Assembly (NCBI GenBank): GCA_052055015.1 | Contig: JBQJIT010000032.1 | Direction: 5' to 3' (one strand) | Origin: Malassezia furfur | Taxonomy: Eukaryota | Length of the DNA stretch: 48,237 bases | Shown: piece by piece, positions 1-48,237 of the stretch | Layout: every line of letters starts with the position of its first letter | Numbering within the stretch: position 1 is the first letter of the stretch | The notes under the pieces: generated by a model | Databases searched by the model: none | Seen by the model: the letters and a program-made list of their open reading frames with translations, nothing else | What the model was told of the DNA's origin: nothing | Made by a program: the position numbers and the translations under genes

Positions 1-173
1 TCGGCGGCGCCTCGCGCGACGTGCGTGCTACCGGCAGCGGCTTTGGCGGCGGCAGTGCGTTTGGCCCGCGCTCGAGCGGCTATGGCGGCGGCTATGGCGG
101 TAGCGCGAGCGGCTTCTACAATGGGCCGCCTGCGCCGGAGAATGGCGGAAGCGACGCGTCGTCCTGGTGGTAA
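1..173 (+). CDS. DED1: 3' end of DEAD-box RNA helicase Ded1/DDX3 (partial)
   Basis: The frame from nt 3 reads GGASRDVRATGSGFGGGSAFGPRSSGYGGGYGG...GSDASSWW* (TAA 171-173). A Gly/Ser/Tyr-rich tail ending in SSWW is typical of fungal Ded1. Not in the ORF track because the start lies upstream. Confidence 0.8.
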   Translation, partial: GGASRDVRATGSGFGGGSAFGPRSSGYGGGYGGSASGFYNGPPAPENGGSDASSWW

Positions 174-389
174 ACTCACTGGCGGAACTGGTCTCGAGAG
201 CCTGGTGTGCCTCGAGTTCTTGTACTCTTAGGTCTGGTCCTCATCTTTCCATCCATTCGTTGTCTCGGCATGAGCAGCGTTTTGTGCATATACCTCTTTG
301 ATATCTACATGCTGCACCTGTGCAATGAATAACCCGTAGGATCCAAACCTACTTCTCCTTGTACCTTTCGCGTGTGGAGGCCCTCGATC

Positions 390-1322
390 ATGAAGGTGGC
401 CGTGACCCAGATGACGAGCGGCGGCGCGATCCGCGAGAACCTCGCGACCGCCGTGCAGCTCGTGAAGCGCGCAGCGCTCGCGGGTGTGCAGGCCGTGTTC
501 CTCCCGGAGGCCACCGACTTTATCGCGACGCCTGATCGCGCTGCCGAGCTCACACGCAGCGACGACAACCGCGCGTTTGTGCAGGGCATGCGCGACGCCG
601 CGCGCGAGCACGCCGTATGGATCAGCGTCGGCGTGCATGAGTCCTCCGAGACAGACACAAAGCGCTGCTACAACACCCAGCTCTTGATTGACCAGCACGG
701 CACCATTTGCGCACAGTACCGCAAACTGCACCTCTACGATGTCGACATCCTCAATGGGCCCTCGATCCTCGAGAGCAACACCACAATCCCGGGCGACAAG
801 CTTGTTCCCCCCGTCGATACGCCGCTGGGGCGTATAGGCGTACGTGTAACTGTCGCTAACCCAGCTCCTGACTTGCTACGACATGCGTTTCCCCGAAGTG
901 TCGCTCGCGCTGCGTCGCCAGGGCGCACAGTTGATCACCTACCCGTCGGCGTTTGCTCTTCGCACGGGGGCTGCCCATTGGTCCTTGCTTCTCCAAACGC
1001 GTGCCATCGAGACGCAGTGCTACGTCCTCGCCGCGGCCCAAGTCGGTATGTTTCGTGCACCCATTGACTCAGGCTTGCATCTAGGCACCACACGGTCTTC
1101 GTACGTGTTTTTTCTAACGCAGGTGGGGCCATGCGATGATCGTCGACCCGTGGGGCACCGTGGTCGCGCAGTGCAGGTGCGCCGACGATCTCACGCAGCG
1201 ATATGCCGCCCTTTGCACCGACATTCTGCGTGGCCGACATCGACCTCGAGGGGCTGGAGCGTGTACGCACGGATATGCCGCTCTGGAACCAGCGCCGGAC
1301 CGAGATCTACCCGGAGCTGTGA
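390..1322 (+). CDS. Nitrilase-family carbon-nitrogen hydrolase (Nit1-like deaminated glutathione amidase), 5 exons
   Basis: Catalytic motifs FLPE, YRKLHL and CYDMRFPE, plus RAIETQCYV and [10 protein letters not shown]. Removing introns 840-864, 1046-1072, 1101-1122 and 1177-1198 gives a continuous protein ending in YPEL*. Confidence 0.9.
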
Positions 1323-1394
1323 CACATAGCCGCCCCCGTAGATCCCAAGTGGCCCGAGCATATTTTGGACACAGCGACTCCACTTTAGTCCCCC

Positions 1395-2645
1395 ATGACC
1401 GCTGCCCCCTTGATCATCGAGTAAGCTGCCGCGCATGGGCTGACCCGCAGTACCGACCCCGGCGTCGACGACCTCCTTGCGATTCTCCTCGCGCTTGGAT
1501 CACCCGAGGTCAAGCTCGAGGCCGTCACGCTCACGTTTGGCAATACGACCCTCGACTATGCGTACGACAACATGTTCCGTCTGGCCAATGCACTCCAAGT
1601 CACGGCAGAGAGCAACGCGTTAAACAACGACACACTGCGCGATCGTGTGCTGAATGGCGTTGATGGTCACCCCGTGCCGATCGCCATGGGCGCAACTAAG
1701 CCGTTGGGCGGCCGCCTGTTTACTGCGAGCTACTTCCACGGTCGTGATGGTATGTCGGGCGTCTCCTTCCTCCCTGATGACCCCTTCCCGAAGGCGACGC
1801 ACACAAACCTGTTCGTTTCTTCCCCCACACCTGCCGACGAGCTGATCCTGGAGGTGCTGCGCAAGCATCCGCCCAATACGGTCCGCATCGCAGCGGTCGC
1901 TCCGCTGACCAACCTGGCTTCGGCTTTCCTCAAGGACCCGGACACTTTCCGCCGCGTTGGCTCGATCAGTATCATGGGCGGTGCGCTCGATGTTCCCGGA
2001 AACACGTCACCCACTGCCGAATTCAACTTCTTCGCTGACCCGTGGGCCGCCAAGGTACTGCTCGAGGACGCTGTAGCGAACGGCGACCCACCGCTGCCCG
2101 TCTACCTCTTCCCTCTGGACATTACGTCGGACCACACTGTGCCCTATTCGGAGCTCGTGCGCGATGCGGACGATGAGCAGTATAAGCGCAGCAACCTCTT
2201 CCAGCTGATTTCGCTCTTTTTGCGCAAGCCTCGCGCGGTGACCAACTCGTTTGCGCCGCCCGAGGTGACGTTTGACGCCTCCAAGTACGATCTGTTCCAG
2301 GCGCACGACCCGCTGGCCGTCGCACACGCCATCTGCCCCGACAACCCGGGCTGGAAGTGGGAGGAGCGCCCCTTCCTGGTGGAGACCGAAGGCAAGCTGA
2401 CGCGTGGCTTCTGTGTCGTGGACCGTCGCAACCATGGCGCGGCCGTCAAGGGCCGGAACAAGGCCGAGATCGAAGAGGTGCGTGGGCCGACCAACGAGCA
2501 CGGCCTCGACGGCCAGCCGGAGGCCAAGAAGCAGAAGACAGGCCCGGTGATCCCCGAGGTACCGCTGGTCAAGGTCGTGAACCAGACGCCGGGCATTCCT
2601 TGGTTCGCCAAGACGTTCTTGGAGCGTCTCGGATACCAGTCGTAG
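1395..2645 (+). CDS. Inosine/uridine-preferring nucleoside hydrolase (Urh1-like)
   Basis: ATG 1395 and a 30-nt intron (1421-1450) give IIDTDPGVDD. The protein also has GN, HGRDG, PLTNLA, MGG, GNxxPTAEFNFFADP and HDPLA motifs. Confidence 0.9.
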
Positions 2646-2677
2646 CGTACTATGCATGAAGGACTAGGTGTCTACCA

Positions 2678-3286
2678 TCACACACCAGGCGGACGGAATC
2701 CCGGCGGTGGTGGTGCAAAGCCGGGTGGCGGACCCACGGGCATGCCCGGGGGCGGCGGCATACCCATCGGTGGGCGACCCATCAGCGGCGCCATGCCGAG
2801 GCCAGCGCCGCGGCCCGTCGGCACACCCTGGCCGGGGCCGGGGGCCATGGGGGCCTCCTGCTTCGGCTCCGGCGGCGGCGCCTCGACGCTCAAGCTAATG
2901 ATAGTCTCGCCGCGCAGGATCACGAGTCCTAATGTGCGCTTTTGCTCCTGCGCGGGCGCAGGCACATCGTCCTCCTCGTCGTCATCCTCGACATGGCCCT
3001 CAGCGGTGTCGCCATGCGCGACCTTTTGTTTCTTGTTCGGCTTATTCGCCTGCTTCTTTTTCTTGGGCTTTATCTGACGGAATTCCTCCGCTGCGCGTCA
3101 GCATCTCCCAGTGACGTACTATTCGACAGCACCAGGTTCATAAAAGTATCGAACGCCAGCAGCTGGCCCGTCATCTGCCGACCGTCATTGAGCGTCACGC
3201 GCAGACGGTAGTCAATCAGGGCCATCATACGGCCACCCTTGGCCTTGACTGGCGGCTGCTGGTCAGTAGGCCGCGCGACGTACCAT
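2678..3286 (-). CDS. SMB1: Small nuclear ribonucleoprotein SmB
   Basis: Sm1 motif YRLRVTLNDGRQMTGQLLAFDTFMNLVL, Sm2 motif RTLGLVILRGETIISLSVE and a Pro/Gly-rich tail. The first exon is ATG only. Introns are 3259(or 3256)-3283 and 3091-3119. Confidence 0.92.
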
Positions 3287-3334
3287 GTTCTCTCCACCGT
3301 CGTAGGACGCGACGAGATGCAAACCGGGCAGCGT

Positions 3335-3352
3335 CACGTGGAACTCCACGTG
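3335..3352. promoter_or_regulatory. Tandem CACGTG E-boxes in the SMB1/aminotransferase divergent promoter
   Basis: CACGTG at 3335 and 3347. The same motif recurs in other divergent spacers. Confidence 0.55.
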
Positions 3353-3428
3353 GAGGGAAGGAGTCACGACCACCAAAAAAGTGGTCTGGGCACAGTGGAG
3401 GGTGCATTGTGACTCTTCCTATCTGACC

Positions 3429-4882
3429 ATGCCGCTGGACCTACCCAGTCTCCTGTCGCAGTCCTCGTGTGACCGACCGCTGTCTGCGATCCGTGGACTA
3501 CTTCCGCTTGAGAGTCGTCCTGGTGTGATCTCGCTGCTCGCGGGGAAGCCGAACCCTAGCGGATTCCCGTTTGACTCCATCACGTTGCGGCTCAAGCCCT
3601 CCGTCGAGGGCAGCAAAGATGCCCAGGGCAACCCCGTGGAAATCACCATCGATGGCTCGGAACTTGAGCGTATCCTGCAGTACGGAAGTACGAACGGCGA
3701 TGTGACGCTTGAGAGGGAGCTCACCAAGCTCATTAGCCGCGTCCACCACCGCACGCGCAACAACGGCCAGCCCGATGGCGACTTTGCGCTGGCCATTGGG
3801 TCGGGCAGCCAGGACCTTCTGTACAAGACGATCTCGATCCTGTTCAACCCGCAAGATACGGTGCTTGTTGAGTCGCCCGTGTACCCGTACGTGTAACAAC
3901 TGACGCCAGCGGTTTCCTTCCAGAACTCGAGACGCATCGGGTCAAGGCGGTGGGCATCTCCACCGATGAACAAGGTCTTTCGGCGCAGGCTCTGCGCGAT
4001 ACGCTCAAGAACTGGCACACTTCCGACACTACCAAAGAGCTCCGGTTCCCCAAGGCGCTGTACACGGTGCCTACGGGCGCCAACCCGGCGGGCACCACTG
4101 CTTCCACCGAGCGCAAGCGTGAAATTCTCGCGATCGCGCGCGAGTATGGATTGCTGGTGCTCGAGGATGATCCATACTACTTCCTGACCTTTGAGGACAT
4201 GTCTGAGGATGCTCTGCAGCAGAAGCGCGCGCTTAGCTACTTCGCGCTCGAGCGCGAGGACGCGGATAAGTGGGGGTATGGCTACGTGCTACGCTTCGAG
4301 AGTTTCTCCAAGATTCTCTCGGCAGGCATGCGCGTTGGGTTCATGGTGGGTCCTCCGACGCTAGTCAACGCCGTCGTGGCCCTCACTGCGTCGTCCAACC
4401 TGCACACAAGTGGGCCGGCGCAGGCCATGGCTGGCGAGCTGATGCAGTACTGGGGAACCGACGGTTTCCTGCGACACACACACAACGTCGCCCGGATGTA
4501 CAAGGAGCGTCGCGATATGTTTGGCCGCATAATCGACACCATTCTTGGACGTGGCGAGGACGGAAAACAAACACCGATCGCGACGTACGTGACCCCCGTC
4601 GCCGGCATGTTTTACTGGATCAAGCTGCATCTTCCGCCCACGGACGGCGCGCCTGAGGGCGACTCGTACCGTGTCATCTCGGAGAAGGCGCTTGAGTTTG
4701 GTGTCCTGGCCATGCCAGGAGGTGCCTTCTTTGCCGACAAGCGCAAGACGCCGTATGTGCGCACATCGTTCAGCCTGATCGAGCCGCAAGACGCGCATGA
4801 GGCCATCCTGCGTCTCCGTCGCGCCGTGGAGAGTGCTTGGAAGGATGCTGGATACGATGAGATCCCTGCAATGCAGACATAG
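3429..4882 (+). CDS. PLP-dependent aromatic amino acid/2-aminoadipate aminotransferase (Aro8-like)
   Basis: Motifs ISLLAGKPN, LQYG, NPAG, EDDPYYFL and PLP-lysine motif SFSKILSAGMRVG. A 23-nt intron (3887-3909) joins ESPVYP|GFLP. Confidence 0.9.
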
Positions 4883-4883
4883 T

Positions 4884-5151
4884 CTACTCTTCCTTTTCTT
4901 GTGTTGCCTCATTTTCCCGATCGACCTGGTCGAGTGCGGCCATGAACCTGCGTTAGTAGAGGGACGTACAAGGAGGCTTGGCCGATCCCTAGATCCTTCA
5001 TGTACGCTGCCTGTTCGCTTGCAATGGCCATGTAGTGCTGTGTATGTTCAAGCGTGTTCGACAAAGCGGCGATGCGCGACGCGAGGTAGGCATAGTGCCG
5101 CTCCTTGGCCGACGTCAGCGCCGTGCCTCCACTGCTCGACGCGTGCGCCAT
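4884..5151 (-). CDS. HSK3: DASH/Dam1 complex subunit Hsk3-like
   Basis: KERHYAYLASRIAALSNTL...ASEQ...MKDLGIGQASLFMAA after removing a 22-nt intron (4948-4969). This resembles the Hsk3 LG...SLFMAA pattern. Confidence 0.75.
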
Positions 5152-5246
5152 GGCCGTCTGTTGTCACGGCGCGCCTTGTATTCTGCTGACTCAGCGCGAC
5201 GTGGGTGCCAAAAAGTACAGGGCACGTGCACGGGCGCTCACTCTCT

Positions 5247-6566
5247 ATGCTGCATCATATCGGCCCGGAGCTGCGCAAGGGAATCCATTCCTATAAGTAT
5301 TCGAGTGAGGACCACTCTCTGGTGTCCAAGTATATCTTGGGACCGTACTGGAACTGGCTCATTGGATGGTTCCCGCTATGGATTGCTCCAAATACGATCA
5401 CGCTGAGTGGACTTCTTCTCGTGTTCACCAATGTCGTGTCGCTTCTGTACTTGGACCCCAAAATGGACAATGTGACGGGGCTGCGTCTGCAGACCATGTC
5501 AAGGGGCACCGATGATCTCCCCATCGTGCCGATCTTGCCGCATTATGGTCTGCCTCAGTCGCTCGAGGCAAACGTCCTTCCCGCAAAAGCTTCCGTGATC
5601 CCTGCTTGGCTGCTGGTCGTGTGGGGCCTCTCTTTGTTCATGTACCAGAGTCTCGACAGCATCGATGGGAAGCAGGCGCGGCGGACAGGCATGGCAGGCC
5701 CGCTTGGCGAGCTCTTCGATCATGGCTGCGACGCGCTCAACACCGCGCTTGAGAACATCTTGGCCGCCGAGGCGCTCGGGTTGGGCCGCTCCTACTGGTC
5801 ACTCTTTACCATCATTGCATCCATGGCCAACTTTTACCTGTCGACCTGGGAAGAGGTGCACACGCACTCGCTCTACCTGTCCGCCTTCAGTGGCCCTGTA
5901 GAGGGCATTCTGATGCTGTGCTCGGTATATCTGCTGGCGGGATTCTTTGGAGGCCCTACGCTGTATCTGCAGGGTGTTTTGGATGCTACAGGGCTAGCCA
6001 AGGTACCCTATGTGCGTGAACACTACGCGTGGGCCAACTACCCGGTCACGGACCTGCTTATGGTCTTTGCTGTGGTGGGGATGGTCGCGAATGCGGTCGG
6101 GGGCTACGGAAACGTCTACAAGGCGTGCGTACGCCAGAACCGCTCGGTGTACAAGCCGCTGCTGGGTCTGCTGCCCTTTGTGGTGCTGACCGTGTCCAAC
6201 GTCTTGTGGATGACGGGCAGCGACTCGCGCATCTTTGTGGAGGGCTCCGTGTTCCTGCCGTTCGTTTTCTACTGGGGCCTCAACTTTGCGTACCTTGTGG
6301 GCCTCCTGATCATCGCGCACGTGTGCAGGGGTCCGTTCCCGTACTGGAACTGGATGTACATCCCCAGCGTGCTTGGTGCGATCGACGCCAACCTTGCGCA
6401 GCCGATCCTTCAGACGTCGGTACAGGCGACGCAACGCACGGTGTATGGTGCCCTACTGCTTTCGGTCATCGTATATGGTTACTTTGTGTACGATGTGATC
6501 ACGACTATCACAGAGGAGACCGGCCGTCCGTGCTTCACAGTCGTGCCGAAGGAGCGCAAGGAATAG
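5247..6566 (+). CDS. Choline/ethanolamine phosphotransferase (Cpt1/Ept1)
   Basis: YKYSSEDHS, APNTITLSG and the CDP-alcohol phosphotransferase motif DGKQARRTGMAGPLGELFDHGCD, plus multiple TM segments. Confidence 0.93.
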   Translation: MLHHIGPELRKGIHSYKYSSEDHSLVSKYILGPYWNWLIGWFPLWIAPNTITLSGLLLVFTNVVSLLYLDPKMDNVTGLRLQTMSRGTDDLPIVPILPHYGLPQSLEANVLPAKASVIPAWLLVVWGLSLFMYQSLDSIDGKQARRTGMAGPLGELFDHGCDALNTALENILAAEALGLGRSYWSLFTIIASMANFYLSTWEEVHTHSLYLSAFSGPVEGILMLCSVYLLAGFFGGPTLYLQGVLDATGLAKVPYVREHYAWANYPVTDLLMVFAVVGMVANAVGGYGNVYKACVRQNRSVYKPLLGLLPFVVLTVSNVLWMTGSDSRIFVEGSVFLPFVFYWGLNFAYLVGLLIIAHVCRGPFPYWNWMYIPSVLGAIDANLAQPILQTSVQATQRTVYGALLLSVIVYGYFVYDVITTITEETGRPCFTVVPKERKE

Positions 6567-6571
6567 GGTAT

Positions 6572-9500
6572 CTAGTGAGTTGGGTGCAGTGCGGAAATCT
6601 GTTCCCTTTTCTCGACGATCAGCAGCGTCTTGTCGTGTTCGTAGGCGTCGTCCTGGCGAGACAGCACGCGCAGGCCGTCGCCATGGAGCGTCTGACAAAG
6701 TTTTCCCGTCAGCGGGTCGCGTACTTCGATGAGCGACTCATAAAAGGCCAGTACGTAGTTCGAGACGAAGGCCACGCGCGACGGACGGCCTTCCCAGTGG
6801 AAGACGGCGTTGAGACGGACAAGGCGTCCCATCACGTCGGTGTAGCACGCCAGACGGTCGTAGCAGAGCAGGATCAGCGTGTCTGTCACGTAAAAAGCGC
6901 CCAGCGGCTTGGCGTTTTCGAGCTGCCGAAGCATGGCCCAAGCTTGGGCATCATCGCGCGACTTCACCGACGGCAGTAGTTCGAGCGACTCCGAATCGAG
7001 GCTGTACGTTTGGAACCCGCGGTGCGTGTACACCACGAGTGCATGTCGTAGGAACTGGGCACCGGTCGCCTCGTAGCCCACGTAAAACTTTTTGTACTCG
7101 CGGAAGTGGGAGAGCGTCTCGGATGGACGGCGGCGCCATAGTCCCTTGCCGTCGTCGTGGCGCTTCGTACGCGGGTCAATCGGCTCGAGGATGCGCACCG
7201 ACGTCTCACTCGTACGTTTCTTGCCATACACCAGTAGCTGGCGCCCGTCGATGCGCCCGGTCGCAAAGAAGAGTACCTCGCGATTGCCGCTGATCTTTTG
7301 CGGTGCAAAGCTCGAGGGCGTCGAGCGGCTCGGCACAAGCGCGTCGAGGTCGTAGGCGATGAGCGCACGATCGGCGAGAACGATAAAGTGGCCGAACTGC
7401 TCCATGACGGCACATTGCGTCACGCCACGTAGGTGCAGCACTTTGTTAAACGACTGTGGCTGGCCATAGATGCCGATCCACACGCCCTCGCTCGTGCCGA
7501 CGGCGAGCATCTTGGTCTGGTCCTGGTCCTGCAGGAAGAAGGGCGTCGCATACGTTACCTCCAGCTGAGCACCCGGTTGTGAGTGTACCTGCAACCGGAA
7601 ACACAGTGGCGTACGCTCCAGTAGTGCATGTGCCGCTTCCTGCTCCTGCACCCGCGCGGCGACCGAGAGAAAGTGCTGATGCCACTCGGCGCGCTTCTGT
7701 GCCGTGGGCACATACAGCACGATGGGGTCGCCGGTGGGGAGATGCAATGAGAACGGGAACATGTCCGTCAAATCGCCAGGGAGCAGCCGCCGGTTCAGAT
7801 GACCGCGCGACAGGGGCGGCTCTTCAAAGCCCGACGGGGCGAGGAGCGCAACGGGGATTGGCTGGGTAAGTAAGCAGAGCAACGTACTTTTTTGCTGTAC
7901 ACGAGCCGGACCTGGCGCTCTTCTGTATTCTGGCCACCCTCGGCGTCCGTGGGCGGCTTGCGCTTGGCCAGCACCAAGTAGTTGTCAAAGAGCAGCGCCT
8001 CCATCTCGGTCCACTCGAACTCAAAGCCGTCGGGTCGCCGGAAGACGACGCCGTGGTGCAGCAGCTTACGCTGTGGGTTCTGCAAGTCGAGGTCCGCCTC
8101 GCTCTCGGCGCGCTTTGGCTCTAGACGTGCGGCAAACTCGTCGACCTGCAGGCGCTGCTCGGCTGCTTCGACGCCAGCCTGGGCCACCTTGCACTGCTCG
8201 TCAATGATTTCGGTCGCGAGCGCCAGTTGCTCGCGGTCGCTGCTTTCCGCATCGGAATACTTGGCAATGGACTCGAGGTGCAGGTGGTATCGTTGCAGCC
8301 GTGCGGGCGGACGGAACAAAAAGTTGTCTAGCGGATGGCGGTGCGCCGCTGGGTCGCGACGGCAGTCGTCGGCGAACTTGGCCATGCGCGCGTTGGTCGC
8401 AATTTCGCGCTTGAGCGTGTGCAGCGCAACAGGATAGTGCTGCACGTATGCAGTGTAGGCGGGGCCCCATTCCAGGGCCGCCTCAACGACCAGGTCGCCG
8501 AGCGACTCCACCATGGGGTTCTGCTCCCGCTGGCGCTCCTGCAGCCGGTCACAAAACGTCGCAATGTGAGAGAGGAGCTCGGCATAGTTTCCAAACACAG
8601 TCGTGATGAATGAGTCCAGAGCCGCACCCGAGAGCGGCGCGGTGCGTGCCATCCCCACGCCACTCGACTGGGCCAGCGCACGCAGACGGTGTGCGTACTG
8701 GTCCAGGAGCTGTAAGTCTTTCAGGAAACTCTCTTCCTTTTGGATCATCTCGTGGATCGCGTTCTGGCGCTCAATCTCGCGGCGGGGCAGCGTCGCGACC
8801 AGCTCGGCAGGCACCGTCTCCACCCAGGCCTTGGCGGCGGTGCTGCCCGGGTCGGCGTCGTCGGCCGCATCGGCGACGCGCAATGCGGCTGCATTCCACG
8901 CCCGTCCTACGCGTGGGCAGCTCGGGACGTAGCAGCTGACATGTGGCGGCGTCGACAGCCCACATGTGGGGCTGTAGCAGCGTGTGAGCGGCGCCAAGAC
9001 GCCGCTCGGCAGGTCCTGCACGGATGCGCCGACACATGCGAGTGCGGCCTGCGGTCCGAGGCTGACGACGTTGGGCGACTGCCGCACAAATAGCTCGCCC
9101 TCGACTGGAACACCCTGAATGGCAGGCACGTCCAGTTTATCGCTGTTGGCGCCGTCGGAGAAGAACATGTACACTTCGTCGACGCCCGCGCTCAGAGCAT
9201 GGTCCTCCCAGTCCGCTTCATGAATAAAGAGCTGTGTTTTGAATGAGCGCGCAATGCTCATGGCCATGTAGTGCGCATGTGCCTCGGGGATGTCGAGGCC
9301 AAATTGCGCGCAGGTCCGCACGTACTGTGTGATGATCTCCATAATGGCTTGCACGACCATCCGCCCCGTGAAGCTCAGGGGGTATACGATGCTGCCCTTG
9401 ATGAGTGGCCGGCGCTTCAGCGTGCAGATAAGCAGCTGCGCAATCTGAGACAGGCGCGCCATGTCGACCGATGTGCCTTGCAGCACCGCCGCCGCCGACA

Positions 9501-9981
9501 CGACCTGTGCATCAGACATACGCAGGATCTTGGTGCCGGAGCGCTTGAGGGTGTACCTGGGCGGCACCTCGGTACTCGCAACAGTGCTTGACGAGGGTTC
9601 GGGTACCGCCTCGGGGGTCAGGGGCTGCTTTGGCGTCTCGGAATATCGTCGGCTGCTGAGCGGAGGTCGCTCAAGACGCAGCGACGAGTACGACGGTGGC
9701 GAGCTCAGCGTGGGCGACGCGAGAGAGCGAGACCCGCGAGGTCCACGCGGAGTGGGCGGGATCGGCCGCCGTGGCAGGGTGCTGTTAACCGAAGCCAGCG
9801 AGGCGCTGCTTCGCTGCCGCGCCATGCGTGGCAGCGGTGCGCTGGTCGGCTCCATGGCGCTGGACGTAGACTCCCTGCGTGAGGAGGACTCGGAATAAGA
9901 TTGCATCACGCCGTCGATCTCTGCTACCAGGTCGTTCACGGCCAGGGCAGCATCCTCGCCGATGCCTGGGGGCCGAGCCAT
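6572..9981 (-). CDS. Rom1/Rom2-like Rho guanine nucleotide exchange factor (DEP-DH-PH-CNH)
   Basis: DH motifs EIERQNAIHEMIQKEESF and FLFRPPARLQRYHL, a PH region (LFDNYLVLAK) and a C-terminal CNH domain. A 26-nt intron (7862-7887) joins SKK|PIP. Confidence 0.88.
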
Positions 9982-10135
9982 CGCCGAGGATCACGTTGCT
10001 TAGTCAGGTGTGTGGGGAACGGAGCGAGTTCCATAAAAATTTCGTTGTCGTTAAATTACCCAGAGGAAGCTATGATACGAGCGTGGACCCATGCAGGATC
10101 CTTTGGAGAAATATAGAGAACAGACGCCTGCCCGT

Positions 10136-12718
10136 TTAGGCGGTGGCCTTGGGCGCGTCTTCCGAGGGGGTCGACGCAGCGTCCGAGGGCGGCGTATCGG
10201 TGGTGTAGGTGCTCTCGAGCGCGGCCGACACCGCGCCCGACACGTCGAGATGGAAGAAGGGTGTCAACTCGTTGTTCCACAGCACCGGCACATTGATGTT
10301 GGCCGAGTGGTCCAGCGAGTTGGCGTCGTTCGAGGGTTTGCCGCTGAACTCGCTGTACGAGTTCTTCAGCTCCTCCTCGCACTGCATCTCGGTGCGGATG
10401 CGTGGCTGTGCCTCGATGTCGTCGCTGGGCGGGCGCTTGGTCGCGTCGGGGAAGCCGTTGTCGTCATCTTCGGCAAACTTGACGCCCTTGGGCGGTGGGC
10501 GGTAGCGGCCCACCTCGCGCGGGTCGCCGACGGCGCCCTCGGGGACCACCGCAGCGAGCTCGCGCACGTGGCGGCGGATCGAACCCGTGCCAAAGTCGCC
10601 AGCAAGCAGCGCACGCCGAATCCACGGGCTGAGGATCTGTGCAAAGTGGAACACGACGCGGTGCCCGCTGTAGATCTCCACGGCGTTGCGCAGGTCCACG
10701 AGGACCTGCACCGAGGTCGTATCGACGTTGCCCACCGAGCCAAAGTCAAGCACAATGGCGCGCAGGTGCGGGCGCGTGTCGTGCGCAAACGCATGCACAT
10801 CTTGGCAATGCGACTCGTCGACCGACTTGGCGTCGGGGTGGCGCTTGTAGTAGAAACTCATGGCACGCCACGCCTTGATCACCAACGGGTTTGGCGGGCC
10901 CGGGTCGTTCCACGGGCGGTCGCCCGCGCGCACCGAGTTGATCGCCTTGCCTGGCCGCGTCTCGGCCTTGACCTTGTCGAGGATCACGTCCGACATACGC
11001 GACGCGTTGGGGTAGGTGAATGACTCCTCCACACGGTACACCAAAATGCCGGGCGGTGGCGGGCGAATGACCACCGACGGATCGCGCATGCGGTCGTTGT
11101 TGTCCATCGGCACATACACGTCGCGCAGCTGCCGTGTGCTGACTACGCCGTCGTTCTCGTGCTGGACGTGCACCACGCCGAGGAAGTGGCCACGGGGGTG
11201 CGCAATGCGCACCAGCAGCAGCGCCGCCGATAGACACACGGACACGTATACACCGTAGTCCACGCTCGAGAAGATAGTCACCACCACGGCCGCCACAAAG
11301 ATAAGCAGCTCCAGCGGGTTCATCAGCCAGAACTTGTACAGCAGCGCCGGTGGCGCAATGAGGTCGCCGACGGCGTGGATAATGACGGCCGACAGTGCCG
11401 CGTTGGGAATCCAGTAGAAGACGCCCGACAGCGCGTAGATCGCAATCAGCACCACAATCGCCGTAACCCAGCCGGCAATCGGCGTGCGCACACCCGACTT
11501 GGACTTGATTGCGGAGCGCGAGAAGGAGCCGGTGGCCGCATAGCCACCAAAGCAAGGGCCCACCATGTTGGTAACGCCGATCGCGATCAGCTCTTGGTTC
11601 GGGTTGATCTTGTAGTTGTTCACGCGCCCAAACGATTTGGAGATGGCAATGTGTTCAAGCAGCAGCACAATCACCGACGCAGGCAGCTCCGGGCCCAGCG
11701 CAGACAGCAAGCCCTGGTCAAGCACTGGTTGGCCCATGTGCTTAAAACCACGCGGGACGTGGAGAATGAGGCTGATGGGATACTTCTTCTCATCGTGGTA
11801 CTGCGTGCCGACCCACGCGCGGCTCGCAGCGGTGAGGATGATGATCACGAATGCGCTGCGCATCACCGACACAAAGAACGCCGTGCGGGCGTGCCGCGGG
11901 TAGCGCTTGGCGATCCAGTTGCACAGCCAGCGCACGAAGTAGAGGAAAACGAGCGCGGTGACACCAAACGCGGCATCTGTCTTGGCCGACGGCAGCCTGC
12001 GGAAAAAGTTGATCACGATGCGGTACATGGGATCGTGCGAGTTCACCTTGGTCTCGCCGAGTAGCTTGGGCAGCTGGCCCGCCAAGATGGTCAACGCCGA
12101 GCCCGTCATGAAGCCGCTCACGGCAGGGGCAGGAATGAATTCCACAATCCAGCCGAGGCGCAGCAGACCGATTCCGAGCGTAATCACGCCGCACAGGAAG
12201 GCCAGCGCCATCGCGATGATCTCGGGATGGTCCGTGTATTGCCGGCCCGCGTCCGTGTCGAGCACATGGCTGATCGCGTTGTGGGTCTGGAGCGACATGA
12301 CCGCCACAGGACCGATCGTCACGTCCTTCGAGGTGGCAAACAAGGCATAGATCACCACACCCACAAACGACGCGTACAGACCAAACTCGGGCTTGAGGCC
12401 CGCAACGATGGCGTACGACATCGACTGCGGCACCACCACAAGACCCACCGTGATGCCCGAGATGAGGTCCCCCACACCCCAAGTAAGGTTGTACGAGAGA
12501 ATCCAGCGACGGAAGGGGAAGAGCCCCTCGATGTAGTCCAGTGTGCCCTGCCATGGGTTCTGGTAGTGCTTGCGCGCAAAGTCCCCTACACTCACCATGG
12601 GCACGCCCAACCGGTTCGCCTCGGTATCGTCATACCGAACCACCTTCTTCCCAAACGCCTTGGCCTTCTGCCAGAAACTGGCGCGCTCAGGCGTCTCGCC
12701 GATACTGGTCGGCTCCAT
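10136..12718 (-). CDS. SulP/SLC26 sulfate permease with STAS domain (Sul1/Sul2-like)
   Basis: GDLISGITVGLVVVPQSMSYA, GLYASF, ATSKDVTIGPVAVMS, NQELIAIG, GSFSRSAI and the STAS motif IVLDFGSVGNVDTTSVQ. The start is placed at the first in-frame ATG (MEPT). Confidence 0.93.
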   Translation of the reverse strand: MEPTSIGETPERASFWQKAKAFGKKVVRYDDTEANRLGVPMVSVGDFARKHYQNPWQGTLDYIEGLFPFRRWILSYNLTWGVGDLISGITVGLVVVPQSMSYAIVAGLKPEFGLYASFVGVVIYALFATSKDVTIGPVAVMSLQTHNAISHVLDTDAGRQYTDHPEIIAMALAFLCGVITLGIGLLRLGWIVEFIPAPAVSGFMTGSALTILAGQLPKLLGETKVNSHDPMYRIVINFFRRLPSAKTDAAFGVTALVFLYFVRWLCNWIAKRYPRHARTAFFVSVMRSAFVIIILTAASRAWVGTQYHDEKKYPISLILHVPRGFKHMGQPVLDQGLLSALGPELPASVIVLLLEHIAISKSFGRVNNYKINPNQELIAIGVTNMVGPCFGGYAATGSFSRSAIKSKSGVRTPIAGWVTAIVVLIAIYALSGVFYWIPNAALSAVIIHAVGDLIAPPALLYKFWLMNPLELLIFVAAVVVTIFSSVDYGVYVSVCLSAALLLVRIAHPRGHFLGVVHVQHENDGVVSTRQLRDVYVPMDNNDRMRDPSVVIRPPPPGILVYRVEESFTYPNASRMSDVILDKVKAETRPGKAINSVRAGDRPWNDPGPPNPLVIKAWRAMSFYYKRHPDAKSVDESHCQDVHAFAHDTRPHLRAIVLDFGSVGNVDTTSVQVLVDLRNAVEIYSGHRVVFHFAQILSPWIRRALLAGDFGTGSIRRHVRELAAVVPEGAVGDPREVGRYRPPPKGVKFAEDDDNGFPDATKRPPSDDIEAQPRIRTEMQCEEELKNSYSEFSGKPSNDANSLDHSANINVPVLWNNELTPFFHLDVSGAVSAALESTYTTDTPPSDAASTPSEDAPKATA

Positions 12719-13047
12719 AGCTGGATGAAGGAGGTGAGGTACCCTGGGGAAAGAAACTAGCACTGGGCTTAAGTGAAGCGCGCAGACGCATGCCCAGAAG
12801 CCCCCTTCGCCCGGATCACCTCATGGCTGCTTGCCTGACATCTTTTTGCGAGCAGAGCACGCAATACCTGCACAATATTTCCGTACGTGGAGGTCACCGC
12901 GGCGTACCCACGTGCGGACCCGAATTTCTCAATCTCTCGGCGGTGCGATGCCCACGGTGGCGCGGCGCGCCCTAGCGCCGAGGCCCACGTGGGTCCGCGT
13001 GCGCACGAGACGCGTCGAGACTAACACTCCTCAATTCACGCGACGCG

Positions 13048-15992
13048 ATGGCCGAGCGCGCGCTGTTCGACGGGGTCCGCTACGTGTTGGCGGATACGCT
13101 GTCGAAGCACCAGACAGAAGAAGTACGCATGATGCCTTACCAAGCTCCAAACCCTGCTCAATGAGCACGGCGCCGAGCCCGCGGCGGCCGCTGACGACCG
13201 CATTGCGTTCGAGGCCAACGCCACGCACGTCATCACCGAGTCGCTTTGCGCGCAGACACGCTGGTGCCAGTCACTAGCAGATGCACAATCCACACGAGAC
13301 CCACACGAAGTGTGCGCCGTGACGGTACGTGCGCCGCCGCTGACCACAGCCGCTGTGGGTGACGCGCTCCGTCGCGCTCCACCACATGCAGCCCGAGGGG
13401 CTGTACTCGCCCAACCCCACGCGCCTCTTTTCGGGGGTCGTAGTGAGCTGTGCAGGCCTTACGCCACACGACCAGGAGATGATCGCGGCGGCGGTCGAGT
13501 CGCTGGGCGGCGCCGTGAAACAGACGCTGTGCGAAGAAGTGACGCACCTCGTCGCAACGTCGCGCGACACGCCCAAAGTGCATGCGCTCGAGGGGCGCCC
13601 CGACATTGCGATCGAGGTCGTCGCACCACACTGGGTCAACGATAGCTTCCGGCTGAACCGGCGTCTGCCGCTGCGTGACTACGTCTTTGACCTGCGCAAG
13701 CCCAATGCCCTGCCCGTGTGTCTGCGCGCGTCGTGGGACCGGCCACAAGAACGCGCGTCGTCACCGTCCTCGTCGTCCGTCGACGAAGGCGCGGCGGTGC
13801 TTGCGGGCAAGAAGGTGCTGTTCGCGCGCGACATCCACGGCGGCGCGCTCGAGGCACATCCCGAGCTTCACTCGCTCCGCGACCGCGTCGAGGCACGTGC
13901 CACCGGCCGCCTCGACGCGGTCGCCGAGGGGTCCGACGACGCAGCGGTCGAGGCAGCCGTCGCGGCCGCCGACCTAGTCGTTGCGCGCTACCGCGAGAGC
14001 CGTGAGTTTGGTGCGGCGATGCGGCAGGACGTCACGGTCGGTACCCTGCCGTGGCTCGTGCACATCCTGTCCAAGGGGCGGATGGTCTCGCCGCGCGACC
14101 GCCTGCTGTACTTCCCGTACCCGCGCAAGCCGGTACCCGGCTTCGACCGGCTGACGGTGACCATCACCAACTACTCGGGCGCCGCGCGGTCCTACCTCAA
14201 GGAGCTCATCGCCAAGATGGGCGGCACTTTTACCCCGCACATGACACCGTCGCACGACGTGTGCATTGCGCTCGAACTCGTTGGCGAGAAGGTGAACAAG
14301 GCACGCGAGTGGAACATCCCGGTGGTCAACCACCTGTGGCTCGAGCAGTGCTTCGCGACGTGGACGAACCAAACGCTAGCCCAGACGCAATTCCTCACGT
14401 TCCCCGGCGCCGCGCAGCTCAAAGCGGTCGTGGGTCGCGCAAGTGTGCCGGACGCAAGCTTGCAGGCCTACCTGCGACCTGCTCCGAAAGAGGCGGCGCC
14501 CACGCACTCCCAGGCGACACCCGAGGCAGAAGGCGCCGCACCGCCCGCCGCACCCGCCGCACCGGCCGAGTCGCGTGCGGAAGAGGCCGCATCGGATGTG
14601 CGTGTGGCACCGGCTGCGCCGGAGGCTGCTGCCGAACAGGATACCCCGCTGAATCATACCCCTCAGCATACGCACATGGACCCCATGGTCGACGAGACGG
14701 TGTACATACAGGGCGACCGCGAGGCGGAGCCAAACGTGAGCGCTGACGAAGTGGCGGAAGAACCGCAAGAAACAGAGCCGCTGCGTGAGACGGACGAGGC
14801 ACACGAAGTGGCGCACGACGTGGCGCCGGAGGCCGACGGGGCACAAGAGCCCAAAGAGGGACAGGTGCCCGAAGAGGCCCAGCCCGAAGAGGCCCAGCCT
14901 GAAGAGGCCCAGCCCGAAGAGGCCCAGCCCGAAGAGGCCCAGCCTGAAGAGGCCCAGCCTGAAGAGGCCCAGCCCGAAGAGGCCCAGCGCGTCGATGCGG
15001 CGCTGGAGAGCGCTGTGGCACAAGACCGTGGTGTGCTGGCGGATGATGCTACGACCCAAAAGGACGACCCCGCGACGCCCAACGAGCACGCTGCACCGGT
15101 GCACACGCCCGAAGCAAATGGCGACGCCAGCACCGACGACGCTGCAGCAGGAGCTCCTGCGCCCGAGGCGCCCGACGCCGATTCCACGGCACCTGCCGAT
15201 GAAGCTTCCGAGGCGCCGCCGACCGCACCACCGCCAGCCACCTCGGCGGCGCTCAGTGACGACCAACTTGCCGAGGCCGAGTTGGGCATTGCGCCGCCTC
15301 CCACGAAGCGCAAGTCGGACCACGACATGCCGCGGACGCCGCTGTCGGCGCGCAAGCGCAAGCGCGAAGTGTGCCTGGCAACGACTTCGGTCGAGCTCAA
15401 GCCGAGCACGCTGGCGGTGCTCGATGCGCTGCATGTGCGCCGCGTCGACGATGTGGCCGAAGCGACGCACCTCGTCGCCAAAGGGCTGACGCGCACCGAG
15501 AAGATGCTGTGCGCCATTGCGCTTGGCACCGTCCAGGTGGTGTCGGTCGACTGGCTGAAAGAGGTTGTGCGCCGCAAGCAGCTCGTCGACACGGCGCCCT
15601 ATGCGCTGCACGACGCAGAAAAAGAGGCCAAGTGGTCGATGCGGCTGTCAGATGCGCTGGCACACAGCGCGGCGCATCCCGGTGCTCTACTGCAGGGCCA
15701 CACCTTCTACGTGAGCCGTAGTGTGCAGCCGAGCCGCGACGTGCTGCAGCGCGTCATTGAGGCGGCGGGCGGCCACGTCTTGCCGCTGTCGAGCGCAACG
15801 GCGCGCAGTGTGGCACAGGCGCAGCACCACGTCCTGGGTGCGCGCGAGGACCGTAAAGCGCTCCAGACGCTGCGCGACCAGGCGGCCAAGCACGGCACGC
15901 CCGACCTGCGCATCTGGACACCGGAGCTGATCCTCGTCGGGGTGCTGCGGCAAGCGATGCAGTGGGACGAGCAGTATGCGTTGCCCCTCTAA
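13048..15992 (+). CDS. Multi-BRCT DNA-damage scaffold (Rtt107/Brc1-like)
   Basis: N-terminal BRCT repeats (LFDG...THVI...WV; THLV...PHWVNDS; ITNYSGAARSYL...VVNHLWLEQC), an acidic linker and a C-terminal BRCT pair (THLVAKGLTRTEKMLCA). Introns 13123-13144 and 13325-13349 extend the ORF to ATG 13048. Confidence 0.85.
14868..14987 (+). repeat. 15-bp coding minisatellite x8, (CCY GAA GAG GCC CAG)8 = (PEEAQ)8
   Basis: Directly visible. Units differ only at CCC/CCT. Confidence 0.97.
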
Positions 15993-15996
15993 GTAG

Positions 15997-18630
15997 CTAC
16001 AAGGTAATCTGCGCCGCATCGAGGTTGAGCGCGTGGAGGAGCAGGTTGACGTTGTGGATGCGCACGTCCTCCTCGCGCTTGGCGCCCTTGCTCTTGGCCT
16101 CGTTCGCGGCAATGATCGTCGAAAGGATCTTTTCACGCAGCTCCTGGACAAGCACCTGCTGCTGGTTCAGGTCCGAGTGGATCGCAAACAGCGCCATCAG
16201 GTTCCACACAGGCTCGTCCTCGGCATCGACGTCGAAGTGCGACTTCTCCTTGCGCGCCGCACTGGCGAGGTATACGTCGACGCCAAACGGCAGCGCCGCC
16301 TGCACGCGCGTCGAGGGGAACAGCTGCGGGAGCTGCGCATGCGCCGCAAGGCGGTCCAGCAGCACGTTGAACACGTTGCTCCACTGCTGCACCTCGTCCG
16401 CGGTCGGCGCCGCATCGCCGAGCGCGACAGGCGCCGACGCCGCCTGCCGCAGCGTCTCGGCGCGCGACAGGAGCACGGTGAGCACAGACACACCCGGCCG
16501 CGTCTTGGCGACAAACACAATGTCGTTGCGCTCCATCAGGAGCGCCAGCATCCCGCTGACGATGCGCAGCGGCGCCTGGTTGATCAGCGAGATCATGTTG
16601 AACAGAACCGAGTTGCCGAACGCCTCGATCCCACGCCCGATTTCGGCCGCCTGCACCGCCGTGAGGCGCGCAGGCCCCGCGTGCGGCAGCGACTCGAGCG
16701 CCTGGTACTGCTCCCACGCCGCATAGTTGCGCACCGCATCCAGCGACGAGAAGGAGGCAATGAGCATCGTCAGCGTCGTCAGGCCCTGCTCGGCATCGAG
16801 CAGGCGCAGCGCACGAGGCAGCAGCCGCTTGCCCTTGACGTGGTTGAGCAGCGAGACAAACGGATGGGGGTCCGACACCTCGAGCGGCTCGAGGACACGC
16901 AGCTCGCTCCAGAGCGTCTCGGTGAGCTGCTTTTGCTCGTTGATCGCATCAAGGTCCGCGTCCGTCGTCGGCTCACGCCGCAGCTGCTCAAGACGCAGCA
17001 CAATCGCATACAGACGCTCGAGAATTGCCAGCGTCTCGCGGCGGCTCAGCGCCTGTTGCTTTTGCGAGCCGTGCGCACGGAGCGTCGCATCGTCGAGCGA
17101 CGCGCCCTGCAGCGCCACGCGCATCGCGTCCTCAGCAGAGCCCGACGAGGCCGCCGCAGCGTCCTTCGATGCGACGGGCGCCGAGGCATTGATGACCTGT
17201 AGGATCTGCCGCGGCTTGTTTGCCGAGCTCAGACTCACGCGGCCCAGCGTGCCGGTCAGCGACGAGACGTTGCCTTTGGCCTCGCGCTTCTTGCGGTTGT
17301 CCACCAACCGCTCGACCTGCTGCTGCATACGCAGCATTGCATTTTCGTGGCGCGTCAGCTTGCGCCGACCGCCCTTCTTTTCCTCGCCATGGCCGCTCTT
17401 GTGCTGCTCAATCGTCTCCACACTCGAGGCGTCGGGCAGCACAATGCGCCGACCACCGCCGCGCACCGCAAAGTAGACGTGCGCGTAAAAGTCGTCCGTG
17501 TAGGGATCGGGCGTCACCAAGTGACTGATCTGGATCCGCGTAATAAAGTCCTTGTCCGAACCCGTCATCAGGCCGTTGTATCGCGTGATGTTGGCGAGCT
17601 TCGCGGCCTTGGCACGCCGCTTCTCCTCAACCGCCTGGAACTGCTGCATACGGCCGGGCGCCGAAGAGAGCAGCACCTGGATCGCCGCTTGCTCCTCGCT
17701 CGTCGACACGTTCGGCTGCAGTAGCGCAGGGAACCGTGCCGCAATGTCCTCCAGCGACTCGAACTGGATCGGAGGAGGCAGCGACAGGATCGCTTCTTGC
17801 ACGGGCTTCGGGCAGGCCTCGAGCATCGCGCGCATCCGCGCAAGGTGCGCCGCCTGGGGGTTCGGCGGCGGTGCGGGCATCACTGGCGCCGCAGGCGCCA
17901 CAGGCGGGGTACCAGGCGCGGGCGATGCGCCCGGGGGCACAACGGCCGGCATCGACGGCACCCGCGCACCCGGCCGACCCGCGGGCACGGCAGGTGGCGC
18001 ACCTGCAAGGCCCGGAAGACAAGGCGGGGGAGCTGCTCGCATCGGTGGCACCGACGGTGACACAGCTGCCGGCGGCTGGGGGCGGCGCTGCGCACGCAGC
18101 TCGGCCTCGACCTCCTCGAGCGTCAGCGGCCGCGACGAGGCGGCCGGTGCCGCAGCCGGTGCAGGCACGGGCGCAGGCGCGGGCGCAGGCGCGGGAGCAG
18201 GCGCAGGCGCACGTTGTGCACGCAGCTCCGCCTCGACTTCGTCGAGCGTCTTGGACTGCTTCTCGGGCACAGCCGTGCGCGTCGACTCGGGGACAAACCC
18301 AGGCGTGCTCCAGAAGTCGTCAAAGGACGCCGCGAATGCGGACGCATTCCGGTCCGTCTTGCTCTGAGCAGGCGCAGTGCCATGACCAAAGTCGAAGTCC
18401 TTGCCTACCTCCTGTGCAAGAGCGCCAAACGTGTCTTCGTTGAAATCGTCGTTGGTTTCCTGGAGCTGGTCGCCGAGTCCATCGTAGGTATCCTGCCCCC
18501 ACGTGTACACCTCGACATCCTCCTGTGCACTCGCCGCGAGCGCACGCTCGATTTTGGCATTGAGGGCCGATTCTTCGTCCGGCGCGCCGCCCTTCTTCGG
18601 GAGGCTCGTATCGAACCCAAAGAAGGACAT
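15997..18630 (-). CDS. PAT1: mRNA decapping activator Pat1
   Basis: Starts MSFFGFDTSL, with NEDTFG and FDF motifs, a Pro-rich region, YNGLMTGSDKDFITRIQ and DPYTDDFY. Confidence 0.93.
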   Translation of the reverse strand: MSFFGFDTSLPKKGGAPDEESALNAKIERALAASAQEDVEVYTWGQDTYDGLGDQLQETNDDFNEDTFGALAQEVGKDFDFGHGTAPAQSKTDRNASAFAASFDDFWSTPGFVPESTRTAVPEKQSKTLDEVEAELRAQRAPAPAPAPAPAPAPVPAPAAAPAASSRPLTLEEVEAELRAQRRPQPPAAVSPSVPPMRAAPPPCLPGLAGAPPAVPAGRPGARVPSMPAVVPPGASPAPGTPPVAPAAPVMPAPPPNPQAAHLARMRAMLEACPKPVQEAILSLPPPIQFESLEDIAARFPALLQPNVSTSEEQAAIQVLLSSAPGRMQQFQAVEEKRRAKAAKLANITRYNGLMTGSDKDFITRIQISHLVTPDPYTDDFYAHVYFAVRGGGRRIVLPDASSVETIEQHKSGHGEEKKGGRRKLTRHENAMLRMQQQVERLVDNRKKREAKGNVSSLTGTLGRVSLSSANKPRQILQVINASAPVASKDAAAASSGSAEDAMRVALQGASLDDATLRAHGSQKQQALSRRETLAILERLYAIVLRLEQLRREPTTDADLDAINEQKQLTETLWSELRVLEPLEVSDPHPFVSLLNHVKGKRLLPRALRLLDAEQGLTTLTMLIASFSSLDAVRNYAAWEQYQALESLPHAGPARLTAVQAAEIGRGIEAFGNSVLFNMISLINQAPLRIVSGMLALLMERNDIVFVAKTRPGVSVLTVLLSRAETLRQAASAPVALGDAAPTADEVQQWSNVFNVLLDRLAAHAQLPQLFPSTRVQAALPFGVDVYLASAARKEKSHFDVDAEDEPVWNLMALFAIHSDLNQQQVLVQELREKILSTIIAANEAKSKGAKREEDVRIHNVNLLLHALNLDAAQITL
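18161..18210 (-). repeat. 6-bp degenerate repeat encoding a (Pro-Ala)n linker in Pat1
   Basis: GCAGGC/GCGGGC units on the + strand. Confidence 0.8.
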
Positions 18631-18650
18631 GGTCGGGAGGACGATACGCG

Positions 18651-18669
18651 CACGTGAAATCGCCACGTG
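18651..18669. promoter_or_regulatory. Tandem CACGTG E-boxes in the PAT1/SEC1 divergent promoter
   Basis: CACGTG at 18651 and 18664 within an 88-bp spacer. Confidence 0.55.
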
Positions 18670-18718
18670 ACCCCGCGAGCGGCCCCGGCGCACGCACCCG
18701 TGCAGGGACCATTCGGGG

Positions 18719-21338
18719 ATGCCGGCGAAGAGTCTGCAGACGCTGGTCAAGCAGCGTACGTGTGTAAGTGCTCACCACAGGCTATCTCCATGCCATACAG
18801 TCAGTGCAGCCTGCGACAAAATGGAAGAATTTGGTCGTGGACTCGCACACGATGCAGTACCTGTCGGCGGTGATGCGCATGTTCGACATTCTGGAACACA
18901 ACGTGACCAAGGTCGAGAACATTGAGAAACGCCGCGATCCGCAACCGCACATGGAGGCGGCCTACATTCTGTGTGCCACAACGCAGAACGTGGACCGTCT
19001 CATCAAAGAGATGAGCGGCGCCGGCAACGCGCCGCCACAGTACGCCGCGGCACATATCTTCTTCGTGGACGCGATCTCGGATGAACTCGTGGAGAAGCTC
19101 ACGTCGTCGCCCGCTGCACCGCGGATTAAGCAGCTCGTCGAGCTGTTCTTGAGCATGTGGCCCATCGAGTCGCAGGCGTTTGTGCTGAAGCAGCCGACGT
19201 CGCTCTTTGGCCTCTTTCAGCCGATGGAGGGGCCCTATGCACCGAGCCGCGACGAGGCGCTCGCCATGCTCCAGGACGAGCTGGATCTCGCGACTCAGAC
19301 GCTCGTCAACCTATGCATCACGTTCAACGAGAATCCGATCATTCGCTACCTGGCCGCGACGCCGACGCCGCTCGGGCCGCTGGCAGTCGCAGCGCAGGAG
19401 GATTCAGTCGACGGCCCCTCGCATATCCCGGCGCCAAAGAAGTCGACAGTGCCGGAGGACCGCATCCAGATTGGCGAGCACTTTACGAAACAGCTTGCGC
19501 TGCGTGTCCAGGCCGCGCTCGACGAGTACACCAAGGGCGGGCAGATGCTCGGCGAGCCCGGCCGGCCACAGGGGGTGCTGTTCATCACGGACCGCTCGAT
19601 GGATCTCTCCGCGCCCTTCCTGCATGAGTTCACGTACCAGGCGATGATCAACGACCTGCTCCCTATCGAGGACGGTGTGCGCTACAAACACTCCTACACC
19701 AATGCCGAGGGCGCGCGCGAAGAAACAATCGCGGAGCTCAGCGACGAGGACACCATTTACACGGCGATTCGGCACCTGCACATTGCCGAGGCGATCGCGT
19801 ACCTCTCGCGCGAGTTCAATGCGCACATGGGCGAGGCGAGTCAGTTCTCGGACAAGACGTCGATCGACGGCATGCGCGACATGTTGGCTTCGCTGCCACA
19901 CATGCAGTCCACCAAAGAAAAGCTTTCGCTGCACCTGTCGCTGGCGCAGCAGTGCATGGACCGCTTCGAGAAGAGCAAGCTCGCCGACCAGGCGATGGTC
20001 GAGCAGAACAGCGCGACCGGCGAAACCGCGCAGGGCGGCAAGCCGCGCAGCCTCGTCGAGGAGATGGTGCCGCTGCTCGACGACCCCCAGATCTCCAATG
20101 CCGACAAGGTGCGCATCATTGCGCTGTACATACTGTTCTGCGACGGTGTCCACGACGAGGACCGGCGGCGCCTCTTCCAGCACGCGCGGCTCGGCAACGG
20201 CGAGATGACCACGGTGAATAACCTCGTGCACCTCGGCGCGCGTATCGTGCGCGAGTCGCCGAGCTCGACGCTCGACGCCATCTTCCGCAAGCGCCGCAAG
20301 CAGCTCAAGCCGCGGAGCAGCTCCTCGGCGTACGACGTGAGCCGCTACCAGCCACTCATCCGCACCATGATCGAGGACCATGCGACGGGGCGCCTCGACC
20401 AAAGCATGTTCCCCTACGTGCGCGATGCGCCGCGCGAGTCGCTCGCCACCGGGTCGCTGTCGCCGCGCAGCATCTCGAGCTTTGGGAACAGCGCGACGGA
20501 CGTTGCGACCTCGATGCTGAACTCGGCGATCTACGCGACGGGCGGCAAAGACTCCCCGCTGGCGCGCGTCGGCCGCTTCGACGGCTCTTCGGGCCGCAGC
20601 GCGAGCGTGAGCGGCGCGAGCGGCGGCGGCGGCGCAAGCCTCCGGAGCGCCAAGCCCACGTGGCACCAAAAGGGCCGGTCGCAGTCCGTGGCGACGATCC
20701 AGACTGCCGGCGGCCTGCGTACGCCGCGCGGGTCGGTGTCGGCGGAGTCGAGCAATCCGACCGCCCAGCGCGTGCTTGTGTACATCGCGGGCGGCATGAC
20801 CTACTCGGAGATGCGCACCGCGTACGAGGTCGGCGCACGCAACCACACCGACGTGTACATCGGCTCGTCGAACATCTTCACGCCCAACGCATTTATGGAT
20901 GCGATGCGCGTCATGGGCACGTCGCGGCAGCCGCCGCCGCCTGGGATGCACGTCGCTGCGCGCCGCGCCGCCGAGGCTGAGCTCGAGGCGCGCAAGAAGC
21001 GGCCCGAGCCCACCAGCAAAAAGGGCGCCAAGCCGCCGCCGACCCCGTCGTACCCCCAGAACCTCCCCGCTCAGGCGCGCTACGATCTGCGCTACCAGAC
21101 AGAACCCGAACACGAAGCGCCCCCCGCGCCCCCCGCGTCCACCACCTCGGCGGCCGCCGCCGGTGCCCGCAAAATCAGCGCGACGCTCAACCCGCGCCGC
21201 AAGTCGGAACAGCTCGAGTCGCCGCAGCCGATCCCGGACGCGGCGCCTACGCAGCCGGGTGGGCAGCCCGCGGTGCCGCCGCGCAGCAAGTTGCGTGACA
21301 TGAGCAAGTTTAAGAACGCGTTCTCGTTCCGGAAGTAG
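18719..21338 (+). CDS. SEC1: Sec1/Munc18 SNARE regulator
   Basis: WKNLVVD, VENIEKRRDPQP, TDRSMDLSAPFLHEFTYQAM, SRYQP and YIAGGMTYSEMR. A 25-nt intron lies at 18756-18780. Confidence 0.93.
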
Positions 21339-21362
21339 GTAGGCGCTACGAGTAGGGTATAT

Positions 21363-23631
21363 CTACGCGGCAAGAGCCGCGTCACGCCACACCTCCAGCT
21401 GGTCGAGCCGTGCAACGTGCGCGGCGTCGTCCGCGGCACTGTCGTCCGCAGGCGCGCCGAGCGCGTCGTCGTCGTCGTCGGGGCGCACGACGCGCGCGCC
21501 CGGCGCATGCCCGGGCGCCGCAATCGCCAGGCCCTCTTCGTTCGCGAGGTGCAGCAGGCAGATGAAGCAGAACGACGTGCTGATCTCCTCCAGCTTCTGC
21601 TTAGGGTACACGGCCGGCAGCTCGCTCAGCACGCGCCCGAACGACGTCGCCTCGTGCGCGTCGGGCGGCAGATGCAGATGCTCCCAGATGTTGTCCTTGA
21701 GCAGCTTGATGTCGACCTGCTTGGCGCGCTTGGCGTGCTCAATGTACTCGGGCCGCACGCGGCGCAGCGTGTCAAACGCCAGGCCTTCGTCGTCGCTCTC
21801 GTCGAGCTCGGGTGCGGGCGCATCGAGCGCCGCGGCCGGCAGCACATCGTCGTACAGATCACCGCCGTCCTGGAACAGGTCCGGTACAAAACCGTCGTCG
21901 CCGTCCGCACCAGGTGCGACCCACGCATCGTCGTCCTCGATGCCGTTTAGCACACTCGACGCCCGCGGCCGGGAGCGCAGCAAGATGGTCGCCTTGGGCT
22001 TCAAAAAGAGGCGCAATAGCCGCTTCGAGTTGAAGTGCTGGTCATCCGGCAGCAGGTGCGTCGACGTGTCGCTGCGTGCCGCCCGCGTCATCGAGATGCT
22101 GGCCGGCGTCGCACTCGGCGCAAACAGCGTCTGTACGGGCTTGTCCTGGTCGGTGGCCAGGAAATCGATCGTCTGCGCTTCCTTGCGCCGGCGCGGCCGA
22201 TCAGGCTCGCTCGGCGCCGCGCTTTCGGCACGGCGCTCGCGCTGTGCAGCAGTCGCCAGGTTCAGGCGGCTCATCTTCCAGTGCTCGGGGCCCGCCCAGT
22301 TCTTTTTCATGCGGTTGTCGAAGTAGTCGAACAACACGTCGTGGTCGCCCTGCGACGTCGGTGCCGTGGGCTGCTCGTCCGACGGGTGCACAAATGCGAC
22401 GCCCAGCTCGCGGTCATCTTCGCCTGCGCCCGCACCGCTCAGCGCGTCAGGGCCGTCGAAAAAGTCGAGTTCCTGCGACTGGTCCATCTGGTCGTCGGTG
22501 TCCATCGCCATGTCCAGATCGGGCAAATCGCCCATGCCCTCCTCTTCTTCGAGGTCCTGCAGCAGGGGGGGCTGTGCGTCGTTCCCAGACGCAAACGCAA
22601 ACGTCGACAGCGACGGGCACAGCACACGCGACTGCAGCACGGCGTCGAGCTGCTCCTCGGCAGGAATGCCTGACAAGTCGACATTTGCCGCATCCAGCAG
22701 CATCGCCCGTATCGCGTCGACCGGGAACGTCGCGGTAGATGCCTCGTTGTGCGGCTCGGAGAGCATCGAGACATCGTCCTCCGCATCGTTCGCCACGGCA
22801 CTGGTGTCGGCAGAGGACTCGCGCACAGGATCGGCTCCGTCCTGTGCGGGCTCTGCGGCCCCGTCATCCTTGGCCCCCGCAACGTCCGATGAGTCAAACA
22901 CCACCTTCATCGTGTCATCCACGTGCAAGTGGTTCATCAGCAGGCCCCCAGCGCCGCCCTCGTCAAAGTCGGCGCTCGTCTTTTTGAACAGTGGGTCCAC
23001 CGAGAATTCGAGGTCGAAGCGCTTCACCTGCAGCTGTGAAAAGTTCTTGGCAAGGGTCGCTTCGCGAGCGCGCCGGTTCTTGCGCGCGGCACGCGGCGCG
23101 TCGTCGTCGTCGCCGTCGGCATCGTCGTCCGACCCGGCGGCCTCTGCAGACGGCGCATCGTCTTGCGCCAAGCTCTCGTTCTCGTCCTGGAGACCGCTCA
23201 GAAGGCGTCCAGTCTCCGCCATTACGCTGTCCACGCGGCTCGTCCATACCTTGACGCACCCATCCAGCGTACACGACGCCTTTTGGAAATTGATCGAGCC
23301 GTCACCCGACTCGGAGCGCAGCAGCGACATGTCATGGAAGTAGTCGATGAGCGCAAATGACCATGTGTTGCTAGCATTGATTTTCTGTGTGAGTGGAAGT
23401 GCATACATTGTCGGTGGCCATCTTCATCCATTCTTCAAAGCTCGTGTTGTCCACTTGCAGGGCCGACACCGAACTTGCGCCGAGGTCGGCTGTGCGCGGC
23501 TGTGACCGCGCCAGTCCCTGTGAGACAATTCGCCGACCTGCCCCGGATGCAGTGCGCATGCTCTGCGAGGCATCACGTCGCGAGTCCTTGCGCCCTGCGG
23601 CAGGGCCGCTCGGCGCGCGGAACGGCAGCAT
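21363..23631 (-). CDS. BRN1: Condensin kleisin subunit Brn1/Cnd2 (CAP-H)
   Basis: FEEWMKMATDN|KINASNTWSFALIDYF across a 22-nt intron (23385-23406), plus NFQKASCTLDGCVKVW, DPLFKKTSADFDEGGA, WAGPEHWK and FICLLHLANE. Confidence 0.95.
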
Positions 23632-23680
23632 AGTCAACAGTCGTCGCCTCCACGCGTCGAGTGTTGTTGGGCTGAGTTCG

Positions 23681-23696
23681 CACGTGGCTTCACGTG
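23681..23696. promoter_or_regulatory. Tandem CACGTG E-boxes in the BRN1/DGA1 divergent promoter
   Basis: CACGTG at 23681 and 23691. An MCB-like ACGCGT lies at 23652. Confidence 0.55.
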
Positions 23697-23725
23697 GGGC
23701 GCACGGACATAAGAGGTTAGCTACC

Positions 23726-24847
23726 ATGGCAGTACCCGAGCCGACGGTGGATAAGCTCGAGCGGGAGAAGAAGATCAATGTAATCACCCATGCGGACAAG
23801 CAGCGGCCCTTGTTCAAGTGCTTGTTCCAATCGCTCGCCGTGTTTCATTGGATCCTGATGCCGTCCTTGTGCTTGTGCGTTTTCTGCTTGCTCTGGTACG
23901 TGCGCTGCTCACCCAGCACCATCCCTCCGTTGTGGTTTATCACAATCCCCTACGTGATTTGGTCGCTATGGATTGACGACGCGCCTAGCACTGGAAAACG
24001 ACGGTCCATGTGGTTCCGCCGGCTGTTTCTCATGCGGCTGATGCGGAACTATTTTCCGATTACACTCGAGCGTACGGTTCCGCTCCCAGCAGACCGTCCA
24101 TACTTGTTCGGATACCATCCGCATGGGATCATCGGGCTCGGCGCTGTGGTCTCGTTTGGATCTGAGGCATGTGGCATCGCACAAAAGTTGCCTGGCATCG
24201 TGCCGAGAGTGCTGACGCTGGCATCCAACTTCAATATGCCACTCTACCGCGAATATCTCATGCTGCTCGGTTTTGGGTCCGTGTCGCGTGAATCTTGCGA
24301 GACTCTGCTAAGCCAAGGGCCTGGTAGCGCCATCCTTATCGTTGTGGGCGGCGCGCAGGAGAGTCTGAATGCGCGGCCAGGCGAGATGGATCTCACGCTG
24401 AAGAACCGCAAGGGGTTCGTGCGTGTTGCAATGCGTACGGGGTATGTTGCACTACTGACACAGCGCCGACCTCGTGCCGACCATTGGGTTCGGCGAGAAC
24501 GATATTTACAAACAGGCAGACAACCATGAGGGGAGCTGGCTGTACAGTCTGCAGCAACACGTAAAGCGCCTTGCAGGCTTTACTATACCCATCATTGAAG
24601 GACGTGGTCTCTTCCACGCATCATTTGGATGGATGCCGTACCAGCGGCCTATTAACGTCATTATTGGCGAACCGGTTCAGGTAACCCACACCAAGGAACC
24701 AACCGACGAGGAAGTGGATGCAATGCACGAACGTTATGTCCAGGCCTTGATCAAGTACGTCGTTTGCGCGTCTAACCTTACAGACTTTACGAAGCGCATA
24801 AGGACGAGCTGCTGCCCGACCGGCTCAACGAGTTGCATCTAGAATAA
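23726..24847 (+). CDS. DGA1: Diacylglycerol O-acyltransferase (DGAT2 family)
   Basis: YFP, GYHPHG, VVGGAQE, RKGFVRVA and ADLVPTIGFGEND. Introns are 23896-23916, 24442-24463 and 24755-24783. Confidence 0.92.
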
Positions 24848-24879
24848 AATGCAAGTGGAGGTAGCTTTCAGTTAGTCGT

Positions 24880-25950
24880 ATGCCGGACAGTGCGCCGTTC
24901 GCGTACCTGACGTTGATCCGTCATGCTGAATCACGCGCTAACGTCGAGCGGGTGCTGCAAGGTGTAACGGATGCACCCTTGTCTTTGCGTGGTGACGAGC
25001 AGCTTCAAGCCCTGGAAGCGGCGTGGAGGGTACAGGAGGATGCGCCGAATGCATTTGGATTGCCCTCCCCACACCTTGTCGTGGCTAGTCCCATTGGCCG
25101 TGCACACAGAACGGGACAAGCAGTTGCGCGGGGATGTGGACTGCATGACACACAGCTTGGGGACCTCACGTTTCGGTCACCCCCTGCAGAGCCTCCTGCA
25201 ATCCAAAGACACACTGCACTCCTAATCGATTCGGGGCTATCTGAACGCAATTTTGGGTCGGCGGAATGCACACGCAAGGGTCAGCTGGTTCCAGGCTACG
25301 CAAAACCTCGCGCGAGCGAGATTGGACGCGCTGACACGCACACATCGTTTCATAAAAAGGTGACGCGCGCAGGCGAAAAGTGGTTGCAGTGGCTTGTCGC
25401 AGTCGCAGAGCAGGCCAGTCAGCCCAAACCAGACGCTACTCCACTACATGATTCGACGGCAGAGGCCAACGCTGAGGCGTCCCGGGAGGCCACCCCTCAA
25501 GAAGAGGCCGCTGCGTCGCGAGAGGCGACGCCCGAAGCGGATGGCCGTGCTGCGCCAGTCACCGAGCTCGCAGAGGATACAGTCGCACAACCCCCTACCA
25601 CGGAGCGGGCCGAGGAGGGTACGTCGACGAGCACGGTGCGCGCTCCTTTTGGCGCTTCGGATCCGCCCCATCTCGTGCTGGTCTCGCACGGTCAGTGGAT
25701 CCACACATTCCTACAAGCCACGATACCCGAGCTACGCGATACATTCTATGTGCGGAGCTCCAACACTGGTGTGTTCACGCTCGCGCTGCACAAGCAGCCA
25801 CAAGGACGCCCGCGACTACGCGTCGTGCACCACGATGACACGCGGCATTTGGGTGTGGAGGCGCGGCCGACGAAAAAACGCGCCGTGCAGCGCACGACCC
25901 TCGACGGGCTTTGGCGCGCGTCTGGAAATAAATCCACAGCGGGTAAATAG
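24880..25950 (+). CDS. Histidine phosphatase superfamily (phosphoglycerate mutase-like) protein
   Basis: LIRHAES, G..D.PLS.RG, ASPIGRA, L.ERNFG and LVSHG motifs, with a low-complexity insertion containing a duplicated ASREATP. Confidence 0.85.
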   Translation: MPDSAPFAYLTLIRHAESRANVERVLQGVTDAPLSLRGDEQLQALEAAWRVQEDAPNAFGLPSPHLVVASPIGRAHRTGQAVARGCGLHDTQLGDLTFRSPPAEPPAIQRHTALLIDSGLSERNFGSAECTRKGQLVPGYAKPRASEIGRADTHTSFHKKVTRAGEKWLQWLVAVAEQASQPKPDATPLHDSTAEANAEASREATPQEEAAASREATPEADGRAAPVTELAEDTVAQPPTTERAEEGTSTSTVRAPFGASDPPHLVLVSHGQWIHTFLQATIPELRDTFYVRSSNTGVFTLALHKQPQGRPRLRVVHHDDTRHLGVEARPTKKRAVQRTTLDGLWRASGNKSTAGK

Positions 25951-25990
25951 GGTACACCACAGCCCGCAGTAAATTTTTCTCATCGCGACG

Positions 25991-28093
25991 ATGCGCTTTG
26001 GTGTGTGGGTGTCCGTGGCTCTGTGCCTGGCTGTGTGCCAGGTCGCGGCGTATACGTACGACAATGAAGGTCGTGCGGTTCCGACACCGGAGGAGCTTGA
26101 CATCATGCTCCCCAAGAACAAGCGCCGCACGCTGCAAGAGACGATCCTCGAAGCTCGTTGGACGGAGGACGTGAAGAGCGCGCTGACGCGTCGCTGGAAC
26201 CCGTCGGGCTCGTATGCGCCGTCGAACGTTGCTTGCCCCCCCCTCCCCGAAGGCAGCAACTACCAGGGCTACATCCGCAACGCGCTCAACAACGAGATTG
26301 GCCCCCAGGAACAGGACTACCTCACCCGTCACCGCAACCAGACGCGCTCGGGCTGGCAGGACTGGCTGTCGCGTGCGCAGCTGGACGGAAACGGTGGCAT
26401 TGATGGTGGTGTCGAGCAGTTCCTCTCGCAGCACCAGCCCATCGTGGGCTTCGCGGTGAGCGGTGGTGGCTACCGCGCGATGCTGCACGGTATGGGTGTT
26501 GCCCAGGGCTTTGACGGCCGCAACGATACGGCGAACCAGCGCGGTGTGGGTGGTCTGCTGCAGCTCGCGGATTACTTTGCTGGTCTTTCGGGTGGTTCTT
26601 GGTGCACGGGCTCGATGGCGATCAACAACTGGGCCACGGCGCAGGACATGCTGGCCTACCTGAACCTCAAAGAGAACCTTGTCCTCCCCGAGGATGGCAA
26701 GACGAAGCTCTACATTGACCTGTTCCGCGACACGGACGACAAGAAGGACGCTGGTTACCCCACGGCGATCACCGACTTCTGGGGCCGTGCGTTGTCTTAC
26801 CACCTGCTGAACCGCTCGACGTTCCCCAATGAGGGCCAGGCGACAACCTTCTCGGACATCGTGAACGCGACCAACTTCAAGAACGCCGCATACCCCTTCC
26901 CGATTGCGCTCGCGATTGGCCGTCAGCCGAAGGAGGTGATGATCAACCCCAATGCGACGTACTTTGAGTGGAACCCGTACGAGTTCGGCTCGTGGCAGCC
27001 CGAGTTTGAGGCATTTGTGCCCACCGGCTACGTCGGCACCAACCTGAACAACGGCGAGGTCGCGTCGCAGGACAAGACGTGTGTGGCAGGCTTTGAAAAC
27101 TTTGGCTTCGTGGTCGGCTCGAGCAGCACGCTGTTCAACGCGGCCTATCTGCAGCTGCTCAACTCGAACTCGACCAAGATCTCGTCGGACATCATTAAGT
27201 CGGTGCTGTCCGACCTGATGCACGAGCAGAACGACGTGGCGGAGGTGCCGAACCCGTTCAAGGGCTACTCGCCGAATGGCAACGGTGACAACAACCACTT
27301 CCTCTCGGAAGATTATGTCGACCTGGTCGACGGTGGTGAGGCGAACCAAAACATTCCGTTCGAGCCGCTTATCCAGCCGGCACGGAACCTCGACCTGATC
27401 CTCGCCGTGGACGGCTCGGGCGACACCTCCAACTGGCCGAACGGCAGTAGTCTCATGGAGACGGAGAAGCGCATGAACATGTCCATGTTCAGCAGCGTGA
27501 AGTTCCCCAGGGTGCCCGACATGAACACGATGGTCAACCAAGGCCTCAACACGCGCCCGACCTTCTTTGGGTGCCAGGAGCAAGGCACCAATGTGAACAA
27601 CACGCCGCCGATCGTCGTGTACTTGCCGAGCTACCCCTACTCCTACTTCTCGAACAAGAGCACCTATCAGCTCGAGTACGATAACGACGACGCTCAGCTG
27701 TTTGTGGACAACAGTGTGAACGTCTCGACGATGGGCGGCGCAATGGACGACTGGCACACGTGCCTGGCGTGTGCGATTGTGCAGCGCGGCCTGTTGCGCA
27801 CCAACAAGGCGTTCCCGGAGAAGTGCCAGACGTGCTACTCCAAGTACTGCTGGAACGGCGAATATAACACGACCAAGCCCGGTAACTACACACCGCCGAT
27901 CGGCTTGCCCGCCTTCATCACGTCGAACGGCTCGGAGCTCACGGAGCCGCCCGTGACGGGCAGCAACGAGAGCGCTGGCAGCGCGATCGACAGCTTCTTC
28001 GGTGACGGCGCCGCGGGCCTCACCGAGGGCATTCCCCGCACGCTTGCCCTGGCGGCCTTGACCACTATCACCGCGGCGTTTGCGCTGCTCTAG
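25991..28093 (+). CDS. PLB1: Secreted/GPI-anchored lysophospholipase (phospholipase B)
   Basis: Signal peptide, SGGGYRAM, GLSGGSW nucleophile motif, LVDGGE and a hydrophobic C-terminal GPI-type signal. Confidence 0.93.
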   Translation: MRFGVWVSVALCLAVCQVAAYTYDNEGRAVPTPEELDIMLPKNKRRTLQETILEARWTEDVKSALTRRWNPSGSYAPSNVACPPLPEGSNYQGYIRNALNNEIGPQEQDYLTRHRNQTRSGWQDWLSRAQLDGNGGIDGGVEQFLSQHQPIVGFAVSGGGYRAMLHGMGVAQGFDGRNDTANQRGVGGLLQLADYFAGLSGGSWCTGSMAINNWATAQDMLAYLNLKENLVLPEDGKTKLYIDLFRDTDDKKDAGYPTAITDFWGRALSYHLLNRSTFPNEGQATTFSDIVNATNFKNAAYPFPIALAIGRQPKEVMINPNATYFEWNPYEFGSWQPEFEAFVPTGYVGTNLNNGEVASQDKTCVAGFENFGFVVGSSSTLFNAAYLQLLNSNSTKISSDIIKSVLSDLMHEQNDVAEVPNPFKGYSPNGNGDNNHFLSEDYVDLVDGGEANQNIPFEPLIQPARNLDLILAVDGSGDTSNWPNGSSLMETEKRMNMSMFSSVKFPRVPDMNTMVNQGLNTRPTFFGCQEQGTNVNNTPPIVVYLPSYPYSYFSNKSTYQLEYDNDDAQLFVDNSVNVSTMGGAMDDWHTCLACAIVQRGLLRTNKAFPEKCQTCYSKYCWNGEYNTTKPGNYTPPIGLPAFITSNGSELTEPPVTGSNESAGSAIDSFFGDGAAGLTEGIPRTLALAALTTITAAFALL

Positions 28094-28132
28094 ACAGCTA
28101 GCATTGGCTCGTAGTACAGACGTTTTGCTAAT

Positions 28133-30190
28133 CTAGTCGCGCTTCGCACGTGTGTCCAAAATCTCGCGGAACGCCTGCTGGGGAACCTGAACGCGGCCCA
28201 GGGACATGGCCTTGAGCCGCTTCTTGCCCTCCTTTTGCTTGTTGAGGTGCTTGAGCTTGCGCTCGTAGTGCCCGCCGTATAGGCCGGCCGTGACATCTTT
28301 GCGGTAGGCCCGCACCGTCTCGCTCGCCAGCACCTTGCTTCCGACGCATGCCTGGATCTTGATCTCAAACTGCTGCCGAGGGATGGCCGTCTTGAGCCGC
28401 TGTACCCACAGCCGCCCAAAGTAAGCCGCCTTGGAGCGGTGCAGCACGAGCTCGAGTGCATCCACGGGCGCTGAGGCTACCAGGAAGCGCAGCTTCACCA
28501 GATCAGACGCCTCGTAGTCGCCATCCTCGTAGTCGAACGAGGCGAAGCCCGAGCTGCGCGACTTGAGCTTGTCAAAGAACTGGGTCAGTACACAGACGTA
28601 CGTCGGTCACCACCTCGGCGAGCGGCAGTTTGTATTGCATGTGCACCTGCGCACCGCCGCCGGACGAGAACTCCGCGTCGACCTGCTCGCCGCGGTGCTC
28701 CGCACAGAGCTCCATCATCGCTCCCGTGTACTCCTCGGGGCACACAAGGGACCCGATCACAAACGGCTCCTCCATGAGCGCGACATGCGTCTTGCGGATT
28801 GACTCGTCGGGGAAGTCGACCGGGTTCGAGCACAGGACCTGCGTCCCATCGCGGTAGGTGATGCGGAACGGGACGGTGGGCGTCGTGACGAGAATCTCGT
28901 GCCCATACTCGTCCTCGAGCCGCTGCCGGAACACATCCAGGTGCAGTGTGCCGAGAAAGCCCAGGCGGTAGCCCTGCCCCAGTGCTGTCATCGACTCGCG
29001 CTGCATCGAAATGGACCGATCATTGATGGCCAGGCGCTGGATGGCATCCTCCAGCTTCAAGAAGTCCGACTTGTCCGTCGGAAAGATGCCCGCAAATACG
29101 GTAGGCAACGCAGGACGGAAGCCAGGCAAAGCCTCGACTTTTTCGCCGGCGCGGTAAAAGGTATCGCCGATGTTTGCTTCGTCTGTCTCTTTCATGTTGG
29201 TGATCATCCAGCCGACCTGGCCCTTGCGCAGAATGGGCGTCGAGACGGGCTCAGGGTTATTCACGCCGAGATCCAGCACCTCGTACCGCTTGCCCGTGTG
29301 ATGCGACACGACAGTGTCGCCTTTGCGCACGGCGCCATCGGCGATGCTCACCAGTGCAATCACACCTTTGTACCGGTCGTACCAGCTGTCAAACACGAGT
29401 GCACGGAAGCCGCGCGGCTCGCGCTGCGCAAGCGACTTGCCGTCCACGCCGGGCAGCGGCGCAGTACGTTCGACCAACGCATGGAGCACCGCATCGACGC
29501 CCTCGCCGGTCTTCGCGCTCACCAGAAGCGGCGCATGCCTTGGGTCGTCCATGTCCATCCCCAGCATGTCTGAGAGCTGTGAAATACAGCGGTCGGGGTC
29601 CGAGGCGGGCAGGTCAACCTTGTTCAGCACCGGAATCACCGTGAGGCCACACTGCGTCGCGATTTTGTACACCGAGATGGTCTGTGCCTGGATGCCCTGT
29701 GTCGCATCCACGACCAGGAGCGCCGACTGGCACACAGAAAGACTTCGGCGAACCTCATAGGCAAACTTCGTGAGTAAATAGCGGTACGTACGTCAACGTG
29801 TCCCGGTGTATCGATGAGGTTGAGTAGAATTGGAGGCAGGTGTTGCTTCTCTCGCTCGGGATCTTTGTAGAGCATGCTCACTGCCTGTGACTTGACGGTG
29901 ATGCCACGCTCGCGCTCAACTTTCAGCTTGTCAAGGACCTGCTTATTGGATCCGTCGCTCGGGATGGTATTTGTGCGCTCCAGCAGACGGTCGGCCAGCG
30001 TCGACTTGCCATGGTCGATGTGCGCAATGATCGAGAAACTTCGCGTTTCGTACAGGTCAAAGGGGATCTCCTGCTTCTTTCCGCACACGACAGGCGTCGT
30101 GTGCACGAAGCGCACGCCCATACACAGAGGCGGCCTGCCCACGCGCACCGCGTGCGCCAGGCCGCGGCATGCTCCACGCACGGCCGCCAT
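28133..30190 (-). CDS. GUF1: Mitochondrial translation factor Guf1 (LepA/EF-4)
   Basis: [39 protein letters not shown] (intron 29766-29791), GFLGTLH, VVTD|FFDKLKS (intron 28580-28601) and [11 protein letters not shown]. Confidence 0.95.
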
Positions 30191-30227
30191 GCGAGGAAAG
30201 ACGACAGCCCGATCCCGATCTACCTGT

Positions 30228-31474
30228 CTATGTTTTCGGCGGACGCTTCTTGATGTCCTCCGGGTTGACGGGGTGTATGAATACGTGCGCCTCGTTCGTC
30301 GCGTTCTGGTAGCCCTTGTGCCAATCGTAACCGACTGCGTAAGTAGAGTCAACGTACGTGCGTAGGCAAAAATACTCGAGTCCGCGTTGAAGGCCAACGC
30401 CGTGATTGGCAGGCGGTTGGGGTTGGTCTTGAACACCTCCTTGGGCGCCATCGACGAGCCTTTCGTTTCAAACACTGGGTCAGCCACAAACACTTACTTT
30501 TCAGACGCGTGCGGCTCGCCTTGCACCAGAAGCTGATTGAGCCGTCACCACCACCCGTCGCAAACGTGCCCTGCGAGTTGAACTTGATTGCATTGACGGG
30601 GAACAAGTGCGTCTCGTTCCGCGGCACGTCAGGGTGGTCCGCATTGGCGCGGCGGTGGCACCGGAAAGCAAACTTTTTCCTGAGGTCAGTGCGTGTGTAC
30701 GTACACGCGCCCATCCTTGGGGTCTGGCGGGTCGTGGAAGAAGTGCACAGCAACGCGGCCCTCGGTGCCGCCTAGTGCAAAGCCATCGCCCTCGGGGAGT
30801 GCGGCAAGCGAGCGCGACTGGTACTTGAGCGGACTGTCCATGCTCGCAACCTGAGCTGCCGTACCGGTCGCCTCGTTGCATTGGAACGCGACGATCTTCC
30901 GCTCCGCCGTCGCGACAATGATGATCAGACCAATGGTATCCATGCAATACACGCGCTCCGGCACGTCGAGCGACGTGATGAGCGTCGGCTGCGGGTCGAT
31001 TTTCCACAGCTTGACTGTTTTGTCCCAACTGCCCGTGACAAGCGCGCCGCCAAACGCGTGGATCCAGCACACGCAGCGTATTGTGTCGTTGTGTTGCGCA
31101 ACGACCGCGCACTGGTTGGTATTCAAGTCAAAGCACCGTGCGACTTTGTCGGCGCCGCCGGAGATGACTTTGCTGCCGTCGGCGTTGAAACACACGTCGA
31201 GCACTGGGCCCTCGTGCTGGTACTGCTGGTACGGCTGCACCGGTTGCGCATTGGTTTTGTCGATGCGGTAGATGCGGACGTAGCCATCCCAACTCGCCAC
31301 CGCCAGAACATCGGCCGTGGGGGAGAAGGCCAGGCTGGAGACCGTATCCGTGGGCCCAGGCACGACCTCAATATCTTGTTCACCGGATACACGCGCAGTA
31401 CCTGCGCCACCAGTGGTGGATGTCGCCGGGCGGGCGCCCCATCCACCTGTACTAGGAGTCTGGAAGAACGACAC
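30228..31474 (-). CDS. GLE2: WD40 mRNA export factor Gle2/Rae1 (predicted GTG start)
   Basis: [50 protein letters not shown] and YALGYDWHKG. Introns are 30680-30704, 30475-30497 and 30335-30357. The start codon is uncertain (see findings). Confidence 0.88.
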
Positions 31475-31680
31475 GATGGAGAATGCTGACAGCCTCCGCG
31501 AGCCGAGATCGCGCGCGCTCGGGCCCCGCGTGTGTGGGTGGCGTATTCGCAATATTTTTGCTCCGCCGCGTGGCCTCCACCGTTACCTATGTAATCACGT
31601 GCGGAATGTAGTTTTGCGTGGTAAGGGCGAAGGTCTGCTGCTCAGCGCTCCGCACCTCCGTCCTCAAGCTCTGGATCAAG

Positions 31681-31763
31681 GTGCGTATAGCGAGGCGCTT
31701 TGCGCGCCGGCGCAATCGAACAGGATACTAACACACCGCGTGCTATACGCGACGTATCTACAG
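31681..31763 (+). other. Predicted 5'UTR intron of RPL24 (83 nt) with a self-complementary donor
   Basis: GTGCGT donor after CAAG, TACTAAC at 31726-31732 and a CAG directly before ATG 31764. Confidence 0.7.
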
Positions 31764-32674
31764 ATGAAGGTCGAAATCTGCTCGTTCAGCAACAAGAAGA
31801 TCTACCCGTACGTACGACGAGAAACAACAGGACGCTAACCGTCAGGGGCCACGGCAAGCTGTTCGTCCGTGGTGACAGCAAGGTGTGTACTGACGAAGTG
31901 CAGGTTCGGCGTATACCGTGGGTGCGATGATGCGCAGACACAGACGAAGAATGACGTGCAGACGCGCTCACGTACGACGATGTGTACAAGGGAGTTGGAT
32001 CGTGCAATACACTGGGGGTGCACAACACATTCACACGAGTGGTTTCTGCCGCGACATTGTACACGCCTCTACTCCCTTTCACACGCCGGACTGAATGTGT
32101 TCGAGCGGTTTGTCGAGCAAGGGTGTACCAAATGAGAAGAGCATCCTCTGCGTATGTTTCTTCTGTCCGGAAGAAACGAGGTGCTTGGACAACTGCATCC
32201 ATGTCTGTACACGCACTCTCTCTCTGTCTGTGTCTGCGTGCACCCTACGCATACCGTCGCCTGTCTTTCCCCCTGTAACCGATACTAACCGCGCAGGTGT
32301 TCCGCTTCATCTCGTCGAAGTCGGAGTCGCTCTTCCACCAGCGCAAGAACCCCCGTAAGATTGCCTGGACTGTGCTGTACCGCCGCATGCACAAGAAGGG
32401 TATCTCTGAGGAGGCCGCGAAGCGCCGCACGCGCCGCACCGTGAAGCACCAGCGTGGTGTTGTGGGTGCGAGCATCCAGGACATCCAGTCGCGCCGCAAC
32501 CAGAAGCCTGAGGTGCGTGCCACGCAGCGCAAGGAGGACCTCGCGCAGCGCAAGGCTGCCAAGAAGGAGCGCAAGGCGGAGCGCAAGGCCAACAAGGCCT
32601 CGCTGCAGTCGACCGGTTCTCAGATCTCCCGTCAGCAGGCCAAGGGCGGCGCGCGGGGTGGTCTCAAGGCTTAA
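31764..32674 (+). CDS. RPL24: 60S ribosomal protein L24 (eL24)
   Basis: MKVEICSFSNKKIYP|GHGKLFVRGDSK|VFRFISSKSESLFHQRKNPRKIAWTVLYRRMHKKG. Introns are 31808-31845 and 31883-32296. Confidence 0.96.
31900..32264 (+). ncRNA. Candidate structured intronic RNA (unclassified) in the RPL24 intron
   Basis: Multiple long complementary segments: 31932-31945/32226-32239, 31920-31925/32240-32245, 31988-31995/32071-32078, 32024-32033/32092-32101 and 32156-32163/32170-32177. Confidence 0.55.
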
Positions 32675-32715
32675 AAAGCTACTAGGTAGCAGAGGGTGCG
32701 AACCCTCGTTGTAGT

Positions 32716-34743
32716 ATGCCCCTTGACGAGTCTTGGTGTGCCGTACCTATGACGTCCGCCTCATTCCTCCCAACCTCCGTTCCCCAGCGCCTGGAAGTCC
32801 GCGCGGCGCCGTTCGGCCGAAGCGTGCGACCCGAACGTCTCACAGTCACCGGCATGGCGGCGGGGAAGGATGAGGCGCTCGCCAGCGTCGAGGCCGCGAA
32901 AAACGATGGTGTTGGCGATGGAGACATCGGAAAAGACACTGGGCTTCAGCATTCGGAATTTGGCTTCTGCGCGAACCCCAATTACCGCTGGAGGTCCGTG
33001 TACGATGAGAGCAAGTTGGAGGTGTCCGAGGAGGACAGCCCGAGCTACATGACGGTGCTGTCCACGTACATGTGCTATATCATCATTATCCTCTTTGGGC
33101 ATGTCCGTGACTACATCGGAAAGCGCCTGTACAAGAGCAGCTTCAAAAATTTGCTGGAGCGCGACGGATACGCGCCGCTCAACTCCGACTTTGACAGCTT
33201 CTATACGCGTCGCCTCAAGACGCGTATCGACAACTGTTTCGAGCGCCCTGTGACGGGTGTGTGTGGACGCACGGTGATGACACTTGACCGCGAGACCACC
33301 GACTACTGCCGGTCCTTCCACCTGACCGGCGGCAAGACCCGTGCGCTGAATATCAGCGCGTACAACTACCTGGGCTTTGCGCAGTCGCACGGCCAGTGCG
33401 CCGACATGGTCGAGAAGGGACTCGACCTGTATGGTATCACGAGTGGCGGCACGCGCCTTGGCGCCGGCTACCTCGACCTCCAGCAGCAAGCCGAGCGGAT
33501 GGTCGCGCGCTTCCTGCGCCAGGAAGATGCGATGCTGATCAGCATGGGCTATGCGACCAACTCGACGACCATCCCGGCGATTGCAGGCCCGGGCACGCTG
33601 ATTCTGTCGGATGAGCTGAACCACACGTCGCTGCGTGCGGGTGTGCGTCTGAGTGGTGCGAGCATTCGCACCTTTAAGCACGCCAGCATCGACGACCTCG
33701 AAGAGGTCCTGCGTGAGACCATCAGCCAGGGGCAGCCGCGCACGCATCGCCCCTGGAAAAAGATTGTGCTGCTGATCGAGGGTCTCTACTCGATGGAGGG
33801 CACGATTGTCGACCTGCCGCGCGTGCTGGAGCTCAAGAAGCGCTACAAGTTTTACCTGTACGTCGACGAGGCGCACTCGATCGGTGCGCTTGGGCCACAG
33901 GGCGGGGGTGTGTGCGAGTACTTTGGCATCGACCGCAGCCTGGTCGACATCCACATGGGCACGTTCACCAAGTCGTTTGGCGCCGTGGGCGGCTACGTCA
34001 GCGGGCGCAAGGCGCTGATCGACCGCATCCGCATGGCGAACCACTCCAACGTGTACGCCGAGACGATGGCGCCGCCGGTCATTGTACAGATCATGACCAC
34101 GCTGGCGACCATGATGCAGGTCGGCCGCAACCCGGCCGACATGGCGCTGCTGCCCAAGTGGATGAAGCTCTCGGAGGACTTTGCGAACGGCGTCGAGGGC
34201 CAGCACCGTCTGGAGCGTTTGGCTTTCAACGCGCGCTACCTCAACCACGGGCTGCGCAAGCTCGGCTTCATCGTATGGGGCAGCCGCGACTCGCCTGTCG
34301 TGCCGCTGCTCATCTTCCAGCCGGGCAAGATGAACAGCTTCTCGGAGCTGATGCTCCGCCGCGATTGGGCCCTGCCGCCGTCCAAACGGTGGGAGGTCGC
34401 GGACAAGGAGTGGAACAGCGCGTCGCTGACCTATGCCAACATCGAGGTCGAGGCGGCCGCCGGCGAAGAGATCCCGCCGCGCCGCCCGCCGATCGTGGTG
34501 GTGATCGTCGCATACCCTGCGACGCCGCTCATCTCGTCGCGTGTGCGCTTCTGTGTGAGTGCAGCGCATACGAAACAGGACATTGACGATGTCCTGACCG
34601 CGTGTGACGAGGTCGGCGGCGTGCTCCGCCTCAAGTACGCCAACGGCGGACCTGGTGGGCGCTGGTCGCTAGATAAGATCAAGCAGCACGCTGTCGAGCT
34701 CGTGGCTTGGAACGGCAAGGACCCTCTGCCCGAGCCCAAGTAG
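32716..34743 (+). CDS. LCB2: Serine palmitoyltransferase subunit Lcb2
   Basis: GYAPLNSDFDSFYTRRLK, SAYNYLGFA, SDELNHTS, EGLYSMEG, DEAHSIGA and PLP-lysine motif GTFTKSFG. The true start may be a downstream ATG. Confidence 0.93.
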   Translation: MPLDESWCAVPMTSASFLPTSVPQRLEVRAAPFGRSVRPERLTVTGMAAGKDEALASVEAAKNDGVGDGDIGKDTGLQHSEFGFCANPNYRWRSVYDESKLEVSEEDSPSYMTVLSTYMCYIIIILFGHVRDYIGKRLYKSSFKNLLERDGYAPLNSDFDSFYTRRLKTRIDNCFERPVTGVCGRTVMTLDRETTDYCRSFHLTGGKTRALNISAYNYLGFAQSHGQCADMVEKGLDLYGITSGGTRLGAGYLDLQQQAERMVARFLRQEDAMLISMGYATNSTTIPAIAGPGTLILSDELNHTSLRAGVRLSGASIRTFKHASIDDLEEVLRETISQGQPRTHRPWKKIVLLIEGLYSMEGTIVDLPRVLELKKRYKFYLYVDEAHSIGALGPQGGGVCEYFGIDRSLVDIHMGTFTKSFGAVGGYVSGRKALIDRIRMANHSNVYAETMAPPVIVQIMTTLATMMQVGRNPADMALLPKWMKLSEDFANGVEGQHRLERLAFNARYLNHGLRKLGFIVWGSRDSPVVPLLIFQPGKMNSFSELMLRRDWALPPSKRWEVADKEWNSASLTYANIEVEAAAGEEIPPRRPPIVVVIVAYPATPLISSRVRFCVSAAHTKQDIDDVLTACDEVGGVLRLKYANGGPGGRWSLDKIKQHAVELVAWNGKDPLPEPK

Positions 34744-34774
34744 CTGAGTCACCGAGAAACGACAAAAAAAAACC

Positions 34775-36609
34775 CTACATACTGGCGCGCACCACACCGA
34801 GCATACCACGGATACGCTCGGTGGGCGTACCGAACGCCAGGCGCACGAGGCCGTGCAAGACTGGGTGAGACACACGACGTACAGGTCCAGCTTTTGGCCG
34901 TGTCGCGCACGGGATAGTCGACGACGGGCGGGATGGACGTCTGGACGATGCCAAACGCCCAGTCCTCGGTCATCGCCTTGGGCCGCGTGAGGCCCAGCAG
35001 GCCCTCGGGGCCCGCAAAGCGGCCGTACCCACTATCCTTGCATCCGCCGAACGGCAGGCCCTGGTTCAGGTAGGAGATACCAAAGTCGTTGATGTTCACC
35101 ATTCCACACTCCAAACGTGCGGCAACCTCGTGGCACGTCGCGCGGCTCGGGCCAAATACCGAGGAGCCCAGGCCGTACGGCGTGCCGTTCGCGATCGCCA
35201 CTGCCTCGTCCACCGTGTCGTAGCTCATCACGAGGAACACGGGCGCAAACAGCTCCTCCTGCGCAATCTTCATGGCGGGAGTGACGTGCGTCAGCAGCGT
35301 CGGTGCAAAGTAGTAGCCCAGCGGCCAGCGCCCATGGCGCACGCGGTGCCCGCCGAGCACGAGGCGCGCACCATGCTGCACGGCGTCGTCGATCAGCGCC
35401 TCGAGCTCGGCAAAGCGCGCGTCGCTGATCATCGCGCCGCAGTCCACCGCATCGGCCCCCGGGCGGTGCGTGCCGAAGCGCGTCTCGTCCAGCGTGCTGC
35501 CGCACCGCAGCGCCGCGATCCGGTCGCGCACCACGCCCACCAGCGCATCGGTCTGGTCGCGCGGCACAATGAACCGCTCGATCCCAATGCAGTTCTGGCC
35601 CATCGCCTGGAAACACGCGCGGAGGAACATGGACGCAAAAAAGGCAAGGTCGGTGCCCGGCAGAATCACCGCGGGGTCCTTGCCGCCCAGCTCGAGAGTC
35701 GTCGCGGTAAGCTGCGGCGCCGCCGCGAGCGCCACGGCGCGGCCGACGCGGTCGCTGCCGATGAACGTGAGGTGGGCGAGGCGCGGGTCGCGCGTGAGCG
35801 ATTCGGCGTGCTCTGGTGCACACACAACAAGCTGCACAAGCTCGGTGGGCAGGCCGCATGCCGCGAGGCACCGGTGCACGCCGAGAATCACCTGCTGCGA
35901 CGTCCACGCGACGTGCTCCGAGCACTTGACCAGGATCGCATTCCCTGCAAACACGGCCGCGATGATCGGGCCAAGCATGTTGTGCACGGGGTAGTTCCAC
36001 GAGACACACGCCGCGACCACACCGAGCGGCTCGTGCACGACCGTGCACCGCTTGTGGGCGAGCAGTAGGTTGCCGCTCCGCGTCTCGGGCCGAAGCACCT
36101 TTTCGCCGTTCGACAGCGTCCAGTTCAGCTTGGCACACGTAGTGAGCAGCTCGCCGAACGCGGCATCGATCGCCTGTGTGAGCACGCGATGGACAACGTA
36201 CCGTTTTGCCTGTGTCGCGGCACGCAATGCGCGCGAGCGTCTCCATGTCGCGCATGACCCATGCGCGCAGCGTGCGGAGAAACTGGCGGCGCTTGGGCCA
36301 TGACGCGGCGCGCAGCGCGCCCTGTGCCTCCGCCGCGGCCGTGATCTTGGCGTGGATGGTAAGCGGGGTGTCGGCCTCGAGCGTGTCGATCACGAACCCG
36401 GTCGCCGGGTCCACACAGAAGACGCGGCCATCGGCGACGACGGGCGGCGCAGGGTCGGGGCGCAGCTTGCCCTGCCAGCCCGGACGCGCCTGCTCGGGAT
36501 CCACGGGTTCGATCGTGGGCACCGCAAGCTCGCCCCAGGGCCAGAGCAGCCAGGCCGCCGCCAGCACCGCGAGCACCGTCGCGACACACCCCTCCACCGC
36601 GTACGACAT
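34775..36609 (-). CDS. Aldehyde dehydrogenase, Msc7/ALDH22-like with N-terminal TM anchor
   Basis: EPLGVVAACVSWNYP, FIGS, LELGGKD, GQNCIGIER, EELFAP and PFGG. Introns are 36174-36201 and 34861-34882. Confidence 0.88.
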
Positions 36610-36641
36610 GGTGTGATTTGGTGCGAATTCGCGCATTTCTC

Positions 36642-36647
36642 CACGTG
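36642..36647. promoter_or_regulatory. CACGTG E-box in the 46-bp ALDH/RRI1 divergent spacer
   Basis: CACGTG at 36642. Confidence 0.45.
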
Positions 36648-36655
36648 CCAACACG

Positions 36656-37771
36656 ATGGAGGCAGCCGCGCGGGCCACGTTTGAGGTCCAGAACGACGTG
36701 GTGGCCCTGGACGCCGAGACGCGGCGCATCTACGAATTTGATGCACAGGCGTACCAGCGCCTGCTACGCGAGGCGCCATGGCGCGCCGACCCGCACTTCT
36801 TTCGGCGCGTGCGCATCTCTGTGGTGGCCCTGATGAAGATGGTCCTCCACGCGCGGCTCGGCGGCGCGAACGAGGTGATGGGCCTCATGAAGGGCACCGT
36901 GTGTGCTGAGACGCACACGTTCTACATTCTGGATGCATTCGCACTGCCCGTGCACGGCACCGAGACGCGTGTGAATGCACAGAACGAGGCGTACGAGTAC
37001 ATGATCCAGTACCTCGAGCAGGATCATGCCGTGCATCGTCCGCAGCAGGCGGTCGGCTGGTACCACTCGCACCCTGGCTATCGGTGCTGGCTGTCGGGCA
37101 TCGACGTCGAGACACAGCAGACCAACCAGCAGCAGGACCCCTTTGTCGCGGTGGTGGTATGTGCGCCATGCACTGACGCAGATCGACCCCCACCATACGA
37201 TGACGACCGGCAAGGTGGACATTGGCGCATTCCGCACCTTCCCAGCGGACTACCGTGCCGAGGAGCGTGCGTCGCAGCACACTTCACTGCCCACGCACAA
37301 GGCCGAGGACTACGGCGCGCACGCCGATCGCTACTATGCGCTGGACGTGGAGCTGTTCACCACCTCGGCGGAACGTCCACTGTTTGCGCTGCTGTGGAAC
37401 GAGTACTGGGCACACACGCTATGCTCGAGCCCGTCGCTGCTGCAGCGCATGCTGAGCCTCCAACACACCAACGAGCTCGTCACTCAACTGTCCCAAGCCC
37501 GCGCCAGAATCGCGAACGCCGGCATAATCCCCGGCGGGGCGTCGTATACCCAGGCAGGCCGCAGCTCGGCCAGTGCCCATACCACCGAGCCTGCCGAGCA
37601 GCTAGCGGCGGCGCTCGAGCGGCGCGCGGCGGAGCAGCCGCTCGCCAAGCTCTCCACCGAAGCGTACGTGCCCGCGACTCACCCAGCGACCACCAGGCGG
37701 CGCATGCGTGGCTCGAGCTGCTGCGCGAGACGCTCAAATCGTCCGTGTTTGGTCCGGTAGAGGAGGAATAA
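36656..37771 (+). CDS. RRI1: COP9 signalosome subunit 5 (JAMM deneddylase)
   Basis: EVMGLM, ALPVHGTETRVNAQNEAYEY, GWYHSHPGYRCWLSGIDV and VAVV|IDP. Introns are 37157-37181 and 37664-37686. Confidence 0.93.
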   Translation: MEAAARATFEVQNDVVALDAETRRIYEFDAQAYQRLLREAPWRADPHFFRRVRISVVALMKMVLHARLGGANEVMGLMKGTVCAETHTFYILDAFALPVHGTETRVNAQNEAYEYMIQYLEQDHAVHRPQQAVGWYHSHPGYRCWLSGIDVETQQTNQQQDPFVAVVVCAPCTDADRPPPYDDDRQGGHWRIPHLPSGLPCRGACVAAHFTAHAQGRGLRRARRSLLCAGRGAVHHLGGTSTVCAAVERVLGTHAMLEPVAAAAHAEPPTHQRARHSTVPSPRQNRERRHNPRRGVVYPGRPQLGQCPYHRACRAASGGARAARGGAAARQALHRSVRARDSPSDHQAAHAWLELLRETLKSSVFGPVEEE

Positions 37772-37834
37772 ACAATGGATTACCGCGATGTACGGGGAGT
37801 TATGGAATGTCGTAGCGCTGTCTACAGCGGCTCA

Positions 37835-39466
37835 TCATGACGCACCCTCCGCCTCGGTGCTCTCCTCGCGCAAAGGGTTCGGCGACGAGTCGGGGGCCGA
37901 GCCGAGGGGGAGCACCGAGGGGCGCGGGTGGCCGTGCCTCGCGTAGAGGTCCACACGGAGCATCTCGAGGGAGTGCGACTCACCGGCCTCGTCGGTCCAG
38001 CGGCCAAGGGCAATATCCTGTTCGGTGATGACGGCGTTCGGGAAGGTGTTCTTGGCCCACTCCAAGACGTAGGCACTCGCGCGCATAAACTTCTTGCTGC
38101 TGTACTTCTTGTGGAAGTGGGCGTGCGCCGGCGGGCGCAGGCAGTAGTCCAGCATGATCTCGGCCGTGCCGAGCAGCTCGTTCTCGGCGTAGGTCGAGTA
38201 GTGTACGAGCGTCGGCGTCCACTCGCCGCGCTCGAGCACCTCGCGCGCCATCCACACAGCGGCGGCGGCGATCAACGAAGGAGGGTGCTCCATCAGCCGG
38301 TGGTCCACCAGCGAGATCTCCATAAAGTACTTGGCGACCGTGCGGGTCTGGATATCATAGTTGTCCGCCTTGGAGATGCGACGCAAAAAGTTCATGGGCG
38401 AAGCATAGCTCAGGTCAAAGTTGAGCACCTTGAGCATGTAGCGTTCCGCACGCAGAATCTCTTCGTCGGTATAACCGCCGTCTGCCAGGTACAAAAAGTT
38501 TTGGATCGAGGGGCACAGCACCTCTTCGTATTTCGCCGCAATGAACAGCGACGTGACACCCACGAGTTGCAGCTTCGAGAGCGAGATGGTGCGGAGACTG
38601 AGGAAGCGGTCCACCACGTTCAGCGCGAGGAACAGCGTCTCGGGGAGCAGACGGAACTTGGAGTGCGTCTCGATCAACCAGTCGGCGAGCACACCACGCA
38701 GGTGCCAGTTCAGGTCCCGCTGCATGCTCATGTAGTCGCCGTTCGGCATGCACTGCAGCTCGATCTGCCGCATGTACGCAAAGATCTCCTCGACGTACTC
38801 GGCAACCATCAACGGGTCGTCGATGTCGTCCTTGTCGAGATCCTCCCATCCTTCGTCTTTCGCACGCACGGGCGCCGCCTCGGCGACCTTGGCACGCTTT
38901 GTCTCGCGCACCTCGGTGGCCTCGACACGCTCCGCGGGCTGCTGGGTATGCACATTCTCCTTGTCACTCTCGTCGCGCGGCGCCTCATCGATCATCATCG
39001 CCTCGGGCGCCTCATGCTTCGCACGCAGCACACAGCGCGTGGCTGCGCTGCGCGTCGGCATCTGGGTCGATCCCGCGCGCGTCGGCAGCGAGCTGACCGT
39101 CGCGCGCGTCCGCGGCGGCTTGGCCTCCTTCTCGTCCGCGGCGCTCTTCTCGCCGGGCTTGGATAGTGCGGCGGTGCGCGCGCGCGTCGCATTCGTCAGG
39201 TCGCCCAGGGCGGCCCGCTTTCGGATGCCGAGTACGCCCGAGGCCGCGCCGTTGGGGCGCGTCGGCGCACTCTCTGTGCTAGCCGAGGCCGCTTTGCTTT
39301 TCCCGAGCACATCTTTGGCAGCGCCAGCGCCGCCAGCCGTGCGGAGCGGACGGTAGGTATTCGCGTTTTCGTCTGTTTTGGACGCAGCACTGCGCGTGCG
39401 TACCGGCGCGCGGCGGACAGGCTGTGGTCAGCGGCGCGTGGGCGGACGTACCAGGTTGGACGACAT
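37835..39466 (-). CDS. B-type mitotic cyclin
   Basis: D-box RAALGDLTN and cyclin box DPLMVAEY...RGVLADWL...LLPETLFL...KLQLVG...AKYEE. A 30-nt intron (39422-39451) follows MSSNL. Confidence 0.93.
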
Positions 39467-40408
39467 GGCCCTAGTATGAATGTCCCAGGCAGAACGACCC
39501 TATCCTCAGGGACCTACACGTAGTCTCGAGGGACGGCCGGGGGAGGGACGAACAGAAACAGTGCCGTCGCGAGGGAAACAGACCCGCCGTTGTGTATCTA
39601 CGCTCGGGTGCCCTCACGCGGCTTGCTGATCACTTGCCGCGAGTCAGCACGGCAGGCGGCACGCAGAACAACACTTAGATACTACGCGAGCTCGCTGCAG
39701 CGTCCCCTCGCAGCGACTGGCCGGGCCGCGCCCTTATGACGCACGCAAGTGCGTGCGACCAACCAAGGCGCCCTCCGGCTCGGCCGAAAACGGCCAACTT
39801 CTATGCGCCGGGTGGGCTGGGTCCGCAGGTGAAATTTCCCGTGCACAGCGCGTGCGGTGGCCCACCCAAATATGCGCGCTGGAATTCTCACAGCCAGTTG
39901 ATCAGCTGCTCGCCAACGCGACGCGCATAGCCCCTCGCGGCGTACGTGCAGTGCCCTATGGGTCCATCCCTTGGCGCGTAAATGGGCGCGACGTAGGGGG
40001 ATCATGTCGTGGCATGCATCATGTCCTCTCCCCTACCATCCAAGCGGGCCGTTACGTGTACACCGCCGCGGGCTGTAGCTAAGTAGCAAAAACGACGCAC
40101 ATGGATCCGCGTTGCACCAGCAGCGTTTTCCACCTACGGACCATCGGGTCATCCAGATTGCATGATCACATCCCGTGTCCCCTCCTATAAGCAGCACGTC
40201 CCTCTTGTAGCACCGTTTGTACAGAAGTGGTTCCCCGCCGGGCCGTGCGATGGGGAGGCCCGGCGCAGCCCCGAATGTCGCAATGTCTCGGCATCAGGAA
40301 AATTGCATTTTTTTTAATAGACCCCGGCGCGTCAACGCGCACGACCCCGACGCGTCCTTCGCGTCTCCTTACACGGGTCACGTGAATTTCATGTGGAGAA
40401 CCGCTACC

Positions 40409-41333
40409 ATGAGCGAGGCGCCTGTCCCACGCGCCGGTGCGCCTGCACGGCGCGGGCGACCACCTTTGTCGTCGTATCCGACTGCTGCCGGTATCAGTCG
40501 AGGAGCTTCAACCGCATGTATGTATCACTACTCTTAAACAGCTCCGCGGCGCGCGCGCACCACGACAGGTGGCCCACCCCGCAAACGAGGTCGGCCGCCC
40601 CGCACGGCGGCTCCGCCAACTGAGGGCCACTTATCCCCCGAGTCCACGCAGGTGCTCAGCGAGACCACACCAGCATCCTATGTTCCAAAGCAGGAAGCTA
40701 TAAAGGCGCCGCTCAAACGGTCGCGTAGCGCAGAAGCGACGACGCCCCCTGCGTTGGTATTCCAATGCGCACGTTGCTCCACTGTCGTGAGTGACTCGTT
40801 CTCGTGGATCATGGCACAGCGCCAGCTATCTATGATTGTACTGCGGGAGGCGACAGACAAAGTCGCGGTCATTGAACCGCCCATCACAAGCAGTGAGCCT
40901 GGGCCTACGCTAGGCAGCAGTTATTCGGTACTCCGATGCGAGCAGTGCATGCACCACCTCGGGCGGAAATACCACGAGACGCCACCTGAGCTCGAGGAGC
41001 TTTGCGGAGCGTTTGCATTCCACGTCGATGCGATCATTGTGTACGTGTCACCTGCTTACCCACAGGTACCAGTTGGGCACAACGTCGGCTTCGGGCCATC
41101 CGACCCATTCGGGCGTGCCAAAGCACAGCCCCCCGCTCATGGGTAGGCGCGAACACGACAAGTGGTCTGGGAATACCAGTCCTAAGGCTCCAGATGAGCC
41201 ACCGAATGAGATGGACAAGGTTCGAACGCTACTTATGGTGCTTGGGGAGCGCCTCTTGCGCGTCGAGCAGCACCTGCAACTCGACCCTCTGCCATCCCCT
41301 GATCCAAACGACGATTCACGCGCCAGTCCCTAA
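40409..41333 (+). CDS. MIS18: Mis18 (Yippee-like Zn domain + coiled coil) with N-terminal AT-hooks
   Basis: VFQCARC...SDS, LRCEQC...LGRKY..TP and IIV|YQLG, with a C-terminal helix. Introns are 40518-40541 and 41041-41065. Confidence 0.8.
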
Positions 41334-42873
41334 TTTTGATGGGAGAGATACGTCGCGTAAAGCTGGTCCACGTATTCCGGATCGGTCTGTATACCCGTTA
41401 GCCCCTTACTCTCGAATGAACGTACATAGAGGAGAGTGACCATCGTTTGCACGAATTCCATCCGACTCAGGTGTTTGGACCGCTCAGCCAGGCGTTCGGG
41501 GGCTTTGCCAGTAGCGAGCAGGGACAAGAGGTTCTGCGTCTGGGCCGCGCGCGCCTGGCTCTCTGGGCCCGCCGTTGGCGTAGACTCGGCGGGCTGCGTC
41601 GGCACTGGAGACGTCCCGCGGCTTGTACGCGACACACTCGCGGTGGATGTCTCCATCACATCCTTCGGGATGCTCTGCTCAGCTGCAACTGTGTGCTGCT
41701 CGTCATTCTTGGGCACGCCAGCCTCCTTAGCAGCCTCGACAGTGTCCGCCGTATCTTGGGACTCGAGACTTTCTAGCGGACCTTGCTCAGTCGCATCGAT
41801 GAACTCTTCTTTTTCCTCTGCTGAATCGTCGCCAGTCTTGCTGGGTGTCTCGTCGTATCCATCCTCCGAATACCCATCTTCCTGGCCCCGCTGGTCGACA
41901 TGCGCCGCCTTGTCTCCCGGAGTCTCGGCACGTTTGTCTGACGGCACAGCCGTCGCCTTGTCCGTGCTCTCTTCCACAGGTCGTTGCGGCATCCCTGGTG
42001 CCGAGCCAAACAGCGCATCGAGGCTAATGGATTCGGCGCCCGGCGCGCGCGCTTCTGGTTCAGTCGAGGCGCGCGTCTCGCCGCTGGTCTGACCCGAGGT
42101 AGGGTCAGGGTTGATTGGCGCCGGCGCCGACTGTTCTGAATCGGTCGTCTCGGTTTTCGACGCACTGGCTTGCTTCATCCAGTCCTCGGACGGCGCAGCA
42201 TCGCGGAACAAGGCATTAAGTATCGAAGCACCGTTGCGTTCCGACTCGGTGAACGCGTGCACAGGCTGTGCCTCTTTTGTGCCGGCTTCCTCTGGCGTCT
42301 TGTTTGAGCCGAAAAGCGTGTCCATGTCGACCGACTGCATCTTACCCTCGCTCTCCGGCACGGGCGGAGGTGGGTAGGGAGAGTGCTGACATCTGGGTCA
42401 GTGTCGTATGCGTACTTTTGGATGGTTTCCCCCAACTGCTTGAGTTGGGACGGCTCAAAGACCCAGATTCCATAAATGTCAGACTCTTCACTGTCCGCAT
42501 CATCTGGACATGAGTGTGCGGGGTCGTACCTGCATGTTGCGGCCGATAAATGATGAACTCGTCGCTCATCTCAATATCGTCGTCAGGGGTGATGCCAATC
42601 GAGAAGTTGTCGGGATCATTGCGATTGAGGATCTTGAGGCCATAATACGGTGCCTCAGAGCTAGTGTGAGCCGACACTTTTGCGCCTACCGTTGGTAGAG
42701 GAACAATGGTCCTTCTGTCCCCGTTTTGGTCTAGGTCAGCCATGAACACGTACCCATTCTTTATCGTAACTGTACAGAACCGCAAATGATGCGGCCGCCG
42801 TAATTGTCGCAAACTTGGGATCAAATCGCCGCAGAACGCGCGAATTGAGTTCCCACCGCGCGTCGAGATCCAT
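41330..42873 (-). CDS. DCP1: mRNA decapping enzyme subunit Dcp1 (EVH1)
   Basis: LNSRVLRRFDP...AVLYSY..EW|TKTGTEGPLFLY...ILNR...NF...FIIYR...IYGIWV. Introns are 42731-42753, 42661-42689, 42504-42529, 42393-42415 and 41387-41425. Confidence 0.88.
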
Positions 42874-43222
42874 GTCGAGTGGCCCGTGACCGTTCGGCGA
42901 CCTGAAGAAGTTTGTCAGGGAGCCTACTAGGTACTGATGAGATAACAGGGTCTCCACTTAGGAAATACGCGGCCGATCCCGACTGCGGCACAAATGACGT
43001 CTCAATTGCGGCGGTTTGTCTAATAAACTTACCCCATCCACCAATCGGAAACCGTCTCGGTAATTAAAAGCTGCCAGCTTGTGAAACTGGTTTTTTTTTT
43101 GGATCAGTCCCGGGCATTTGTGGGGTAGATGACCCCCCCAAGAACGAACGTCGAAATCGCTTGCCCTGCAGATTTAATTGTGTTTAACTGTCGCACCTTC
43201 TCTCATGCAGTGACTGGGCATT

Positions 43223-44972
43223 ATGTATTCTAATGCTCAGGGAAGCAATAGGCAATCCCCAAAGCGAAAATCGCATGGCTTTGAACCCGCTTCCACCTCC
43301 GACATGGGTCAAGCGCCCAACAACCAAGGTTCCAATATACCCATGGGAAATGCCAGCTACATTGACATGGATCTTCTTCTGAATAATGAGCTCTGGAGAC
43401 ACATTACTCCTCCGCAACAGGCACATGCCCCGGAAACAGAATTTTCTCAGGGCATCCCCTTCCAGCGAACATTTCCTGAGGCTCACAACATGTGGCATGG
43501 ACCTCGCCAAGAGGCCGTGGAATCGTTGCATCCTACACACCACGGATTGTCGGCACCGGCGTCCCAATCCTCCATTGCATACGAACGCGCAGGGCCGACT
43601 ATGGAACGGGACGCGGCTTATTCTTTGCCACAGCAAAGGTCGAATGAACCGCTACCCGGCCGTCCGTTCCCGGGCGCAGAGGCCAACGTTCAAAGCATGC
43701 CGGCTGCCTCGAGCACATTTGCACATCCGCGCCAAAAACGGTTTGTGGAAGATCATGGGGTGGCCATGGTCCCCCCTGACGTACACCCTACCGTGGGCTC
43801 GGCGCCACCCAATTTCATGACGCCATGGAATATACAGCACATGCGGTCGCGTGAAGGAGTTCATCCGACTCCGAGGGACCATGCCAAACCCTACCAGCGT
43901 CGATCCAGTGGAGATGCCGCAGGCGGTGCCTCGCACACGTGGGTGCATTCGCAGATGCGGCCCCATACGGGGCGATCCAACTCGGAAGACTATGTTCGGG
44001 AACTGGACGATTCGATTCCATCGGATAACGACAATGCGGAAGAGCTAGACTCGATGCCGTCAACGCTGATGTCTTCGAATGACTCGGAAGCCAAAAAACT
44101 GCTGGACAAGCGCCGAAGACGGCGCGAGTCCCACAATGCCGTCGAGCGTCGCCGTCGGGACAACATTAACAGCCAAATGACTGAGCGTACGTATGATCCC
44201 GGAACACTGACCCAGTCGCTACGCTGCTGCCCGAAACCATGTTACTCGATGCAATAACGTACGTCTTCTTCACTCACACGACAGGACCTCGACGCAAGGC
44301 GGCAACAGCGCATCGTGGACGTTTGGACCCGAGACGGCGGCCAAGGTGGCACGCAGTCGTACTGGTCTCGGCTCGTGGCGTACCATTGGCAATGAGACGC
44401 AGGTTCAGGACCCCGCGTTGAACCAAAGCCGTGGCATTCCCAAGGAGTCGTGCTTGAACATGCCCTCATTTACCAGTTTCGCAGCCGCATTATCGCCTGT
44501 TGACGCAAACAACCCTGCACTGGCTGCAGCGCAAGCGAAGCCCAACAAGGGCATCATTTTGCGAAAAAGCGTCGAGTATGTGCGCCAACTCCAGCAATTC
44601 CTGGATATGCAGATGCGCCGCAACCACATGCTTGAGCACGAGCTACGGCAGCTGTATGAAGCCAAATGGCGTGAGTCATCAATCGCGTCCGGGAGTAGCG
44701 AGTCGGCGATACCCTTCTCGTGGTCATCGGCACAGGTGCAGCAGCAGCAGCAGCAGTCGCAGCAGCCGCAGCAGCAACAGCAGCAGCCGCAGCAGCAGCC
44801 GGCGTCACTGCCGCTGCCGTCACAGTCACATCTGTCCTTCCCGTCGTCGCCCGGCGCCGCGAGGAACGAGACAGGCGGAACGGACACAGGCGTGCCACAT
44901 GCTGTACCTGAATACTCTTCGCCTGACCGAGCCATGTATGGAATGAAAAATGATCTCGGCGAGTCGTCATAG
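43223..44972 (+). CDS. bHLH-ZIP transcription factor (Rtg3/MiT-TFE-like)
   Basis: RRESHNAVERRRRDNINSQMTELATLLP ... KPNKGIILRKSVEYVRQL followed by a zipper. Introns are 44187-44215 and 44259-44284. Confidence 0.85.
44739..44798 (+). repeat. Interrupted (CAG)n poly-glutamine tract
   Basis: Visible CAG run encoding QQQQQQSQQPQQQQQQPQQQ. Confidence 0.9.
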
Positions 44973-45077
44973 GGAGGGTCGTACCTCGCCGGACCTAATA
45001 TAGACCCCCCACTCTCCCCTTAGCAATTTACTTTTCTACACACCTCCATTCGACGCGACGCGCTGCTTCGCGACGCG

Positions 45078-48000
45078 ATGGACGCGTGGGACGACGAGGC
45101 GCTCGATGACTGGTACGCGTCGGACGTAGCTTCCTCTGCCGAGGACTCTGCCGCTGAGCAGGAGGCGGCGAGTGAGGCATCTGAGGCTGGCGAAGTCGAC
45201 GATGACGCGCGCCTGGACCTGCTCCGCCCGCCCATCCTGTCTATCTGTGCGGCGCTGGGCGGCTACGAGCACGTCGACGTGGACGGGCGTCTGGAGCTCG
45301 TGTATCGGCTTGGAGATGATTGTCTAGGTACGTTATATGCTCACACAGAATGCCTGCGAGATCTGCGGCGTCTCTGGCGCCAGGACGACACGGACAACAG
45401 TCGTGCGGTCGCGCGTGTCTTTGCCGAGCTGGGCACGCTGCACAACGACCTGATCCCCATCCTGCTGCACACGGCGGGTATGGGCGAGAAGGCGGACAAG
45501 ATTGCGCTTGCGTGCAGTACGTCGGCCACCCACTGACCGCAGCCGACTTGATTACGGCGCTCACCTGGCCGATCGACTGGAACGCCGAGGTGCACGACAT
45601 TGTGACGCGTGAGGAGGAGGAGGACGGCGTGCTGTCCAAGCTGGTTGGTCTTCAGGCCGCGCAGGTGCAGTATAAGGCATCGGTGCTGCGCGTGCGCGCC
45701 AAGGAGCAACGCCTCGTGAGCCGGACGGTGGTCGGGTGCGTGATGCGCCATTTGCTGCTGCCTGCACTGGCCAAGCCGCGTGTGGACCGCACGGAGCGCG
45801 ACACGGGGCTGATCGGCATGTGCCTTCACCTCTTCCGCAACCTGCTCGCGATCCGCGACCCTGTCGCGCACACGACGAGCAGCGCGGCAGTCGTGGCCAA
45901 CGCGACGCTGCAGAGTCTGCTCGTGGAGCAGCTCGAGGAGCACTTTGTGCTCGACACACTGTTGATGCTCGCAAGCAACGCCGACACCAAGGAGTACGAG
46001 GCGTGGGTGCCCGTCGCGGCCGACTGTGTGTACCAGCTGTACATCGGCTCGGACGTGCACGAGATCGCGACTGTCGAGGCGGCGACGACGCGTGCGTCGT
46101 CGCATGCGCTCGCCGCCTCGCTCGACCAGGAGGCGCGGCAGAAGCGGCATGGCGTGAACAATGCGCGGCATTCGCGCTTCGGCACCACGATCCAGTTCCG
46201 CGCGCACGACGGATCGCTGCGCGTCGCGCGGCGTCCCGCGGCGCTGGTCGAGTCGGTGCGCCGCCTGGAGCAGGGCATTGCAGACCGTGGGCGGCGCAAG
46301 ATCTCGCGCAAGCGCCGCGCGACCGAGCGTGGCGCGCCGCAGCGCTACACGGCGTGGACGAGCGGCGCGCGCGCCGTGCTCCGGCGGTGGGCCGACCGGT
46401 TTGTGCAGGACGGCGCGTTTGGGGTGCTGGAGCAGCAGTACCTCAAGGACATCCACGCCGAGCGCGAGCGAGTCGGCGATCTGGATGCGGCGCGGTGCAA
46501 GGCACTGCAGCTCGCGACCTTCTTCCTAGACTATTTCCGCGCGCGGCGGGCGCACGACGCGGCGGCGTTTGGCTTCGGGCTCGTTGCCGCGTGGCTCGAG
46601 CCGTGGGCGTTCCGCCTGTCGCGCAGCCGCGCGGCGATGGCGCTCGAGGCGAAGCAGTGGCTCGAGTTTGTGGCCGCCGTGCGCCTGTGGACGTCGCTGC
46701 TGTGCCTCTTGCACGCGCTCGCGCACGGCTCCTCCGAGGAGCGGCAGGTCGCCGACGAGCTGCAGAACACGCTGTACTACGACGGCGACCTGCTCGACAC
46801 GAGCCTGCAGGTGATGCACGCGTACACTGCACAGAGTTTCGCGTGCCTTGAGGCGGTGCTCGACTTTGCGTACACCATGCCCCGTCTCCTCGAGAAGCAC
46901 GCGGCGCAGCACGAGTACGTGTTTGTCAAGGCGCGCCACGGCGGGCAGGACGATGAGGAGTCGGTGTCGCGCAGCGAGCGCCTCTTCCGCTTCCAGACCT
47001 TCCAGCGCGCCATGGCCACGACGCGCCTCGCGCATGTGTGCACGCAGTACCTCGTGCGCTGGGCCGACTCGGCGCAGCCGCGCACGATGCTACCACGCCT
47101 CGCGAGTGTGGTGCACCGCATCACCGTCAAGGCCGAGCGCCCCGCGCTCTTCTTTGCGGCCAAGACGCGCGAGTTGTGGGTGCGCCTGCTGCGCGGCGGC
47201 GACCAGGCGCTCGCGGCGTGCGACGCCGAGGCTGCCGCGACGCTGGTCAAGCTCGCGCGCTACATTGAGCGCCAGTTTGCCAAGCTCGACGGCGCACTGC
47301 AGGAGGCGTTTGACGCGAACAAGCGCCCGGCGCGCGCGCCCAAGGCGGACAAGATCCCCGCCGAGATCTGCGTGCGCCCGGGCCTCGAGCACAGCGAGCA
47401 GATCGGCGTCGCGGTCGGCCTGCTTGCCGAGGAGCACAAGCTCGCCGAGGTCACCTGGGTCAAGTTCCACCTCGAGCTCGCGAGCGCCGCACGCAAGGCG
47501 CTCATGGCGTCCGACGCAGACGCGGACCCCGCGGCCCCGAGCGCCGCGGTACAGGAGCAGTTTGCTGTACACCGTACGTCGCCTTGCTGACCCAGCCCTC
47601 ACGACCGACTCGGATGCGGTGCGGACCGAAGTCACGCGCAACCCCGCGCTCAAGCTGCTGCTGCGCCTCGTGGGCCTCGAAGCGAGCGTCGAGGAGGCGC
47701 ACTGGGTGTGGAGCGTGCCGCGCAGTTGCACGCCCGCGTCGCTCGATCGCGACGCACGCATCATCGACCAGTACCTTGCGCAGCCGCTCCTGATCGAGGG
47801 CGAGCTGCGCGACCAGGTGCAGCGCGTGCGCGCCCCTCGCGCGCGCACCGACGCGCCAGGCGACGCAGCGGACGACGCCGAGCGGCCGCGCAAGCGTGCA
47901 CGCCCCGACGCCGACGGCCGCCCGGCGAAGAAGCGCGCGCCGCGCATCCCCCGCTGGCTCGACAACGAGTTCATCGAGGACAGTGACGAGGAGCTCGCAT

Positions 48001-48230
48001 TCGCGATGGCCGACGTGCCCCGCACGAGCTCGCGCAGCGCCTCGCCGCCCGCGCTGTTTGCCGAGGCGCACGAGGCGCCGGTCGCATCCGCGCACACGAC
48101 GCCCGCAACGTCGCCGACCCGCGACGCGCCGGCGTTGCCCGCGCACACGGCGCCGACGTCGCCCAAGGAGCGCGTGCGGCCACCGGCGCACCGGGACCCG
48201 CTGTTCCTATTCGACTCCGATAACGAGTAG
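45078..48230 (+). CDS. TOF1: Replication fork protection factor Tof1/Swi1 (Timeless family)
   Basis: ICAALGG...YRLGDDCL|ECLRDL, DLIPIL, LTWP, LFRNLLAI and RHSRFGT. Introns are 45328-45348, 45517-45542 and 47574-47595. Confidence 0.92.
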
Positions 48231-48237
48231 CTACCGC

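Follow-up and report, generated by a model that had tools for sequence, protein, structure and literature searches.

Ultra-short GT-AG introns in a 48,237-nt stretch of nuclear DNA from Malassezia furfur or a very close relative

Genes and introns of the window

The stretch of 48,237 nt analysed here (hereafter the window) is nuclear DNA of a Malassezia skin yeast, either M. furfur or a very near relative. Exon queries of its GUF1 and NIT2 genes were 99% identical to the NCBI M. furfur proteins, over the aligned part in the case of NIT2. The public M. furfur NIT2 model P0124 keeps the residues encoded by 1046-1072 as an insertion. The intron-bearing genes, from a NIT2-like nitrilase at one end to TOF1 at the other, are listed in Table 1.

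The intron set was rebuilt independently of the initial annotation. Our curated list held 42 candidates, two of which were discarded on homologue evidence, so that 40 GT-AG introns were accepted between positions 840 and 47595. Among these, 36 measure 21-30 nt, or 37 if the first DGAT intron is taken in its nested 21-nt version, and the modal length is 22 nt: one intron has 21 nt, nine have 22, six 23, seven 25, five 26, one 27, one 28, four 29 and two 30 nt. Those longer than 30 nt, one each, span 38, 39, 42 and 414 nt; no Rfam match was found inside the 414-nt RPL24 intron 2. The initial annotation had counted 42 introns, 38 of them at 21-30 nt and nine of exactly 22 nt; the last figure is recovered unchanged, whereas the other two come out slightly lower. 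The four examples that it cited, at 1101-1122 on the plus strand and at 4948-4969, 23385-23406 and 28580-28601 on the minus strand, are all present as written, each being 22 nt long, opening with a GTAYG donor and ending in a CAG acceptor after a CTNAC branch. The observation of ultra-short introns is confirmed as genuine.

Two motif-like, in-frame candidates were rejected: 6692-6724 (33 nt), where homologues show a conserved coding segment, and 7565-7588 (24 nt), which is coding and no insertion relative to homologues. Both are false positives of the motif-weighted gene model, and so is its 67-nt "intron" at 31335-31401, which is coding as well.

Table 1. The 40 accepted introns, with the evidence bearing on each (L001, L003, L004 and L005 are related contigs)
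Gene, intron	Position	Strand	Length (nt)	Features and evidence
NIT2-like nitrilase, 1	840-864	+	25	Pfam CN_hydrolase 145 to 147 across junction; collinear with fungal and bacterial homologues
NIT2, 2	1046-1072	+	27	Multiple of 3, no stop; 28-nt micro-exon next; no room for 9 residues in homologue alignment
NIT2, 3	1101-1122	+	22	Removal puts conserved segment of next 54-nt exon in register with 17/17 homologues shown
NIT2, 4	1177-1198	+	22	GTGCGC donor; homologue alignment unbroken over junction
Nucleoside hydrolase, 1	1421-1450	+	30	In-frame stop inside, otherwise motif only; Pfam IU_nuc_hydro begins at model position 5, ~1 residue into exon 2, with room for an upstream ATG exon
SmB, 2	3091-3119	-	29	Frame shift; exon 2 matches residues 7-45 of solved SmB chains, exon 3 the later part; order fits, junction loosely tested
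SmB, 1	3259-3283	-	25	Motif, stop inside; weak, depends on 3-nt first exon (ATG only)
Aminotransferase	3887-3909	+	23	Stop inside; Pfam Aminotran_1_2 101 to 128 after 22 unaligned residues, roughly continuous
DASH Hsk3	4948-4969	-	22	Motif and frame shift only
Rom2-like RhoGEF	7862-7887	-	26	Motif, frame shift; connects RhoGEF ORF with CNH ORF
BRCT protein, 1	13123-13144	+	22	AAG acceptor; frame shift; chosen by coding-only model before motif use
BRCT protein, 2	13325-13349	+	25	Motif, frame shift
Sec1, 1	18756-18780	+	25	Motif, frame shift
Condensin Cnd2, 1	23385-23406	-	22	Motif, frame shift; first exon just 21 nt
DGAT (diacylglycerol acyltransferase), 1	23875-23916	+	42	Or nested 21-nt 23896-23916, which has a GTACGT donor; frame kept either way; own model favoured 42 nt
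DGAT, 2	24442-24463	+	22	Pfam DAGAT 178 to 180 across junction
DGAT, 3	24755-24783	+	29	Motif, frame shift
GUF1, 2	28580-28601	-	22	Pfam EFG_C 55 to 57; conserved residues survive only with 22-nt version; L004, L005 without intron at exact boundaries, L001 with 23-nt intron
GUF1, 1	29766-29791	-	26	AAG acceptor; Pfam GTP_EFTU 81 to 82; interrupts conserved G-domain motif, uninterrupted in 14/14 homologues; L001, L003, L004 without intron at exact boundaries
Rae1/Gle2	30335-30357	-	23	Missing in L001, L004 at same boundaries; 45-nt intron there in L003
Rae1/Gle2	30475-30497	-	23	GTAAGT donor; missing in L004; same site 24 nt in L001, 71 nt in L003
Rae1/Gle2	30680-30704	-	25	Missing in L001, L004; flanking exons match residues 33-232 and 233-288 of solved Rae1 chain 7byf_A
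RPL24, 1	31808-31845	+	38	Stop inside; same-site, longer intron in L001 and L004
RPL24, 2	31883-32296	+	414	Sole long intron; donor site common to L001, L004; Pfam L24e positions 27-66 start about at exon 3 start
Aldehyde dehydrogenase, 2	34861-34882	-	22	Motif, frame shift; chosen by coding-only model
Aldehyde dehydrogenase, 1	36174-36201	-	28	Pfam Aldedh 82 to 85 across junction
CSN5, 1	37157-37181	+	25	Flanking exons match residues 9-169 and 170-296 of solved CSN5 chain 4d10_E
CSN5, 2	37664-37686	+	23	Motif, frame shift; chosen by coding-only model
Cyclin, 1	39422-39451	-	30	After 15-nt first exon; motif, in-frame stop; hinges on start codon choice
Yippee family	41041-41065	+	25	Perfect sense-strand motif; downstream coding support weak
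Dcp1, last	41387-41425	-	39	Multiple of 3, no stop; motif alone
Dcp1	42393-42415	-	23	Motif, frame shift
Dcp1	42504-42529	-	26	Weak GTACGA donor, CTCAT branch; Pfam DCP1 93 to 92 across junction
Dcp1	42661-42689	-	29	GTAGGC donor; after 41-nt micro-exon, which adds 16 residues at the Pfam DCP1 37 to 56 jump between flanking exons, frame kept
Dcp1	42731-42753	-	23	TAG acceptor; same micro-exon argument, motif, stop inside
HLH transcription factor	44187-44215	+	29	Motif, frame shift
HLH transcription factor	44259-44284	+	26	After 43-nt exon; motif, frame shift
TOF1	45328-45348	+	21	Shortest; multiple of 3, no stop; homologue alignment: no residues at site in 9 non-Malassezia homologues shown, except P0254, which starts just before it
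TOF1	45517-45542	+	26	Pfam TIMELESS 63 to 65; unbroken in 16/17 homologues, retained in one model
TOF1	47574-47595	+	22	Stop inside; variable region, alignment continuous with most homologues

Boundaries and coding continuity

Evidence independent of the splice motif, namely homologue alignments, contiguous numbering on solved structures, contiguous Pfam coordinates and the precise occurrence or lack of the intron in related contigs, confirms the boundaries of 18 of the 40 introns. The alignments cover the four NIT2 introns (with fungal and intron-free bacterial homologues), the two of GUF1 and the three of TOF1, while the exon joins of Rae1 (232/233) and CSN5 (169/170) fall between neighbouring residues of solved chains, and contiguous Pfam coordinates apply to DGAT, aldehyde dehydrogenase and Dcp1. 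Besides, the five GUF1 and Rae1 introns are exactly missing from at least one of the related contigs L001, L003, L004 and L005, other contigs having an intron at the same site, and the position of the RPL24 introns is conserved in related contigs. These segments interrupt conserved reading frames, with exact boundaries, and are precisely missing in related species. For the other 22 introns, the motif is combined with frame or coding logic, with additional though weaker support for four.

Matches to GTACG-N7-17-CTNAC-N1-4-AG number 28 in the window, about 47 times the expected 0.59 (sd 0.74, largest 4), and none of 100 dinucleotide shuffles gave as many. The matches correspond to 27 sites, all 27 lying on the sense strand of genes in our own models. 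In addition, codon usage and GT..AG alone were enough for a model to recover canonical short introns. As to the reading frame, 33 of the 40 introns are not a multiple of 3 and 11 contain an in-frame stop; four are a multiple of 3 with no such stop (1046-1072, 45328-45348, 23875-23916 and 41387-41425), the first two being confirmed by homologue alignments.

These data bear on whether the segments are removed at all, or are instead translated inserts, sequencing frameshifts or pseudogene marks with incidental splice-like motifs. Translation of such segments is indeed found in public models: at 45328-45348, four of eight Malassezia TOF1 models (P0212, P0215, P0220 and P0222) have 7-8 extra residues resembling a retained intron, the NIT2 model P0124 behaves likewise, and the two in-frame candidates rejected above are truly coding. 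Nevertheless, non-removal as a general explanation is highly improbable, since the segments mostly shift the frame or hold stops although conserved domains run on at consecutive positions in the exons on either side, since five of them are missing to the base in related contigs, and since the motif is so enriched and always on the sense strand. RNA-seq from a sister species argues in the same direction, the curated annotation of M. sympodialis listing 5350 introns (mean 30 bp), 5271 of them (99%) with RNA-seq support (PMC5389616).

Splice signals, spacing and the spliceosome

Because introns of the same window served to train the weight matrices, some circularity enters the motif statistics of the final set, though neither the shuffle test nor the coding-only pass. 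The donor is GTACGT in 27 of the 40 introns, the acceptor is CAG in 36, AAG in two and TAG in two, and the branch motif is CTGAC in 16, CTCAC in 11, CTAAC in six and CTTAC in five, a CTNAY branch being found in 39. In 35 of the 39 short introns, the longest pyrimidine run measures 2-4 nt. The rebuilt set thus supports the earlier claim of spliceosomal-type GT-AG introns of 21-30 nt devoid of a pyrimidine tract.

The segments are very probably U2-type GT-AG spliceosomal introns of the ordinary kind, shrunk in this Malassezia yeast to near a lower size limit, and we infer their spliceosomal removal from RNA in the present strain from these signals and from the published RNA-seq of sister species. 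A short intron consists of no more than a strong donor (usually GTACGT), a mostly 6-14 nt unconstrained spacer and a yeast-like CTRAC branch site, with the branch A mostly 3 nt ahead of the first AG, which acts as the acceptor, and no pyrimidine tract. The entire intron may be recognised as a single unit, and its acceptor may be set by the fixed short branch distance, as in other intron-poor eukaryotes; Yarrowia, Trichomonas and Giardia are reported to have branch sites anchored near the AG and no pyrimidine tract (PMC2483917).

The size of the segments is similar to that of some non-spliceosomal inserts, which could evoke RNA cleavage and rejoining of the tRNA or Ire1 type, or a ciliate-like DNA elimination. 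Such routes deserve next to no credence, given that GT-AG ends in 40 of 40 cases, the CTNAY branch at a fixed distance from the AG in 39 and the strong donor consensus are defining spliceosomal features, and that neither a bulge-helix-bulge nor an Ire1 stem-loop is needed as explanation. Moreover, the 414-nt RPL24 intron is bounded by these signals too, and longer, ordinary introns occupy the same sites in related species.

A further question raised by the spliceosomal reading is that of the machinery. The initial annotation held that a donor-to-branch distance of about 15-17 nt in the shortest introns bars the usual joint occupancy by U1 and U2, thereby implying a streamlined or modified spliceosome. 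For Malassezia, where the donor and the branch A are only ~16 nt apart, this would mean that components of the U1/U2 snRNPs, U2AF or SF3 have been lost or altered, or that assembly follows another order. The geometry is as claimed: counted from the intron start, the branch A is nucleotide 17 in each of the nine 22-nt introns and nucleotide 16 in the 21-nt intron. Between donor hexamer and CTNAC, the spacer is never below 6 nt and has its mode at 7 nt (10 of 39 introns), a sharp floor that looks like a physical limit, and the gap from the branch A to the AG is exactly 3 nt in 23 of 39 short introns, leaving no space for a pyrimidine tract. The donor also carries C at +4 in 31 of the 40 introns, a departure from the consensus of other eukaryotes (GTAAGT and GTATGT). 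However, the window encodes a single spliceosome core protein, SmB, whose match to solved SmB chains is normal, and introns of equal or smaller size occur elsewhere with the standard U2 snRNA and U2AF, both reported as retained in myxozoans (median intron 22 bp) and in Stentor (15-16-bp introns) (PMC13644364). Since signals of these kinds also bound a 414-nt intron of the genome, the machinery is not specialised for tiny introns only. An altered spliceosome seems rather unlikely; it is a reasonable question and no finding. The 48,237-nt window holds no snRNA genes, and a literature search found no papers on the Malassezia spliceosome or splicing factors.

Comparison with Malassezia and other lineages

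The view of such introns as foreign to fungi, taken in the initial annotation, was incomplete: striking as they are, ultra-short introns are already a published trait of the genus Malassezia (PMC5389616, PMC9241646, PMC7426719). Introns of M. restricta have an average of 37.2 and a median of 30.0 (PMC9241646) and were predicted with the lower bound on intron length set to 15-20 (PMC6473144), gene finders in published Malassezia work having needed a minimum of 10-20 (PMC5389616, PMC9241646, PMC6473144), and a review credits the genus with "very short introns" (PMC7426719). M. sympodialis and M. restricta share the intron size class of the window and a similar density of roughly one to two per gene, the window introns, with their mode of 22 nt, being slightly shorter. 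In the portions available, the papers on these two species report intron sizes; how donor, branch and acceptor are arranged and what limits the spacing has are not described there.

Outside the genus, the strong WCTRAY branch and missing pyrimidine tract described by Irimia and Roy (2008) in Yarrowia lipolytica, Trichomonas vaginalis and Giardia lamblia are akin to the window, the branch A lying 2 nt from the AG in Yarrowia and 4 nt in the other two, against mostly 3 nt here (PMC2483917). Introns of these species are nonetheless not short overall (median 204 nt in Yarrowia), whereas those of the window are minimised in their 5' half too (PMC2483917). Conversely, ciliates, microsporidia, dicyemids and myxozoans resemble the window in their genome-wide introns below 30 nt with a sharp lower bound and in a pyrimidine tract that is missing or extremely short, the median being 22 bp in myxozoans and the size ~25 bp in Paramecium (PMC13644364, PMC5014332). 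The myxozoan branch signal is made of a few weakly conserved A residues, in contrast to the strict CTRAC of the window, and Stentor introns are shorter still, at 15-16 nt (PMC13644364). In the available parts of these sources, Malassezia is neither seen in the 50-species survey (PMC2483917) nor named among the exceptions in the 2026 paper (PMC13644364).

Within the same subphylum, the smut fungus Ustilago maydis is intron-poor, with a median intron of 95 and a mean of 127 nt, and its commonest branch hexamer, ACTGAC, is found in 11.6% of introns (PMC2483917). Relative to these longer introns and this looser branch signal, the introns of the Malassezia lineage have thus become shorter and their signals tighter. 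Unlike the ultra-short-intron lineages compared here, Malassezia is a free-growing yeast with published genetic tools.

Intron lengths and gene models

The short introns of the window are real and well supported, and they are ordinary in kind. Within the window, the ultra-short class (at most 30 nt) accounts for 36 of the 40 accepted introns, with a minimum of 21 nt. More precisely, one intron of 21 nt, nine of 22 nt, six of 23 nt, seven of 25 nt, five of 26 nt, one of 27 nt, one of 28 nt, four of 29 nt, and two of 30 nt were counted, next to single introns of 38, 39, 42, and 414 nt. The 42-nt intron (23875-23916) may instead be 23896-23916, and the introns at 41387-41425, 39422-39451, and 3259-3283 are provisional as well. 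These figures agree closely with the initial annotation, which had reported 38 of 42 introns at 21-30 nt and, as here, nine at exactly 22 nt; the four 22-nt introns it cited have exactly the sequences given, and the outermost introns, at 840-864 and 47574-47595, bear out the span it had proposed.

For the gene models, 13 long open reading frames served to train a codon-usage score, and all GT..AG pairs of 15-150 nt with open, coding-like flanks were listed as candidates. The frame-shifting GT..AG solutions were grouped at sites, each with one short canonical intron, and codon usage and the GT..AG parse alone picked 12 canonical introns, 11 of them at 22-29 nt and one at 38 nt. The donor and branch weights of a second gene model were trained on those 12 introns, and its output was curated by hand. 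This splice-motif-weighted model was used instead of the codon-only one, in which false introns of 200-400 nt joined adjacent genes; it overlooked the micro-exons of NIT2 and Dcp1, which were recovered by hand and with homologues. Two of the 42 curated candidates were removed by Rom2-like RhoGEF homologues, leaving 40: the stretch 6692-6724 (33 nt) is coding, the segment being conserved in the 15 RhoGEF homologues aligned, of 150 listed, and in 7565-7588 (24 nt) both donor and branch are atypical, the stretch corresponding to no insertion relative to these homologues. Also rejected was 31335-31401 (67 nt, minus strand), likewise called by the motif-weighted model, which aligns as coding in L001, L003, and L004, three metagenome contigs related to the window around GUF1, Rae1, and RPL24; the first exon of Rae1 in the window, whose start is provisional, would hence reach farther upstream than in the model. 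Finally, long "introns" with poor donors were discarded as gene fusions or antisense artefacts (120 nt at 44904, 131 nt at 42902, 215 nt at 32631, 242 nt at 34551, 255 nt at 37591, 304 and 288 nt near 21000, and 200 and 172 nt near 47600).

The strict pattern GTACG-N7-17-CTNAC-N1-4-AG has 28 matches at 27 sites in the window, compared to an expectation of 0.59 (sd 0.74, largest 4) from 100 dinucleotide shuffles, and all 27 sites lie on the sense strand of genes in the models built here. With intron phase and in-frame stops taken from these models, the length is not a multiple of three in 33 of the 40 introns and an in-frame stop lies inside 11 of them; the seven multiples of three, compared to the one third expected, form too small a sample to claim depletion.

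The window itself has a G+C content of 56-71% and carries densely packed eukaryotic genes. With the largest GUF1 exon as query, 99% identity to the NCBI protein "GUF1 [Malassezia furfur]" was obtained, followed by matches to other Malassezia species (72-89%) and then to smut-like fungi (about 60%). In the same line, the aligned part of the NIT2 query has 99% identity to the M. furfur NIT2 proteins at NCBI, and for TOF1 the identity between the query and the M. furfur model at NCBI is 93%, the two models disagreeing at two junctions. By these protein identities, the window is nuclear DNA from M. furfur or from a very closely related yeast. The Rfam search of the whole window gave zero matches, and no tRNA was found in it by the tRNA search. 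The BRCT-domain protein (13350-15992, plus strand) contains in its central region about eight tandem copies of a five-residue acidic repeat.

Evidence for individual boundaries

Support independent of the splice motif is available for 18 of the 40 introns and comes from alignments, solved-chain numbering, Pfam coordinates, and intron-free orthologous DNA. Weaker support exists for four more, namely 1421-1450 (nucleoside hydrolase), 3091-3119 (SmB), 3887-3909 (aminotransferase), and, as a single case, the pair of introns around the Dcp1 micro-exon, and the rest are placed by motif and reading frame. The NIT2 model, which has four introns (25, 27, 22, and 22 nt) and two micro-exons (28 and 54 nt), aligns collinearly with 17 homologues, two of them bacterial, and agrees with the public M. 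furfur protein model P0123. In GUF1, the 26-nt intron interrupts a universally conserved G-domain motif that is unbroken in 14 of 14 homologues. In TOF1, three of three junctions are continuous with homologues, and none of the nine non-Malassezia homologues shown has residues at the 21-nt site, with the exception of P0254, which begins just before it.

Solved structures and domain profiles were also informative. The exons of Rae1 adjoin at 232|233 of chain 7byf_A and those of CSN5 at 169|170 of chain 4d10_E; for the last two Rae1 exons (38 and 34 residues), the solved-structure search returned nothing usable. The SmB exons match solved chains in the correct order, a lineage-specific insert precluding a tight junction test. 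Between its two Sm motifs, the SmB protein (2678-3088, minus strand) has an insert of some 40 residues, many of them lysine or acidic, that is not present in solved SmB chains. When single exons are considered, Pfam coordinates are contiguous for CN_hydrolase (145|147), DAGAT (178|180), GTP_EFTU (81|82), EFG_C (55|57), Aldedh (82|85), DCP1 (93|92), and TIMELESS (63|65), and a further jump in DCP1, from 37 to 56, is filled by the micro-exon of 41 nt between introns of 23 and 29 nt.

Judged from the same alignments, public Malassezia protein models mishandle tiny introns. The M. furfur GUF1 model P0001 (window 28568-28601) loses four conserved residues that are preserved with the 22-nt intron, as it would if a later AAG, 12 nt downstream, had been taken as acceptor to give a 34-nt intron instead. 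In the M. furfur NIT2 model P0124 (window 1046-1176), intron 2 is kept and the conserved 54-nt exon left out. For TOF1, four of the eight Malassezia models shown (P0212, P0215, P0220, and P0222) have 7-8 extra residues at 45328-45348, which read like a translated retained intron of 21-24 nt. Users of Malassezia proteomes should expect small errors of such kinds.

Splice signals and their recognition

All 40 introns have GT...AG ends. The donor consensus is strong, with GTACGT in 27 of them and GTAYGY in 33, the other donors being GTATGT (three), GTACGC (two), and eight single variants. The branch motif, strict and yeast-like, conforms to CTNAC in 38 of 40 (CTGAC 16, CTCAC 11, CTAAC 6, CTTAC 5), the two others being one TTGAC and one CTCAT, and the acceptor is CAG in 36, AAG in two, and TAG in two. 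Among the 39 short introns, which are all except the 414-nt intron of RPL24, the spacer between donor hexamer and branch motif is 6-27 nt long, never shorter than 6 nt and most often 7 nt (10 of 39), and its composition is close to the genome average. The branch A and the AG are separated by exactly 3 nt in 23 of these 39 introns and by 3-5 nt in 35, and 71% of the nucleotides between the two are C. Since the longest pyrimidine run is only 2-4 nt in 35 of these 39 introns, there is no pyrimidine tract, as the initial annotation had stated.

In terms of class, GT-AG ends, a CTRAY-type branch site upstream of the acceptor and, for 18 of the 40 introns, a continuous conserved frame after removal all correspond to the U2 type. 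U12-type introns are defined by a rigid ATATCC or GTATCC donor and a TCCTTAAC branch; neither this donor nor this branch occurs in any of the 40 introns. The RPL24 intron of 414 nt, the sole long one, has the same kinds of signals; a looser Rfam search of it gave zero matches, so that it may or may not host a snoRNA, and its donor site is common to L001 and L004. The first 21 nt of this intron (31883-32296, plus strand) resemble a complete mini-intron whose use would break the frame.

As these signals belong to the major spliceosome, the simplest reading would be ordinary splicing of introns shrunk to a lower size limit. The whole intron would be recognised as a single unit, and the acceptor would be the first AG a few bases past the branch. 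The pile-up at the 7-nt spacer suggests a steric floor behind this distribution. Donor positions 1-6 are occupied by U1 and afterwards by U6, and the branch motif is base-paired with U2; between these contacts, a 22-nt intron would leave about five free bases, which is tight.

It could also be proposed, although we consider it unlikely, that early spliceosome assembly has changed in Malassezia, hence splicing with donor and branch A only 16 nt apart. For instance, the 5' end of U1 might be adapted to GUACGU, factors bridging U1 and U2 or reading the pyrimidine tract might be lost or remodelled, or U6 might take over from U1 before U2 is firmly in place. Myxozoans and Stentor, whose introns are of equal or shorter length, are reported to have kept a standard U2 snRNA and U2AF (PMC13644364), and no study of Malassezia splicing machinery or splicing factors was found in the open-access literature searched. 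If assembly were indeed changed, a hard spacer floor of 6-7 nt would be a measure of the minimal footprint of the machinery, and Malassezia would be a tractable fungus in which to study the smallest workable intron, because genetic tools have been published for these yeasts.

With regard to ordinary splicing, branch sites anchored close to the AG without a pyrimidine tract are described in Yarrowia, Trichomonas, and Giardia (PMC2483917), and in the introns of the window, as in this anchored branch-point architecture (Irimia and Roy 2008), the pyrimidine tract is lacking and the branch lies at a fixed, short distance from the AG.

Short introns across Malassezia

Very short introns are an already-published hallmark of Malassezia genomes and are not new. 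In the curated annotation of M. sympodialis, the 5350 introns average 30 bp in length, and RNA-seq supports 5271 of them (99%; PMC5389616), this published support for short introns being that of a sister species. The introns of M. restricta have an average length of 37.2 and a median of 30.0 (PMC9241646), gene prediction required a minimum intron length of 20, then 15 (PMC6473144), and "very short introns" are mentioned for Malassezia genes (PMC7426719). The median in Ustilago maydis is 95 nt (PMC2483917). In intron research at large, this trait seems to have been passed over: the organisms named in the relevant passages of a paper from 2026 about the shortest introns are ciliates, microsporidia, dicyemids, and myxozoans, Malassezia not being among them (PMC13644364). 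The genus is at present overlooked by reviews of ultra-short introns.

Scanning of metagenome contigs with a GUF1 exon yielded seven loci. L001, L003, and L004 (79-82% protein identity) were aligned to window positions 26100-32400, and the cross-species DNA comparison covers that span; the fate of five introns is given in the table, together with the micro-exons of the window.

Micro-exons, and GUF1 and Rae1 introns with their state in related metagenome contigs
Feature	Position	Strand	Description	L001	L003	L004	L005
NIT2 micro-exon	1073-1100	+	28 nt, between tiny introns				
NIT2 micro-exon	1123-1176	+	54 nt, between tiny introns				
Dcp1 micro-exon	42690-42730	-	41 nt, between tiny introns				
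HLH transcription factor gene micro-exon	44216-44258	+	43 nt, between tiny introns				
GUF1 intron	29766-29791	-		absent	absent	absent	
GUF1 intron	28580-28601	-		23 nt	70 nt	absent	absent
Rae1 intron	30680-30704	-		absent	53 nt	absent	
Rae1 intron	30475-30497	-		24 nt	71 nt	absent	
Rae1 intron	30335-30357	-		absent	45 nt	absent	

In the intron-free contigs, the flanking codons meet precisely at the proposed boundaries, so that these five introns are fixed to the base independently of any annotation. The sharply differing intron content of L001, L003, and L004 indicates, at the level of this DNA comparison, that intron loss and shrinkage vary within the genus. In RPL24, the positions of both introns are conserved in L001 and L004. 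As for the five GUF1 and Rae1 introns, L004 has none, L001 has two at 23-24 nt, and L003 has four at 45-71 nt, one of them with a long T run.

Follow-up and report, generated by a model that had tools for sequence, protein, structure and literature searches.

An unusually long RPL24 intron in a Malassezia yeast with a predicted zipper stem

[quoted passage not shown] The geometry comes from the A complex of S. cerevisiae, and the sequences of the yeast zipper stems are poorly conserved between species (PMC12350175). The yeast RPL7B intron is described as combining a zipper stem with a mutually exclusive conserved structure, the two being involved in autoregulation (10.1101/2025.03.14.643126). 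Fungal ribosomal protein introns can also host snoRNAs, and one survey reports such hosting by the RPL7 and NOG2 introns across eight intron-poor fungi, including Malassezia sympodialis (PMC8476143). For the latter organism, a mean intron size of 30 bp is tabulated (PMC5389616, Table 2), and Agrobacterium-mediated transformation is described for it and for M. furfur (PMC5654937).

The RPL24 gene considered here lies in a 48,237-nt stretch of Malassezia furfur DNA (contig JBQJIT010000032.1; the window in what follows), and all features given below are on the + strand. Exon 3 (32297-32674; 125 codons plus stop, eL24 residues VFRF...) encodes a product with 99% identity to M. brasiliensis eL24 in protein comparison, and the eL24 matches of this exon carry the precomputed Pfam assignment PF01246. 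Exon 1 (31764-31807; MKVEICSFSNKKIY plus 2 nt) aligns with the N-terminus of M. brasiliensis eL24 (P0003), whereas exon 2 (31846-31882; GHGKLFVRGDSK), delimited by the sequence and by alignment with the same protein, ends with ...GACAGCAAG at 31882. The two are separated by the 38-nt intron 1 (31808-31845; GTACGT...CGCTAAC...CAG), the removal of which restores the frame P-GHGK. Upstream of the coding sequence, splice and branch motifs point to a putative 83-nt intron of the 5'UTR (31681-31763; GTGCGT...ATACTAAC...ACAG) that abuts the ATG at 31764; the same layout, with AG directly preceding ATG, is seen in the related loci L001, L002 and L004 described below. Sequence and protein matches place intron 2, of 414 nt and phase 0, at 31883-32296, between ...DSK and VFRF...; it starts with GTGTGT at 31883, ends with CAG at 32296 and contains the branch site TACTAAC (32283-32289; branch A at 32288) 8 nt upstream of the 3' splice site. 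Its retention brings in an in-frame stop codon at 31927-31929. The segment 31883-32296 is a real, unusually long intron 2 of RPL24 in a Malassezia yeast.

A strict motif census of the window yielded 22 micro-intron candidates of 22-39 nt with a median of 25 nt (shuffled sequences: mean 2.0, n=100), so intron 2 is ~16 times as long as the micro-introns around it, in agreement with the first-pass annotation, which had put this factor at about 15-20. The further statement that intron 2 is the only long intron fits the census, where all 22 candidates fall within 22-39 nt, the count being one of motifs rather than of full gene models. The intron appears to break gene prediction of eL24 N-termini. 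In the mis-predicted N-termini of the relatives' proteins P0004, P0005, P0006, P0018 and P0019, which were read for the 3' ends of their introns, only the codons between the branch site and the 3' splice site match the window. The public eL24 entries of M. vespertilionis, M. yamatoensis and Malassezia sp. CBS 17886 have N-termini that are wrong or absent, as do several unnamed predicted eL24 proteins.

The two ends of intron 2 pair with each other, as had been proposed from the letters, and all complementary pairs listed in the first-pass annotation could be located in the sequence. The 5' arm of the predicted zipper stem (31900-31950) includes a GATGAT bulge (31926-31931); the 3' arm (32221-32264) is pyrimidine-rich and ends 24 nt upstream of branch A. 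In partition function calculations, the stem forms with a pair probability of ~1, with or without exon flanks; the helices of the 5' arm (P 0.71-0.99) are kept in the presence of 60-nt exon flanks, and the helices that join the intron ends, namely, GCAGG/CCTGT, GGGTGC/GCACCC, 31932-31946/32225-32239, AAGGGAGT/ACTCCCTT and GTTTCTTC/GAAGAAAC, have P values of 0.99, 0.98, 0.97, 0.94 and 0.98, respectively. The full duplex comprises 40 pairs, 4 of them G-U, and reaches -55.2 kcal/mol (range across computations, -51.7 to -55.2), with -35.5 to -39.0 kcal/mol for its core; the cost of unpairing 32225-32245 is +23.4 kcal/mol. [quoted passage not shown] The duplex of the antisense strand is close in stability (-50.7 vs. 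-55.2 kcal/mol for sense), and the sense duplex is slightly more stable than the antisense one in three of the four introns compared but less stable in L001; because these differences are small and inconsistent, they do not demonstrate selection on the stem at the level of RNA.

The folding energy of intron 2 as a whole is better than that of shuffled controls, with a minimum free energy (MFE) of -152.8 kcal/mol, a z-score of -2.73 and none of 100 shuffles as low; a second shuffle set gave a z of -2.67, with 2 of 150 shuffles as low, and the antisense strand had a z of -1.37. Its longest perfect inverted repeat, of 13 nt, is reached by a single one of 300 dinucleotide shuffles, the second longest, of 10 nt, is matched by 2 of 300, and the total of six inverted repeats of at least 8 nt is also equalled by 2 of 300. 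No unusual stability was found in five control RPL24 introns, namely, intron 1 (z 0.62) and the 5'UTR intron (z -0.93, computed on 31681-31764) of the window, and intron 1 of L001 (-0.72), L002 (0.47) and L004 (-0.94). When intron 2 itself is compared between loci, only the window (z -2.67) and L004 (-3.02) stand out among the four for stability of the whole intron, with z values of -0.26 for L001 and -0.96 for L002. The suggestion that the fold makes the effective intron length collapse toward the micro-intron range points to nothing special: in the MFE structure, the path from the 5' splice site to the branch point takes 5 steps, and 46 of 150 shuffles do as well, while the paths of L001 and L004 are worse than those of most of their own shuffles. 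[quoted passage not shown]

Orthologues of the gene were available from three Malassezia-like metagenome loci, L001, L002 and L004, all of them distant (eL24 identity 68-69%), and no confirmed eL24 was found among the pattern matches when genome contigs and viral contigs were searched for relatives. Each of the three has an intron at the same codon, of 395 nt in L001, 103 nt in L002 and 121 nt in L004, so that intron 2 is long at all four Malassezia-like loci (103-414 nt), and the same intron site is also present at L003, an Ustilaginaceae-like locus. There is no detectable conservation of sequence between these introns: when the intron was compared with its four orthologues by blastn-short, no word of more than 10 nt proved to be in common, and the single 10-mer in common with L004, along with 8-mers, is at chance level by our own estimate. 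A similarly placed stem recurs in three orthologous introns without any sequence in common with the intron of the window, and the poor interspecies conservation of the yeast zippers fits this absence of similarity. The argument of the first-pass annotation that retention of the intron in so streamlined a genome implies function is weakened, because the introns found here in Malassezia differ ~4-fold in length, with nothing but a zipper-type stem recurring.

Whether the stem counts as a zipper in the published sense depends on the parameters, since the strict 5-nt and the relaxed 8-nt bulge rules lead to different outcomes. In the window, the 15-bp, the 6-bp and the further helices have P values of 0.95-0.99 and make up a composite stem of 24 bp, with linkers of 37 + 43 = 80 nt when the stem is counted from 31920/32245; from the outermost helix, 31900/32264, the linkers amount to 17 + 24 = 41 nt, just below the 42-nt limit. 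Because the range of 42-85 nt is imposed by the test, the linker lengths are not independent evidence. With up to 5 bulged nt, the 6-nt GATGAT bulge splits the stem of the window and leaves only its 9-bp outer piece (-13.1 kcal/mol), to which 8 of 150 shuffles are equal in stability, 18 of 150 having any such stem; under the same rule, L001 has a stem of 20 bp (-24.0 kcal/mol) and L002 one of 14 bp (-28.1 kcal/mol), neither attained by any of 150 shuffles, and L004 one of 11 bp (-18.3 kcal/mol; 8 of 150 shuffles). With up to 8 bulged nt, the window shows a 24-bp stem with a linker of 80 nt and -39.0 kcal/mol, unmatched in 200 shuffles, L001 a stem of 23 bp (-24.5 kcal/mol; 1 of 200 shuffles) and L004 one of 18 bp (-25.3 kcal/mol; 0 of 200), and no qualifying stem is found in L002.

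We lean toward the view that intron 2 is a long U2-type intron of a ribosomal protein gene with a zipper stem that probably aids splicing, rather than a new RNA gene; on this same reading, held with the same reserve, its sole exceptional trait would be its length, 414 nt as against the 22-30 nt that are typical of most introns in the genome. The mechanism can be envisaged as follows. [quoted passage not shown]

The stem could, however, have originated at the level of DNA. According to this account, which we regard as unlikely but not negligible, a foldback or MITE-like element of ~326-328 bp (31920-32245/7) would have inserted into the loop of an older intron of ~76 nt that already had a small hairpin, GCAGG-CGGCG...CGTCG-CCTGT; the stem would have arisen only incidentally from the terminal inverted repeats, with no selection for a function of the RNA, and would be tolerated because it holds the splice signals near each other. 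The segment does possess an imperfect terminal inverted repeat of 26/20 nt (31920-31945/32226-32245) with a 13-nt perfect core, and it is bracketed by a direct repeat, the left copy of which, CGTATACCGT (31910-31919; 10 nt), abuts the inverted-repeat segment 31920-32245, whereas the right copy, CGCATACCGT (32248-32257), agrees at 9 of 10 positions. Located just outside the inverted repeats, this pair resembles a target-site duplication, but the right copy is 2 nt off the inverted-repeat end, and the repeat is near-palindromic and pairs within the stem, so that it may be an extension of the stem and not a duplication. What is left on excision is a plausible ~76-nt intron that resembles those of L002 (103 nt) and L004 (121 nt) in size; the near-equality of the antisense and sense duplexes is what is expected of DNA-level repeats, and no homology links the interior to the introns of the orthologues. 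On the other side, a search of the 48-kb window for copies of the arms gave 2 matches, the arms themselves, with 1.08 expected by chance, and revealed no related repeat; the 138-codon reading frame that runs antisense through the segment retrieved only itself when used as a protein query (1 match among 18 candidates); and a comparable stem occurs in the independent 395-nt intron of L001, where the flanks are complementary instead of direct. Being an account of origin, an insertion would be compatible with a zipper function of the stem.

The other alternatives assign a function to the RNA itself. The stem encloses a predicted multi-branched domain (31951-32220; arm A at ~31975-32115, hairpin at 32156-32177), for which homology and family searches were empty. 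The pairs that the first-pass annotation had assigned to its arms A and B exist, but the lower stems of arm B and CGCTC/GAGCG are missing from the MFE structure, where competing pairs are used. It is improbable, in our estimate, that the intron is a regulated splicing switch, responsive to eL24 or otherwise, in which an excess of eL24 or stress would favor a different fold, so that the zipper is opened or a splice signal concealed; such a switch would recall the RPL7B intron of yeast, with its competing structures. Mutually exclusive pairings are indeed available, as GTGCACCC (32238-32245) can pair with GGGTGC (31920), with GGGTGCAC (32016-32023) or with AGGGTGTAC (32120-32128), and the segments 32024-32033 and 32092-32101 form a further alternative, a perfect 10-nt pair that spans 32024-32101 and crosses arm A; the stop codon encountered upon retention would permit nonsense-mediated decay. 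The alternatives are, however, far off in energy, at +12.3 kcal/mol for the 10-bp helix, when forced, and +23.4 kcal/mol for opening of the zipper: the perfect complementarity of the crossing pair, as first described, stands, but its P is 0 in the nested ensemble, the scoring covering nested folds only, and as a nested alternative fold it was rejected. The hallmarks of a k-turn, which is bound by L7Ae, L30 and Snu13, are a 3-nt bulge, then sheared G-A pairs in tandem, and a GA in each strand; here, the strand facing the GATGAT bulge reads GCGU-GCACCC, with no GA, and neither a k-turn nor another known motif for binding of ribosomal proteins was found. The interior, moreover, is not conserved among the orthologues. 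Several ribosomal protein genes of yeast are documented to regulate themselves by way of intron structure (10.1101/2025.03.14.643126, PMC13232506), but RPL24 is not named among the autoregulated genes in the titles and abstract openings of this literature, and the autoregulatory switch suggested in the first-pass annotation is left unsupported. We give equally little credence to the possibility that the intron hosts a functional RNA released after splicing, be it a new stable RNA or an atypical snoRNA of the C/D or H/ACA class, in which case the long stem would signal processing or protection. In favor of such hosting, one can cite the excess self-complementarity of intron 2, its length at all four Malassezia-like loci, a C-box-like ATGATGC at 31927 together with one internal CTGA at 32091, and the precedent of RPL7 and NOG2; yet Rfam 15 detected no family at the gathering score in the whole window, in line with the failure of the first reading to recognize a known RNA family, and nothing in the orthologous introns, and a permissive scan gave only two miRNA matches at chance level, with E above 5 and far below gathering. 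Box C/D snoRNAs have a C box (RUGAUGA) and a D box (CUGA) near their ends, joined by a terminal stem, whereas box H/ACA snoRNAs consist of a hairpin, an H box (ANANNA), a second hairpin and ACA, with ~14-16 nt from pocket to box. The C-like boxes of intron 2 (31924, 31927) each have one mismatch, its sole CTGA is internal, and 6 of the 8 pairs in the possible terminal stem are G-U; L001 has two one-mismatch C-like heptamers and no CTGA, and both boxes are missing from L002 and L004, so a box C/D assignment was rejected. The same applies to box H/ACA, since none of four loose candidates from a naive scan has two hairpins with the right spacing of 14-16 nt; upstream of the ACA at 32209, the upper stems end at a distance of 24-32 nt. 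Guide sequences for rRNA are usually conserved, and the lack of any word of more than 10 nt in common with an orthologous intron is unlike such guides. In the text of PMC8476143, RPL24 does not occur. The proposal of a novel intronic ncRNA or an atypical snoRNA is thus unsupported by boxes, k-turn or shared sequence. We likewise find it improbable that the ~270-nt interior between the arms of the zipper acts as a functional RNA specific to the lineage, either a splicing switch responsive to eL24 or stress, which would use the 10-bp pair and the competition between GGGUGYAC/GUGCACCC pairings, or an intron RNA that stays stable once excised and that a genome with introns otherwise reduced to ~25 nt has preserved.

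An intron of 100-400 nt is nonetheless retained in RPL24, a ribosomal protein gene with high expression, at a single conserved position. If the clamping stem is what makes this intron spliceable, the zipper-stem principle of yeast would be extended to a basidiomycete, and the locus would provide a compact natural test case of one spliceosome handling both micro-introns and long introns.

With the introner-like elements of fungi and with transposon-derived introns (PMC3609843, PMC11282704), intron 2 shares a length in excess of the regular intron length of the genome, a stable predicted structure, terminal inverted repeats and a possible direct repeat; unlike in those elements, the intron site is old, being common to other Malassezia and to the Ustilaginaceae-like L003, so that only the interior could be inserted, and the high copy number that defines them contrasts with the absence of a second copy in the 48-kb window. 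The snoRNA-hosting RPL7 and NOG2 introns (PMC8476143) resemble intron 2 in that a fungus with reduced introns keeps them at a conserved position of a ribosome-related gene, but convincing snoRNA boxes, guide conservation or an Rfam match are found neither here nor in the orthologues. The RPL7B intron (10.1101/2025.03.14.643126) is alike as a ribosomal protein intron with a zipper stem and mutually exclusive complementary segments, whereas the alternatives in intron 2 are much weaker than its zipper and are not known to be conserved or to bind a protein. From the S. cerevisiae zipper introns of the RPS17B/RP51B type (PMC12350175), intron 2 differs in that its host is a basidiomycete with normal introns of 22-30 nt, far below the yeast minimum behind the geometry rule, that its stem is much longer (24-40 pairs) and has a 6-nt bulge, one above the published limit, and that its structure is predicted. 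In both cases, a long intron of a ribosomal protein gene contains a stable stem that links a segment a short way downstream of the 5' splice site to one a short way upstream of the consensus UACUAAC, the linkers are within 42-85 nt, and the stem type recurs in orthologues without sequence conservation.

The window is compact eukaryotic sequence of about 60% GC, in which 32297-32674 translates into 125 residues of ribosomal protein eL24, with the Malassezia brasiliensis 60S ribosomal protein L24 as best database match (99% identity) and other Malassezia species among the next ones. A full-length protein alignment set against the DNA gives an RPL24 gene on the + strand that consists of a probable 5'UTR intron (31681-31763), exon 1 (ATG at 31764, to 31807), intron 1 (31808-31845, 38 nt), exon 2 (31846-31882), intron 2 (31883-32296, 414 nt; GTGTGT...TACTAAC...CAG, branch A at 32288) and exon 3 (32297-32674, stop codon 32672-32674). 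The 414-nt intron of the first-pass annotation is, by both the protein alignment and the splice and branch signals, exactly intron 2.

How exceptional is an intron of this length? A strict census of the window (GTAHGY, then CTRAC, then YAG within 9 nt) returned 22 micro-intron candidates of 22-39 nt, median 25, against a mean of 2.0 in block shuffles; they sit on both strands, e.g. at 840-864, 1101-1122, 3887-3909, 24442-24463, 28580-28601 and 47574-47595. The window holds a dense class of such candidates with strict GTAYGT...CTRAC...YAG signals. In the manually curated annotation of M. sympodialis, the mean intron size is 30 bp (PMC5389616, Table 2), and a review describes the introns of Malassezia genes as very short (PMC7426719). 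Intron 2 is about 16 times longer than the local median, in line with the earlier estimate of 15-20 times its neighbours; that it is the only long intron in the window is a statement of the strict motif census and of that census only. The branch motif is CTGAC in 16 candidates and CTAAC in 6; CTAAC is used by all three RPL24 introns, which, in our view, agrees with branch-site strength mattering more for longer introns. Elsewhere in the window, nine 15-nt units (GCCCGAAGAGGCCCA and variants) stand in tandem at 14837-15016 within a long + strand ORF (13386-15992), where they would encode a short peptide repeat, and 44733-44798 is a triplet repeat rich in CAG, which, if coding, would give a glutamine-type tract.

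The complementary segments that had been named in intron 2 are all present, and the intron folds more stably than shuffled controls: at an MFE of -152.8 kcal/mol, z is -2.73 (matched by 0 of 100 shuffles), z is -2.67 when the splice signals are kept (2 of 150 as good), and the antisense strand gives z -1.37. The longest perfect inverted repeat (13 nt) is reached by 1 of 300 shuffles, the second-longest (10 nt) by 2 of 300, and the number of inverted repeats of at least 8 nt (six) also by 2 of 300. The predicted structure is dominated by one long irregular stem, 31900-31950 with 32221-32264, with helix pair probabilities of 0.71-0.99 and a duplex energy of -51.7 to -55.2 kcal/mol; forbidding the 3' arm costs 23.4 kcal/mol, and adding 60 nt of exon on each side leaves the probabilities almost unchanged in the three helices examined again, namely the 14-bp core, GGGTGC/GCACCC and GCAGG/CCTGT. 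Inside the stem, there is good support for the AAGGGAGT / ACTCCCTT pairing (P 0.94) and for the hairpin at 32156-32177 (P 0.98). Of the inner arms proposed earlier, this hairpin stands, whereas the lower stems of arm B yield to competing pairs in the MFE structure; the 10-nt pair 32024-33 / 32092-101, which crosses arm A, is indeed perfectly complementary but fails as a nested alternative fold, its P in the nested ensemble being zero and its forcing costing 12.3 kcal/mol. The palindromic GTGTAC/GTACAC occurs five times in the intron (31885, 31982, 32057, 32123 and 32205), of which the copy at 31885 overlaps the 5' splice site, and TGTACACGC and TTCACACG occur twice each; these copies account for several competing inverted repeats.

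The modelled fold inclines us, by a modest margin, to see in intron 2 a long intron of a ribosomal protein gene, held together at its ends by a zipper stem, as such end-pairing stems are called in S. cerevisiae. The stem would clamp the intron ends and loop out the interior, bringing the weak 5' splice site GUGUGU and the perfect UACUAAC branch site to an effective 41-80 nt, versus about 400. A shortening of the effective intron by folding is the best-supported of the putative functions, as had been proposed; in the MFE structure, only 5 steps indeed separate the 5' splice site from the branch point, but this is nothing special, since the ends of any long GC-rich RNA come together and 46 of 150 shuffles do as well. 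An effect of the stem on splicing would follow by analogy with RPS17B, as cited in PMC12350175.

Metagenome contigs scanned with the Malassezia eL24 protein alignment yielded 80 loci. Among these, L001, L002 and L004 are Malassezia-like: exon 3 of L002 is 94% identical to a protein named for M. caprae, while identity to unnamed proteins is 99% for L001 and 96% for L004, and at least 83% to named Malassezia ones; a fourth locus, L003, shows 97% identity to a protein of Pseudozyma hubeiensis. All four carry an intron at the window's codon boundary, DSK/VFRF, with lengths of 395 (L001), 103 (L002), 121 (L004) and about 278 nt (L003). In several database eL24 proteins of other Malassezia, the N-termini read through the intron 3' end (...LTxQ/VFRF), so that these species too have the intron, the stretch upstream being open for at least 69-141 nt. 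The window intron and the orthologous introns share no sequence beyond chance words, and the read-through N-termini match it at the branch site only, even for an eL24 of 95% identity. Scans of the genome-contig and viral-contig collections found no eL24 relative. Among public or predicted eL24 entries, P0004, P0005, P0006, P0010, P0011, P0018 and P0019, which come from several Malassezia, have wrong N-termini, owing either to read-through of intron 2 or, in the entry that bears the name M. yamatoensis, to an internal Met start; gene prediction seems to be misled by the long intron. Upstream, the 3' splice site AG of the apparent 5'UTR intron (31681-31763) directly adjoins the start codon, an arrangement found, with a CTGAC/CTCAC-type motif upstream, also in the three Malassezia-like loci. 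The Rfam model of the bacterial antisense RNA AsrC matches weakly, far below gathering, at the same relative place upstream of RPL24 in two of the loci (L004 928-985, E 3e-07; L002 941-998, E 5e-04); our guess is conserved coding sequence, not an RNA gene.

The yeast zipper stem, as defined in PMC12350175, has at least 6 bp, starts at least 10 nt after the 5' splice site, ends at least 20 nt before the branch point and leaves total linkers of 42-85 nt. This definition, with a geometry modelled on the S. cerevisiae A complex, was applied to MFE structures and to dinucleotide shuffles of the segment between the splice signals; the outcome varies with the bulge parameter. With up to 5 bulged nt, stems were found in the window intron (9 bp, -13.1; 8 of 150 shuffles as stable), L001 (20 bp, -24.0; 0 of 150), L002 (14 bp, -28.1; 0 of 150) and L004 (11 bp, -18.3; 8 of 150), and only 18 of 150 window shuffles form any zipper stem. 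With up to 8, the window intron has 24 bp at -39.0 (0 of 200) and a linker of 80 nt, within a range that the test itself imposes; L001 has 23 bp (-24.5; 1 of 200), L004 18 bp (-25.3; 0 of 200), and L002 no qualifying stem, presumably because the merged stem leaves too short a linker. The stems of the relatives have mean pair probabilities of 0.96-0.99, and five other RPL24 introns, taken as controls, show no excess stability (z -0.94 to 0.62). In both long introns (window and L001), purines prevail in the 5' arm and pyrimidines in the 3' arm. By z-score of the whole intron, only the window intron and L004 stand out, and in three of the four introns the sense duplex exceeds the antisense one in stability by only a small amount. 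What recurs among the orthologous introns would be a kind of stem, predicted in each case.

The first-pass annotation had favored a novel intronic ncRNA. Its statement that no known family matches holds, as Rfam 15 gives no match at gathering score in the whole window, only two miRNA-model matches (E above 5) in permissive mode on 31700-32500, and nothing in the orthologous introns; the ncRNA itself gains no support from Rfam families, snoRNA boxes or a k-turn. By the usual snoRNA box definitions, a box C/D candidate would have to be built from C-box-like heptamers with one mismatch each (31924, 31927) and the only CTGA, which is internal (32091), joined by a mostly G-U terminal stem. Box H/ACA candidates are loose and have no two-hairpin layout; the ACA at 32209 is separated from the possible upper stems by 24-32 nt, as compared to the 14-16 nt of the spacing rule. 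A k-turn needs GA on the strand opposite the bulge, and its absence there rules one out at the GATGAT bulge. That the intron hosts a snoRNA or another stable RNA is, despite the precedent of the RPL7 and NOG2 introns, studied across eight intron-poor fungi with M. sympodialis among them (PMC8476143), improbable, given that neither these searches nor the orthologue comparison supports it. We give equally little credence to an eL24-responsive splicing switch of the yeast RPL7B type: competing pairings do exist in the intron but are far weaker than the zipper.

It is unlikely, though less so, that 31920-32245 was inserted into an older, shorter RPL24 intron. The segment lies between inverted repeats, with a 9/10 direct repeat (CGTATACCGT / CGCATACCGT) on its flanks, and without it an intron of about 76 nt containing a small hairpin would remain. 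Against this reading, the direct repeat is near-palindromic and itself part of the stem, its right-hand unit is displaced by 2 nt, and no second copy was found in the 48-kb window or through protein search with the antisense frame. Such an insertion is a matter of origin and can coexist with a zipper function.

The zipper-clamped intron corresponds to an already known kind of element; what gives the Malassezia case its value is how it stands out from a background of micro-introns and that the predicted stem recurs. Zipper stems of yeast, according to PMC12350175, show only 20-30% sequence conservation between species and occur in disparate orthologues. The S. cerevisiae stems and the predicted Malassezia RPL24 stems are alike in that the stem recurs without conservation of its sequence.
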